A stretch of 64,000 bases of DNA from Tubulanus polymorphus (GCF_964204645.1 NC_134036.1:5238600-5302599); one strand, 5' to 3'; positions 1 through 64,000 are shown, counted from the first letter of the stretch. Made by a program: numbers and translations. The notes: generated by a model from the sequence alone, not told the origin.

Positions 1-1707
1 TGTTAAACCAGAGTGTCCACAATCAATAAAATAACCCTGACAGTTACAGCCTCGAGGACACGTGGTGCTACAGAAAGCCTCGTCATCAATTGTATGCTTG
101 CAATTCATGACACCATCGCAAACTTCAGTTTGAGGAATACAACGATTTTCCTGACCACATTTAAACATTCCCGGACATGAAAATCTCTCGCAGTTAAGTT
201 CATCTTCTGAATTAGGACAATCTGAATGACCATCGCACACCTGTCTGATCGGTATACAGTACGATGCAGGACATTTTACAGTACCAGCTGGACATTCAAA
301 TTCTTCACATCTCAATACGTGCTCAAGATTTCGACAAACTGGGAAACCATTCGTCATTCTCTCTAAAATACATCTGTTTCGTCTTGAATAACAATGAGGA
401 GAATTGAAAGAACATCTTTGTTCATCAGATTCTGTACAGAGATTTGTGAAGTTAGTCGTACAGTTGTTTTCATCGTTGCACTGAACAGTAGGATTTACTG
501 TAACGTTAGTAGTTGTTACTAATTCATCTTCTTCAAGGCTTCCACTACAATCCACGACACCATCCCGATACAAGTGAGAACTGATGCAATCTCCGCTGTT
601 ACACAAGAACCCCTGACACAGTTGAGCAGGACATCCCATTTCATCAGAGCCGTCTTCACAATTAGTGAATCCATCACATCTGTTGGATACGCTGATACAT
701 TGTCCACTGTTGCAGCGAAATTGCTTGGACAAACACGGGGGATGAATACAAGAGTTCTCATCAGAACTATCCACACAATCCTGTATGAAATCACAGAATC
801 CACTGATTGATATAACGTGACCATCATTGCATTGAAACTGACTGTGTAAATTTATATCCGTACAATTAAGTTCATCGTCACCGTGTTGACAGTCGTGTTT
901 AGTGTCACATACGCGATGGTCACTGATACATCTTTGATCGTTACATTTAAACTGCCACGATTTACAACCGCTTATAGAAGCTAACTCTTCATCAGTTACA
1001 TTGTATGAACACAAAACAGAATGCACTGTATCTGATTGATTATGCCAGGCTATCAATGCCCAATTAACTGATTGGTTATATGTTATTTCATTCCTGGTAA
1101 CAATTGGTTTTATTGTTCTCCAAAGGTTCCTAGAATCCTTACTTAGAATAGCGCCATATTGGTGCTGATATTGAAATCTGCTAATCAACTTTCCAACGTG
1201 ACTCAGATCCTGCATCTTCCCCATTCCACCACGGATGCTTTGACACATTTTTCTTGCACTTTTTACATCTGAGCTTTGATGTTTGTTCCAATCGGTCAAT
1301 ATCTGATAACATTTTCCAGCTATACCTAGCCAACCTATAATACAAGTTGAATTCATTAAAGAATTATTTAAAATGTGTGGTTTATTAGCTCGGAGTGTCT
1401 CATTATTTGTTGAATTGCTTTCTATTCCAGTTATATTTTTATTGATGTCGATTCTTTCTGTTTCGCAAATGAAACTCGTGTGAACCTCTTCGATTTCGCA
1501 GGGGAATCGAACCCAGTTCGCTGATCCTCGTGGATTATTCAGTATCATCGCTGTACACGGCATATTGACGTCGTTTATCGGTTGTTTCCTGAGAGGAGAT
1601 ATCAATCCTTGCATAACTTCTGGTATCGTGTCGTTATTTGTAGGTTCATACCACTCTGTGTAGCTCATTGGTTTTCCATCAGTCCACGTGTAATGACCAG
1701 TCCCAGG
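1..1707 (-). CDS. GRL101-like LGR GPCR copy 1, coding exon 3, truncated by the window start (C-type lectin C-half, lectin-like domain, LDLa repeats, LRRNT)
   Basis: Hand translation is open from acceptor TTTTCAG (intron 1708-1784) to base 1: PGTGHYTWTDGKPMSYTEW...CKSWQFKC...CPRGCNCQGYFIDCGHSGLT. Collinear with exon 3 of copies 2 and 3. Probably absent from the ORF track because no stop lies in the window. Confidence 0.9.
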
Positions 1708-1784
1708 CTGAAAAGTTAACTACAGTCATTTAGCAATGTGTACAATTCACATTTACTGCGGTATGGCCTAAAATGAAATACTAC

Positions 1785-3143
1785 CTGCAGTTTTAATCCA
1801 ATCATCATCATGAGCGCCTTCTGTGAATACGCTTCGTAGATCAGAGGTTTCATAGCGAATAACCTTTTAATGTTAATCACTTCCTGTTCTGAGTTGATAC
1901 TGAGTAGATGTCCCGCGTACTTCTGTTTACAATACAATTCAGCATTCTCCCAATTCAGTCGTCTATCTGTGATGTATTTTACGCATGAAATTCCCGAATC
2001 TAGGAATCCCGATTTGCATGTATTTTCAACCTGTTTTATTGGTAACTGCTGTTCTAGAACGTATTGTATGCGATATTTTGGTAGTCGGTCTATCACCTCA
2101 AACTGCATCCTACCCGAATGAAAGCTATAAAACGTAGTTCCCAGTTCAGCAAACGTATCACATAGTCTGATTACGTGTCTGGCACTGCGGCTCCGGTAAT
2201 ATACTTGCTGGATGAATGTGACGGAATCCAGTTTGTATACGGATTCCTTGATGCAGGACGTTTTGTCCATTGTCTTGATGACGAATCGGTAAAAGTAAAT
2301 TATTTCTGGCCATGTTGTCCACTGGAACACGATCGAGTATTGCAATGTAACAGTTGAAATTCCAGCTATTCCTGGATAATTCGGCGACTGCACGATTCCA
2401 CAGTCACCTTCACCTCGCCTTACCTCTCCTAAGATATCCTTCTTTAATGTTTGGCAGACACGCCGCAACTCAACAATGTACAGGGATCTAAAAAATAAGT
2501 CTGCCTTCCGGAATGTGACAGTGTGCAGTATGAGACTGCTATTGAGACGCTGAATACTGAGAGGCATGTCTGATCTACATTTTGCGATAATTACGTATGT
2601 CATAAAATCAGGCACGCACCCGCCAATTTCATATTCGTGCTGTGATATGACGTAAATTATGCGCAATGGAACTGCTCGGTTTTCTTGTGTAATCCTGAAA
2701 CAGCGTGACGTCTTTGGCACTGTCACTCGGTGTTCTCCTTCTCGTAGAGTATAACCGTCACAATCAGTCATACGAAACTTTAAACTTGCGTCCTTCATAT
2801 TGTGAACCATGTTCTTGGCTTGACAGTTATGAGTATAGCCTACTACAATGACCGGACCGCCCGATGTAATCAGACTGACGACTTTTCGTCGATAAACCCA
2901 TGTATCAGGACAATACGGACCGTATCGTCTAGCCGTGAAATTACCACCGTCATATATGTAAAATCCAGCATTTTCACAATTCGCGGACACCACCGTTAAT
3001 TCAAGTTCATGTTCATAGATCTCTACTTTCCATTTGAATTCGTGCATTATGACTCGATAATTCAATGTCCTCGACGCACATGGGAGCAGCATGGAATGTT
3101 GGAGGGAAGTTGGCAGGAAAACCATCCCTTCGTTGGGAATTAT
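1785..3143 (-). CDS. GRL101-like GPCR copy 1, coding exon 2 (CUB-like domains plus N-half of C-type lectin)
   Basis: ORF 1716..3125. Acceptor ATACTTTAG at 3144, donor CAG|GTAGTA at 1784. Motifs GFYIYDGG..YGPYC, CGIVQSPNYPG, NWENAELYC...GHLLSINS..E...IGL. Confidence 0.88.
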
Positions 3144-3798
3144 CTAAAGTATATTTAGGATAAGATTTTGGATAATTTAGTGATTTTGAGAGAAGGCCAC
3201 GCAAATAATCCCCTCGTTTCTCATCAGCGCTTTTTGGAAAAGTGACGAGGGAAGCAGGTCTTAATATTTACTTTTCGTATAAAAACAGAGAAATAAAAAG
3301 CTTTATTTCTAATTTCAAAAGTGACATATTCGTTTTTTTCCTATTCTCTACATCTACTTGGGACATTTTTGACGTAAACGACCTTGAATCAGGGCGTAAA
3401 GCCGAAGTAACAATTGAGTAGCGACCGTAAGACAAACACATATGTATAGGGGTATCTTGTTGTCCTTTGGGATGCACGGCGCAGTTTTTTACTTTTAAAA
3501 GAAATTAGAAACGAAAGCAGATTTCTGCATGCATGCGGAATGCGCATTTTCAAAGATTTTTGTCATTCGAAGATGACGCTCGCGGATAATGAGGCTGATG
3601 AGGCACGGGAGCTATATATTTTTGCGTGGCCTAAGAAATAATTGATTTCAGACATAGTCTGCGAACCCTAGACTTTGAATCTGAGGCCATCAATTATATG
3701 TCATTTTTGGGCCGCCTACCTTCATGTTATAAACTTTTGGGATTTTCGATTTCTTTCTGAAGTCTATTCTTTCTGAAGTCATTCAATGTTATACTCAC

Positions 3799-5034
3799 CG
3801 GATTATAGCTGACGCGTACATCTTCTACCGAAAGCGATTCCATTTTATAGTCTACTTCTATACGAGATTTTGTTGATTCTTGTCCCGTCAGAACGCACAG
3901 TACGACGATAAAACCGTCAGATTTAACATTCAGCGATTCCAGGTAGTTGTAACCGAGTAAAATATCAGTTCCTACAACGCGTAACCCTTCTTGTTTATAT
4001 ACGCCAATGACGTCACCGGATGTGACGAGATCACGCGTCCAGTTAAAGACGACGTACTGTAACACCTGCACTGTGATAGACCAGCAGTGAAAGTGTTTTG
4101 ATCGGGATATTACGTGTAAACTGTTGTCATCGGGAATGAGCACTCCCGACTCGTTATAAGAGATCTGAATCAACGGATTAGAGACGTTCCAATCTGATAC
4201 TTTATACATCTGAACTAAAAGTATAATCGTTGTCTTCCATAGACCCGATGTAGATATCGAGAATTTGTTTGTTTTAGTATAAAACGATGCCGGCTGTTGT
4301 CCGCGTTGTCCACCTAGAAGCGCTATCGGCTCACTGTTGGTATTCCAGCCATCATAGATACGAAATCCCGCCGCTGGATCGAGACGCAGGAAATAAGGGA
4401 GTATACGGTCAAACTCAACGAAGGTCAAATTCATTGCAAAACCTTTAGGTATGTCGTTCCATTCGAAAAACACATGACATTGATAAAAAAGGAACATCGT
4501 GAATTTGTGTCCGGTCGATGTTTTTAAATCAGTCACTCCAAATCTCCATCTATCGCAGTCGTGACTGATTTTCAATCGGCTTCGTCTTTCATAACGATAT
4601 ATGATATAAACCCGACTACCTCGCGCATCGTGGATGTTACTCCTAAACATCAACGAGATCGGATCTTTACGACGCATTTCATGTTTTCCATCGCCGCAGA
4701 ATCTGTTATCAGACTCGTGGACGAGAAGGTAGTTATCACTACAGAATATTGACGGCTCGATGTCGTAGTAAACTTGGACGTGAAACGTTTCCGGTAAAGA
4801 GCTGTTGATGAACCAACGACATTCAACACCGCGCGTTAACGAAGGGTAATTCGGCGAAACGATGTAACCGGACATAGAATCTACGGGGTACCACGTGTTG
4901 TTACAAGACGAACTCACCGTCACAGACGATTCCTCGATAGAGTCGGCTCGATCAGCGCGCGCGATGCGAACTTGACAGACGATCAGCGACGTTATAAACA
5001 GCGCTCTCAGTCGCTGCTCCATACCGAACAACAT
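3799..5034 (-). CDS. GRL101-like GPCR copy 1, coding exon 1 (signal peptide plus CUB domains)
   Basis: ORF 3727..5073. ATG at 5034 (or 5022, MEQRLRALF...). CUB motif SGYIVSPNYP..CRWFI. Canonical donor CCG|GTGAGT at 3798, 655-bp intron. Confidence 0.85.
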
Positions 5035-5079
5035 CACTGCGGTAGAATGAACGAAATTCTTGTCATCGTACACTGTCGG

Positions 5080-7140
5080 TTATTGGTCAGACCAAGATCC
5101 AACATCATCAAATCAGAAAATTCACTCCGCCGAGTCTGTAATTCTTCATATATTTTCAGTAAAAATACATTCGTTGTAAATTCAACCTCAAGAAAAAATA
5201 ACACAACCGAATGAAGATATTCTTGATTTTCGCAGTTTTTCTAGTTTTAGTTTGTTCATTCATTCATTCTATTTGTTGCGTTCATCTGGTCATCAAACCT
5301 CATGAACTCAAAACAACCGAGTTTTACCCGAACAGAAATATTCAAATCCGAATTTCCGATAAAATCTTCACTTAGAATAAATAGATACCGGCATATTATT
5401 TCTGCATGTTGATCGCGAACGTTATAAAAGTCAGATCATCGATATCAAATAAGAAATGAAATTGATTTTGTTTTTGTAAGCGTAATCATAAACAATTCGA
5501 ATCTATAACTGCGTATAGCCCTACAATAAATCTCATTGAACGAATATCTCTGAAATAAGGCTCATCGAGTTCCGTTGGGACAAAAGATTAGAAATTTCAA
5601 TTCGACGATTCTAACCATACACACTGTTTATGCATGTAGTAAATTAGCTCGAAGTGTGTCGCATATATTTTGGCGCATCTGAGTTCCGTAGATTTATCTC
5701 GAGTCTATTAGTTTGTTGTCTGAACAATCTTCAAACAACGACACTGAATTGTATTAGGATTTGATAGAGACTGACTGATCGGTATAGATTAAAGATTTTG
5801 CGTTGAAAAATATATTCAAATTTAAATACCTGCATAATTGATATTTCGCCTCAATGTTTGTCGAAATTAGTTTTGAGATGTCTCATCGACGAAATCGGCA
5901 CAATTCTCTGGATTTACAGCTAGGTTTATAGGTTATGAGCATGAAATATATTGCATATCTTAGCGTATTCTAGAATCGCGTGTAACCGAGAGAGATGCTG
6001 AATAGATTTCGCAGCAATGCGTGTATATTGTTAAACGCCTCGAGGCAGTTACTGTAAAAACGGTCTAAACATTTCTGTACACGACAGCGGTTTTCAGTAT
6101 ATATCATGTATACCCGTGTGGATCAAATATATTCCGTTGATTTCGTGCTCTTTGGTCCTATTTGAAACAAGCATCTTAACTCTATCGCAATCGTTATTCA
6201 GATGATCGAACTAATTTATCTATAGGTGTCACGTAATTATAAATGACAACACTGCTTCTAAAGATTCTAAAGAGAATTTTAAATCTGCTAGGTTTTAGTG
6301 ATTGAAAATGTGATGGACATCTATTTATTATTTTTGGAGTAGATTCAGAAAAGACTAATATCACCAGGTATCTCAGCTATACCTAATAAAACATTGAATT
6401 ATTCGAACTTGTTTTTTTCAGATCTGTCATTCCTCACGTTCTCGTAATCAGGAACTGATTTCTGTCAATACCGCGCGGACAATCAAACGAACACTTTTGA
6501 ATCCCGACGTTTCGAATTATTCCACGAGACTCCGCTCAGAAATTTCTGGTGGATAGATTTATTGTTGTTTGGTCCACTGGATATACACAGCCGATATTTT
6601 GACAGTAGGAAAAACGTGCTGAAATAAATGTGGAAATTCTTCAGCTGTTAGACATTTGGAAGTACTGGGGAAATGAAAAACACCTCCATTGATTTTCCCC
6701 ATGTTACTAATCGATGCTTGACCTTGATTATTTTAATGATAATGACGTCACAGGGAGAGTCAAAACGCATCCAAGTTATTGAACCAAAAAGTGCCAATGA
6801 TACCATTACCATATATAACATAATAATTGAACATGTTACCTTACAGTGGTGTTGTGCACAAAGATTTCATTTGTATGCGTTATCGCTAAGTCCGCCAGGA
6901 AAAGGCTCCGACCCGAGTCTCCTTTATTGTAAAACCGGACTTCGTATTGGGGGAGACATTTTCTTTTTTCGCAGCGAAATTCCAGTAATTCCCGTGTACG
7001 CGCCAACTCAAAAACCGTTTGAGATAATTTCGTGATATCTATTGAACCTGTTTTTGAGGAATTCTCCGAATCATGATGGCCGGTATATGACCTACTTTTT
7101 GAGGATACCGTGTCTTCATCTTTTAAATAATTTTTCTTCT
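5080..7140. repeat. Duplicated upstream/5'UTR block of the GPCR unit (homologous to 15020-17230, 24660-27200 and 30560-31950)
   Basis: Shared anchors such as AAACGCCTCGAGGCAGTTACTGTA, TTTCAGATxxGTCATTCCTCAC and CCACTGGATATACACAGC. Confidence 0.85.
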
Positions 7141-9001
7141 TTCTTTTCATAAGATAAGTATCGACTAATGATATTCTGACATGTTGCATAATGACTGAAT
7201 GACTGCCATGTAAAATGTTCTTGATTATTTTTTATTCGTATTTTTATTTTCGTTGATTTTGCGAAGTCGCCGAAAAGTCAACGTATAAGGAATTGTAATC
7301 AAAAATAGTTATTTCCTATCGATTAATTAGACCTGTATTTTCAAGCGTGTGTCAAAGATTATCATTAGTTCGATCCATCATTAAATCATTCGCTGGAAAT
7401 TCTCCGAGAAAGCGATTGAATAATAGTTTTCTTGATGGCAAAATTTTTTCCGTAAAACATATTCATGGTTAGAAATGTTTTCTTTGAATTGCGTAGTCCC
7501 AGAAAACTCTACAGCCCTTTCGCTGTTTGTGCGATTGCAGCGCCCCGTACGTACCGTATTTTCAAAAAACCATATTTTTCTGATTGTTTTAAACTGAGCA
7601 TTTAGGTTTTGTATCTAAAATAAATATCAGAGCAATCTTCGATCGAAAGTCTTCACATAGCCCATAGGGCAGGATTGAGTGGGGAAAGGGCCAGGCTGGT
7701 AAATTTTCTATCGTTATATTTGAAATGCTTATTCCTTTCATTTTGAAATGCTTATTCCTTTCATAAATGTCACAATTTGGATGAATGAGAATCTTCATAA
7801 CATGATTATTACAATAATATCATAACTAAGACCGCAAAGAACTATTCATTATAATGGTTTTTGCAAAAAAACATGCTTTTCAGAAGCAATTTTATCAAAT
7901 TTCGTCTTTGTCTGACGATGTGCTTAGCCGACTAACGGCGCCTACTACCAGCCGCTGGCGCCATCTGTAGTTTAGAAGCGAGACAAAATGTCTCTCGTCT
8001 CACTGCGCGTTCACGCTAATAGTTTATAGGTGAATGACGTTTTACAAACGTCATATGCACAGCTGGTGTCACTCACATGACGTTACCAAAACGTCACGCG
8101 CAGCAAAAGGGATAGCAAATAGCTAACAATATGAGCGCAGTGCCCAGTTGCACGAATAAGACAAGCTCGAAATTCTTATTTTAAAATCTTACAATTTGTT
8201 GAACAGATTTTTGTTTACTCATTACAATTACGTGTTTTAAACATGTACGTTACAATCTACAACCAAAATAGGCAATAATTCTACATTAGAATAGGTATGA
8301 AAATAATAACAATTAGTGAATAACCAGCAGAACAGTTTAAGTTTCCGATAAAACACACTTTATATTCAGAATATTTAAAAAGCACTATGGGATTTTCTAT
8401 GATTTCATACAATAACAGCGTTCGAGATTTAAACTAATAGCTGTAATAGCTACAGGGGTATAGGTTAGTACCGTGGTAGAGTCTTTATGTAAGCATTACA
8501 TTTTAGTCTGTGCTGGTGTAGGATGGACATGTCTACTGAGGCAGGGTTTCCTAACGGGCCGAAGTCTCGCGATACCTTCATCTCAGCAAGAATCGGTTCG
8601 ATTTATCATTATGTTCAGGAGTTTACCACTGATCGGGGGACTCAACCCTTAAGTCATTCGCCGAATTCTCACATTTTCCAGAATTTTCGACGAAATCATA
8701 GAAAATAATACTTTCATCTCAATTTCATGAAATGATAATGCTGACGAATACACTCGTTAGAACTTTAACGCGCATCCCGTTTCCGTGTAGGAGAATGTAA
8801 GGAATCTGACCTATGATTGTTTGAATCTGTAGGAGTAACTGTCAGTTAGACCTGATAGTTGTAGCCCGGTTGCTATTTTATTTCTAGATACATGTATATC
8901 CATTTTAGATATTGACACTATATCGGTGTTTTAAAAATTATACTGAATTACCCCCGACCAAAAGGTGAAGTTGAAACGTCGTGCTGATACACTATTTATC
9001 T

Positions 9002-12000
9002 TTATACTCTATTTCTCCTGCGTTTAGTTTTTGCTCGTATGGATTTCATATCGATAGTCAGTATTGTGTAAAGAAGGGGGTTGAGGGACGAGTTGATCGG
9101 TAAGAAAAGAACCGCCAGCCAAGCCGCCACCTGATTCGGTATTTCTACCCGTAATACCGCGCAAAACTGAACGAGAATTAACGGCAGCCAGCAAAATAAA
9201 TTACACAGATTTATCACTAAACTCCTTCGTGCAAGAATCAGTTCTGTAGGGTCGATTCTTCCCGAACCAGACCTGCTTCCAGATACGAGTCTATACATTT
9301 GAACATAAGTCCCCATTATTGTTGCAAGCATTAACGAGTTGGATAATGAAAAAATAGCGAATGAATATTGCCAGGCGTTGACATCAATTGAAATTAAATT
9401 CATCGGTAAACAAACTCCGGTTGTACCGTAGAAATTACCTCCAAAGTATTGAAATGGTGTAAGAGGTAGTAATACAATGACACACAAGACAATCCAACAT
9501 GTGCAACAAATAATGCACACATATCTAAGAGATGTAATCGGGCTTCCAGAAAATGGATTCACGATATTTGAGAACCTATGACGCGTCATGACGAGCAAAA
9601 ATAATAACGACCCTTCACAGGAAATAGTTACCACTACTCCAGCAAGTCGACAAGATCCACTGTCCGTCCATGATTCCGAATTCAGAAAGTAGATACCTTT
9701 ATAAATATAATCGGCTCCAGCGATCAGAAATAAATACATAGACATCATAAAATCACACACAGCAATATTAATGATGATGATGTCTGAAGATGGATTTGAG
9801 GACGAAAATCGAATAGCTTTAACGCGAAGAGAAATGACAATTCCGTTAGCGATGGAACTGAATGAAGCGATAACCCAGATGATAGCTCTGAGGACTGTGT
9901 TACCCATCAGATCAGAACAGGAGGAAAATTGATCAGCTTCGGGAAGGCACTGGTCAACATTCGGAGCCATGCAGCAGAATTTATAAGCATCAGACATTAA
10001 AGTGACTAATGATGTCAGATTGTTGAAAACATTTCTGTCAACAGAAATAACTTTGTAGTTGTTAGTTAGATCAAGAATTGCAAGTGAAGTTAATCCAGAA
10101 AATGCGTATCGTGAAATAAGATTGATTCTATTATTGCTGATATTCAACAACTGTAGTTTATATAAACCCCTGAAAACATTCCTACCAAGTGTGAGCATCC
10201 TAAGTTCACGAAGTTCAAGAACTTTTAGTGACTTCAAATCTTGAAAGGTATCGCCCTCTAGATCACGTAGAGGATTTTCAGTAATCAATAACACCTTCAA
10301 ACTATATAAACCGGTGAATGTATTTGTAGATAACGATGTGATGTTGTTATATGTAAGGTCTAATGTATGTAGATTATGCAGGTTTGAGAAAGAGTTTGGG
10401 AAAATATAAGACAAATGATTTGATGAGATATTGAGCATGCGCAAATAGACGTATGAAAACAATGTCGACATGTCCAAGATGATTTTGTTATTTGACAAAA
10501 CTAAAACTCGAGTTGTTGCCGAGAAAAAACCAGTAATATTTCTTAAACCAGTTTTGATGCAATCGACCGAATGACCTTGGCACTTACAAGCTCTAGGACA
10601 CGTGACGTTACAGAAAGCCTCGTCATCAGTTGTGTGTTTACAATTTATGACACCATCGCAAACTTCAGATTGTGGAATACATCGATTTTCCTGACCACAT
10701 TTAAACATTCCTGGACATGAAAATGTCTCACAGTTTTGTTCATCTTCTGAATTAGGACAATCGGACTGACCATCGCACACCTGCCTGATTGGTATACAGT
10801 ACGATGCTGGACATTTTGCAGTACCAGCTGGACATTCAAATTCTTCACATCTCAATACGTGCTCTAGATTTCTACAGACTGGGAAACCATTTGTCATTCT
10901 TTCTAGAATACATCTGTCACGTCTTGAATAACAATGAAGAGAATTGAATGAACATCTTTGTTTATCAGATTCCGTACAGAGATTTGTGAAGTTAGTCGTA
11001 CAATAATTTTCATCATTGCACTGAACGGTAGGATTTACTGTAACATTAGTTGTTGTTACTAATTCATCTTCTTCAAGGCTTCCACTACAATCCACGACAC
11101 CATCCTGATACAACTGAGAACTGATACAGTCTCCACTGTTACACAGGAATCCTTGACACATTTCAGCTGAACATTCAATTTCATCAGAGCCGTCCTTACA
11201 ATTAGTGACTCCATCACATCTAGTAGACCTACTGACACACTGACCACTTTTACAGTGAAATTGTCCGGACAAACACGGGGGATGAATACACGAGTTCTCA
11301 TCAGAACCATCAACACAATCCCGTATGAAATCACAGAAACCACTTATAGATATGACCTGACCATCATCGCATTGAAACTGACTGTGTATATCCGTACAAT
11401 TGAGTTCATCTTCACCGTGTTGACAGTCGTGTCTGGTATCACACACGCGATGGTCGCTGATACATCTTTGATTGTTACATTTAAACTGCCACGATTTACA
11501 ACCGCTTATAGAAGCTAACTCTTCATCAGTTACATTGTAGGAACACAAAACAGAATGCGCTGTATCTGATTGATTATTCCAGGGTATCAATGCCCATTTA
11601 ACAGAATGATCATTAGTTATTTCAGCCCTGGAAACAATTGGTTTTATTGTCCTCCATAGATTACTAGAATCCTTACTTAGAATAGCGCCATATTGGTGTT
11701 GATAATGAAATATGCTAAGCAACTTTTCAACAAGAAGCAGATCCTGCATCCTCCCCATTCCACCATGGATGTTACGACACATTTTTCGTGCTCTTTTTAC
11801 ATCTAAGCTTTGGTGTTTGTTCCAATCGGTCAATATCTGATAACATTTCCCAGCTATACCTAGCCAACCTATTATACAAGTTGAATTCATTGTAAAATTA
11901 TCCAAAATGTATTGTTTATTATCGAGGAGTGTCACATTATTTGTTGAATTGCTTTCTATTCCAGATATATCTTTATTGATGCCGATTCTTTCTGTTTCGC

Positions 12001-12241
12001 AAATGAAACTCGTGTGAACTTCAACCATTTCGCAGGGGAATCGAACCCAGTTCGCTGATCCTCGTGGATTATTCAGAACCATCGCCGTACACGGCATATT
12101 GACGTCACTTATCGGTTGTTTTCTCATAGAAGATATCAACCCTTGAATAACTTCCGGTATCGTGTCGTTTTTCGTCGGTTTATACCACTCTGTGTAGCTC
12201 AATGGTTTCCCATCAGTCCACGTGTAATAACCAGTCTTAGG
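9002..12241 (-). CDS. GRL101-like LGR GPCR copy 2, coding exon 3 (lectin, LDLa repeats, LRRs, hinge, 7TM)
   Basis: ORF 9002..12202 extended to acceptor CTTTTCAG at 12242. LDLa (CDG..NC.DGSDE), LRRNT CPRACKC, LRRs, LGR hinge CCMAP..C.PEADQFSSCSDLM, seven hydrophobic segments with CWLP and NPLLY. Confidence 0.95.
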   Translation of the reverse strand, partial: PKTGYYTWTDGKPLSYTEWYKPTKNDTIPEVIQGLISSMRKQPISDVNMPCTAMVLNNPRGSANWVRFPCEMVEVHTSFICETERIGINKDISGIESNSTNNVTLLDNKQYILDNFTMNSTCIIGWLGIAGKCYQILTDWNKHQSLDVKRARKMCRNIHGGMGRMQDLLLVEKLLSIFHYQHQYGAILSKDSSNLWRTIKPIVSRAEITNDHSVKWALIPWNNQSDTAHSVLCSYNVTDEELASISGCKSWQFKCNNQRCISDHRVCDTRHDCQHGEDELNCTDIHSQFQCDDGQVISISGFCDFIRDCVDGSDENSCIHPPCLSGQFHCKSGQCVSRSTRCDGVTNCKDGSDEIECSAEMCQGFLCNSGDCISSQLYQDGVVDCSGSLEEDELVTTTNVTVNPTVQCNDENYCTTNFTNLCTESDKQRCSFNSLHCYSRRDRCILERMTNGFPVCRNLEHVLRCEEFECPAGTAKCPASYCIPIRQVCDGQSDCPNSEDEQNCETFSCPGMFKCGQENRCIPQSEVCDGVINCKHTTDDEAFCNVTCPRACKCQGHSVDCIKTGLRNITGFFSATTRVLVLSNNKIILDMSTLFSYVYLRMLNISSNHLSYIFPNSFSNLHNLHTLDLTYNNITSLSTNTFTGLYSLKVLLITENPLRDLEGDTFQDLKSLKVLELRELRMLTLGRNVFRGLYKLQLLNISNNRINLISRYAFSGLTSLAILDLTNNYKVISVDRNVFNNLTSLVTLMSDAYKFCCMAPNVDQCLPEADQFSSCSDLMGNTVLRAIIWVIASFSSIANGIVISLRVKAIRFSSSNPSSDIIIINIAVCDFMMSMYLFLIAGADYIYKGIYFLNSESWTDSGSCRLAGVVVTISCEGSLLFLLVMTRHRFSNIVNPFSGSPITSLRYVCIICCTCWIVLCVIVLLPLTPFQYFGGNFYGTTGVCLPMNLISIDVNAWQYSFAIFSLSNSLMLATIMGTYVQMYRLVSGSRSGSGRIDPTELILARRSLVINLCNLFCWLPLILVQFCAVLRVEIPNQVAAWLAVLFLPINSSLNPLLYTILTIDMKSIRAKTKRRRNRV

Positions 12242-12316
12242 CTGAAAAGATAAATTCAGTCAATTAGCAATGCGTACAATTCTCAATTAGTGTTGTGACC
12301 TAAAACAAGATACTAC

Positions 12317-13675
12317 CTGCAGTTTTAATCCGATCATCATAATGAGCGCTTTCTGTGAATATGCCTCTCTGATTAGAGGTTCAGTAGCGAATAATGTTTT
12401 GATAGAAATCATTTCCTTTTCTGAGTTGATACTGAGTAGATGTCCCGCGTACTTCTGTCTACAATACAATTCAGCATTCTCCCAATTCAGATGTTCATCT
12501 CTGATGTATTTAACGCATGAAATTCCCGAATCTAGGAATCCCGATTTGCATGTATTTTCAAGCTGTTTTATTGGTAAGTTATGTTCTAGAATGTATTGTA
12601 TGCGATATTTGGGTACTCGGTCTTTCACCTCGAACCACATCCGAGTAAAGATGAAACTGTAAAACGTAACACCAGGTTCAGCAAACGTTCCGCATAGTTT
12701 GATTACGTGTTGGGCATTGGCCTGTTTGTCACTGCTACTCTTGACGTAATTTACTTCCTGGACGAACGCGACGGACTCCAGTTTGTATCTAGATTCCTTG
12801 ATGCATGACGTCTTTTCCATTGTTTTGATGACGAATTGGTAAAATTGAATTCTCGTAGCTATCCATTGGACCTGGATCCTGTATTTCAATGTAACAGTCG
12901 AATGTCCAGCAGATCCCGGATAATTGGGAGACTGCACGATTCCACAGTCACCATCACCTCGCCTTACCTCATATGAGTTTTGCTTGTTTAATATTTGGCA
13001 CATACGCCGCAATTCAACGATGTACCCTAATCTAAAAAATAAGTCTACACTCCGGAATGTGACAGTGTGCAGTATGAGACTGTCATTGAGACGCCGAAAA
13101 CTGAGAGACATGGCGAATCTACATCTCGCTATAGCTACATACGTCATATATTCAGGCACGCATCCGCCAATTTCATATTCGTGCCGTGATATGACGTAAA
13201 TTCTGTGCAGAGGAACTGCTCGATTTTCTGGAGTTATCCTGAAACAGTTTGACGTCTGCGGCACTGTCACTCGGAGTTCTCCTTCTCGTAGAGTATATCC
13301 GTCACAATCACTAGCACGAAACGTTAAACTAGCTTTTCGCACATCGTGGACCAGGCGCTTCACTGGACAGTTATAAGTATAACCGACTACGATAACTGAT
13401 CCACCTGATGTAATCAGACTGGCGACTCTTCGTCGATAACCCGATGAACGAGGACAATACGGACCGTATCGTCTAGCCGTGAAATTACCACCGTCGTATA
13501 TGTAAAATCCAACATTTTCACAATTTACTGACACAACCGTTAATTCCAGTTCCCTCTCATAGACTTCAACTTTCCATTTGAATTCGTACATGGTGACTTG
13601 ATATTTCAACGTCTTCGACGGTGATGGAAACAGCGAGAAATATGGCAGCGATTTTGGCTGGTGTTTGTAAGAAAT
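12317..13675 (-). CDS. GRL101-like GPCR copy 2, coding exon 2 (CUB-like plus C-type lectin N-half)
   Basis: ORF 12287..13609 extended to acceptor CATTTTAG at 13676. Donor CAG|GTAGTA at 12316, 75-bp intron. 1,359 bp, the same length as in copy 1. Confidence 0.88.
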
Positions 13676-13771
13676 CTAAAATGAATGATATTTTGAGATA
13701 CATACAAATAATTGATTTAATACATCGAATATCTCGACTGAGAACCTAAGATAAACCTAACCCACGTTTAC

Positions 13772-14983
13772 CTTAATGTTATTTAGTATTGTAATTGTCG
13801 GTATTGATTTCATTCTGAAGTCTATCCTTACAGTCGATTCTGTGATGTTCGGCCTCGTTAGAACGCACAGTATGACGAGAAATCCGTCAGATTTGAAACT
13901 CAGTGATTCCAGGTAGTTGTAACCGAGTAAAATATCAGTTCCTACAACGCGTAGTCCTTCTAGTTTATATACTCCAATGACGTCACCGGATGTCCTGAGA
14001 TCACGTGTCCAGTTGAAAACGACGTACTGTAACACCTGCGCTGTGATAGACCAGCAGTGTAAGTATTTCGATCGAGTTATTACGTGTAAACTGTTGTCAT
14101 CGGGAATGAGCACTCCTGACTCGTTATCAGAGACCTGAATCAACGGATTAGAGACGTTCCAATCTGATATTCTATACGTCTGGATCAAAAGTTCCGTCGT
14201 TGTTTCGCGTTGATTTGACGTAAATATCAATGACTTCTTAGTTTTGGTATAAAACGATGACGGATGTTGTCCGCTCTGTGCACCTATAAGGGCTATCGGT
14301 TTATTGCTGGTGTTCCAGCCATCATAGATTCGAAAACTCGACGCTGGATCGGTATCAAAGCCAGGGAAGACCAACTCAACGAATGTTAAATTCATCGCCA
14401 AACCACCTGGGATGCCGTTCCATTCGATAAACAATTGACAACGGGAATGGAGAAACAACGAGAATTTGTATCCGGTCGATGTTTTCAATTCATTCACTCG
14501 AAAATTCCGTTTATTGCAACCGTTTATTCTCAATCGGCTTCGTTCATAATGATATATGATATAAACCTGACTACCTCGCGCACCATTGACGTTACTCCTA
14601 AACATCAACGAAATCGAATCGTTACGAACGATGTCGTATTTTCCGTTACCGCAGATGGTATTCCCGTCAACGAATATATAGTTATTACTGCAAAATATTG
14701 ACGGCTCGATGACGTAGTAAACTTTGACGTGAAAAGTTCCCGGTAAAGAACTGTTGATGAACCAACGACATTCAACACCGCGCGTAAAGGAAGGGTAATT
14801 CGGCGAAACGATGTAACCGGACGTAGAATCTAGCGGGTACCAAGTGTTGTTACAAGACGAACTTACCGTCACAGACGATTCCTCGATAAAGTCTGCGCGA
14901 TCAGCGCGCGCGATGCGAACTCGACAGACGATCAGCGACGCTATAAACAGCGCTCTCAGTCGCTGCTCCATACCGAACAACAT
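13772..14983 (-). CDS. GRL101-like GPCR copy 2, coding exon 1 (signal peptide plus CUB)
   Basis: ORF 13757..14986. ATG at 14983. Donor AAG|GTAAAC at 13771, 96-bp phase-0 intron. Spliced product about 1,936 aa. Confidence 0.87.
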
Positions 14984-16872
14984 CACTGCGACAGAATGAA
15001 CGAAGTTCTTGTCATTTCACGTTGTCGGTTATTGGTCCGACCAAAATCCGATCTCATCCAATCAGAAAATTCGCTCATATATTCTTCATATATTTACAGT
15101 AAAAATACGTTCGTTGTAAATTCACCCTCGTAAGAAAATTACACAACCGAAAGATGAAATTCTTGATTTTCGCAGTTATTCTAGTTTTAGTTTGTGGCAT
15201 TCATTTATCTATTTGTTGTGTTCTTGTGATCACCAAACCTCATAAACTCAGAAAAGAACATTTATATCAAATAAGAAATGAAATTGATTTTGTTTTTGTA
15301 AGCGTAATCATAAACATTATGAATCTATAACTGCGTATAGCCCTACAATTAATCTCATTGCACACATATCTCTGTATGAGGCTCAACGAGGTTTGTAGAG
15401 GCAAAAAATCAGAAATTTCAATTCGACGATTCTAACCATAAACACTGTTTATGCATGTAGTAAATTAGCTCGAAGTGTGTCGCATATATTTTGGCGCATC
15501 TGGGTTCCGTAGATTTATCCCAAGTCTTTTAGTTTGTTGTCTGAACAGGCTTTAAACAACGACACTGAATTGTATTAGGATTTGATAGCGACTGACTGAT
15601 CGGTATAGATTAAATATTTCGCGTTGAAAAATATATTCGGTCAAATTTGAAAATCTGCGTAATTGATATTTGCTAGAGAATCATTTGGCTTTACTTGTGT
15701 CGAAATCAGTTTTAAAATTAGGGATGTCTCATCGACGAAATCGGCACAATTCACTGGATTTACAGCTAGGTATATAGGTTATGAGCATGGAATATCTTGT
15801 ATATCGTCGTATCTTCGCGTATTCTAGAATCGACTGTAACCGAGAGAGATGCTGAATCGATTTCATAGCAATGCGTGTATATTGTTAAACGCCTCGAGGC
15901 AGTTACTGTAAAAACGGTCTAAACTTTTTCTGCACGACAGCGGTTTTCAGTATATATCATGTATACTCGTGTAGGTCTAATATTTTCACACTGATTTCGT
16001 GCTATATTTGGTCCTATTTGAAACAACCATCTTAACTCTATCGCAATCGTTTTTCAGATGATCGAACTAATTTATCTATAGGTTTCACGTAATTCTAAAT
16101 GGCAACACTGCTTACTCATTAATTCTAAGGAGAATTTTAAATCTGCTAGGTTTTAGGGATTGAAAATGTAATGGACATCTATTTATTATTTTTGGAGTAG
16201 ATTAGAAGTCTCATCGCTGACAGAAAAGACTAATATCACCAGGTATCTCAGCTATACCTAATAAAACATTGAATTATTCGAAATTGTTCTTTTTTTCAGA
16301 TCGGTCATTCCTCACGTTCTCATAATCAGGAACTGATTTCTGTCAATACCGCGAGAACGTTCGAACGAACACTCTTGAATCCCGACGTTTCGAATTATTC
16401 CATGAGACTCCACTCAGAAATTTCTGGTGAGTAGATTTATTGTTGTTTGGTCCACTGGATATACACAGCTGATATTTTGTCAGTAGGAAAAACGTGCTGG
16501 AATAAATGTGGAAATTCATCAGCTGTTAGACATTTGGAAGTACTGGGGAAATGAATAACACCTCAATTGATTTTCCCCATTTTATTAATCGATGCTTGAG
16601 CTTGTTTATTTTAATCATAATGACGTCACAGGGAGAGTCAAAACGCATCCAATTATTGAACCAAAAAGTGCCAATGATACCATAACCATCTATATTTTCA
16701 TAGTTGATATTATCATAGTCACCGATTACTTACAGCGGTGCTGTGCACCAAATTTTCATTTGTATGTGCAAATGCAAATTACACAAGGACACTCATCGAT
16801 TTTTCTGTACTCAAAAGTAAACAATACACAGCGGATCAATGGTCTCCTTTAAAATATCCCCTAGACTTCGTA

Positions 16873-17155
16873 CGGGGTAGACACGTATTGGTTCTCGCAG
16901 CGGCGAGTCCGCGCGAATTTCACGTGTATACGCCAACTCGAAAAACCCCTCCAGATAATATCGTGAAATATCGTGTGAAATGTCGGCCATGATGAAACAG
17001 GGAATTCCTCAAAACGGGATTCGGATTCTTCTTCATACTATCGCACACGTACCGTGGATAATGCACGAAATTATCTCAAACGGTTTTTGAGTTGGTGCGT
17101 ACACGTGAAATTCGGGCGGACTAGCTGCTGCAAAAACCAATTCGTATATACCCCA
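16873..17155. mobile_element. MITE-like element with about 95-bp imperfect TIRs and flanking TA (Tc1/mariner-type TSD)
   Basis: TA-CGGGGTAGACACGTATTGGTT...AACCAATTCGTATATACCCCA-TA. The arms are reverse complements. One arm is also present at about 6945-7035. Confidence 0.65.
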
Positions 17156-18449
17156 TATCTACTATTAGGTCGCTATGGAATATTTTGTACTTTTTGAGGA
17201 TACGGTGTCTACTGTAAATATTTTTCTTTTTTTCTTGAAATAGGGATCGACAATTTGAGCTATTTATTTGACTGGTAGATTTTGTTTGATTTGTTTTGAT
17301 TTGGTGTCCCTCCATTTTAGACGTTTTATCCGTTTTGTCACATGGTGCCTAAACAATTAAACTGCTAACATTCGTCGGAAAAATTGGGATTTTATGTCGC
17401 CTAATGACTGAATATTCTTTTTTTGAATTCTTATCTCCGGTAAATCACGAAGTCGCCTAAAAAACGTATAAGGGATCGTAATAAACCGATATTTATTTTC
17501 TATGGATTTACTATATATCCAAGCATGTTTCATAAATCATAATTGTTTCGAGGCACCGTCGAACCATTCGCTGAATATTCCCCAAGAAATTAGATGAAAT
17601 ATCTGTCAATTCTCAGTAAGGAATGTTTTCGGTGAAACACGAGTCCAAACGATACTCCTTAGAAAATAACTTTCAATATGAAGCACAGTTCCCATTTTCA
17701 GGAAAAAGAAAAATCCAAATGTTTCTTGTTTGCAATAAAGAGAGAACATTTTCGGCAGATTTCGTTTATTTATCGTAATTAATGCAACGTGTATCAAACA
17801 AATTATAACCAAAAGCGTTGCGGTAATTCGTACGACGTGGGAAATGAGAGACGATTAGTGTATATTTACCCCGTAATGAATCTAAATATCCGATAAACCC
17901 ACATTATATTCCACAACTTACGAATATTACGTAATTTGGACTTTCTCTGATTCGATGCACTTACAACGTTTCAGATATAAACTAATAGCTTTGCGCACGG
18001 ATTTTATTATGCATCGATAATGATGATGATGATGAATACATTTTCAAAAGAAGCTGCTTATTTTTCCTGATAGACAAAGCTGATAACTTATGCTCACTTC
18101 CCCTCCCTCCACGCCGGGACAATTTGGGAATATGACTGACGGACGTTTTGTGTTGATTCCATGTAGGAGCAACTGCCAACCGACCTAAAAGCTGTAGCTC
18201 TGGTGTAAACTCTCCACTTGCAGTGTCCTAGTATTATTATATTAGTATATATTCGCACATATCAGTGATTTTGAGTGATTAAGTGAATTGATCAAATTCA
18301 GAATCTTGCATTCGATTCGGAATAAACGGTGAAAGGTGAACTGAATATTTATCTTGTGTTGACTTTACATTGTGTTGACTGGCAATATATGAACCACCCT
18401 CTGTTGGGTAAGATTATAATTATTGAATATATAGAATATATTGGCTAAT

Positions 18450-21400
18450 TCATTTTTCTGTTCGAGTTTGCCTGCGTTTGTTTTTTGCTCGTATGGATTT
18501 CATATCGATAGTCAGTATAGTGTAAAGAAGGGGATTGAGGGACGAGTTGATCGGTAAGAAAAGAACCGCCAGCCAAGCCGCCACCTGATTCGGAATTTCT
18601 ACCCGTAATACCGCGCAAAACTGAACGATAATTAACGGCAGCCAGCAAAATAGATTGCTAAGATTAATCACCAAACTCCTGCGTGCTAAAACTAGTTCTG
18701 TAGGGTCGATTCTACCTGAACCAGACCTACTTCCAGATACGAGTCTGTACATTTGGGCATAAGTCGCCAATATCGAAGCAAGTATGATTGAGTTGCATAA
18801 CGAAAAAATAGCGAATGAATATTGCCAGGCATTGACATCAATTGAAATTAAATTCATTGGTAAACAAACTCCGGTTGTACCGTAGAAATTGCTTCCAAAG
18901 TAAGGGATAGGTGTAAGAGGTAGTAATGCAATAGCACACAAAACAATCCAACATGTGCAACAAATCATGTAGACATATCTCGGAGATGTAATTAGATTTC
19001 TAGAAAATGGGTCGACGATATTTGAGTACCTATAACGTGTTATGATGAGTAAAAATACCAACGAACCTTCGCAAGAAATAGTGACCACGACTCCAGCAAT
19101 ATGACAAAGCAAACTGTCCGTCCAGGATTCTGAATGGAGGAAGTAGATACCTTTGTAAATGTAATCGGCTCCAGCGATCAGAAACAAATATATAGACATC
19201 ATAAAATCACACACAGCAACATTGATGATGATAATGTCTGAGGATGGATTCATGGGGGAGGATCGAATCGCTTGAATGCGAAGAGAAATTACAATTCCGT
19301 TAGCGAAAGAACTGAATGAAGCGATGACCCAGATGATAGCTCTGAGAACTGTGTTACCCATCAGATCAGAACAGGAGGAAAATTGATCCGCCTCGGGAAG
19401 GCACTGGTCAACATCAGGAGCCATGCAGCAAAATTTGTAAATATCAGACTTCAGCAAAACTAATGACGTCAGATTGACAAAAACCATTCTATCGGCAGAT
19501 ATAACCTTGTAGTTGTTCGTTATATCCAGGATTCTTAGTGAAGATATTCCAGTAAATGCGTAATGCGAAATATGATGGATTCTGTTATTGCTGATGTTCA
19601 ACGACTGTAATGAGGATAAACCTCGAAATACATTTCTACCAAGCGACAACAACCTAAGTCCCCGGAGGTCAAGTACTTTAAGTGACGTCAAATCTTTGAA
19701 GGCATCATCATCCAAATGACGTATTGGATTTTTGGTTATCGATAGTTGTTGTAAACTATACAAACCGATGAATGTATTTGTACTCAATGATGTGATGTTG
19801 TTGTGTGTAAGGTCTAATGTATATAGATTATGCAGGTTTGAGAAAGACTTGGGTAAGATATAAGACAATTCATTGTAGGAGATGTTGAGCGTTCTCACGT
19901 AGTTGTATGAATGGAATGTCGACAGGTCCAAAATAATGTCGTTATTCGACAAAATTAAAACTCGAGTTGCTGCGGAGAAAAGACCAGTTATATTTGTTAA
20001 ACCGGTATTTTCACAATCAATCAAATGACCTTGACACTGACAACCTCTAGGACACCTGGCGCTACAGAATGCCTCGTCATCAGTCGTGTGTTTACAATTT
20101 ACGACACCATCGCAAACTTCAGATTGTGGAATACATCGATTTTCCTGGCCACATTTAAACATTCCCGCACATGAAAGAGTCTCACAGTTTTGTTCGTCTT
20201 CTGAATTAGGACAATCTGATTGACCATCGCACATCTGCCTGATCGGTATACAGTAGGATACTGGGCATTTTACAGTACCAGCTGGACATTCAAATTCTTC
20301 ACATCTCAATACGTGCTCTAGATTTCTACAAACTGGGAGACCATTCGTCATTCTTTCTAAAATACATCTGTGACGTCTTGAATAACAATGGGGAGAATCG
20401 AAAGAACATCTTTGTTCATCTGATTCCGTACATAGATTTGTGAAGTTAGTTGTACAGTGGTGCTCATTATTGCAACTAACTGTAGGATTTACTATAACAT
20501 TAGTATTTGTTACTAATTCATCTTCCTCGTGGCTTCCACTACAATCCACAACACTATCCTGAAACAACTTAGAACTGATACAGTCCCCGCTGTTACACAG
20601 GAATCCCTGACATATTTCGGCAGAGCATTCCATTTCATCAGAGCCGTCCTTACAATTAGTGACTCCATCACATCTGGTAGACCTACTGACACATTGACCA
20701 CTTTTACAGCGGAATTGTTCGGACAAACATGGGGGATGAAAACACGAGTTTTCATCCGAACCATCCACACAATCTTGTATGAAATCACAGAAACCACTTA
20801 TTGATATAATCCGACCATCATTGCATTGAAACTGACCGTGTAAATTGATATCCGTACAATTGAGTTCATCTTCACCGTGTTGGCAGTCGTGTCTGGTATC
20901 ACATACGCGATGGTCGCTGATACATCTGTGATCGGTACATTTAAACTGCCACGATTTACAACCGCTTAAAGAAGTTAACTCTTCAATACTTACATTATAG
21001 GAACACAACACTGAATGCGCTGTATCTGATTGATTATACCACGGTATCAATTCCCACTTAATCGAATGATAATAAGTTAGTTCATCCCTGGTAACAAATG
21101 GTTTTATTGTCTTCCACTGATTGTTAAAGGCCTTGGTTAGGATAGCGCCATACTGGTGCTGATATTGAAATCTGGCAATCAACCTTTTAGCGTGAACAAG
21201 ATAATCTATCATCCCTATTTCACCGCGGATTCCATGACACATTTCACTTGCTTTCTTAATATCTAAACTTCGGTTTTTGTTCCATTCTGTCTGTATCTGG
21301 TAACAATGTCCAGCTATACTTAACCAACCTCTTGTACAAGTTGCATTTATTGAATTATCATTGAATATGTCTTGTTTACTAGTTTGGGATAGCAGGTTTT

Positions 21401-21701
21401 TTGTTGAATTTCTCTCTCTTCCAGTGATATTTTCATCGACATCGATTCTCCCCGATTCACAAATGAAACTCGTGTGACTCTCTTCGATTTCGCAGGGGAA
21501 TCGAACCCAGTTCGCTGATCCTCGTGGATTATTCAGTATCATCGCCGTACACGGCATATTGACGTCATTTATCGGTTGTTTTCTTAGAGGTGATATCAAT
21601 CCTTGAATATCTTCAGGTATCGTGTCGTTATTTGTTGGTTTATACCACTCCGTGTAGCTCAATGGTTTTCCATCAGTCCACATGTAATAACCTGTCCTAG
21701 G
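18450..21701 (-). CDS. GRL101-like LGR GPCR copy 3, coding exon 3 (lectin, LDLa, LRR, hinge, 7TM)
   Basis: ORF 18450..21749, whose N-terminal residues are intronic. Acceptor TTTCTTCAG at 21702. Same domain order as copy 2, with a near-identical TM6-TM7. Confidence 0.95.
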   Translation of the reverse strand, partial: PRTGYYMWTDGKPLSYTEWYKPTNNDTIPEDIQGLISPLRKQPINDVNMPCTAMILNNPRGSANWVRFPCEIEESHTSFICESGRIDVDENITGRERNSTKNLLSQTSKQDIFNDNSINATCTRGWLSIAGHCYQIQTEWNKNRSLDIKKASEMCHGIRGEIGMIDYLVHAKRLIARFQYQHQYGAILTKAFNNQWKTIKPFVTRDELTYYHSIKWELIPWYNQSDTAHSVLCSYNVSIEELTSLSGCKSWQFKCTDHRCISDHRVCDTRHDCQHGEDELNCTDINLHGQFQCNDGRIISISGFCDFIQDCVDGSDENSCFHPPCLSEQFRCKSGQCVSRSTRCDGVTNCKDGSDEMECSAEICQGFLCNSGDCISSKLFQDSVVDCSGSHEEDELVTNTNVIVNPTVSCNNEHHCTTNFTNLCTESDEQRCSFDSPHCYSRRHRCILERMTNGLPVCRNLEHVLRCEEFECPAGTVKCPVSYCIPIRQMCDGQSDCPNSEDEQNCETLSCAGMFKCGQENRCIPQSEVCDGVVNCKHTTDDEAFCSARCPRGCQCQGHLIDCENTGLTNITGLFSAATRVLILSNNDIILDLSTFHSYNYVRTLNISYNELSYILPKSFSNLHNLYTLDLTHNNITSLSTNTFIGLYSLQQLSITKNPIRHLDDDAFKDLTSLKVLDLRGLRLLSLGRNVFRGLSSLQSLNISNNRIHHISHYAFTGISSLRILDITNNYKVISADRMVFVNLTSLVLLKSDIYKFCCMAPDVDQCLPEADQFSSCSDLMGNTVLRAIIWVIASFSSFANGIVISLRIQAIRSSPMNPSSDIIIINVAVCDFMMSIYLFLIAGADYIYKGIYFLHSESWTDSLLCHIAGVVVTISCEGSLVFLLIITRYRYSNIVDPFSRNLITSPRYVYMICCTCWIVLCAIALLPLTPIPYFGSNFYGTTGVCLPMNLISIDVNAWQYSFAIFSLCNSIILASILATYAQMYRLVSGSRSGSGRIDPTELVLARRSLVINLSNLFCWLPLIIVQFCAVLRVEIPNQVAAWLAVLFLPINSSLNPLLYTILTIDMKSIRAKNKRRQTRTEK

Positions 21702-21777
21702 CTGAAGAAAATAAAGATTGACGTTAATGTATACTATTATTGATATCACACGTTACTCATCTTCAATAGTGATTTAC

Positions 21778-23154
21778 CTGCATTTTTAGCCCAATCATCA
21801 TTATGAACGCTTTCTGTGAATACGCCTCATTGATCAGAGGTTTTGTAGCGAATAATGTTTTAATAGAACTCATTTCCTGTTGTGAGTTGATACTGAGTAG
21901 ATGTCCCGCGTACTTCTGTCTACAGTACAATTCAGCGTTCTCCCAATTCAGACGTTTATCTCTGATGTATTTAACGCAGGAAATTCCCGAATTTAGAAAT
22001 CCTGATTTACAAACTTCATCGCCCTGTTTCTTAACCAACTGCTCTTCTAAAATGTATTGAATGCTGAACGTCGGTATTTTGTTTGTTGATTCGAGCCGCA
22101 GTTTCACAACCATCAAACTGTAAACTGTAACTCCCGGTTTGCTGTACGTTTCACATAGTTTTCTTTCATGTATCAGTATCGCGTGAAATAAGTGATTTGG
22201 TTCTCGGTAAGTGACTTCCTCAACCAGGACAACCGAGTTTTTATCTAATCTGAATCGTTTGATACATGGCGTCGTTTCTAAATACTTGATAATGAATCTG
22301 TAATATTGAACTCGGAATCTCTTAATAATGAAGCGAAAGTTATAGAATATAGTACTAACAGAAGTTCCCGGTGATACCGGGTAGTTAGGCGATTGCACGA
22401 TTCCACAGTCTCTATTTTCCTTGGGTACCTGATAAGTGTTATGTTTTTTCAATACGTGGCAAATGCGTCTCAATTCAACGATATACGGAAATCTACCGAA
22501 AAAATCCGCCGTCTTGATTTTCACAGTGTGCAGTACGTAGCTGTCATTGAGACGCTGAATACTGAATATTGTGTGACTTTTGCAGCCCGTTACCGATAAC
22601 GTATTATCAGGCGTGCACGAGCTGATTTCATATTCGTGCTGCGCAGTTACTTTGATTACATCGAAACGAACGCGTCGGTTTTCGGGTGTAATCCTGAAAC
22701 AACTTGACGTCCGAATTGTAACCTGGTGTTCACCTTCACGCAGAGTGCAACCGTCACAGTCAGTCGCACGCAACTTCAATCTACCCGTGCCCTTGTGCTT
22801 GCCTAGTGGGTTATGTATATAGCCCAGTACGACAACAGATCGTCCTGATGTAATCATGCCAACGAGACTTCGCCGATAACCCGATGAGCCCGGACAATAC
22901 GGACCGTATCGTCTGGCCGTGAAATTACCACCGTCGAATATGTAATATCCGGCATTTTCACAATTCTCTGACAGAACCTCTAACTCCAAGTTGCTTTCAG
23001 ATATTTCAACTTTCCATTTGATTTCATATTTGAATACAAGATAATTTACATTGTATTTCGACGATCTTAGGAGATACAGTGGGGATCCCTTTGCATATGA
23101 AGATGGAAGTAGTGATGAAATGGTCAATGTTCTTTCGGCCAGATTTTTTGAATT
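21778..23154 (-). CDS. GRL101-like GPCR copy 3, coding exon 2 (CUB-like plus C-type lectin N-half)
   Basis: ORF 21763..23202. Donor CAG|GTAAAT at 21777, 76-bp intron. Best in-frame acceptor is CATTTCAG at 23155, so the 5' boundary is less certain. Confidence 0.83.
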
Positions 23155-23384
23155 CTGAAATGCATAAGATGTATGATCAACTATTATTCCATCGTAAAAC
23201 AATACTTCATATCTGAACTATATTTTTCTTCGGGTGGAACAGAATCAAATCATATTTTGCCACCCTGTGTTGCACGCAGCCACTGGGAAAATTTCACTCT
23301 AGGCATAAAAGACTACTATGTGCACTTCATTTTGAAATAATACAAATGTTCGTTTATACAACCCCAAATGATTTCAGTACTTGC

Positions 23385-24605
23385 CGTAAGAATGCGTAGT
23401 CTTGACATCGATATTGATTGCATAGTGAAGTCGATTCTTACAATCGATTCTGTGATGTTCGGTCTCGTAAGAACGCAAAGTATAACTAGAAATCCGTCAG
23501 ATTTGACAATCATTAATTCCAGGTAGTTGTAACCGAGTAAAATATCAGTTCCTACAACGCGTAACCCTTCTAGTGTATAGACACCGATGACGTCCCCGGA
23601 CGTGACGAGATCACGTGTCCAGTTGAAGACGACGTACTGTAACACCTGCGCTGTGATAGACCAGCAGTGTAAGTGTTTCGATCGAGTTATTACGTGTAAA
23701 CTGTTGTCATCGGGAATGAGCACTCCCGATTCGTTATTAGAGATCTGAATCAACGGATTAGCGACGTTCCAATCTGATATTCTACACATCCGAACTAAAA
23801 GTTTAGTCGTGGTTTTGCGTTGGTTTAATGAAAAAATCATCGCCTTGTTAGTTTTGGTGTAAAACGATAACGGCTGTTGTCCGCGTTGTACGCCTAAAAG
23901 CGCTATCGGTTTACTGCTAGTGTTCCAGCCATCATAGATTCGATAACTCGCCAGTGTGTCGATTTTACCGAAAAACACTAGTTCCATATCCACATCGACA
24001 AAGGTCAAATTCATGCCTAAACCAACCGAGAGAGCATCCCATTTTAAAAATACTTGACAGATGCAACTCAAGAACATCGCGAATTTGTATCCGGTCCATG
24101 TTTTCAATTCATTAACTTGAAAACACCCTTTCCTACAGTTGTGACTGATTCTCAGTTGGCTCCTTTCATGACGGTAAATGATATAAACACGACCTCCTCG
24201 CGCACCATCGACGTTACTCCTCAACATCAACGAGATCGAATCGTAACGAACGACGTCGTATTTCCCCTTGCCGCAAAATATTTTTCCATCAACGAATAGA
24301 TAGTTACGTTTGCAGAATATTGACGGCTCAATGTTGTAGTAAACCTTGATGCGGAAAAATCCCGGCAAAGAGCTGTTGAGGAACCAACGACATTCAACAC
24401 CGCGCGTAAACGAAGGGTAATTCGGTGAAGCGATGTAACCGGACGTAGAATCTACAGGGTACCACGTGTTGTTACAAGACGAACTTACCGTCACAGACGA
24501 TTCCTCGATAGAGTCTGCGCGATCAGCGCAAGCGATGCGAACTCGACAGACGATCAGCGACGCTATAAACAGCGCTCTCAGTCGCTGCTCCATACCGAAC
24601 ATCAT
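23385..24605 (-). CDS. GRL101-like GPCR copy 3, coding exon 1 (signal peptide plus CUB)
   Basis: ORF 23316..24644. ATG at 24605 or 24593. Probable GC donor ACG|GCAAGT at 23384, homologous to the GT donors of copies 1 and 2. Spliced product about 1,949 aa. Confidence 0.82.
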
Positions 24606-25804
24606 CGCTGCGACAGAATGAACGAAATTCGCCAAGTTTAACACAATTGTTTTTTGGTCAGATCACGATCCGATTTCATCCAATCAGAAAATTCGCTCCG
24701 CCGAGTATATAATTCTTCATATACTTCCTTTAAAAATAGTATTTTGCAAATTCAACCGAAGTAAAAAGTAATAACGCAACAGAATAAGGAATCCTCGATT
24801 TTCGCAGTTATTCTTATCTCGGTTTGTGCAACTTTTTAATCTATTTATCTTGTTAATCTAATCATCAAACCTCATACACTGAAAACACCCGAGTTTTACC
24901 CGAGCAGAAATATTCAAATCTGAATTTCCGATTCGATATTACAACGAATTCATTTAATCAAATCATTTTTTTTCTGCACGTAGATTACGGTCGCGTTAGT
25001 TAAATATTCAAATCGCCGATATCAGATGAAAAATTGAATTCTACTCAATTTCATTGAGCACGAATCTCTGACATGAGGCTCGTCGAGTGTCGCAGATGTC
25101 GCAATGAAACGTTTAACCTAAAAAACGCATCAAATTTAGAAATTTTTAGCACACGCATTGCATCTGCAATTAGCGATTTCCCTCGAAGTGTCGCCTATAC
25201 TTTGGCGACTTCTGTTGTGTGCATTTGTTGCGTAGGAATTATCTTAGACTAATGCCACATCATCTGAACTGTCACTAAACACCCAACGAATCGTACAATT
25301 TGAAAAGAAATTGAAATAACTGTTTGTTTGGTATAGATGATAGCAGAATTCGCGTTGAAAAATGTATTCGGTCAAAATGAAAAGTCTACGTTTATTGGTA
25401 TTTTCTAGAGAATCGTTTGCTTGCATTTGCGTTGAAACAACTGAAATGAAAATTTGTTTCGAAGGATTTCTCACTGATGATATCGGCACAATTCTCCGGA
25501 TTCCAAGCTACATATAGGTTGTAAACATAGCTTCATCCGTATCTGAAACATCTTGCATATCTCAGCGTTTTCTGGAATCGACTGTAACCTAGGGCGATAC
25601 TGCATATGTATTACAGCAACGAGCAATGAGCTAAACGCCTCGAGGCAGTTACTGTATAAATGGTATAAACTTTCTGAACACGAAAGCGGTTTTCAGTATA
25701 TACTCATGTACCCGTCTAGATCAAATAAATTCTCACTGATTTCGTGCTCTTTGGTCCTACAGAAACAAGCATCTTAGCCCCTCAGCATCTCAACCGTTAT
25801 CCGG

Positions 25805-25915
25805 GGCCCGGTTTTATAGACTGGTATCAACTTGAACCCGGGGGTTAACTCGATTCATTTTCAAACAAGTTAACCCCTGGATTCAAAGTTAATATCAGCC
25901 CATAAAATTGGACAC
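25805..25915. mobile_element. Short palindromic MITE-like insertion (about 110 bp)
   Basis: CCGGTTTTATAGACTGGTATCAACTTGAACCCGGGGGTTAAC pairs with GTTAACCCCTGGATTCAAAGTTAATATCAGCCCATAAAATTGG. Absent at the homologous sites near 6200 and 16055. Confidence 0.6.
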
Positions 25916-28900
25916 ATATTATCGAACTAATTTATCTGTAGGTTTCACGAAACCTTAGTTTAAAATACTGCATACTCTTTTCCATACTTTGCACAATTTC
26001 AAACCTGCCAGTTTTCAGGGATGGAAGACGTGATAGATATTCATTTTCGCGGAAAAACCGAGGCCTCAACGCCGGCATAAAAGACTAGTTGAACCTTTAC
26101 GTCATAAGTCTTTGGAATTTAGAAAATTTAATGCATTATGCTCATGTCTGGGTACGAGTTTTATCGGATTGAGTTCCATACAATGTTCACTGCATCTGAG
26201 GCGGCTTAGAAAATATCGTAAAACTATCCGTTATTGAGACGCTAAGTAATATATCTCTATATGCGCGGATACTTCATTGTGTGGACATTCTTCCGAACAA
26301 CTTTCGAAGTTGTGAATTACAAGAAAATTAAATTGTCACATTTTGTCATTTAGGTTTAAACATTTCTTCGTAATATAAAATGGGTAAAGAAACGGCGCAC
26401 AATTGCCCATCAATATTGGGTTTGTGGCCATTTACATATCGGGCTCGCAACCCCTTATCGGGAGGGAGCGCGAAGGCCAATGCCGTCGGGTATCTCACTT
26501 TTACTTGATTGAACATAGAATTATTCTAAGTTGTTATTTTTTCAGATTTGTCATTCCTCACCATCTCATCATCACCAGGAACTGATTTCTGCCAATACCG
26601 CCTGGCCGATTGAATAAACACTTTTGACTATGGACATTTCGAAATAATCCATGATGCTCCACACATACATTTCTGGTGAGTAGATTTATCGTCGTTTAAT
26701 CCACTGGACATTCACAGCTGATTTTTAACCGGAGGGAAATAGCTGTTAGAATTTATGTGGAAAGTTTCGTCCATCCGCTCATAGCTTTTAAGAAGTACAG
26801 GCAGAAAATGAGAAAAATCTCTATAGATTTTTTTTTCCCATTCTACTATTTGATGACTGGCCTCGTTTGTAGTTATGTATATCGCCCTTCAGCATCCGAG
26901 TTCAACGTTTATAGAACTAAAAGCCGCGAGTGATGCATGTGTTTATGCTTATCATCATAGTTGAACCTGCTTAATTACAATCGTGTTCTGTACAAAGATT
27001 TCACTTTTATGCGTTATTGGAAATCCTACCAGACCGATCGATTTTTTTGTGCTAAAAAATTATCAAAAAATCGTATTGATTCTACCGTACCCATGCTTCT
27101 TCATTATATCCACCGTACTTCGTAGGGGGAAAATTGGTTTTTTTGATCCGCGATTTCTCATTTTTCTATGGCAAACGATTGCCGATCAGTTTTACGTCGA
27201 TATCACATTTCTCTATTTGTCCGTGTAATAAGCTCACAAGGGACCTAAATCTGTTTACTATAACTTAATTCCCGAGTTTCGTGGCTGGAGATTGATCGAC
27301 GATCATAACTTAGTACATAGTCAATTTTCAGTTTTCTGGTGCCCATAGTGGTATATCAATCGCTGTTACACCCAAGGCGTATTGTGCCAGTTCGTTGTTT
27401 TGATCCATGTCACCTTTTGGAAAATCTTCACGGACAAATCCTATACAGTGAACAAGCCGATCATTTATTCATTTACTCTCAATTTTATTGAGTCTAACTA
27501 TAACACGGGTTTTGACGACTGAGTTACAAATATACATTTAATTCGAGCTTAGTCAGTCAGTAACCTGTGACTGTTGTGACGGTTTCATAATCGGATCCCA
27601 AATCGGCATAAGTATATCCAATTATAAAACTGATCATCACCGACGTTTAGGAACATGTTCCGGCGCTACACTTGTTGCTGCAACACTCACTATCAACCGA
27701 ACACCACAGGCCGTTTTTGGTGCAACCTATATTTAAAAAAAAAACAACACATTTTCTGTTCGATTTAGAAATACTCGAACCCATACCGCGGATGTAGGAC
27801 CGGTGACTATAACGACGATGAGGGTGACGGATGTCCCTTATTCATGTCGATTTTTTCAGAGATACCAATACGAACAGTAGATTAGGAAACGCGTACATAA
27901 GTACAATATTGCACGTCAATTAAATTGGTTTTTACGTCGGAATATATGTAACTGCTTTTATCTCTGAAATGCAGTTCATCAAACTAATTCGTTTAACCCA
28001 TAAACAACTAGTGAATATTGAACAATAATTACTACTTTTATTTAAACTATTCACTCAATCCTCGGAGATTGTGTTTTGTATTTCCCTAGTCGTTACTCAC
28101 TCCATGACTCTGCAAACGACGCAGCACTGACCACAATCACAACAACAGCACAGAGGCGGTTTAGCAAATACGAAAGCATTTTTGTCACCTAGAATTTGAA
28201 TTGATTACCGTTACGTTGGTGTAACACGTGTAAAGATTCATCGTCACTCATTTGTTTTTTTTCCTTGTTATATGTTAACACTAACCGTGGATCATCGTCA
28301 TAGATTCGAATGAAAATCGTAATAGAGATATGATGCAATAAGGAGTTTTGAATATAGTATAGAATTGACTAGAACAGTATCACTCGTAGTCGAATGAAAA
28401 AAAAACACTCTAATCCTTGTTAAACTTAAAAGTCCAGCAATAGAATTCCATACGATTAAATCTATTACAGCGAAACCACTGCGATTTGGGTGTTGACAGC
28501 CATCGTCACGTGGTTCAAAATTCTAAAAAGACTTTTAAGAAATCTTAAAGCGGGATACACTGTTGCCACTTTTCCCTAATGCTCGTTTATATCCAATCTT
28601 AACCCAAAACACAAACAGACCAGCGACAAATTTACACAAGATTCGAACTTAAAAATCATGAAAATAACGAAATGGTTAATCTCTCTTACTCATGTAATAT
28701 GTTTATACGGTGTTTTGCTTACCCGAGTCGTTTCTTCGAATGTATTCAAATTCAAACGTCGAAATGGAAATTACCTTCGTTCGTTTTGTCGAGTCAGAAC
28801 CGAATGAATGAAACACGTTTCGTGTGATATTTTATTCGAAATTTCATGAATCATGCAATGATTGCACAGCTTGATATATGGTTGAAACTGATATCAGTGT

Positions 28901-30559
28901 TTTGTTAAACTAAATCGATGCGCACCCGTTATTTCTCACTAGCCATTGAAGGCCATTTTAATAATTTTGCTCCATAGACCATCCCGGTAGACATTATTTC
29001 GTCTATCACCAGTTCCCTCTAATTATGTTACCGTATAGGTATCACGTGCATTGACGGTTGGGAGGATATCGGGATTATTTAGAAGTTGGTTAGTTTTCTG
29101 TTTATTGCAGCGCTAGTTCGTTAAAACGAAATTGAAGAATTTTATTTACATCAGTCCGTATTTTTCTTAGATGTGCCCTTATAAGTTAATGAAACATTTT
29201 AGGCCCGTGAGGGGGGAATTTTCTTTAGTTCCCGTTATCACGCTGTACTTCATAAAATAAAGAATCAATCCAGCTGCAACTTTTTCCTCAACATCCATTA
29301 TTTATGCGTAGATGTGCTGTTGAAATTACCAGAATTATTCGATTGAAATTAGTTATTCAGCTAGAATTATTTAAGCGAAATTCGGTTATGTTTTATGGGC
29401 GGCTTAAAAAGAAGAAATTTCGATCAGTTTCGACCAGACATATAAACTTAGATCAATAATGCTAGATTGCACGATCAACACGTCATCACGAGATTGAAGT
29501 GTTGAATAAATTTAGGCAGACGAATATTTAATCACCTGTTGCGCGTTAGTTTCCGGTTACTGAAATTTCTGCTCGGCGAACAATCATCGTCAATTGGATG
29601 AGCACAGGTGGTATTCCTGTCGAATGGCCCTGTATTTCTCAGTAGCAGAGGGAATCTATGAAAAGCCAAACCTTTAGTAATGAGTAGTCCACAACCAAAA
29701 TACATAAACAGTCTTTGAAATAATTCAAAATAGCGGAGTATTATAAAATTCAGAACAATTATTCATGATATTGCGGTATTATATTTGTATACGTCGGTGA
29801 GAGATTTGTAAATGCATTCCTGTTAATCGCTTAGAGAACAAGCGATGTAACCTCTTCCCCTCGCCCAAAAGTCCCTAATATCCTCATATCCGTAAATACG
29901 CGTGATATCTAGACGGTAAGAAAATCTGAAGACAATTCGGTGACGGATTGGGTAAATGCATGTCGGGTTGGTCCAGGTGGTGGAATGATTCGAATACCTT
30001 TGTACAGGATAGGTACAACGATAATATTCTTCCAAAACGACTGAAAACAAAGATTTCTAATTGAAATATGTTGAGTGTTGACCATGAATTATACTGCAGT
30101 TAGAATACGTGTATCTGCCAATGAAACTGCACAAATTTCAATTTACGATTGTGCCAATTATCGTGATATCATTAGAACATTCATTCCGGTGGCAAGATTT
30201 TTTTTTATCATAATGTGATTTAGAGCTAATACATTTACGCTTCAATAATCACCTACTTGAAATATATCTAACTGGAGCGGGTGATGTTGTGTAAGACTGT
30301 GGTTGTTTAGGGGCAGGGTCCTGCCCTGGACGCTGGGGGGGGGGCTCATTAAGTATTGAGTATTAAGTAAGGGCTTGATCGATGTGGTTGACTCCAAGAA
30401 AAGAATATTTGAAATATCGGAAATTTATTGACACTCATCGCCTCAACGTAATCGTTCAAACTTTTGTCCAGGAACAAGACGTTGTATCATAGAGTTGAGC
30501 ACTTTCTCCTCGCTTTATATTCCAAGTGGCAACGACAATTTTGATAAATACATGAACTT

Positions 30560-33500
30560 GCCGTTAGAAACGAGATGCAGTTTATAATTTGTGAGAGTGA
30601 GTTTTTAAATTTGTTTTGAAAAAAGATTTCTCGTTGACGAAATCTGCACATTTCTCTGGTTTCAAAGCTATATAAAGGCGTTGAGCATAGCTTCACCCGT
30701 ATTTGAAATATTTCGCACATCTCAGCACTTTCTGTGAATCGACTGTAACGGTGTGAGATGTTGAGTAGATAACCAGTTGATGAAACGCTGTTCCGTGTTG
30801 TGACGATGTGTAGAGAATCACATCCTAATATGACGAAACATTAAGTCCGAAAAGTGTTTAAATGGGATTAAAAGGTTGAACTCGTTATGGAGTGCCGTGC
30901 AATTTTCGACTTGTAGGTTATCTCACTCAGGTAACCACCTATACTTAATTCAACGTTGAATTATTCTAATTTTTTTTCAGATCTGTCATTCCTCACTTTT
31001 TCACTCATCATCAGAAACTGTTTGCTGCCAATACCGCGAGGAAGATTGAACGAATACTGTGGATGGACACCAGACGTTTAAAAATAATCCTTGATGCTCT
31101 ACACAGGAATATCTGGTGAATAGATTTATTTTTGTTTAATCCACTGGATATACACAGCTGATATTTTGTCGTCAGCTCTTAGCCACTAGGAAGTACTGGG
31201 TTAAAATTAGCAAAATATCAACGAACCCTTCAGCATCCAAGTTAAAGAACTTAAAAGTGCCAGTGATGATACATATTACAATGTTATCATCGTAGTTGAA
31301 CCTGCTTACTTACAGTGTTGTTGAGTACAAAGGTTTTATTTCTATATGTTATTATTGCGAAGCCTACCAGAACAGATGGACTCTTTGTGCTCGAAAGTAT
31401 AATATTAATTCTTTCCTCATATAGCGCACTTGTACAAAGCGTAATCAGTTTACATCCGTATAGAATAATAGATATGAGCTCATAAAGGGTTATTTGAAAC
31501 GCTTGGAGAATGAATACGAAGTTGGAATTGACAGGTGAGATTAATTGCGGTAATAAACTTTTCTAAGTAACTAAGTTTTCAAGTTAAACATTGTACTGAT
31601 GGACTTAGTCTAAAACTAAGGGGCTGCTTGTTCCAAAGTGCTGTAAATTGAAATGTCCTGTCACCTATTGCATTGGTTTTAAGATTGGCTTAACCAGACG
31701 ACTTGTATGTTGCTAAGAGCGGAGAGATCTGGTGGATGCATAGTCAGATAAAATAGACCGCGGATACTTTGTTCCCTGGTAGTTTAGGCATTTATATGTC
31801 AGTAGCAGCACTATCCATCCTAGTTGAAACTATACTCAGTTAGTTCATTCAACCGAACCCATGGTCTATTTTGTTGTATCCCCGGTACTTCGTTGGGGGA
31901 AATATTGGCTTGATTTAAGACACGATTTCTCATTTGCTCAACAGTTTTGCATCAATATCGGATCACAAAAAAATGTTTGTTAAACAAAACAAGGGCTTCA
32001 CATCGTTGTCAGTGAACGAAATATGATATGGAATGTTTCTGCGATGAATATACAAATATATTATTGTTCATTCAAGAGTCCCTATAAATCTAAGTCTACC
32101 GGTACGAATATTTAGATGAGCCACTATAATTTGGAGTTCGTATTATTTGTGACGGTGTAGACATCGTGCGGCAATTTACACAATTCATAAATGAATAAAC
32201 AATTTAATTCATGTACATTGAACAATGTACGCCTTACATTCTATTTCTACCTATTAAACAACCTATATCAGGCGAGTGTTGAGTTCATGCTTGAAGACCA
32301 GTAGAAAAAAGGTCGAATTGACAAATCTATTTCTCAGTCGACATACATACGTCAAATGCGAGATATCTCGTTATACGTGCCGCTTACAATGGTATTGAAG
32401 AATAGGTAGCTGCTTCAATTCGACACCATCGTCTGAATCAATGCATTTTTTTGTATTTTTATGAGTGATGATTTTTCTGGTATGTTAGCTGACCAGTCGG
32501 TATATAATCGCTGGATGTATGGCAAACAGACGAATAAGCAATTTTGTCGAACACGGGCTGAATATACCACCAAAATCACCGTATTTTTAGTTTGTTTGTG
32601 CTGATTTGTTATAGATCGAACTCTTACTTAGCTAGTCGATAATGGTCGATAGCGTTTCTCCTTTATAGGAAACCATCGAATATAATATACGAATTTACAT
32701 ATCCGTTGTATACGGGGAATTAATCAAATACATGATGAAATGTCTAACATGGTTCGAATATGGTGAATGGACGGCATGATTTTTTTTGTGAACCGTCGAG
32801 CATTTTGTTTATGTGTTTGCTTAAGATGATCGGATGTGTTTACCCGAATAGCTGTCACTCGGACATGTATTGCAAAGGTAATAGCGCAACAATGACACCA
32901 AACGTCCGCACGTGGGGATTGAAATGGACCATTTAGAAATGTCAGATTATTATTATATTGTATTTTCGTAGTCGGAATTTAGCATAAGGGATAAACGCGC
33001 GACAGGAATCGGCGGTTATTGTCTACTACTGCGGATGAAACGGCGCATCCTATTGATCACTGTGAAAACATCCACGGAAAAATCATAAACTATCTAACAA
33101 CCCGATAGCTGATTTATATACTGACAGTTTTATTGAATCTAATTATAACACGAGATTTGACAACTGAGTTACGAATATAAATTCAAGTCGAGCTTTCTAA
33201 TAGTCAGTCAGTAACCTGCCTGTGGTTCAGTTTCATAATCGGATATTTCGCAAACCACCACAGGTATTTTCCATTTGAAATTATCACCAACGATTAGGAA
33301 CATGATCCCACTTTACAATTATTGCTGCAACACTGAGAATCAACAGTACATCCCACGGTATTTGGAAGGCAACTCAAATGCTGACCTACATTTCAAAAAA
33401 GCATTACATTCTAAATGGAATTTGAAGTGAAACAAATTTTCGAAACACTCGAGCCCCTACCCCAGGCGTAGGACCGGTGGTCATTCCGACGATGTGGCTG

Positions 33501-36120
33501 ATGGAGATCAATGTCGAATAGCCTTACAAACAAATGGCTACACTGAAGGCTAGGAAATCATAAACAGCTAAAATCCCGATAAATGATTTATTTACTCGCA
33601 GTTTTATTGAATCTAATTATAACATGAGATGTGAAGAATGAGTTACAAATATGAACTCAATTCGCGAAGTTTCAAACTCAGACGGTAATCTGACTGTGCT
33701 TCAGTTTCATAATCAAATGTTTCCCAAACCACCACAGGTATATCCCATTACAATCCAAATAATCACCAACAATTAGGAACATGTTCCCGCGGTACAATTA
33801 TTGCTGCAACACACAGCGTCATTATTGCACCACGTGGCTTTTGAAAGGCAACCTATATTTCAAAAAAGCATGAAATTCTGAATGGAATTTGAAGTGAAAC
33901 ACATTTGCCCTTAATTTCTAGAAAAACTCGAACCCCCATCCCAGGTGTAGTACCGGTGGTCATTCCGAAAATGTGGGTGATAGCGATTCATTTCGATTAT
34001 TCAGAAATACACATATGTATACATGAGTCTAGGATATGCGTGTCCATAAGAACAATATTGTACGTCAATTAACTTGATTTTCGTCAGAACACAAGTTATT
34101 TATAATAGCTCTGAAAACTAATTCATCAAACGAATCCGTCCAACGGAAAAAATCAACTTCTGAATGTTAATTGATAATTGCGACTTTAATTTTATTTTTC
34201 ACGAAATCCTTCGAAATTGCGTATCATTTTCCCAGTCGTTACTCACCTTCTGCCAAATACGCGGCACTGACCATAATCAGAACAGCAGCAAAAACACGAT
34301 TTATCAAATACGTCGCCATTTTTGTAACCTAGAATTTGAATGGACACATATCAGCAATCATGCATTTGGGTGAATCCCAAATTTTGATTCCACAACAGTC
34401 TTCGTAAGGTTCTCAGTGAAAAAACCTTTCGTCAGAAAATTTTGATAACAATAATCAGGTTTAAGATGATGCTACATAAGAATGAAACTAAGAGTGACCA
34501 TACACATAGTGTAAGTAAGTGCTAACGGATTTTCTACATTGCCGGTTTGAATGCCGGTATGTGAAGCGTGCAAAATTGGCCTCACCAATCCGTAACAGTG
34601 ATAGTAATAGTTATGAATCATTCAGTGAATATTTCTATTTTGTTTTGTAACACTGGACTATGTTGAATTAATTTTGTTTTACATCGTGTTATCATTTGAC
34701 TAAATGTGGCGATTGCGGAACGGTCACATCTCCTGCGTTTGTCATTACACAAAAACGGAAGCGTTTGACACCACACAAACAAGTTTCTGTCTCAGTTTTT
34801 CTGTGTGATGATGGCCTTTATATATGGTATTGGGTTAATCGTTTGAAATCATTGTTTGTTTTCGTAACGCCAGCGTTGTCAGTTTGAAATCAGTTCCCCG
34901 GACGAGGCGTTGTTTCTAAAACACAAGATTCTTTCGAATGAATGTAAATCCTTAGGCCTATTTATGTAGATGTCAAACGTATTTGATTAAGAAATGCGCT
35001 TCCACCTGATCGCGGTCCGAATTGTATAGCCGGACTTCTCAATTCATCGCGTGTACGACTGTTACCACTTTTCTCTACTAATCGTTGATACCCAATCTCA
35101 AACCAAAACCACCCGTACCGTAGACGAGCCGAGTTTGACCGAAATGAATACGTCCACTAAGTTAAACAGGCGTTGGATTCTCACTTAATGTGATGAAATT
35201 AATGAAACGATGAATCTTTACTTTACTATCTTTACTTTTACGATTATATGGTGTTTTTCTTACCTTAGTCGATTCTTCTAACGTATTAAACTGTCGAAAC
35301 GAATATATCTCCCTAACCAGAACCTGTCGACGAATGAATGAAACACGTTACGTCTGATATCTTATTTAAAATTTGCTGAATTATACCGATGATTGCACAG
35401 CAGGATATCGATTGGAAACTGATATCGGTGATCCGTTGAGCTAAATCGATACGCACCGGGCTCTCACTTGCCGTGGAACTTAGTTTGAATAATCTTGCAG
35501 CCGCCTAGTCCAACACCGCATACATTATTCAATCTATCACCGGTTTTCCTTTGTAACCGTCTAGGTAGCACATATTTTGACAGGAATCTTTATAAGTTGG
35601 GTTCGTTTTTTTTGGATACAGCTCTAGTTCTTTGAAACAGAATTGAAGCATTTTAGTTACTTCAGTCTGTGTATGATAAGAGTAAGTTTTAGAATATGAA
35701 TTATCCTTTTTTTTAGATATGCAAATGCCCTTTTACAAAATGACACGTTTTAAGGTCCGTTTTCCGAGAGTGGTATTCGTCTAAGGTTTCAATAATCTTG
35801 CTTTACATTTGGTCGTTTCGTGAAGTGATTCCCGTGAGAATAGTTTGACTGGAATCATTTCTTCAATACCCACTACCTACATATAGATGTGCCGTTGAAA
35901 ATACGAGAAGCGTTCGATTATGATTACTTCAGTCGGTGTTTTTTAATTGAAATTCAGTTATGAATAGATGTTTCGACCGGTGAACCCCAGCCGTGTGTAC
36001 TTAGTTCAATACTGCTAGACTGCACGATCAACACGTCATCACGCGCTTAAAGTACGTGTGTTTTATGAATACAAGCAGACGAATTTAACCACCTGCTGCA
36101 TGTCTGAACTACGGTTACTG
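30560..36120. repeat. Diverged direct duplicate of about 25300-29560, with an internal tandem duplication of about 470 bp (about 33100-34040)
   Basis: Collinear anchors: GAATCGACTGTAAC (about 25575/30737), TTTTATTGAxTCTAAxTATAACA (about 27483/33128/33602), GAATGAATGAAACACGTT (about 28802/35332), TGCACGATCAACACGTCATCACG (about 29468/36020). Confidence 0.8.
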
Positions 36121-36972
36121 ACACTACGTGGTTCCGGTCTAACTGGCTAAATATCTAATGTGGATTGAAAAATTTCGACTCAAGCAAGTTCTACTGTACT
36201 AGCACCATATATCAAACCACTTAGCCATTGAAGTCATTGGGACTCGGGCCAAAATTCTCCTTTATTATGGCATTTCTACGCCACTCTCGTTGTGGCAATT
36301 TCAGTTGGCGATGAGTCTAGGATTTTTTTCGGATTTAACATCGTCGTTCCATCGAATCCGTGCACCAGACACGAGAGATGGATTCGGAAGCTGCGTCCAT
36401 ATGCAAACACAATTTATAGTAGTACAGTTTTGGTAAACAATCCTATGTTTGGACAAAAGTCTAGCAAACCTAGGGTTGAAAGGTAAACTAACATATACTC
36501 GGCTATTGATTAAGCCCCCGGCTGTCTAGCTTTGAGAAAATGCCATGATCGTCGGATTTTAGGATGGATTTTGAAAGTTGGCTGGCTGACTGATATATTC
36601 TCGTGGACGACTATTAGAAATATAGTCGAAACGTTGAATGAACTACTTCTCATGATTTTATCGTCGCAATACGGATGTAGCGTATCATCAATGGTTATTA
36701 AACTAACCATAGAACTTCAAGTGAACGGAAAGGCCGTCATCTCAAAAATCCTCTAGACACCGCTAGTAATCTTGCGTTTTGTCCAGCGCCCTCAACGGTG
36801 GCGACGAACAATAGTAGATTATTTACTTTAATTCTTTCTCCGCGAGCATAGAGGATATTTTTCAAGAATTGAAAATTACGTTTATAAGCTGTTGGTAGAC
36901 GTGCGACGTCACAGTGTTTTGTCCGAATGTGAATAGTCGGCGATTAAGTTTGAATGTTTACCGGCTACAATC

Positions 36973-37200
36973 GGGCGGACCGGATGGCTTAGTCGGTCGG
37001 CGACTAGCGTGTCACCGCTGTGGCCCAGGTTCGAGTCTCGGAGGAGGCGGGTCAGGATGTGGCAAATGATCTCCGGTAAGCGGGCGAGTCGAGAGTGCTG
37101 TCCTCCCTGGAATGAGGTTGCTAATGCGTGAGTCCTACAAAATAACTGGTGTGGGGTAAATTATGTTTAATTCAGTCGTTTCTGGCTGAATTATTTATTT
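36973..37200 (+). mobile_element. tRNA-derived SINE-like element
   Basis: GC-rich head with Pol III A box TGGCTTAGTCGG (about 36985) and B box GGTTCGAGTCT (about 37028), followed by a non-tRNA body and an AT-rich tail. Confidence 0.55.
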
Positions 37201-38725
37201 ATCCCACAATACCGGTCCAGGTTGCGGAGTAATTCCACCAGGGGCCTTCGACTTTTTTACAATATTAGTTTGATATTTTAAGTTGATTGGTGAGGGTTTG
37301 GGAAATTTTTTATTTTTGTTTAATTCCTCAAGAAATCGAAAAAATCCCAGCGAGAATTCCGTAGATATTTTGTTAGCAATGCAGCTATCAATCTCCAGGT
37401 AAATTGACAAAACTTCAATGATTTTTTAAACTTCACCAGCTTCCAGTCAGAGTAGACGTGTACGCGGCGATGTCTGGTGAACGTGTGCATAAAATCGGCC
37501 TCGAAACAACAATCCAATAGAGAATCACTCACTGGAGACCTGCCACACGCTCTACTACACAAAAGTGCCGCGTGACTGGACAAACTTTTAAGCAAACTTC
37601 AATATTCCTGAAGCAAAACTCGAAAATAGTAAAATTGAGCCGGAATTATAGTTCAAAACGAGATGTAAATAGAAGGGAAATCTACAATAAAGTTTGTTGG
37701 ATAGTTTAGATAAGACTGCAGTATGCAATTTTAGGCTTAAATCCTAGCATTCTACATTCTATCTTTAACAATGTGTGTCTCTATGAATAGTCGAATTAAA
37801 CTCGATGACCTATAATACCTATAGGAAATGTTTGGCACGAATTGAATGGTTCTCGAGGATTAGCGTCACGTACTCGGGTCTGCCACAGGAATGCGCGATC
37901 GAGCCTTCTGATTGATCCATTCCGGTCGCCTCGATGATGCACCGTCGCTGATTGGTCGACGTATGTATTAGAAGGGTTGTTCGAGCCTCCCTGTGCCAGT
38001 CCGAGAACTGATGCCCAGTGATGAAGGTCAACCTATAAAAGCTCTGCAACAAGGCGTGAAGAACAACTGACGATGGAGAGGAGACTGCTGTTGCTGCTAC
38101 TGATGTCGGATTACAACTTCAAACGGATGACGGCTAACCCAGAGGGCATTTTAGCTGATAAGGGCGAGTTCGCTGTTGTTGATTTCCGGTGTTCAATTTC
38201 TAGTCTACACACACATTTTGAAAAGGTTAGAAATTTCATGGAATCGAATGTTTTAGTTATGAATCGACCGTATCGATAATTATCGCGTTTTCTTTATGGT
38301 TTTGATGTTGAACCCAAACATTTTTTAACATTTGGCTTAACTTTTCAAATCGCTTTTGGTTTTGTCTTTGCGAATAATCCAAGAAATTCCAGAAATAAAT
38401 CACTTTTACACATTTTGTCTTTTTAGGTTTTTTAACCTGCACCAGTCCGTTACTTGTGTACTTGTGTACTATGTGTACACAGCTAGTTTGTCGCAACATC
38501 CAGAACATGCTGCTGCTGCTACCACATTGATAATTGCACCAACCCACAGTTTGCTGTTACGTACCGCATTGACCCTTCTAGAACCAAGCCAACCTGTTTA
38601 CAACCGTCCAACTTTGATAGATTAGGTAACTTTATCAACATATAATTTGGATATTCAATGATCGTTTTCATAAGCTGACTTAATCTTTATTTTATCTTTT
38701 GTTTTTTAGACTATACTCCCAATCC

Positions 38726-38970
38726 AAACCTCGAGACGCAGACTCTACTCAGACTACAGCACCGTCCTCAAAGCTCGAGATACTGACTCTACTCCGACTA
38801 CAGCAACATCTTAAAACCTCGAGACGCTGACTCTACTCCGACTACAGCAACATCTTCAAACCTCGAGTCGCAGACTCTACTCCGACCACAGCAATATCTT
38901 AAAACCTCGAGACGCAGACTCTACTCCGACTACAGCACCATCTTCAAACCTCGAGACGCAGACTCTACAC
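38726..38970. repeat. 44-bp minisatellite, about 5.5-6 copies; mirrored at 63920-64000
   Basis: CTCGAG at 38730, 38774, 38818, 38862, 38906 and 38950, an exact 44-bp period. Confidence 0.92.
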
Positions 38971-39319
38971 CGTTAATTCGTTTTGCCGCATGTTATACAG
39001 TAACGTGAATAAATAAACGTACATCTACATAAAATGCTCGTCTCTACTAAAAATCTTTGTCTCGGGCACTTTGCCCCGGAAAGGACTCTTCCCCCTCACA
39101 ACTTCACACTCTACCCTCTTCCACTCGGCCTCGGAAAGGACTCGCTCGGAAAAGAACTCTTCCGCTTGCAACTTCTCACGTTCAAGGAAAGGACAAAGTC
39201 AAAACGGAAAGGAAAACGCAAAGTACAAATTATTCCAAATTAAATTTATTCCAAATTCAAAGTAGGAATTTCTTACAGCTTGTAAAATTCAACATTTTAT
39301 TGAATCGTCAATAAAATTA

Positions 39320-39384
39320 TGGGATTTGAACCACCAACCATTCGGCTAGCAGCCCAGCACCCTACCAACTACGCTATAGCGGCA
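39320..39384 (-). other. Degenerate tRNA-like/SINE-head fragment (mirror copy at about 63487-63551, + strand)
   Basis: GCCGCTATAGCGTAGTTGGTAG...GGTTCAAATCCC has A and B boxes, but no 3' acceptor strand and a poor anticodon stem. Confidence 0.5.
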
Positions 39385-39504
39385 CATATACAACCTGCAG
39401 GGGAAGTCATATTTATCCATTGCTTAAGCACATTTTATCAAAAAAAATAATGCCATCTACCGGGAGAGAAAGGAACTATTTCCTATCTCAACCCGGTAGA
39501 TGGA

Positions 39505-39690
39505 AGTGAGAGAGGGGAGAGGGGAGAGAAGGAGAACGAGAGAAAGAGAGCGGGGAGGATGAGAGAGGAAAATAAGAGAGGGATGAGAGGAGAATGAGAG
39601 TGGAAGGAGAATGAGAGAGGGGGCGAGGAGAACGAGAATGCGAGAGGATGAGAGAGGGAGCGGGAGAATGAGAGAGAGAGAGAGATAGGA
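39505..39690. repeat. GA-rich polypurine low-complexity tract (TC-rich mirror at about 63105-63350)
   Basis: Almost pure G/A run; its length differs between the arms. Confidence 0.9.
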
Positions 39691-40412
39691 TGGCATATCA
39701 CCTAAACTTCTATGTTCCTTGTTGTTGTCTATCCGTCAGATTCTAGATGCCGGGAGCAGTTTTACATTTTTCAGTTTTCAGTTCAAACACGTATCAGCAG
39801 CAACGTCAAATATTTAGTCCTCGTGGACATAAGAGTTCACTGTAACTGAAGTCGAGTTCGTTTGTTTATACTCTCTGCCCACACATATTTATCCAGTTCA
39901 TCTGATGTAGTCCTGATCAACAAACACAAACAAACGTCAATAGTTCCACCGTGTACGAACGTCCTAAAAATATACATGAAACTTAATAGAATGATTTGAG
40001 GCCACCTATCAAACAGACACAGTAAGAGTTAAGTCTAGTTACCGGTGTATCAGAGAAATGGCAAACTTAGGTAACCCCCAAAATGAGGGTCAAGGGTCAA
40101 ATATTTTTTGTCTCCGATTTCGATGAAATTCAGTGTAGACATGTATTTTGATGTGCTGATCACAAATCCGAAAGAATTTCTCGGATCCAGGGCCCCAAAA
40201 ATGAGAAATTTGAATTTTTAGGGGGACCCCTTAATTTTCAAAAGGCCTTGGACCCCAGAGTTTTTAAGATATTCAAAATCTGATTGCATATTTAGAATCA
40301 GCACCCCTAAAAATAGTAAGGGCTAAAATTTCAAGCAAATCGAAGAGATTCGATTTTTTGGCCAAAAATGGCAAAAATCTAAGGTGTAAGTCCAGGAGTT
40401 TTTTTTCGGGGA

Positions 40413-43400
40413 AAAATTTTCTTTCTCCCATTCCTTCGAAACTTAGTAGAAAGATGTATTCCGGCGTGTAGAATCCGGATCTGCAATGAGATTTTAAATC
40501 GGAGTTCATCTTCATTGCCAAATTAGGGTTTAATTGGCCAAAATATGCACCCCAAAAATGGGGTAGAAAGTCAATTTTTTTTTTTCACTCTATTTGAATA
40601 AAATTTGGTACAGATATGTTTTTTGGGGTGCTGATCACGAATATCAAGTTAGTTTCTGGATCAAAAGCCCCTAAAATGAAATATTCAGGATTTCATGTTT
40701 TGACCCCTAATTTTTGTCACTAATTTTGATGAAATACGATTTTTTATTTAACCCGTAAATGGCATTGAACAAACGTACAATGGAGAAGAAGAGTTAATTT
40801 GCATAAACAATGGAGGCCGAGAGAGAGGAAGAGGAAAAGCGAGGGAGAGAGACAAGAGAGAGACAAGAGCGGGTGAGTGAGAACCATCATCTTATTTCTC
40901 GACAAAACAATGTTCTATAATTCAGAGTCGCATTCTATTTTTGAAATGATTAATTTTTGAATAGCCCGGAACCACGACACAATGAAATACTAACGACCAG
41001 AAACGCTTATGCGTCAAATTAATAGGTCGAATAGGTGATCGACCAAAACTGGTATCTGGCTACAGGTAATCAAATACAGTATTATCAAATAAGCTATGAT
41101 GAAGTTTCAATGTTAACACACTCAATACAATAAGGAGAAGAATATATTCACCTGGCTGTTTGACTAAATCCGAATTAGGTGCCGAAAATCTTCCAATGTT
41201 GTTGTAAATCCATCAATGCTTTCAGGTTTTAGTTCATAGTCCAAACACATTTTAAATTTAATCTGTTGACAGCATCGCGAAACTATTTAAGTCGATGGTA
41301 TGGCGAATCCTCGGGAGACAGTTTTTAACGCTATGATGCATTCCTTAGTTCACTGAGTGCTCCGTGAATGTTATGTCATGATAGGTCGTTCAGCGTGAAA
41401 CTGCTGGTAAATTCGCGCTTAGAATTCGCCGTTTCAAAGTTCCGTGTAGAGGCAAAATCGATGAAATATCCAAGATGTCGAAGATGATCAGGATCGAGTC
41501 CACCATGGATTATGAAATTTAAAACAAAGGGAAACAAAATTACAATTGCATTTACACACATCTAAACGGTGCCAGTGACAATCAAACTTTGCAGTAGGCA
41601 GGGCACAGTTTAACAGTTGTGGCTCAAGTCAAATATGTTTTGGAATTTGGAAAGTTGGTAGATTGGTTTTTTCCGGAGTGTTTACTGTGCTTACCTATTA
41701 CATCCTTTTAAACACTTTGCTGAAATCAAAGTAATTTTCAGCACCTTCAGAAGCATTTCCATTTTGAAGGAGTTTTTAAGGTAGGACAATGTCAAATCAA
41801 CGAACCGAAACTAAAACGAACTTGGATAGAACTCTTTCGAGATCAATAAATACAACAGTTTAGATCGACGAGTTGATATCGACGCCATTGGGTTCGAGTC
41901 CCGATTATTCCAGCGGTTCAGAGGTTATATGGTGTAATGTAAATTTCGACAAATAATGCAACTAGGATTTCGGCAAATAATGCAACTAGACCTTAGATTT
42001 CCTTTTCACTAAGCCGAAATATTGAAAAGCAATGGAATACAGCAGTTAGATTGACGAGTAGGCGCCATAACGACATGATGCATGATACAAGATAATTTGG
42101 GTTCGAGTCCCAATTATTCCAGCAGCAAAGTTGTTTTAATGTGAAATTGAAATTTCGGCTAATATAAGACCAGAGCTTCGATTACTTACTGAAAACCACG
42201 GAATATTTTATACAGTCGTTTCGATATTTCGCCTGTTTTTTTCTACCCCCATAAAATCCTTATGAACAAATTTTGAATAGCGGCACATTATTAGGATTAT
42301 CGTATTCTAACTAATTACATAGATTCAAATCAAAAATAAGTCAAATTTAACACAAGAACTAATTTTAAATTATGAATAATAAATAATTAATTTGAGTTTA
42401 AATTAATACTAATTTCAAAGGTTCAAAGCACAGACAATGAGTTTAATTGAAGACAATGATTAATTTCAAAGGGTCAAAGCCTAAACACTAAGTTAAATGA
42501 AAGAAAATGAATTATTACATAGATTGCAAGCCTATACAATGGGTTTAATTGAAAACAAAAACTAATTTTATAGATGAATTGAAGGAAAAAACTAATTTCA
42601 AAGATTCCAAGCCTAAACAATAAGCTTAATTGAAGACAATAACTTATTTCATAGATTGCAAGCCTAAACAATGGGTTCAATTCAAACATTCTAATTTAAG
42701 CCAAAACAACGAGTTTAGTTAAACACAATAACTAATTTCAAAGCCTCAAAGCCTAAACAATGAGTTTCATAGAAGAAAATAACTTATTTTATAAATTAAA
42801 AGCCAAAACAATGAGGACAATAACTCCTTTCAAAGATTCCAAGCCTAAACAAAAAGCTTAATTGAAGGCAATAACTAACTTCATAGATTAATTGATGGCA
42901 ATCACTAATTTCAAAGATTCCAAGCCTAAACAAAGAGCTTAATTGAAGAAAATTACTAATTTCATAGATTCAAAGCCTAAACAATGAGTTTAATTGAAGG
43001 CAATAACTAATTTCAAACATTTTAAGCCTAAAAAATGAGTTTAATTGAATAAAATAACTAATTCATAAGATTCAAAGCTTAAACAATTAGTGAAGTTGAA
43101 GAAAACAACTAATTTCATAGATTCCAAGCCTAAACAATGAGTTTAATTGAAGGCAATAACTAATTTCAAACATTTTAAGCCTAAACAATGATTTTAATTG
43201 AATAAAATAACTAATTCAAAAGATTCAAAGCTTAAACAATTAGTGAAGTTGAAGAAAACAACAAATTTCATAGATTCCAAGCCTAAACAATGAGTTTAAT
43301 TGAAGACACTAACTGATTTCAAACATTTTAAGCATAGACAATGAGTTTAATTGAAGACGATAATTAATTTCAAAGATTCAAAGCCCAAACAATGAGTTTA

Positions 43401-46400
43401 ATTGAAGAAAATGATTAATTTCAAAGGGTCAAAGCCTAAACAATAAGTTAAATTCAAGACAATAAATTATTACATAGATTGCAAGCCTAAACAATGGGTT
43501 TCATTGAAAACAAAAACTAATTTTATAGATGAATTGAAGACAATTACTAATTTCAAAGATTCCAAGCCTAAACAATAAGCTTAATTGAAAACAATAACTT
43601 ATTTCATAGATTACAAGCCTAAACAATGGGTTCAATTCAAACATTCTAATCTAAGCCAAAACAACGAGTTTAATTAAACACAATAACTAATAACAAAGCC
43701 TCAAAGCCTAAACAATGAGTTTAATTGAAGAAAATAACTTATTTCATGAATTCAAAGCCAAAACAATGAAGACAATAACTTCTTTCAAAGATTCCAAGCC
43801 TAAACAAAAAGCTTAATTGAAGGCAATAACTAACTTCATAGATTAATTGATGGCAATAACTAATTTCAAGATTCCAAGCCTAAACAAAGAGCTTAATTGA
43901 AGACAATTACTAATTTCAAAGATTCAAACCCATACAATCAGTTTAATTGGAGACAATAAATAATTACATACATTCATAGCACAAAAATGAGTTTAATTTG
44001 AGTTTGAATTAAGGCAATAACTAATTTCATAGATTCAAAGCCTAAACAATGAGTTTAATTGAAGGCAATAACTAATTTCAAACATTTTAAGCCTAAACAC
44101 TGAGTTTAATTGAAGAAAATTACTAATTTCAAAGATTAAAAGCCCAAACAATGAGTTTGATTGAAGACAATAACTTATTTCATAAATTCAACAACAAAAG
44201 AATGCGTTACATTGAAGACAATAACAAAATTCAAAAGATTCAAAGCCTAAACAATTAGTGAAATTGGAGAAAACAACTAATTTCATAGATTCCAAGCCTC
44301 AGCAATGAGTTTAATTGAAGACAATAACTAATTTCACACATTTTAAGCATAAACAGTGAGTTTAATTGAAGACGATAACTAATTTCAAAGATTCAAAGCC
44401 CAAACAATGAGTTTAATTGAAGAAAATGATTAATTTCAATGGGTCAAAGCCTAAACAATAAGTTAAGATAAAGACAATAAATGATTACATAGATTGCAAG
44501 CCTAAACAATGGGTTTAATTGAAAACAAAAACTAATTTTATAGATGAATTGAAGGAAAAAACTAATTTCAAAGATTCCAAGCCTAAACAATAAGCTTAAT
44601 TGAAGACAATAACTTATTTCATAGATTGCAAGCCTAAACAATGGGTTCAATTCAAACATTCTAATTTAAGCCAAAACAACGAGTTAATTAAATACAATAC
44701 CTAATTTCAAAGTCTCAAAGCCTAAACAATGAGTTTAATTGAAGAAAATAACTTATTTTATAAATTCAAAGCCAAAACAATGAAGACAATAACTCATTTC
44801 AAAGATTCCAAGCCTAAACAAAAAGCTTAATTGAAGGCAATAAGTAACTTCATAGATTAATTGATGGCAATAACTACTTTCAAAGATTCCAAGCCTAAAC
44901 AAAGAGCTTAATTGAAGACAATTACTAATTTCAAAGATTCAAAGCCCGAACAATGAGTTTAATTTGAGACAATAACTAATTATATAGATTCATCGCACGA
45001 AAATGAGTTTAATTTGAGTTTGAATTAAGGCAATAACTAATTTCAAATATTTTAAGCCTAAACAATGAGTTTAATTGAAGAAAATAACTAATTTCAAAGA
45101 TTAAAAGCCCAAACAATGAGTTTGATTGAAGCCAATAACTTATTTCATAAATTCAACAAACATTAAGCATAGACAATGAGTTTAATTGAAGACGATAATT
45201 AATCTCAAAGATTCAAAGCCCAAACAATGAGTTTAATTGAAGAAAAAGATTAATTTCAAAGGGTCAAAGCCTAAACAATAAGTTAAATTCAAGACAATAA
45301 ATTATTACATAGATTGCAAGCCTAAACAATGGGTTTAATTGAAAACAAAAACTAATTTTATAGATGAATTGAAGACAATTACTAATTTCAAAGATTCCAA
45401 GCCTAAACAATAAGCTTAATTGAAGACAATAACTTATTTCATAGATTACAAGCCTAAACAATGGGTTCAATTCAAACATTCTAATCTAAGCCAAAACAAC
45501 GAGTTTAATTAAACACAATAACTAATTACAAAGCCTCAAAGCCTAAACAATGAGTTTAATTGAAGAAAATAACTTATTTCATAAATTCAAAGCCAAAACA
45601 ATGAAAAGAATAACTTCTTTCAAAGATTCCAAGCCTAAACAAAAAGCCTAATTGAAGGCAATAACTAACTTCATAGATTAATTGATGGCAATAACTAATT
45701 TCAAGATTCCAAGCCTAAACAAAGAGCTTAATTGAAGACAATTACTAATTTCAAAGATTCAAACCCATACAATCAGTTTAATTGGAGACAATAAATAATT
45801 ACATACATTCATAGCACAAAAATGAGTTTAATTTGAGTTTGAATTAAGGCAATAACTAATTTCATAGATTCAAAGCCTAAACAATGAGTTTAATTGAAGG
45901 CAATAACTAATTTCAAACATTTTAAGCCTAAACACTGAGTTTAATTGAAGAAAATTACTAATTTCAAAGATTAAAAGCCCAAACAATGAGTTTGATTGAA
46001 GACAATAACTTATTTCATAAATTCAACAACAAAAGAATGCGTTACATTGAAGACAATAACAAAATTCAAAAGATTCAAAGCCTAAACAATTAGTGTAATT
46101 GAAGACAATAACTAATTTCATAGATTCAAAGCCTAAACAAAGAGTTTAATTGAAGGCAATAACTTATTTCAAACATTTTAAGCATGAACAATGAGTTTAA
46201 TTGAAGACAATTACTAATTTCAAACATTTAAGCCTAAACAATGAGTTTAAATTGAAAACAATAACTAATTCAAAAGATTCAAAGCCTAAACAATTAGTGA
46301 AATTGGAGAAAACAACTAATTTCATAGATTCCAAGCCTCAGCAATGAGTTTAATTGAAGACAATAACTAATTTCACACATTTTAAGCATAAACAGTGAGT

Positions 46401-49400
46401 TTAATTGAAGACGATAACTAATTTCAAAGATTCAAAGCCCAAACAATGAGTTTAATTGAAGAAAATGATTAATTTCAATGGGTCAAAGCCTAAACAATAA
46501 GTTAAGATAAAGACAATAAATGATTACATAGATTGCAAGCCTAAACAATGGGTTTAATTGAAAACAAAAACTAATTTTATAGATGAATTGAAGGAAAAAA
46601 CTAATTTCAAAGATTCCAAGCCTAAACAATAAGCTTAATTGAAGACAATAACTTATTTCATAGATTGCAAGCCTAAACAATGGGTTCAATTCAAACATTC
46701 TAATTTAAGCCAAAACAACGAGTTAATTAAATACAATACCTAATTTCAAAGTCTCAAAGCCTAAACAATGAGTTTAATTGAAGAAAATAACTTATTTTAT
46801 AAATTCAAAGCCAAAACAATGAAGACAATAACTCATTTCAAAGATTCCAAGCCTAAACAAAAAGCTTAATTGAAGGCAATAAGTAACTTCATAGATTAAT
46901 TGATGGCAATAACTACTTTCAAAGATTCCAAGCCTAAACAAAGAGCTTAATTGAAGACAATTACTAATTTCAAAGATTCAAAGCCCGAACAATGAGTTTA
47001 ATTTGAGACAATAACTAATTATATAGATTCATCGCACGAAAATGAGTTTAATTTGAGTTTGAATTAAGGCAATAACTAATTTCAAATATTTTAAGCCTAA
47101 ACAATGAGTTTAATTGAAGAAAATAACTAATTTCAAAGATTAAAAGCCCAAACAATGAGTTTGATTGAAGCCAAAATTTTCTTTCTCCCATTCCTTCGAA
47201 ACTTAGTAGAAAGATGTATTCCGGCGTGTAGAATCCGGATCTGCAATGAGATTTTAAATCGGAGTTCATCTTCATTGCCAAATTAGGGTTTAATTGGCCA
47301 AAATATGCACCCCAAAAATGGGGTAGAAAGTCAATTTTTTTTTTTCACTCTATTTGAATAAAATTTGGTACAGATATGTTTTTTGGGGTGCTGATCACGA
47401 ATATCAAGTTAGTTTCTGGATCAAAAGCCCCTAAAATGAAATATTCAGGATTTCATGTTTTGACCCCTAATTTTTGTCACTAATTTTGATGAAATACGAT
47501 TTTTTATTTAACCCGTAAATGGCATTGAACAAACGTACAATGGAGAAGAAGAGTTAATTTGCATAAACAATGGAGGCCGAGAGAGAGGAAGAGGAAAAGC
47601 GAGGGAGAGAGACAAGAGAGAGACAAGAGCGGGTGAGTGAGAACCATCATCTTATTTCTCGACAAAACAATGTTCTATAATTCAGAGTCGCATTCTATTT
47701 TTGAAATGATTAATTTTTGAATAGCCCGGAACCACGACACAATGAAATACTAACGACCAGAAACGCTTATGCGTCAAATTAATAGGTCGAATAGGTGATC
47801 GACCAAAACTGGTATCTGGCTACAGGTAATCAAATACAGTATTATCAAATAAGCTATGATGAAGTTTCAATGTTAACACACTCAATACAATAAGGAGAAG
47901 AATATATTCACCTGGCTGTTTGACTAAATCCGAATTAGGTGCCGAAAATCTTCCAATGTTGTTGTAAATCCATCAATGCTTTCAGGTTTTAGTTCATAGT
48001 CCAAACACATTTTAAATTTAATCTGTTGACAGCATCGCGAAACTATTTAAGTCGATGGTATGGCGAATCCTCGGGAGACAGTTTTTAACGCTATGATGCA
48101 TTCCTTAGTTCACTGAGTGCTCCGTGAATGTTATGTCATGATAGGTCGTTCAGCGTGAAACTGCTGGTAAATTCGCGCTTAGAATTCGCCGTTTCAAAGT
48201 TCCGTGTAGAGGCAAAATCGATGAAATATCCAAGATGTCGAAGATGATCAGGATCGAGTCCACCATGGATTATGAAATTTAAAACAAAGGGAAACAAAAT
48301 TACAATTGCATTTACACACATCTAAACGGTGCCAGTGACAATCAAACTTTGCAGTAGGCAGGGCACAGTTTAACAGTTGTGGCTCAAGTCAAATATGTTT
48401 TGGAATTTGGAAAGTTGGTAGATTGGTTTTTTCCGGAGTGTTTACTGTGCTTACCTATTACATCCTTTTAAACACTTTGCTGAAATCAAAGTAATTTTCA
48501 GCACCTTCAGAAGCATTTCCATTTTGAAGGAGTTTTTAAGGTAGGACAATGTCAAATCAACGAACCGAAACTAAAACGAACTTGGATAGAACTCTTTCGA
48601 GATCAATAAATACAACAGTTTAGATCGACGAGTTGATATCGACGCCATTGGGTTCGAGTCCCGATTATTCCAGCGGTTCAGAGGTTATATGGTGTAATGT
48701 AAATTTCGACAAATAATGCAACTAGGATTTCGGCAAATAATGCAACTAGACCTTAGATTTCCTTTTCACTAAGCCGAAATATTGAAAAGCAATGGAATAC
48801 AGCAGTTAGATTGACGAGTAGGCGCCATAACGACATGATGCATGATACAAGATAATTTGGGTTCGAGTCCCAATTATTCCAGCAGCAAAGTTGTTTTAAT
48901 GTGAAATTGAAATTTCGGCTAATATAAGACCAGAGCTTCGATTACTTACTGAAAACCACGGAATATTTTATACAGTCGTTTCGATATTTCGCCTGTTTTT
49001 TTCTACCCCCATAAAATCCTTATGAACAAATTTTGAATAGCGGCACATTATTAGGATTATCGTATTCTAACTAATTACATAGATTCAAATCAAAAATAAG
49101 TCAAATTTAACACAAGAACTAATTTTAAATTATGAATAATAAATAATTAATTTGAGTTTAAATTAATACTAATTTCAAAGGTTCAAAGCACAGACAATGA
49201 GTTTAATTGAAGACAATGATTAATTTCAAAGGGTCAAAGCCTAAACACTAAGTTAAATGAAAGAAAATGAATTATTACATAGATTGCAAGCCTATACAAT
49301 GGGTTTAATTGAAAACAAAAACTAATTTTATAGATGAATTGAAGGAAAAAACTAATTTCAAAGATTCCAAGCCTAAACAATAAGCTTAATTGAAGACAAT

Positions 49401-52400
49401 AACTTATTTCATAGATTGCAAGCCTAAACAATGGGTTCAATTCAAACATTCTAATTTAAGCCAAAACAACGAGTTTAGTTAAACACAATAACTAATTTCA
49501 AAGCCTCAAAGCCTAAACAATGAGTTTCATAGAAGAAAATAACTTATTTTATAAATTAAAAGCCAAAACAATGAGGACAATAACTCCTTTCAAAGATTCC
49601 AAGCCTAAACAAAAAGCTTAATTGAAGGCAATAACTAACTTCATAGATTAATTGATGGCAATCACTAATTTCAAAGATTCCAAGCCTAAACAAAGAGCTT
49701 AATTGAAGAAAATTACTAATTTCATAGATTCAAAGCCTAAACAATGAGTTTAATTGAAGGCAATAACTAATTTCAAACATTTTAAGCCTAAAAAATGAGT
49801 TTAATTGAATAAAATAACTAATTCATAAGATTCAAAGCTTAAACAATTAGTGAAGTTGAAGAAAACAACTAATTTCATAGATTCCAAGCCTAAACAATGA
49901 GTTTAATTGAAGGCAATAACTAATTTCAAACATTTTAAGCCTAAACAATGATTTTAATTGAATAAAATAACTAATTCAAAAGATTCAAAGCTTAAACAAT
50001 TAGTGAAGTTGAAGAAAACAACAAATTTCATAGATTCCAAGCCTAAACAATGAGTTTAATTGAAGACACTAACTGATTTCAAACATTTTAAGCATAGACA
50101 ATGAGTTTAATTGAAGACGATAATTAATTTCAAAGATTCAAAGCCCAAACAATGAGTTTAATTGAAGAAAATGATTAATTTCAAAGGGTCAAAGCCTAAA
50201 CAATAAGTTAAATTCAAGACAATAAATTATTACATAGATTGCAAGCCTAAACAATGGGTTTCATTGAAAACAAAAACTAATTTTATAGATGAATTGAAGA
50301 CAATTACTAATTTCAAAGATTCCAAGCCTAAACAATAAGCTTAATTGAAAACAATAACTTATTTCATAGATTACAAGCCTAAACAATGGGTTCAATTCAA
50401 ACATTCTAATCTAAGCCAAAACAACGAGTTTAATTAAACACAATAACTAATAACAAAGCCTCAAAGCCTAAACAATGAGTTTAATTGAAGAAAATAACTT
50501 ATTTCATGAATTCAAAGCCAAAACAATGAAGACAATAACTTCTTTCAAAGATTCCAAGCCTAAACAAAAAGCTTAATTGAAGGCAATAACTAACTTCATA
50601 GATTAATTGATGGCAATAACTAATTTCAAGATTCCAAGCCTAAACAAAGAGCTTAATTGAAGACAATTACTAATTTCAAAGATTCAAACCCATACAATCA
50701 GTTTAATTGGAGACAATAAATAATTACATACATTCATAGCACAAAAATGAGTTTAATTTGAGTTTGAATTAAGGCAATAACTAATTTCATAGATTCAAAG
50801 CCTAAACAATGAGTTTAATTGAAGGCAATAACTAATTTCAAACATTTTAAGCCTAAACACTGAGTTTAATTGAAGAAAATTACTAATTTCAAAGATTAAA
50901 AGCCCAAACAATGAGTTTGATTGAAGACAATAACTTATTTCATAAATTCAACAACAAAAGAATGCGTTACATTGAAGACAATAACAAAATTCAAAAGATT
51001 CAAAGCCTAAACAATTAGTGAAATTGGAGAAAACAACTAATTTCATAGATTCCAAGCCTCAGCAATGAGTTTAATTGAAGACAATAACTAATTTCACACA
51101 TTTTAAGCATAAACAGTGAGTTTAATTGAAGACGATAACTAATTTCAAAGATTCAAAGCCCAAACAATGAGTTTAATTGAAGAAAATGATTAATTTCAAT
51201 GGGTCAAAGCCTAAACAATAAGTTAAGATAAAGACAATAAATGATTACATAGATTGCAAGCCTAAACAATGGGTTTAATTGAAAACAAAAACTAATTTTA
51301 TAGATGAATTGAAGGAAAAAACTAATTTCAAAGATTCCAAGCCTAAACAATAAGCTTAATTGAAGACAATAACTTATTTCATAGATTGCAAGCCTAAACA
51401 ATGGGTTCAATTCAAACATTCTAATTTAAGCCAAAACAACGAGTTAATTAAATACAATACCTAATTTCAAAGTCTCAAAGCCTAAACAATGAGTTTAATT
51501 GAAGAAAATAACTTATTTTATAAATTCAAAGCCAAAACAATGAAGACAATAACTCATTTCAAAGATTCCAAGCCTAAACAAAAAGCTTAATTGAAGGCAA
51601 TAAGTAACTTCATAGATTAATTGATGGCAATAACTACTTTCAAAGATTCCAAGCCTAAACAAAGAGCTTAATTGAAGACAATTACTAATTTCAAAGATTC
51701 AAAGCCCGAACAATGAGTTTAATTTGAGACAATAACTAATTATATAGATTCATCGCACGAAAATGAGTTTAATTTGAGTTTGAATTAAGGCAATAACTAA
51801 TTTCAAATATTTTAAGCCTAAACAATGAGTTTAATTGAAGAAAATAACTAATTTCAAAGATTAAAAGCCCAAACAATGAGTTTGATTGAAGCCAATAACT
51901 TATTTCATAAATTCAACAAACATTAAGCATAGACAATGAGTTTAATTGAAGACGATAATTAATCTCAAAGATTCAAAGCCCAAACAATGAGTTTAATTGA
52001 AGAAAAAGATTAATTTCAAAGGGTCAAAGCCTAAACAATAAGTTAAATTCAAGACAATAAATTATTACATAGATTGCAAGCCTAAACAATGGGTTTAATT
52101 GAAAACAAAAACTAATTTTATAGATGAATTGAAGACAATTACTAATTTCAAAGATTCCAAGCCTAAACAATAAGCTTAATTGAAGACAATAACTTATTTC
52201 ATAGATTACAAGCCTAAACAATGGGTTCAATTCAAACATTCTAATCTAAGCCAAAACAACGAGTTTAATTAAACACAATAACTAATTACAAAGCCTCAAA
52301 GCCTAAACAATGAGTTTAATTGAAGAAAATAACTTATTTCATAAATTCAAAGCCAAAACAATGAAAAGAATAACTTCTTTCAAAGATTCCAAGCCTAAAC

Positions 52401-53934
52401 AAAAAGCCTAATTGAAGGCAATAACTAACTTCATAGATTAATTGATGGCAATAACTAATTTCAAGATTCCAAGCCTAAACAAAGAGCTTAATTGAAGACA
52501 ATTACTAATTTCAAAGATTCAAACCCATACAATCAGTTTAATTGGAGACAATAAATAATTACATACATTCATAGCACAAAAATGAGTTTAATTTGAGTTT
52601 GAATTAAGGCAATAACTAATTTCATAGATTCAAAGCCTAAACAATGAGTTTAATTGAAGGCAATAACTAATTTCAAACATTTTAAGCCTAAACACTGAGT
52701 TTAATTGAAGAAAATTACTAATTTCAAAGATTAAAAGCCCAAACAATGAGTTTGATTGAAGACAATAACTTATTTCATAAATTCAACAACAAAAGAATGC
52801 GTTACATTGAAGACAATAACAAAATTCAAAAGATTCAAAGCCTAAACAATTAGTGTAATTGAAGACAATAACTAATTTCATAGATTCAAAGCCTAAACAA
52901 AGAGTTTAATTGAAGGCAATAACTTATTTCAAACATTTTAAGCATGAACAATGAGTTTAATTGAAGACAATTACTAATTTCAAACATTTAAGCCTAAACA
53001 ATGAGTTTAAATTGAAAACAATAACTAATTCAAAAGATTCAAAGCCTAAACAATTAGTGAAATTGGAGAAAACAACTAATTTCATAGATTCCAAGCCTCA
53101 GCAATGAGTTTAATTGAAGACAATAACTAATTTCACACATTTTAAGCATAAACAGTGAGTTTAATTGAAGACGATAACTAATTTCAAAGATTCAAAGCCC
53201 AAACAATGAGTTTAATTGAAGAAAATGATTAATTTCAATGGGTCAAAGCCTAAACAATAAGTTAAGATAAAGACAATAAATGATTACATAGATTGCAAGC
53301 CTAAACAATGGGTTTAATTGAAAACAAAAACTAATTTTATAGATGAATTGAAGGAAAAAACTAATTTCAAAGATTCCAAGCCTAAACAATAAGCTTAATT
53401 GAAGACAATAACTTATTTCATAGATTGCAAGCCTAAACAATGGGTTCAATTCAAACATTCTAATTTAAGCCAAAACAACGAGTTAATTAAATACAATACC
53501 TAATTTCAAAGTCTCAAAGCCTAAACAATGAGTTTAATTGAAGAAAATAACTTATTTTATAAATTCAAAGCCAAAACAATGAAGACAATAACTCATTTCA
53601 AAGATTCCAAGCCTAAACAAAAAGCTTAATTGAAGGCAATAAGTAACTTCATAGATTAATTGATGGCAATAACTACTTTCAAAGATTCCAAGCCTAAACA
53701 AAGAGCTTAATTGAAGACAATTACTAATTTCAAAGATTCAAAGCCCGAACAATGAGTTTAATTTGAGACAATAACTAATTATATAGATTCATCGCACGAA
53801 AATGAGTTTAATTTGAGTTTGAATTAAGGCAATAACTAATTTCAAATATTTTAAGCCTAAACAATGAGTTTAATTGAAGAAAATAACTAATTTCAAAGAT
53901 TAAAAGCCCAAACAATGAGTTTGATTGAAGCCAA
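40413..53934. repeat. Tandem duplication of a 6,760-bp unit (40413-47172 / 47173-53934)
   Basis: Constant 6,760 offset of identical ORFs (41376/48136, 42474/49234, 44444/51204, 45264/52024, 46483/53243). Junction GAAGCC-AA-AATTTTCTTTCTCC. Confidence 0.95.
42400..47172. repeat. 51-bp AT-rich satellite, block 1, with higher-order structure
   Basis: Consensus AAAGATTCAAAGCCTAAACAATGAGTTTAATTGAAGACAATAACTAATTTC; GCCTAA at 42975 and 43026. Confidence 0.95.
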
Positions 53935-55880
53935 TAACGTATTTCATAAATTCAACAAACATTAAGCATAGACAATGAGTTTAATTGAAGACGATAATTA
54001 ATCTCAAAGATTCAAAGCCCAAACAATGAGTTTAATTGAAGAAAAAGATTAATTTCAAAGGGTCAAAGCCTAAACAATAAGTTAAATTCAAGACAATAAA
54101 TTATTACATAGATTGCAAGCCTAAACAATGGGTTTAATTGAAAACAAAAACTAATTTTATAGATGAATTGAAGACAATTACTAATTTCAAAGATTCCAAG
54201 CCTAAACAATAAGCTTAATTGAAGACAATAACTTATTTCATAGATTACAAGCCTAAACAATGGGTTCAATTCAAACATTCTAATCTAAGCCAAAACAACG
54301 AGTTTAATTAAACACAATAACTAATTACAAAGCCTCAAAGCCTAAACAATGAGTTTAATTGAAGAAAATAACTTATTTCATAAATTCAAAGCCAAAACAA
54401 TGAAAAGAATAACTTCTTTCAAAGATTCCAAGCCTAAACAAAAAGCCTAATTGAAGGCAATAACTAACTTCATAGATTAATTGATGGCAATAACTAATTT
54501 CAAGATTCCAAGCCTAAACAAAGAGCTTAATTGAAGACAATTACTAATTTCAAAGATTCAAACCCATACAATGAGTTTAATTGGAGACAATAAATAATTA
54601 CATACATTCATAGCACAAAAATGAGTTTAATTTGAGTTTGAATTAAGGCAATAACTAATTTCATAGATTCAAAGCCTAAACAATGAGTTTAATTGAAGGC
54701 AATAACTAATTTCAACCATTTTAAGCCTAAACAATGAGTTGAATCGAAGACAATAACTGATTCAAAAGATTCAAAGCCTAAACAATTGGTGAAATTGAAG
54801 AAAACAACTAATTTCATAGATTCCAAGCCCCAGCAATGAGTTTAATTGAAGACAATAACTAATTTTAAACATTTTTAGCATAAACAATGAGTTTAATTGA
54901 AGACGATAACTAATTTCAAAGCTTCAAAGCCCAAACAATGAGTTTAATTGAAGAAAATGATTAATTTCAAAGGGTCAAAGCCTAAACAATAAGTTAAAAT
55001 AAAGACAATAAATTATTAAATAGAATGCAAGCCTAAACAAAGGGTTTAATTGAAAACAAAAACTAATTTTATAGATGAATTGAAGGAAAAAACTAATTTC
55101 AAAGATTCCAAGCCTAAACAATAAGCTTAATTGAAGACAATAACTTATTTCATGGATTGCAAGCCTAAACAATGGATTCAATTCAAACATTCTAATTTAA
55201 GCCAAAACAACGAGTTTAATTTAATACAATAACTAATTTCAAAGCCTCAAAGCCTAAACAATGAGTTTAATTGAAGAAAATAACTTATTTTATAAATTCA
55301 AAGCCAAAACAATGAAGACAATAACTCATTTCAAAGATTCCAAGCCCAAACAAAAAGCTTAATTGATGGCAATAACTAATTTCAAAGATTCCAAGCCTAA
55401 ACAAAGAGCTTAATTGAAGACAATTACTAATTTCAAAGATTCAAAGCCCGAACAATGAGTTTAATTCGAGAGACAATAACTAATTATATAGATTCATAGC
55501 ACAAAAATGAGTTTAATTTGAGTTTGAATTAAGACAATAACTTATTTCAAATATTTTTAGCCTAAACAATGAGTTTAATTGAAGAAAATAACTAATTTCA
55601 AAGATTAAAAGCCCAAACAATGAGTTTGATTGAAGCCAATAACTTATTTCATAAATTCAACAACAAAAGAATGCGTTACATTGAAGACAATAACTAATTT
55701 CAAACATTTTAGCATAAAAAATGAGTTCAATTGAAGACAATAACTAATTTCAAAGATTCAAAGCCAAGAACAATGAGTTTAATTGAAGACGATAACTAAT
55801 TTCAAAGATTCAAAGCCTAAACAACAAGTTCAATTGAATAATTTACTAATTTAATAGATTCAAAGCCCAGACAATGAGTT
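49160..55880. repeat. 51-bp satellite, block 2
   Basis: Same monomer. The marker GGGTCAAAGCCTAAAC recurs about every 0.8-1.2 kb, with a 2,039-bp super-period. Confidence 0.95.
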
Positions 55881-57084
55881 CTAATGCAACCGAAACAAGA
55901 AAAATAATTCATTACGATGTAATCTAACGATGTAAGTAAGGATTCAGTCTACTTCATGTAAATTCATCATTACTGGACTCATTAACCTAACTGAATGTTT
56001 TCTAAATAACAAAACAAGAAAATTCCAACTTACAGATTTATTTGTGTTTGTTTTTGAGCATATTCTCGGTTTATCTTTTCCTCGTGGAGAGAAGTGACAT
56101 CCAAGCTACTGTAGTCAGCTCACAGGAGTCATCTATTGGGCGAGGTTGGTTTGATTAACATGGATTGGATATCAGGTCATGATGAGGCGAAAAAGAACCG
56201 GTACTAACAAATATTGGTTCAAGAAACTGGAAGCAGCGCAGTGACCCACCTGAAAAAAGTGATAACAACCATTTAACATCACAATCAAATCGACTAAACC
56301 AGAGGCTATCTATATTTCAAGTAGAAATGCTAATCACATACGTAACCTCAAGCCTGACCTAACTTAAATATCACATATAAAAAATGGGGCTTCAATGTTT
56401 ACTCACCAATTCGTGTTTATAACTAAAGCATAGCAAATCTTGATGATGGGCTCAAGCATCGTTAGAATTCCTGTAGAAGCTACTATACTGTCGATGTTTT
56501 AGTTTAGTCAGCGCGTATTGGCAGCAATTAGGTATGTATGAGTTGAATGCTGAATGACACCATCTGAAAATAAAAACCATTAAAACATTAGTTCAACCTA
56601 TTAGCAAGAGATAGTCTTCAGCTAGAAATGGGTTCAATTCGAATCGATGTATTACTGATTATTCCTTTCAATCACCGAGGACAATGTGTTACCGTATAAA
56701 CCGGTCTATTCTTTGACCATTTTCAACGGACAGTGACAATTCGGGTCACAGCCGTACTACAGTTTGATAATATCTATCTGACCTTGAAAGCGTTTTATAC
56801 TTCAAAATTGTACAGTATGGTATAGATATAACAGATGTTTTTACCACTCCCAGTAAAATAGGATATCAATCTCGTCGGCATCTCCTAATTTGAAATTCCT
56901 TTTAGTCGAGTTATGACTTGAACACAAATATCAAAACCGTTTCGATAGAATATCAATTTCATTTTCATTTTGTAAAACACCGAATATGCTCACGTAACGG
57001 TTTGTACCTCAACCATAGGGCTTGTGGGCGAGACAAAAATTGATAATAGATATTTTACACCCACTGAAACAGATGAATTCATTA

Positions 57085-57620
57085 ATTTAACACCTTTCAG
57101 GTTTCCTTAGTATTTCAACAAAACTTAGATCTCTGCAATAAGGCATTTGGTGTTACCCAACAAATATCTATCAACCTTTAAACACCCAATAGGTTTCCCT
57201 AGTAGTTTTTTGAGTGGTATTTCTCCGCATTAGTGACAACGGCTTCCCTGACACTTAAACAAACCTTATACCCTAGCAATAAAACATTGATTTCACCAGA
57301 AAAATCGAAACCCTACAACTGCAGGCTTCCTCAGTAGTTTTGCAAACCTAACTACCCTGCATAGTATTACCCAACACACATTGTAAACTTTTCAACACCC
57401 CTAGTAATTTAACAATACCAAGATACCTGCAATGAGGTATCGGTATTAGCCCCAAAAAATTATTTATCAACTTACAACACCTCATAGCAAACCCTGGTAG
57501 TTTTACAAATCGTGTATCTCTGCAATGAGGCATTCGCGTTTAAGATCAAACTTCCAACACCTTTTAGGCTTCCATAGTAATTTAACAAATCGTGTATTAC
57601 TGCTATAGGGCATTATTGGG
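57085..57620. repeat. Degenerate tandem repeat (about 80-95 bp) in the palindrome spacer
   Basis: Recurring CTGCAATRAGGYAT (about 57134, 57427, 57520, variant at 57600) and AGGYTTCC..AGTA motifs. Confidence 0.55.
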
Positions 57621-58169
57621 TCCCACTATTGGTGTTGATCGGATTGGAAGTCTAATCTGGCGAACTCCTTCTTAATGGACGGCCTCTTTCTGCGTCTCTT
57701 AAGCCAACATCTTTTGGAGAGCTGGTGGGACGATTGTCTACTGGAACTGGGACCGAATTTAAAATTTCGAGTCGAACTCAAATGTTATCTGCCGGAACTG
57801 CCGACTCGAGAGGTCCGAGTTTCCGGAAAAATAAACACGTCTCTTACCTGTTTTTACATTAGCTTTACCGAGGACCGGTGAGAGATTCGTCAACACTCGT
57901 CTGTAACCTCGTCTACTTCCGCGAGAACGTTCTCCACAGTCGCGCTATTCGGAACAAATCTTACGTTACCGTGACCTTGAATTGCGAACGACCTTCACAG
58001 TCGCATGATTCGTTTGTATTTACGTTACCGTGACCTCCTTGACTTGCATACCATACGCATGGCCACAAATGCCAGAAAGCTTAGTATAGTCGAGGATCGG
58101 TGGCCGAGTGGTTTGCGCTGTTGACCGCTGCACTAATGCAAGTCATTTTTAGACTTTAAATGCGTGATA

Positions 58170-61100
58170 TTTTGATATTTGTGTTCAAGTCATAATTCGA
58201 CTAAATGGAATTTCAAATTAGGAGATGCCGACGATATTGATATCTCATTTTACTGGGAGTGGTAAAAATATCTGTTATATCTATACCATACTGTAGAATT
58301 TTGAAGTATAAAACGCTTTCGAGGTCAGATAGATATTATCAAACTGTAGTACGGCGGTGACCCGCATTGTCACTGTCCGTTGAAAATGGTCAAAGCATAG
58401 ACCGGTTTATACGGTAACACATTGTCCTCGGTGTTTGAAAGGAATAATCAATAATACATCGATTCGAATTGAACCCATTTCTAGTTGAAGACTAACTCTT
58501 GCTAATAGGTTGAACTAATGTTTTAATGGTTTTTATTTTCAGATGGTGTCATTCAGCATTCAACTCATACATACCTAATTGCTGCCAATACGCGCTGACT
58601 AAACTAAAACATCGACAGTATAGTAGCTTCTACAGGAATTCTAACGATGCTTGAGCCCATCATCAAGGTTTGCTATGCTTTAGTTATAAACACAAATTGG
58701 TGAGTAAAAATTGAAGCCCCTTTTTTATATATGTGATTTAAGATAGGTCAGGCTTGAGGTTACGTATGTGATTAGCATTTCTACTTGAAATGTGAATAGC
58801 CTCTGGTTTAGTCGATTTGATTGTGATGTTAAATGGTTGTTATCACTATTTTCAGGTGGGCACCTTTTCAGTTGGGCCACTGCACTGCTGCCAGTTTGTT
58901 GAACCAACATTTGGTAGATTCCAGATCTTTTTCGCCTCATCAGGACCTGATATCCAATCAATGTTAATTAAACCAACCTGGCCCAATAGATGACTCCTGT
59001 GAGCTGACTACAGTAGCTTGGATGTCACTTCTCTCCACGAGGAAAAGATAAACCAAGAATATGCTCAAAACAAACACAAATAAATCTGTAAGTTGGAATT
59101 CCAATTTTGTTGTTATTTAGGAAACATTCAGTTAGGTTAATGAGTCCAGTAAAGGTGAATTTACTTAAAGTAGACTGAATCCTTATTCAGAAAGTTAGAT
59201 TACATCGTAATGAACCTGATGTTCAGGCTTTGAATCTTTTGAATTAGTTATTGTCTTCAATTTAACTAATTCTTTTGGCTTTGAATTAATGAAATAAGTT
59301 ATTGTCTTCAATTAAACTCATTGTTTGGGCTTTGAATCTTTGAAATTAGTTATCGTCTTCAATTAAACTCATTGTTTAGGCTTAAAATGTTTGAAATTAG
59401 TTATTGTCATCAATAAAAGTCATTTTTTATGCCTAAAATGTTTGAAATTAGTTATTGCCTTCGATTAAACTCCTTGTTTAGGCTTTGAATGTATGAAATT
59501 AGTTATTGTCTTCAATTACACTAATTGTTCAGGCTTTGAATCTTTTGAATTAGTTATTGTCTTCAATTTAAATCATTCTTTTGTTTTTGAATTTATAAAA
59601 TAAGTTATTGTCTTTAATTAAACTCATTTTTGGGCTTTGAATCCTTGAAATTAGTTATTTCCTTCAATTAAACTCATTGTTTAGGCTTAAAATGTTTGAA
59701 ATTAGTTATTGCCTTCAATTAAACTCTTTGATTAGGCTTTGAATCTATGAAATTAGTCATTGTCTTTAACTAAACTCATTATTTAGGCTTTGAATCTATG
59801 AAATAAGTTATTGCTTTAATTCAAACTCAAATTAAACTCATTTTGTCCTATGAATCTATTTAATTAGTTATTGTCTTCAATTAAACTTATTGCATGGGCT
59901 TTGAATCTTTGAAATTAGTAATTGTCTTCAATTAAGCTCTTTGTTTAGGCTTGGAATCCTTGAAATTAGTTATTGCCATCAATGAATGTATGAAGTAAGT
60001 TATTGCCTTCTATTAAGCTCTTTGTTTAGGCTTGGAATCTTTGAAATGAGTCATTGTCTTCATTGTTTTGGCTTTGAATTTAAAAAATATGTTAGTTTCT
60101 TCAATTAAACTCATTGTTAAGGCTTTGAGGCTTTGGAATTAGTTATTGTGTTCAATTAAGCTCATCGTTTAGGCTTTGCATCTTTGAAATTAGATATTGT
60201 GTTTAATTAAACTCGTTGTTTTGGCTTAAAATGTTTGGAATTAGTTTAATTAAGCCCATTGTTTAGGCTTGCAATTTATGAAATAAGTTATTGTCTTCAA
60301 TTAAGCTTATTTTTTCGCTTGGAATCTTTGAAATTAGTTTTTTTCTTCTTAGACCCTTTGAAATTAATCATTTCCTTCAATTAAACTCATTGTCTGTGCT
60401 TTGAACCTTTGAAATTAGTATTAATTTGAACTCAAATTTATTATTTATTATTCATAATTTAAAATTAGCTCTTGTGTTAAATTTGATTTATTTTTTGGTT
60501 TTTTGTAATTAGTTAGAATACGATAATCCTAATAATGTGCCGCTATTCAAAATTTGTTCATAAGGAATTCATGGGGATAAAAAAACGGGCGTAAATTTCG
60601 AAACGACTGTATAAAATATTCCGTAGTTATCAGTAAGTAATTGAAGCTCTGGTCTTATATTAGCCGAAATTTCAATTTCACATTAAAACCACTTTGCTGC
60701 TGGAATAATTGGGACTCGAACCCAAATTATCTTGTATCATGCATCATGTCGTTATGGCGCCTACTCGTCAATCTAACTGCTGTATTCCATTGCTTTTCAA
60801 TATTTCGGCTTAGTGAAAAAGAAATCTAAGGTCTAGTTGCATTATTTGCCGAAATCCTAGTTTCATTATTTGTCGAAATTTACATTACACCATAAAACCT
60901 CTGAACCACTGGAATAATCGGGACTCGAACCCAATGGCGTCGATATCAACTCGTCAATCTAAACTGTTGTATGTATTGATCTTGAAAGAGTTCTATCCAA
61001 GTTCGTTTTAGTTTCGGTTCGTTGATTTGACATTGTCCTACCTTAAAAACTCCTTCAAAATGGAAATGCTTTTGAAGGTGCTGAAAATTACTTTGATTTC

Positions 61101-64000
61101 AGCAAAGTGTTTAAAAGGATGTAATAGGTAAGCACAGTAAACAATCCGGAAAAAACCAATCTACCAACTTTCCAAATTCCAAAACATTTTTGACTTGAGC
61201 CACAACTGTTAAACTGTGCCCTGCCTACTGCAAAGTTTGATTGTCACTGGCACCGTTTAGATGTATGTAAATACAATTGTAATTTTGTTTTCCTTTGTTT
61301 TGAATTTCATAATCCATGGTGGACTCGATCCTGTTTATCTTCGACATCTTGGATATTTCATCGATTTCGCCTCCACACGGAACTTTGAAACGGCGAATTC
61401 TAAGCGCGAATTCACCAGCAGTTTCACGCTAAACGACCTATCATGACATAACATTCACGGAGCACTCAGTGAACAAAGGAATGCATCATAGCGTTAAAAA
61501 CTCTATCTCGAGGATTCACCATACCATCGACTTAAATAGTTTCGCGACGCTGTCAACAGATTAAATGAAAAATGTGTTTGGACTATGAACTAAAACCTAA
61601 AAGCATTAATGGATTTACAACAACATTGGAAGATTTTCGGCACCTAATTCGGATTCAGTCAAACAGCCAGGTGAATATATTCTTCTCCTTATTGTATTGA
61701 ATGTGTTAACATTGGACCTTCATCATAGCTTATTTGATAATACTGTATTTGATTACCTGTAGCCAGATACCAGTTTTGGTCGATCACCTATTCGATCTAT
61801 TAATTTGACGCATTAGCGTTTCTAGTCGTTAGTATTTCACTGTGTCGTGGTTCCGGGCTATCCCAAAATTAATCATTTCAAAAATAGAATGCGATTGTCG
61901 AGAAATATGATGAAGGTTCTCACTCACCCCTCTCTTGTCTCTCTCCCTCGCTTTTCCTCTTCCTCTCTCTCTCTGCCTCCATTGTTTATGCAAATTAGCT
62001 CTTCTTCTCCATTGTACGTTTGGTCAATGCCAAATATTTCATCAAAATTAGTGACAAAAATTAGGGGTCAAAACATGAAATCCTGAATATTTCATTTTAG
62101 GGGCTTTTTGATCCAGAAACTAACTTGATATTCGTGATCAGCACCCCAAAAAACATATCTGTACCAAATTTCATTCAAATAGAGTGAAAAAATTTTTGAC
62201 TTTGTACCCCATTTTTGGGGTGCATTTTTTGGCCAATTAAACCCTAATTTGGCCATGAAGATGAACTCCGATTTAAAATCCGATTGCAGATCCGGATTCT
62301 ACACGCCAAAATACATCTTCCTGCCAAGCTTCGAAGGAATCAGAGAAAAAAAACTTTTCGCCGAAAAAAAACTCCTGGACCTGGACCTTAGATTTTTGCC
62401 ATTTTTGGCCAAAAAATCGAATCTCTTCGATATGCTTGAAATTTTAGCCCTTACTATTTTTAGGGGTACTGATTCTAAATATGCAATCAGATTTTGAATA
62501 TCTAAAAAACTCTGGGGTCCAAGGCCTTTTGAAAATTTAGGGGTCCCCCTAAAAATTCAAATTTCTCATTTTTGGGGCCCTGGATCCGAAAAATTCTTTC
62601 GGATTTGTGATTAGCACATCAAAATACATGTCTACACTGAATTTCATCGAAATCGGAGATAAAAAATATTTGACCCTTAACCCACATTTTAGGGGTTACC
62701 TAAGATTGCCATTTCTCTGATACACCGGTAACTAGACTTAACTCTTACTGTGTATGTTTGATAGGTGGCCTCAAATCATTCTATTAAGTTTCATGTATAT
62801 TTTTAGGACGTTCGTACACGGTGGAACTATTGACGTTTGTTTGTGTTTGTTGATCAGGACTACATCAGATGAACTGGATAAATATGTGTGGGCAGAGAGG
62901 ATAAACAAACGAACGAACTCGACTTCAGTTACAGTGAAATCTTATGTCCACGAGGACTAAATATGTGACGTTGCTGCTGATACGTTGCTGCTGATGAATA
63001 CGTGTTTGAACTGAAAACTGAAAAATGTAAAACTGCTCCCGGCATGTAGAATCTGACGGATAGAAAACAACAAGGAACATAGAAGTTTAGGTGATATGCC
63101 ATCCTATCCTATCTCTCTCTCTATCTCATTGTCTTCTTTCTTCTCACTCTCTCTCATTCTCCCGCTCCCTCTCTCATCCTCTCGCATTCTCGTTCTCCTC
63201 TCCCCCTCTCTCATTTTCCTTCCACTCTCATTCTCCTCTCATCCCTCTCTCATCCTCCCCGCTCTCATCCTCCCCGCTCTCTGTCTGTCTCGTTCTCCTT
63301 CTCTTTTCTCATTCTCCTCCCTTCTCTTATTCTCCTCACTCTCTGTCTCGCTCACTTCCAGATTGTTTCCATCTACCGGGTTGAGATAGGAAATAGTTCC
63401 TGTCTCTCCCGGTAGATGGCATTATTTTTTTGATAAAATGTGCTTAAGCAATGGATAAATATGACTTCCCCTGCAGGTTGTATACGTGCCGCTATAGCGT
63501 AGTTGGTAGGGTGCTGGGCTGCTAGCCGAATGGTTGGTGGTTCAAATCCCATAATTTTATTGATGATTCAATAAAATGTTGAATTTTACTTTTGCAAACA
63601 AGCTGTAAGAAATTCCTACTTTGAATTTGGAATAAATTTAATTTGGAATAATTTGTACTTTGCGTTTGTCCTTTCCGTTTTGACTTTGTCCTTTCCTTGA
63701 ACGTGAGAAGTTGCGGAAGAGTTCTTTTCCGAGCGAGTCCTTTCCGAGGCCGAGTGGAATAGTTGTCTTTCTGGGGTAGAGTGTGAAGTTGTGAGGGGGA
63801 AGAGTCCTTTCCGGGGCAAAGTGCCCGAGACAAAGATTTTTAGTAGAGACGAGCATTTTATGTAGATGTACGTTTATTTATTTACGTTACTTTATAACAT
63901 GCGGCAAAACGAATTAACGGAGGTCTGCGTCTCGAGGTTGGAAGATGGTGCTGTAGTCGGAGTAGAGTCTGCGTCTCGAGGTTTTTAAGATGTTTCTGTG
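58170..64000 (-). repeat. Right arm of giant inverted repeat (continues beyond the window)
   Basis: Base 64000 maps to about 38887 and 58170 maps to about 56937. Scattered substitutions and small indels separate the arms. Confidence 0.93.
59215..60420. repeat. 51-bp satellite, inverted short block in the right arm
   Basis: Reverse complement monomers GAAATTAGTTATTGTCTTCAATTAAACTCATTGTTTAGGCTTTGAATC. Confidence 0.93.

What the first reader, a model, noticed from the sequence alone, without database searches (positions are those of the whole stretch)
1..24644. Tandem array of about 1,940-aa CUB / C-type lectin / LDLa / LRR / 7TM receptors: candidate variable pattern-recognition or chemosensory GPCR system
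Seen: the apparently separate ORFs join through phase-0 introns at homologous positions. Intron 2 (75-77 bp) splits a C-type lectin fold (IGLKLQ|PxTGYYxWTDG), so exons 2 and 3 must belong to one protein. Known: Lymnaea GRL101 and the RXFP-type LGRs combine LDLa, LRR and 7TM. Here about 1,000 aa of extra CUB-like and lectin modules sit in front, giving an ectodomain of about 1,600 aa built from recognition domains common in invertebrate immunity. Inference: a lineage-expanded receptor family coupling diverse ligand capture to one signalling module. I cannot tell how novel the full architecture is without a search.
Basis: partly seen in the sequence, partly recalled or inferred. Interest (0 to 1): 0.8.

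Follow-up and report, generated by a model that had tools for sequence, protein, structure and literature searches.

The report
Giant GRL101-type receptor gene array
The window holds three tandem copies of a three-exon gene for a roughly 1,950-residue cell-surface receptor, from a family of at least 276 copies in a ribbon-worm genome. The family looks like a built-in sensor repertoire, but the receptor type, its domain layout and smaller tandem expansions of it are already known from other invertebrates.

Summary
Three minus-strand copies are present; copy A's last exon runs off the window start. Each has three exons joined by phase-0 introns, and intron 2 splits one C-type lectin-like domain.

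Each gene encodes a signal peptide, about six CUB-like modules, a lectin-like domain, a second degenerate lectin-like module, about six LDLa modules, about eight LRRs and a rhodopsin-type 7TM. The closest solved relative is the relaxin receptor RXFP1. This is a GRL101-type (type C2) LGR.

The genome is Tubulanus polymorphus or a very near relative. It holds at least 276 copies, and about three quarters of the 126 scored copies keep an intact exon-3 frame.

Divergence is mosaic. Three ectodomain blocks are saturated even at silent sites, while the other blocks are near-identical at silent sites. That points to block-wise gene conversion. dN/dS is 0.18-0.54 in every block, so there is no block-wide positive selection.

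The CUB + lectin + LDLa + LRR + 7TM layout is not new. It occurs in brachiopod, sea cucumber, amphioxus, flatworm and abalone proteins. A 12-gene tandem cluster of lectin-bearing GRL101-like genes is published for Biomphalaria.

This scan already reported the same family seven times on other DNA of this genome. The scale is striking, but the kind is known. Function (chemosensory or immune sensing) is inferred only.

The parts
23385..24605 (-). Copy C exon 1 (407 aa): start codon at 24605, signal peptide, about three CUB-like modules. Variable block V1 is aa 151-270, at 23796-24155.
   Evidence: ORF and translation; alignment of the three copies; AF2 model all-beta, with Foldseek top hits cubilin, neuropilin, C1r/C1s and MASP; block profile.
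23155..23384 (-). Copy C intron 1, phase 0, 230 nt, with a GC-AG donor (ACG|GCAAGT ... tttcag|AAT).
   Evidence: A GT donor 57 nt upstream is a lower-scoring alternative.
21778..23154 (-). Copy C exon 2 (459 aa): about three CUB-like modules, including the CGIVQSPNYP motif, and variable block V2 (aa 181-360, at 22075-22614). Its last ~95 aa are the N-terminal half of the C-type lectin-like domain.
   Evidence: Pfam Lectin_C positions 2-45 of 107, 23.2 bits; Foldseek top hits neuropilin, cubilin, PCPE-1 and Kremen; alignment to P0070 residues 762-861.
21702..21777 (-). Copy C intron 2, GT-AG, phase 0, 76 nt. It splits the lectin-like domain.
18450..21701 (-). Copy C exon 3 (1,083 aa plus stop). 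Lectin-like C-half 21450-21701; N-glycan-rich linker plus degenerate second lectin-like module (V3) 20982-21449; about six LDLa modules and a Cys-rich spacer 20022-20981; LRRNT, about eight LRRs and hinge 19377-20021; rhodopsin 7TM 18453-19376.
   Evidence: Pfam Ldl_recept_a, LRR_8 and 7tm_1; RXFP1 (7tmw_R) is the best solved relative, E 6.6e-74; alignment to P0070 residues 870-956; alignment A5.
13772..14983 (-). Copy B exon 1
12317..13675 (-). Copy B exon 2. Intron 1 is 13676-13771 (96 nt, GT-AG); intron 2 is 12242-12316 (75 nt, GT-AG).
9002..12241 (-). Copy B exon 3 (1,079 aa plus stop)
3799..5034 (-). Copy A exon 1
1785..3143 (-). Copy A exon 2. Intron 1 is 3144-3798 (655 nt, GT-AG); intron 2 is 1708-1784 (77 nt, GT-AG).
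1..1707 (-). Copy A exon 3, first 569 codons only. The rest lies before the window, where G000:C12:5237058-5238005 is an intact 7TM inside a 1,087-aa open frame.
24606..24700 (-). Conserved proximal upstream region of copy C, with an inverted and a direct CCAAT box and a pyrimidine tract plus cag just before the ATG. Equivalent stretches lie at 14984-15080 (B) and 5035-5130 (A). Candidate core promoter, or the acceptor of a 5'-UTR intron.
   Evidence: The 25-mer has 38 genome hits and 0 in the control, all next to genes of this C12 subfamily except one on C10.
25544..25776 (-). Conserved distal upstream element of about 200 nt, 0.5-1.6 kb 5' of the ATG. Equivalents lie at 15746-16056 (B) and 5900-6200 (A). 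Candidate promoter or leader exon; role unknown.
   Evidence: The 30-mer core has 34 genome hits and 0 in the control, all on C12 at 5.23-5.43 and 6.07-6.56 Mb, in gene orientation.

Best explanation
Window 1-24644 is the end of a tandem run of genes for giant type C2 (GRL101-type) leucine-rich-repeat GPCRs in a palaeonemertean genome.

Shown:
- Each unit of about 9.6 kb is one three-exon gene with its own conserved upstream region.
- It encodes a signal peptide, about six CUB-like beta-sandwich modules, one C-type lectin-like domain split by intron 2, a second degenerate lectin-like module, about six LDLa modules, about eight LRRs with a Cys-rich hinge, and a rhodopsin 7TM.
- The 7TM keeps R3.50 (TRY), CWLP and NPLLY.
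- The family has at least 276 copies in clusters on several chromosomes. About a quarter are pseudogenes.
- Every block is under purifying selection.
- The genes are mosaics. Three ectodomain blocks are anciently diverged, and the rest has been kept alike even at silent sites.

Inferred:
- The mosaic comes from birth-and-death duplication plus block-wise gene conversion.
- The family is a germline-encoded repertoire of sensors. Variable CUB-like and lectin-like blocks capture different extracellular ligands.
- As in RXFP1, the constant LDLa-LRR-hinge-7TM core converts binding into G-protein signalling.
- Whether the ligands are environmental or prey cues (chemosensation) or microbial or parasite molecules (immunity) cannot be decided from sequence.
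For: - Gene structure. All 20 sampled paralogues share the three-exon layout.
- Lectin-domain contiguity in an unspliced homologue.
- Domains: Pfam; CUB-type fold matches; RXFP1 is the best solved relative, at E 6.6e-74 against about 1e-33 for FSHR and LHCGR.
- Family size: the exact TM7 motif PINSSLNPLLYT gives 276 hits and 0 in the control. All 126 scored 7TM matches are at least 75% identical, and 92 of them have an uninterrupted exon-3-sized frame. A further large cluster lies on C9 and C22.
- Selection: NG86 dN/dS is 0.18-0.54 in all 14 blocks.
- Mosaic: amino-acid identity is 0.23-0.53 in V1-V3 against 0.8-0.95 elsewhere. Third-position identity tracks it. Among same-amino-acid codons, identical-codon fractions are 0.86-0.89 in the conserved exon-1 blocks (0.73-0.85 in the lectin-like, LDLa, LRR and 7TM blocks) against 0.56-0.62 in V1 and V2 (V3: 0.70). 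Block distance matrices correlate weakly. A 261-nt stretch of TM6-7 is 93-96% identical in DNA in the 40 best copies.
- Own promoter-like elements.
- Literature: type C2 LGR is GRL101 and is an orphan receptor (PMC11863921). A CTL-LDL-LRR-GPCR cluster is proposed as a pathogen sensor (PMC12297450). Nemertean class-A GPCR expansions are proposed to be chemosensory (PMC11886862).
Against: - No transcript, expression or ligand data were available.
- No block shows dN/dS above 1, so diversifying selection is not demonstrated. The variable blocks could simply be weakly constrained old segments.
- CUB assignment rests on marginal Pfam scores and on AF2 models with mean pLDDT of 49-50.
- DRY is TRY rather than ERY or DRY.
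- There is no RXFP1-like linker between the last LDLa and the LRRNT, so the RXFP1 activation mechanism may not transfer.
- Only 20 paralogues could be fetched, all from contig C12, so the mosaic statistics sample one part of the family.
Confidence: 0.75

Rival explanations
1. The family is an immune pattern-recognition repertoire, not a chemosensory one. The variable CUB-like and lectin-like blocks would bind microbial or parasite surface molecules on immune or epithelial cells, as proposed for the Biomphalaria SudRes2 GRL101-like cluster.
For: CUB, lectin-like, LDLa and LRR are typical invertebrate immune recognition modules. The SudRes2 GRL101-like cluster is associated with schistosome resistance (PMC12297450). 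The family shows tandem birth-and-death evolution with pseudogenes.
Against: The lectin-like domain is one of the most conserved blocks and lacks EPN/QPD and WND-type sugar-binding motifs (alignment A5). There is no block-wide positive selection. No expression data exist. In SudRes2 the validated variants lie in a neighbouring Zn-RING-IAP gene, not in the GRL101 genes.
Confidence: 0.3
2. The variable/conserved mosaic reflects only different strengths of purifying selection along the protein. On this view there is no gene conversion and no role for diversity: the copies are redundant amplifications of one hormone-type orphan receptor.
For: dN/dS is below 1 everywhere and is only moderately higher in V1-V3 (0.41-0.45) than elsewhere. 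GRL101-type receptors in other phyla are few in number and are treated as peptide-hormone receptor candidates.
Against: Silent sites differ strongly between blocks of the same gene pairs: dS is 0.08-0.4 against 0.8-1.0, and identical-codon fractions are 0.86-0.89 against 0.56-0.62. Protein-level selection cannot produce that. Keeping at least 276 copies, about three quarters of the 126 scored with an intact exon-3 frame, each with 40-60% divergent ectodomain blocks, is hard to square with redundancy.
Confidence: 0.1
3. The three ORFs of each unit are separate genes: a secreted CUB protein, a second secreted protein and a shorter GRL101-like receptor. On this view they are not one spliced gene.
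For: No RNA evidence was available. The only public model found for this species, P0001 (689 aa), lacks exons 1 and 2.
Against: Exons 2 and 3 have no start codon or signal peptide at their homology start. One lectin-like domain is divided between them and is contiguous in P0070. Phase-0 donor and acceptor pairs are kept in 23 of 23 genes while the intron sequences drift. Homologues of about 2,000 aa in other phyla carry CUB, Lectin_C, LDLa, LRR and 7tm_1 in one chain.
Confidence: 0.03

Closest known systems
Lymnaea stagnalis GRL101 and 'GRL101-like' type C2 LGRs (orphan receptors)
   Same: Several LDLa modules, then LRRs, then a rhodopsin 7TM. The best named database relatives are annotated GRL101-like (Haliotis 38%, Hetaerina 30%). 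Several of them also carry CUB and/or Lectin_C in front.
   Different: The nemertean genes carry about 870 aa of fast-evolving CUB-like modules with no BLAST-detectable similarity to the Haliotis N-terminus. They are present in at least 276 copies rather than a few. A phylogeny including Lymnaea GRL101 itself was not made.
Biomphalaria sudanica SudRes2 cluster of GRL101-like genes (PMC12297450)
   Same: Tandem cluster of paralogous lectin-LDLa-LRR-GPCR genes with truncated members. Proposed as extracellular recognition receptors.
   Different: That cluster has 12 genes in 440 kb, and the paper reports no CUB modules. Here there are at least 276 genes with about six CUB-like modules each, and the lectin-like domain is the conserved part, not the variable one.
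Relaxin receptor RXFP1 (type C1 LGR; PDB 7TMW)
   Same: It is the best solved-structure relative across LRR, hinge and 7TM (E 6.6e-74, query 63-509 to chain 245-689). It has LDLa N-terminal to the LRRs.
   Different: RXFP1 has one LDLa joined to the LRRs by a 32-residue linker needed for activation (PMC4837482 abstract). Here about six LDLa modules are present and the last one abuts the LRRNT directly. There is also an extra ectodomain of about 1,100 aa.
Lineage-specific class-A GPCR expansions of Lophotrochozoa, including nemerteans (PMC11886862)
   Same: Large tandem, lineage-specific class-A GPCR expansions in nemerteans, interpreted as chemosensory (Notospermus about 2,352 and Lineus about 1,009 class-A GPCRs).
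   Different: The terms LDL, leucine-rich, lectin and relaxin do not occur in that paper, and CUB appears only in reference DOIs, so ectodomain-bearing LGR-type expansions are not discussed. Only two nemertean genomes were analysed; the two it names are Notospermus geniculatus and Lineus longissimus.

Membership tests
Type C LGR (LDLa + LRR + rhodopsin 7TM; relaxin-receptor/GRL101 class) | Rhodopsin-family 7TM with class-A microswitches | tested here: met
   Pfam 7tm_1, E 3.5e-20, profile positions 2-260 of 260. The translation shows TRY at the DRY position, CWLP in TM6, NPLLY in TM7, and the TM3-ECL2 cysteines.
Type C LGR (LDLa + LRR + rhodopsin 7TM; relaxin-receptor/GRL101 class) | LRR ectodomain with Cys-rich hinge directly before TM1 | tested here: met
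   LRR_8 in three stretches, E 7e-29. There are about eight repeats and an FCCMAP...C...SSCSDLM hinge in the translation. The alignment to RXFP1 spans LRR plus 7TM.
Type C LGR (LDLa + LRR + rhodopsin 7TM; relaxin-receptor/GRL101 class) | LDLa module(s) N-terminal to the LRRs, which are absent from types A and B | tested here: met
   Ldl_recept_a, 4-5 significant stretches, E 2e-34. The feature definition is from PMC11863921.
Type C LGR (LDLa + LRR + rhodopsin 7TM; relaxin-receptor/GRL101 class) | Closer to a type C receptor than to type A or B receptors | tested here: met
   RXFP1 scores E 6.6e-74. FSHR, LHCGR and TSHR score 1e-33 to 1e-25 over the 7TM. LGR4 and LGR5 match the LRRs only.
Type C2 LGR (GRL101-type) | Multiple LDLa modules, as opposed to the one or two of the C1 receptors described in PMC11863921 | tested here: met
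   4-5 modules by Pfam and about six by eye, with canonical D-x-S-D-E acidic clusters.
Type C2 LGR (GRL101-type) | Phylogenetic placement with Lymnaea GRL101 rather than with RXFP/LGR3/LGR4 | not tested
Only the source names ('GRL101-like') of the best hits point this way.
CUB domain | Pfam CUB match above the gathering score | tested here: inconclusive
   Copy A exon 1 scores 21.7 bits against the cut-off of 21.4. Copies B and C score 18.1 and 17.4 bits. Exon 2 gives no hit.
CUB domain | CUB-type beta-sandwich fold | tested here: inconclusive
   Foldseek top hits for both exon models are multi-CUB proteins (cubilin, neuropilin, C1r/C1s, MASP, PCPE-1, Kremen) with probability 0.96-1.0. However, the models have mean pLDDT of 49.7 and 48.8. 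Only residues 150-275 of exon 1 and about 134-372 of exon 2 are moderately confident.
C-type lectin-like domain | A complete CTLD sequence signature across the exon 2/3 junction | tested here: met
The N-half scores 23.2 bits against the cut-off of 22.6. The two halves align to contiguous parts (762-861 and 870-956) of P0070, whose Lectin_C match covers profile positions 2-106 of 107.
C-type lectin (Ca2+-dependent sugar binding) | EPN/QPD and WND motifs of the primary Ca2+/sugar site | tested here: not met
   All 21 aligned paralogues read ..KQPINDVNMPC.. and ..NWVRFPC.. at these places. The Haliotis relative keeps QPD ... WHD. The motif definition is from general knowledge of CTLDs.
Diversified recognition-receptor family under diversifying selection | dN/dS above 1 in the variable parts | tested here: not met
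   Median dN/dS is 0.41-0.45 in V1-V3, and no pair has dN greater than dS. Site-level tests were not possible with the tools at hand.
Chemosensory GPCR repertoire | Large, tandemly arrayed, lineage-specific family with a pseudogene fraction | tested here: met
   There are at least 276 copies. Of 126 scored copies, 34 are interrupted. Clusters lie on C12, C6, C9, C10, C8 and others.
Chemosensory GPCR repertoire | Expression in sensory cells, with a ligand-tuned response | not testable with these tools
   No RNA or functional data could be reached.

The most novel reading that the evidence does not exclude
Tubulanus uses an LGR scaffold, otherwise a hormone-receptor scaffold, as a germline-encoded repertoire of about 300 macromolecule sensors. 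Old, divergent CUB-like and lectin-like cassettes would be kept apart while gene conversion keeps the signalling core uniform. Each gene would be driven by its own conserved CCAAT-box promoter, possibly for one-receptor-per-cell choice.
Probability: 0.3. Interest if true: 0.7.

Novelty: new member of a known kind. Interest (0 to 1): 0.45.

Why it matters
GRL101-type LGRs have been orphan receptors since they were first identified in Lymnaea stagnalis. A family of about 300 paralogues with a constant signalling core and three sharply variable ectodomain blocks is a natural mutagenesis series. It could show which part of such a receptor selects the ligand, and it might help in finding ligands for the family. 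It would also show that a hormone-receptor scaffold can be recruited for a large sensor repertoire, chemosensory or immune, in a phylum with almost no functional genomics. The mosaic of homogenised and anciently diverged blocks is a clear case of block-wise concerted evolution inside a coding sequence. Against this, the domain layout, the receptor class and smaller tandem expansions are already on record, and this scan has reported the same family several times.

Tried and rejected
- Joined model. All searches were run exon by exon, by reference.
- Pfam on the start of exon 3 alone, and on 21 paralogues of it, finds neither the C-half of the lectin-like domain nor the second lectin-like module.
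- BLASTP of exons 1 and 2 against the Haliotis GRL101-like protein found nothing significant.
- The exon-2 profile against 1.84 billion representative proteins gave only 33 hits at E up to 1e-3 and none below 1e-30. Own-genome records appear to be withheld, so this says little about other nemerteans.
- AF2 models of exons 1 and 2, built from alignments of 21-23 paralogues, were poor overall (pLDDT 49.7 and 48.8). Domain counts are therefore approximate.
The divergence statistics therefore rest on C12 copies only.
- The look-up of encoding contigs for the Tubulanus model P0001 found nothing on record.
- The ESM Atlas was busy.
- Separate genes: rejected, as set out under the rival explanations.
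- Block-wide positive selection: rejected.
- Upstream regions of copy C and of the first plus-strand gene being recent mirror copies: rejected. Only the short conserved elements match.

Full report
**What is there.**
ORF listing shows three groups of three long minus-strand ORFs, at 1716-5073, 9002-14986 and 18450-24644, about 9.6 kb apart. The rest of the window has no ORF of 120 aa or more.

Pfam places 4-5 LDLa modules, LRR_8 repeats and a complete rhodopsin 7tm_1 in the largest ORF of each group. The upstream ORFs give only marginal CUB hits, and the end of the middle ORF gives the first half of a Lectin_C domain.

**Gene structure.**
- I fetched 20 further paralogues from the same genome. 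All have the same three-exon layout.
- The donor CAG|gt of intron 2 sits at the same codon in 21 of 23 genes. The intron varies from 70 to 600 nt and is not alignable.
- For intron 1, a simple splice-site score picks a phase-0 solution in all 23 genes.
- An uninterrupted homologue, P0070, aligns with the end of exon 2 at residues 762-861 and with the start of exon 3 at residues 870-956. Both lie inside one Pfam Lectin_C match at 807-954. The two exons therefore encode one lectin-like domain.
No full-length protein was searched or folded, and lengths are sums: copy C is 407 + 459 + 1,083 = 1,949 aa and copy B is 1,936 aa.
- No RNA data could be reached, so splicing rests on this comparative evidence.

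**Domains.**
- AF2 models of exon 1 and exon 2 were built from alignments of 23 and 21 paralogues. They are all-beta but weak, with mean pLDDT of 49.7 and 48.8. Only exon-1 residues 150-275 and exon-2 residues about 134-372 are moderately confident.
- Foldseek nevertheless ranks multi-CUB proteins first for both models: cubilin, neuropilin a1a2, C1r/C1s, MASP, PCPE-1 and Kremen.
- Typical CUB starts (SGYIVSPNYP, CGIVQSPNYP) are visible. I therefore accept about six CUB-like modules, as a fold-level assignment only.
- Exon 3 begins with the C-half of the lectin-like domain. Next come an N-glycosylation-rich linker and a second, degenerate lectin-like module (C..GW....CYQI..W...A..MC). P0070 has a lectin-like stretch at the corresponding place.
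- After that come about six LDLa modules with a Cys-rich spacer, an LRRNT, about eight LRRs, the FCC...C...SSC hinge and the 7TM.
- The lectin-like domain reads QPI..ND and WVR where sugar-binding C-type lectins have EPN/QPD and WND. It is invariant there in all 21 paralogues. Sugar binding of the classical kind is therefore doubtful.
- The LRR-7TM core is closest to the relaxin receptor RXFP1 among solved structures: E 6.6e-74, against about 1e-33 for FSHR and LHCGR. This is a type C LGR, and with several LDLa modules it is of the GRL101 (C2) kind as defined in PMC11863921.
- A tree including Lymnaea GRL101 itself was not made.

**Scale.**
- The window is G000:C12:5238600-5302599, in a 268-Mb assembly.
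- The only close public protein, Tubulanus polymorphus LOC141911221 (P0001), is 99% identical to G000:C9:2808485-2809252. The genome is that species or a very near relative.
- A search with the 316-aa 7TM gave 126 scored matches, all at least 75% identical, out of 556 first-look candidates. Of the 126, 92 have an uninterrupted exon-3-sized frame, 17 have a stop and 17 have a shortened frame.
- A further large cluster lies on C9 (2.2-5.0 Mb) and C22.
- The exact TM7 motif PINSSLNPLLYT, back-translated, occurs 276 times, with 0 hits for the reversed control. That is a firm lower bound for the family.
- At about 10 kb per unit, the family takes up roughly 1% of the genome.
- Locally, four consecutive minus-strand genes end with copy C. 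Eleven plus-strand genes start about 12 kb beyond the window end.

**How the copies differ.**
- Mean pairwise identity is 70% for exon 1, 54% for exon 2 and 77% for exon 3, but it is strongly patterned.
- Three blocks are only 23-66% identical (per 30-aa window): V1 (exon 1 aa 151-270), V2 (exon 2 aa 181-360) and V3 (exon 3 aa 91-240).
- The first CUB-like module, exon 1 aa 271-360, the lectin-like domain, the LDLa region and most of the 7TM are 80-95% identical.
- NG86 dN/dS is 0.18-0.54 in every block and is never above 1 for V1-V3. All parts are under purifying selection, and block-wide diversifying selection is not supported.
- dS differs several-fold between blocks of the same gene pairs: 0.08-0.4 in the most conserved blocks (0.56-0.65 in the 7TM, LRR and exon-2 blocks) against 0.8-1.0 in V1-V3.
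- Third-position identity tracks amino-acid identity.
- Among codons that encode the same residue, the identical-codon fraction is 0.86-0.89 in the conserved exon-1 blocks against 0.56-0.62 in V1 and V2.
- Distances in different blocks correlate only weakly. A 261-nt stretch of TM6-7 is 93-96% identical at DNA level in the 40 best copies.
- Protein-level constraint cannot produce these silent-site differences. The simplest reading is block-wise homogenisation by gene conversion, which leaves old, divergent cassettes untouched.
No formal recombination test was available.

**Upstream regions.**
- Each gene of this C12 subfamily keeps about 100 nt directly 5' of the ATG. This stretch has an inverted and a direct CCAAT box and ends in a pyrimidine tract plus cag. 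The 25-mer has 38 genome hits and 0 in the control.
- Each also keeps an element of about 200 nt, 0.5-1.6 kb upstream. Its 30-mer core has 34 hits and 0 in the control, all beside genes at C12 5.23-5.43 and 6.07-6.56 Mb.
- These fit independent transcription units with a shared promoter type. Whether the distal element is a leader exon is open.

**Comparison with what is known.**
- The layout is not new. Proteins with CUB + Lectin_C + LDLa + LRR + 7tm_1 and about 2,000 aa exist in Lingula anatina, Apostichopus japonicus, Holothuria leucospilota, Lytechinus pictus and Diadema setosum. Anneissia japonica has a related protein with CUB, LDLa, LRR and 7tm_1 but no Lectin_C listed.
- The same layout occurs in Branchiostoma. 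The Macrostomum lignano hits carry CUB (P0069, P0100) or Lectin_C-LDLa-LRR-7tm_1 (P0068) on separate models, and the Haliotis protein has CUB-LDLa-LRR-7tm_1 with only the C-half of a lectin-like domain visible in its sequence. Most of these proteins are named GRL101-like or left uncharacterised.
- The nemertean CUB-like region has no close relative among 1.84 billion representative proteins: 33 hits, none below 1e-30. Own-genome records seem to be withheld, so this does not bear on other nemerteans.
- In the literature, a 12-gene tandem cluster of lectin-LDLa-LRR-GPCR 'GRL101-like' genes in Biomphalaria sudanica has been described and proposed as a pathogen-sensing system (PMC12297450).
- GRL101-like transcripts are enriched in starfish sensory tentacles (PMC6267866).
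- Large class-A GPCR expansions are reported for two nemerteans, without mention of LGR-type ectodomains (PMC11886862).
- I found no paper on this family in Tubulanus.

**Earlier findings of this scan.**
After I had formed my reading, a look-up showed seven earlier follow-ups of the same family on other stretches of this genome. They reached the same conclusions: GRL101-type, about 270-300 copies, variable outer modules, recombination-left patches, and the snail precedent. My independent tests agree with them. What this report adds is the silent-site control at identical-residue codons, the contiguity proof for the split lectin-like domain, and the conserved upstream elements.

**Verdict.**
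This is a lineage-expanded family with a variable ectodomain on a constant signalling core, but the architecture is widespread and the concept is published. A sensor-repertoire function is plausible, though chemosensory and immune roles cannot be told apart, and it is unproven.

Noticed in passing
window 42400-55900 and 59200-60340: A-rich 51-bp satellite (consensus TTAATTGAAGACAATAACTAATTTCAAAGATTCAAAGCCTAAACAATGAGT, 27% GC, strong AT skew). It has 102- and 153-bp higher-order periods and a 6.76-kb higher-order duplication (42888-43530 repeats at 49648-50290). A short patch in inverted orientation lies at 59.2-60.3 kb.
   Followed up: partly
window 39000-63900: Large palindrome-like spacer between the minus-strand and plus-strand receptor runs. 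Inverted arms lie at 39856-40583 / 62187-62914 (95%) and 40928-42249 / 60573-61894 (96%), with a third copy at 47688-49009. Inner arms lie at 56380-56936 / 58170-58726 (97%). Small repeated ORFs (MAMKMNSDLKSH..., MSRALCPGKDSS...) occur in both arms. It may mark the breakpoint of an inverted duplication of the array, or a foldback-type element.
   Followed up: partly
window 38725-38972: 44-nt tandem repeat, 5.6 copies, 88% matches.
   Followed up: no
window 5900-6200, 15746-16056, 25544-25776 and 5035-5130, 14984-15080, 24606-24700: Two conserved non-coding elements lie upstream of each receptor gene: a distal element of about 200 nt, and a proximal pair of CCAAT boxes. Both are restricted to the roughly 35-40 genes of the C12 5.23-5.43 and 6.07-6.56 Mb subclusters. 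Other subfamilies (for example L010, L016, L019, L020) have a different proximal sequence.
   Followed up: partly
L010 (G000:C12:4763051-4771551): This paralogue has a longer exon 3: a 1,280-aa open frame with overlapping alignments over the LDLa region. That suggests an internal duplication of LDLa modules.
   Followed up: no
L002 (G000:C12:6248248-6256748) and L007 (G000:C12:6140398-6148898): Sampled paralogues with a break: L002 has a frame interruption in exon 3 (465-aa frame), and L007 has a stop inside exon 2. Several copies near C12 3.73-3.98 Mb each carry one TGA in the 7TM; whether it lies at the same position was not checked. If shared, the duplicated units were already pseudogenes.
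   Followed up: no
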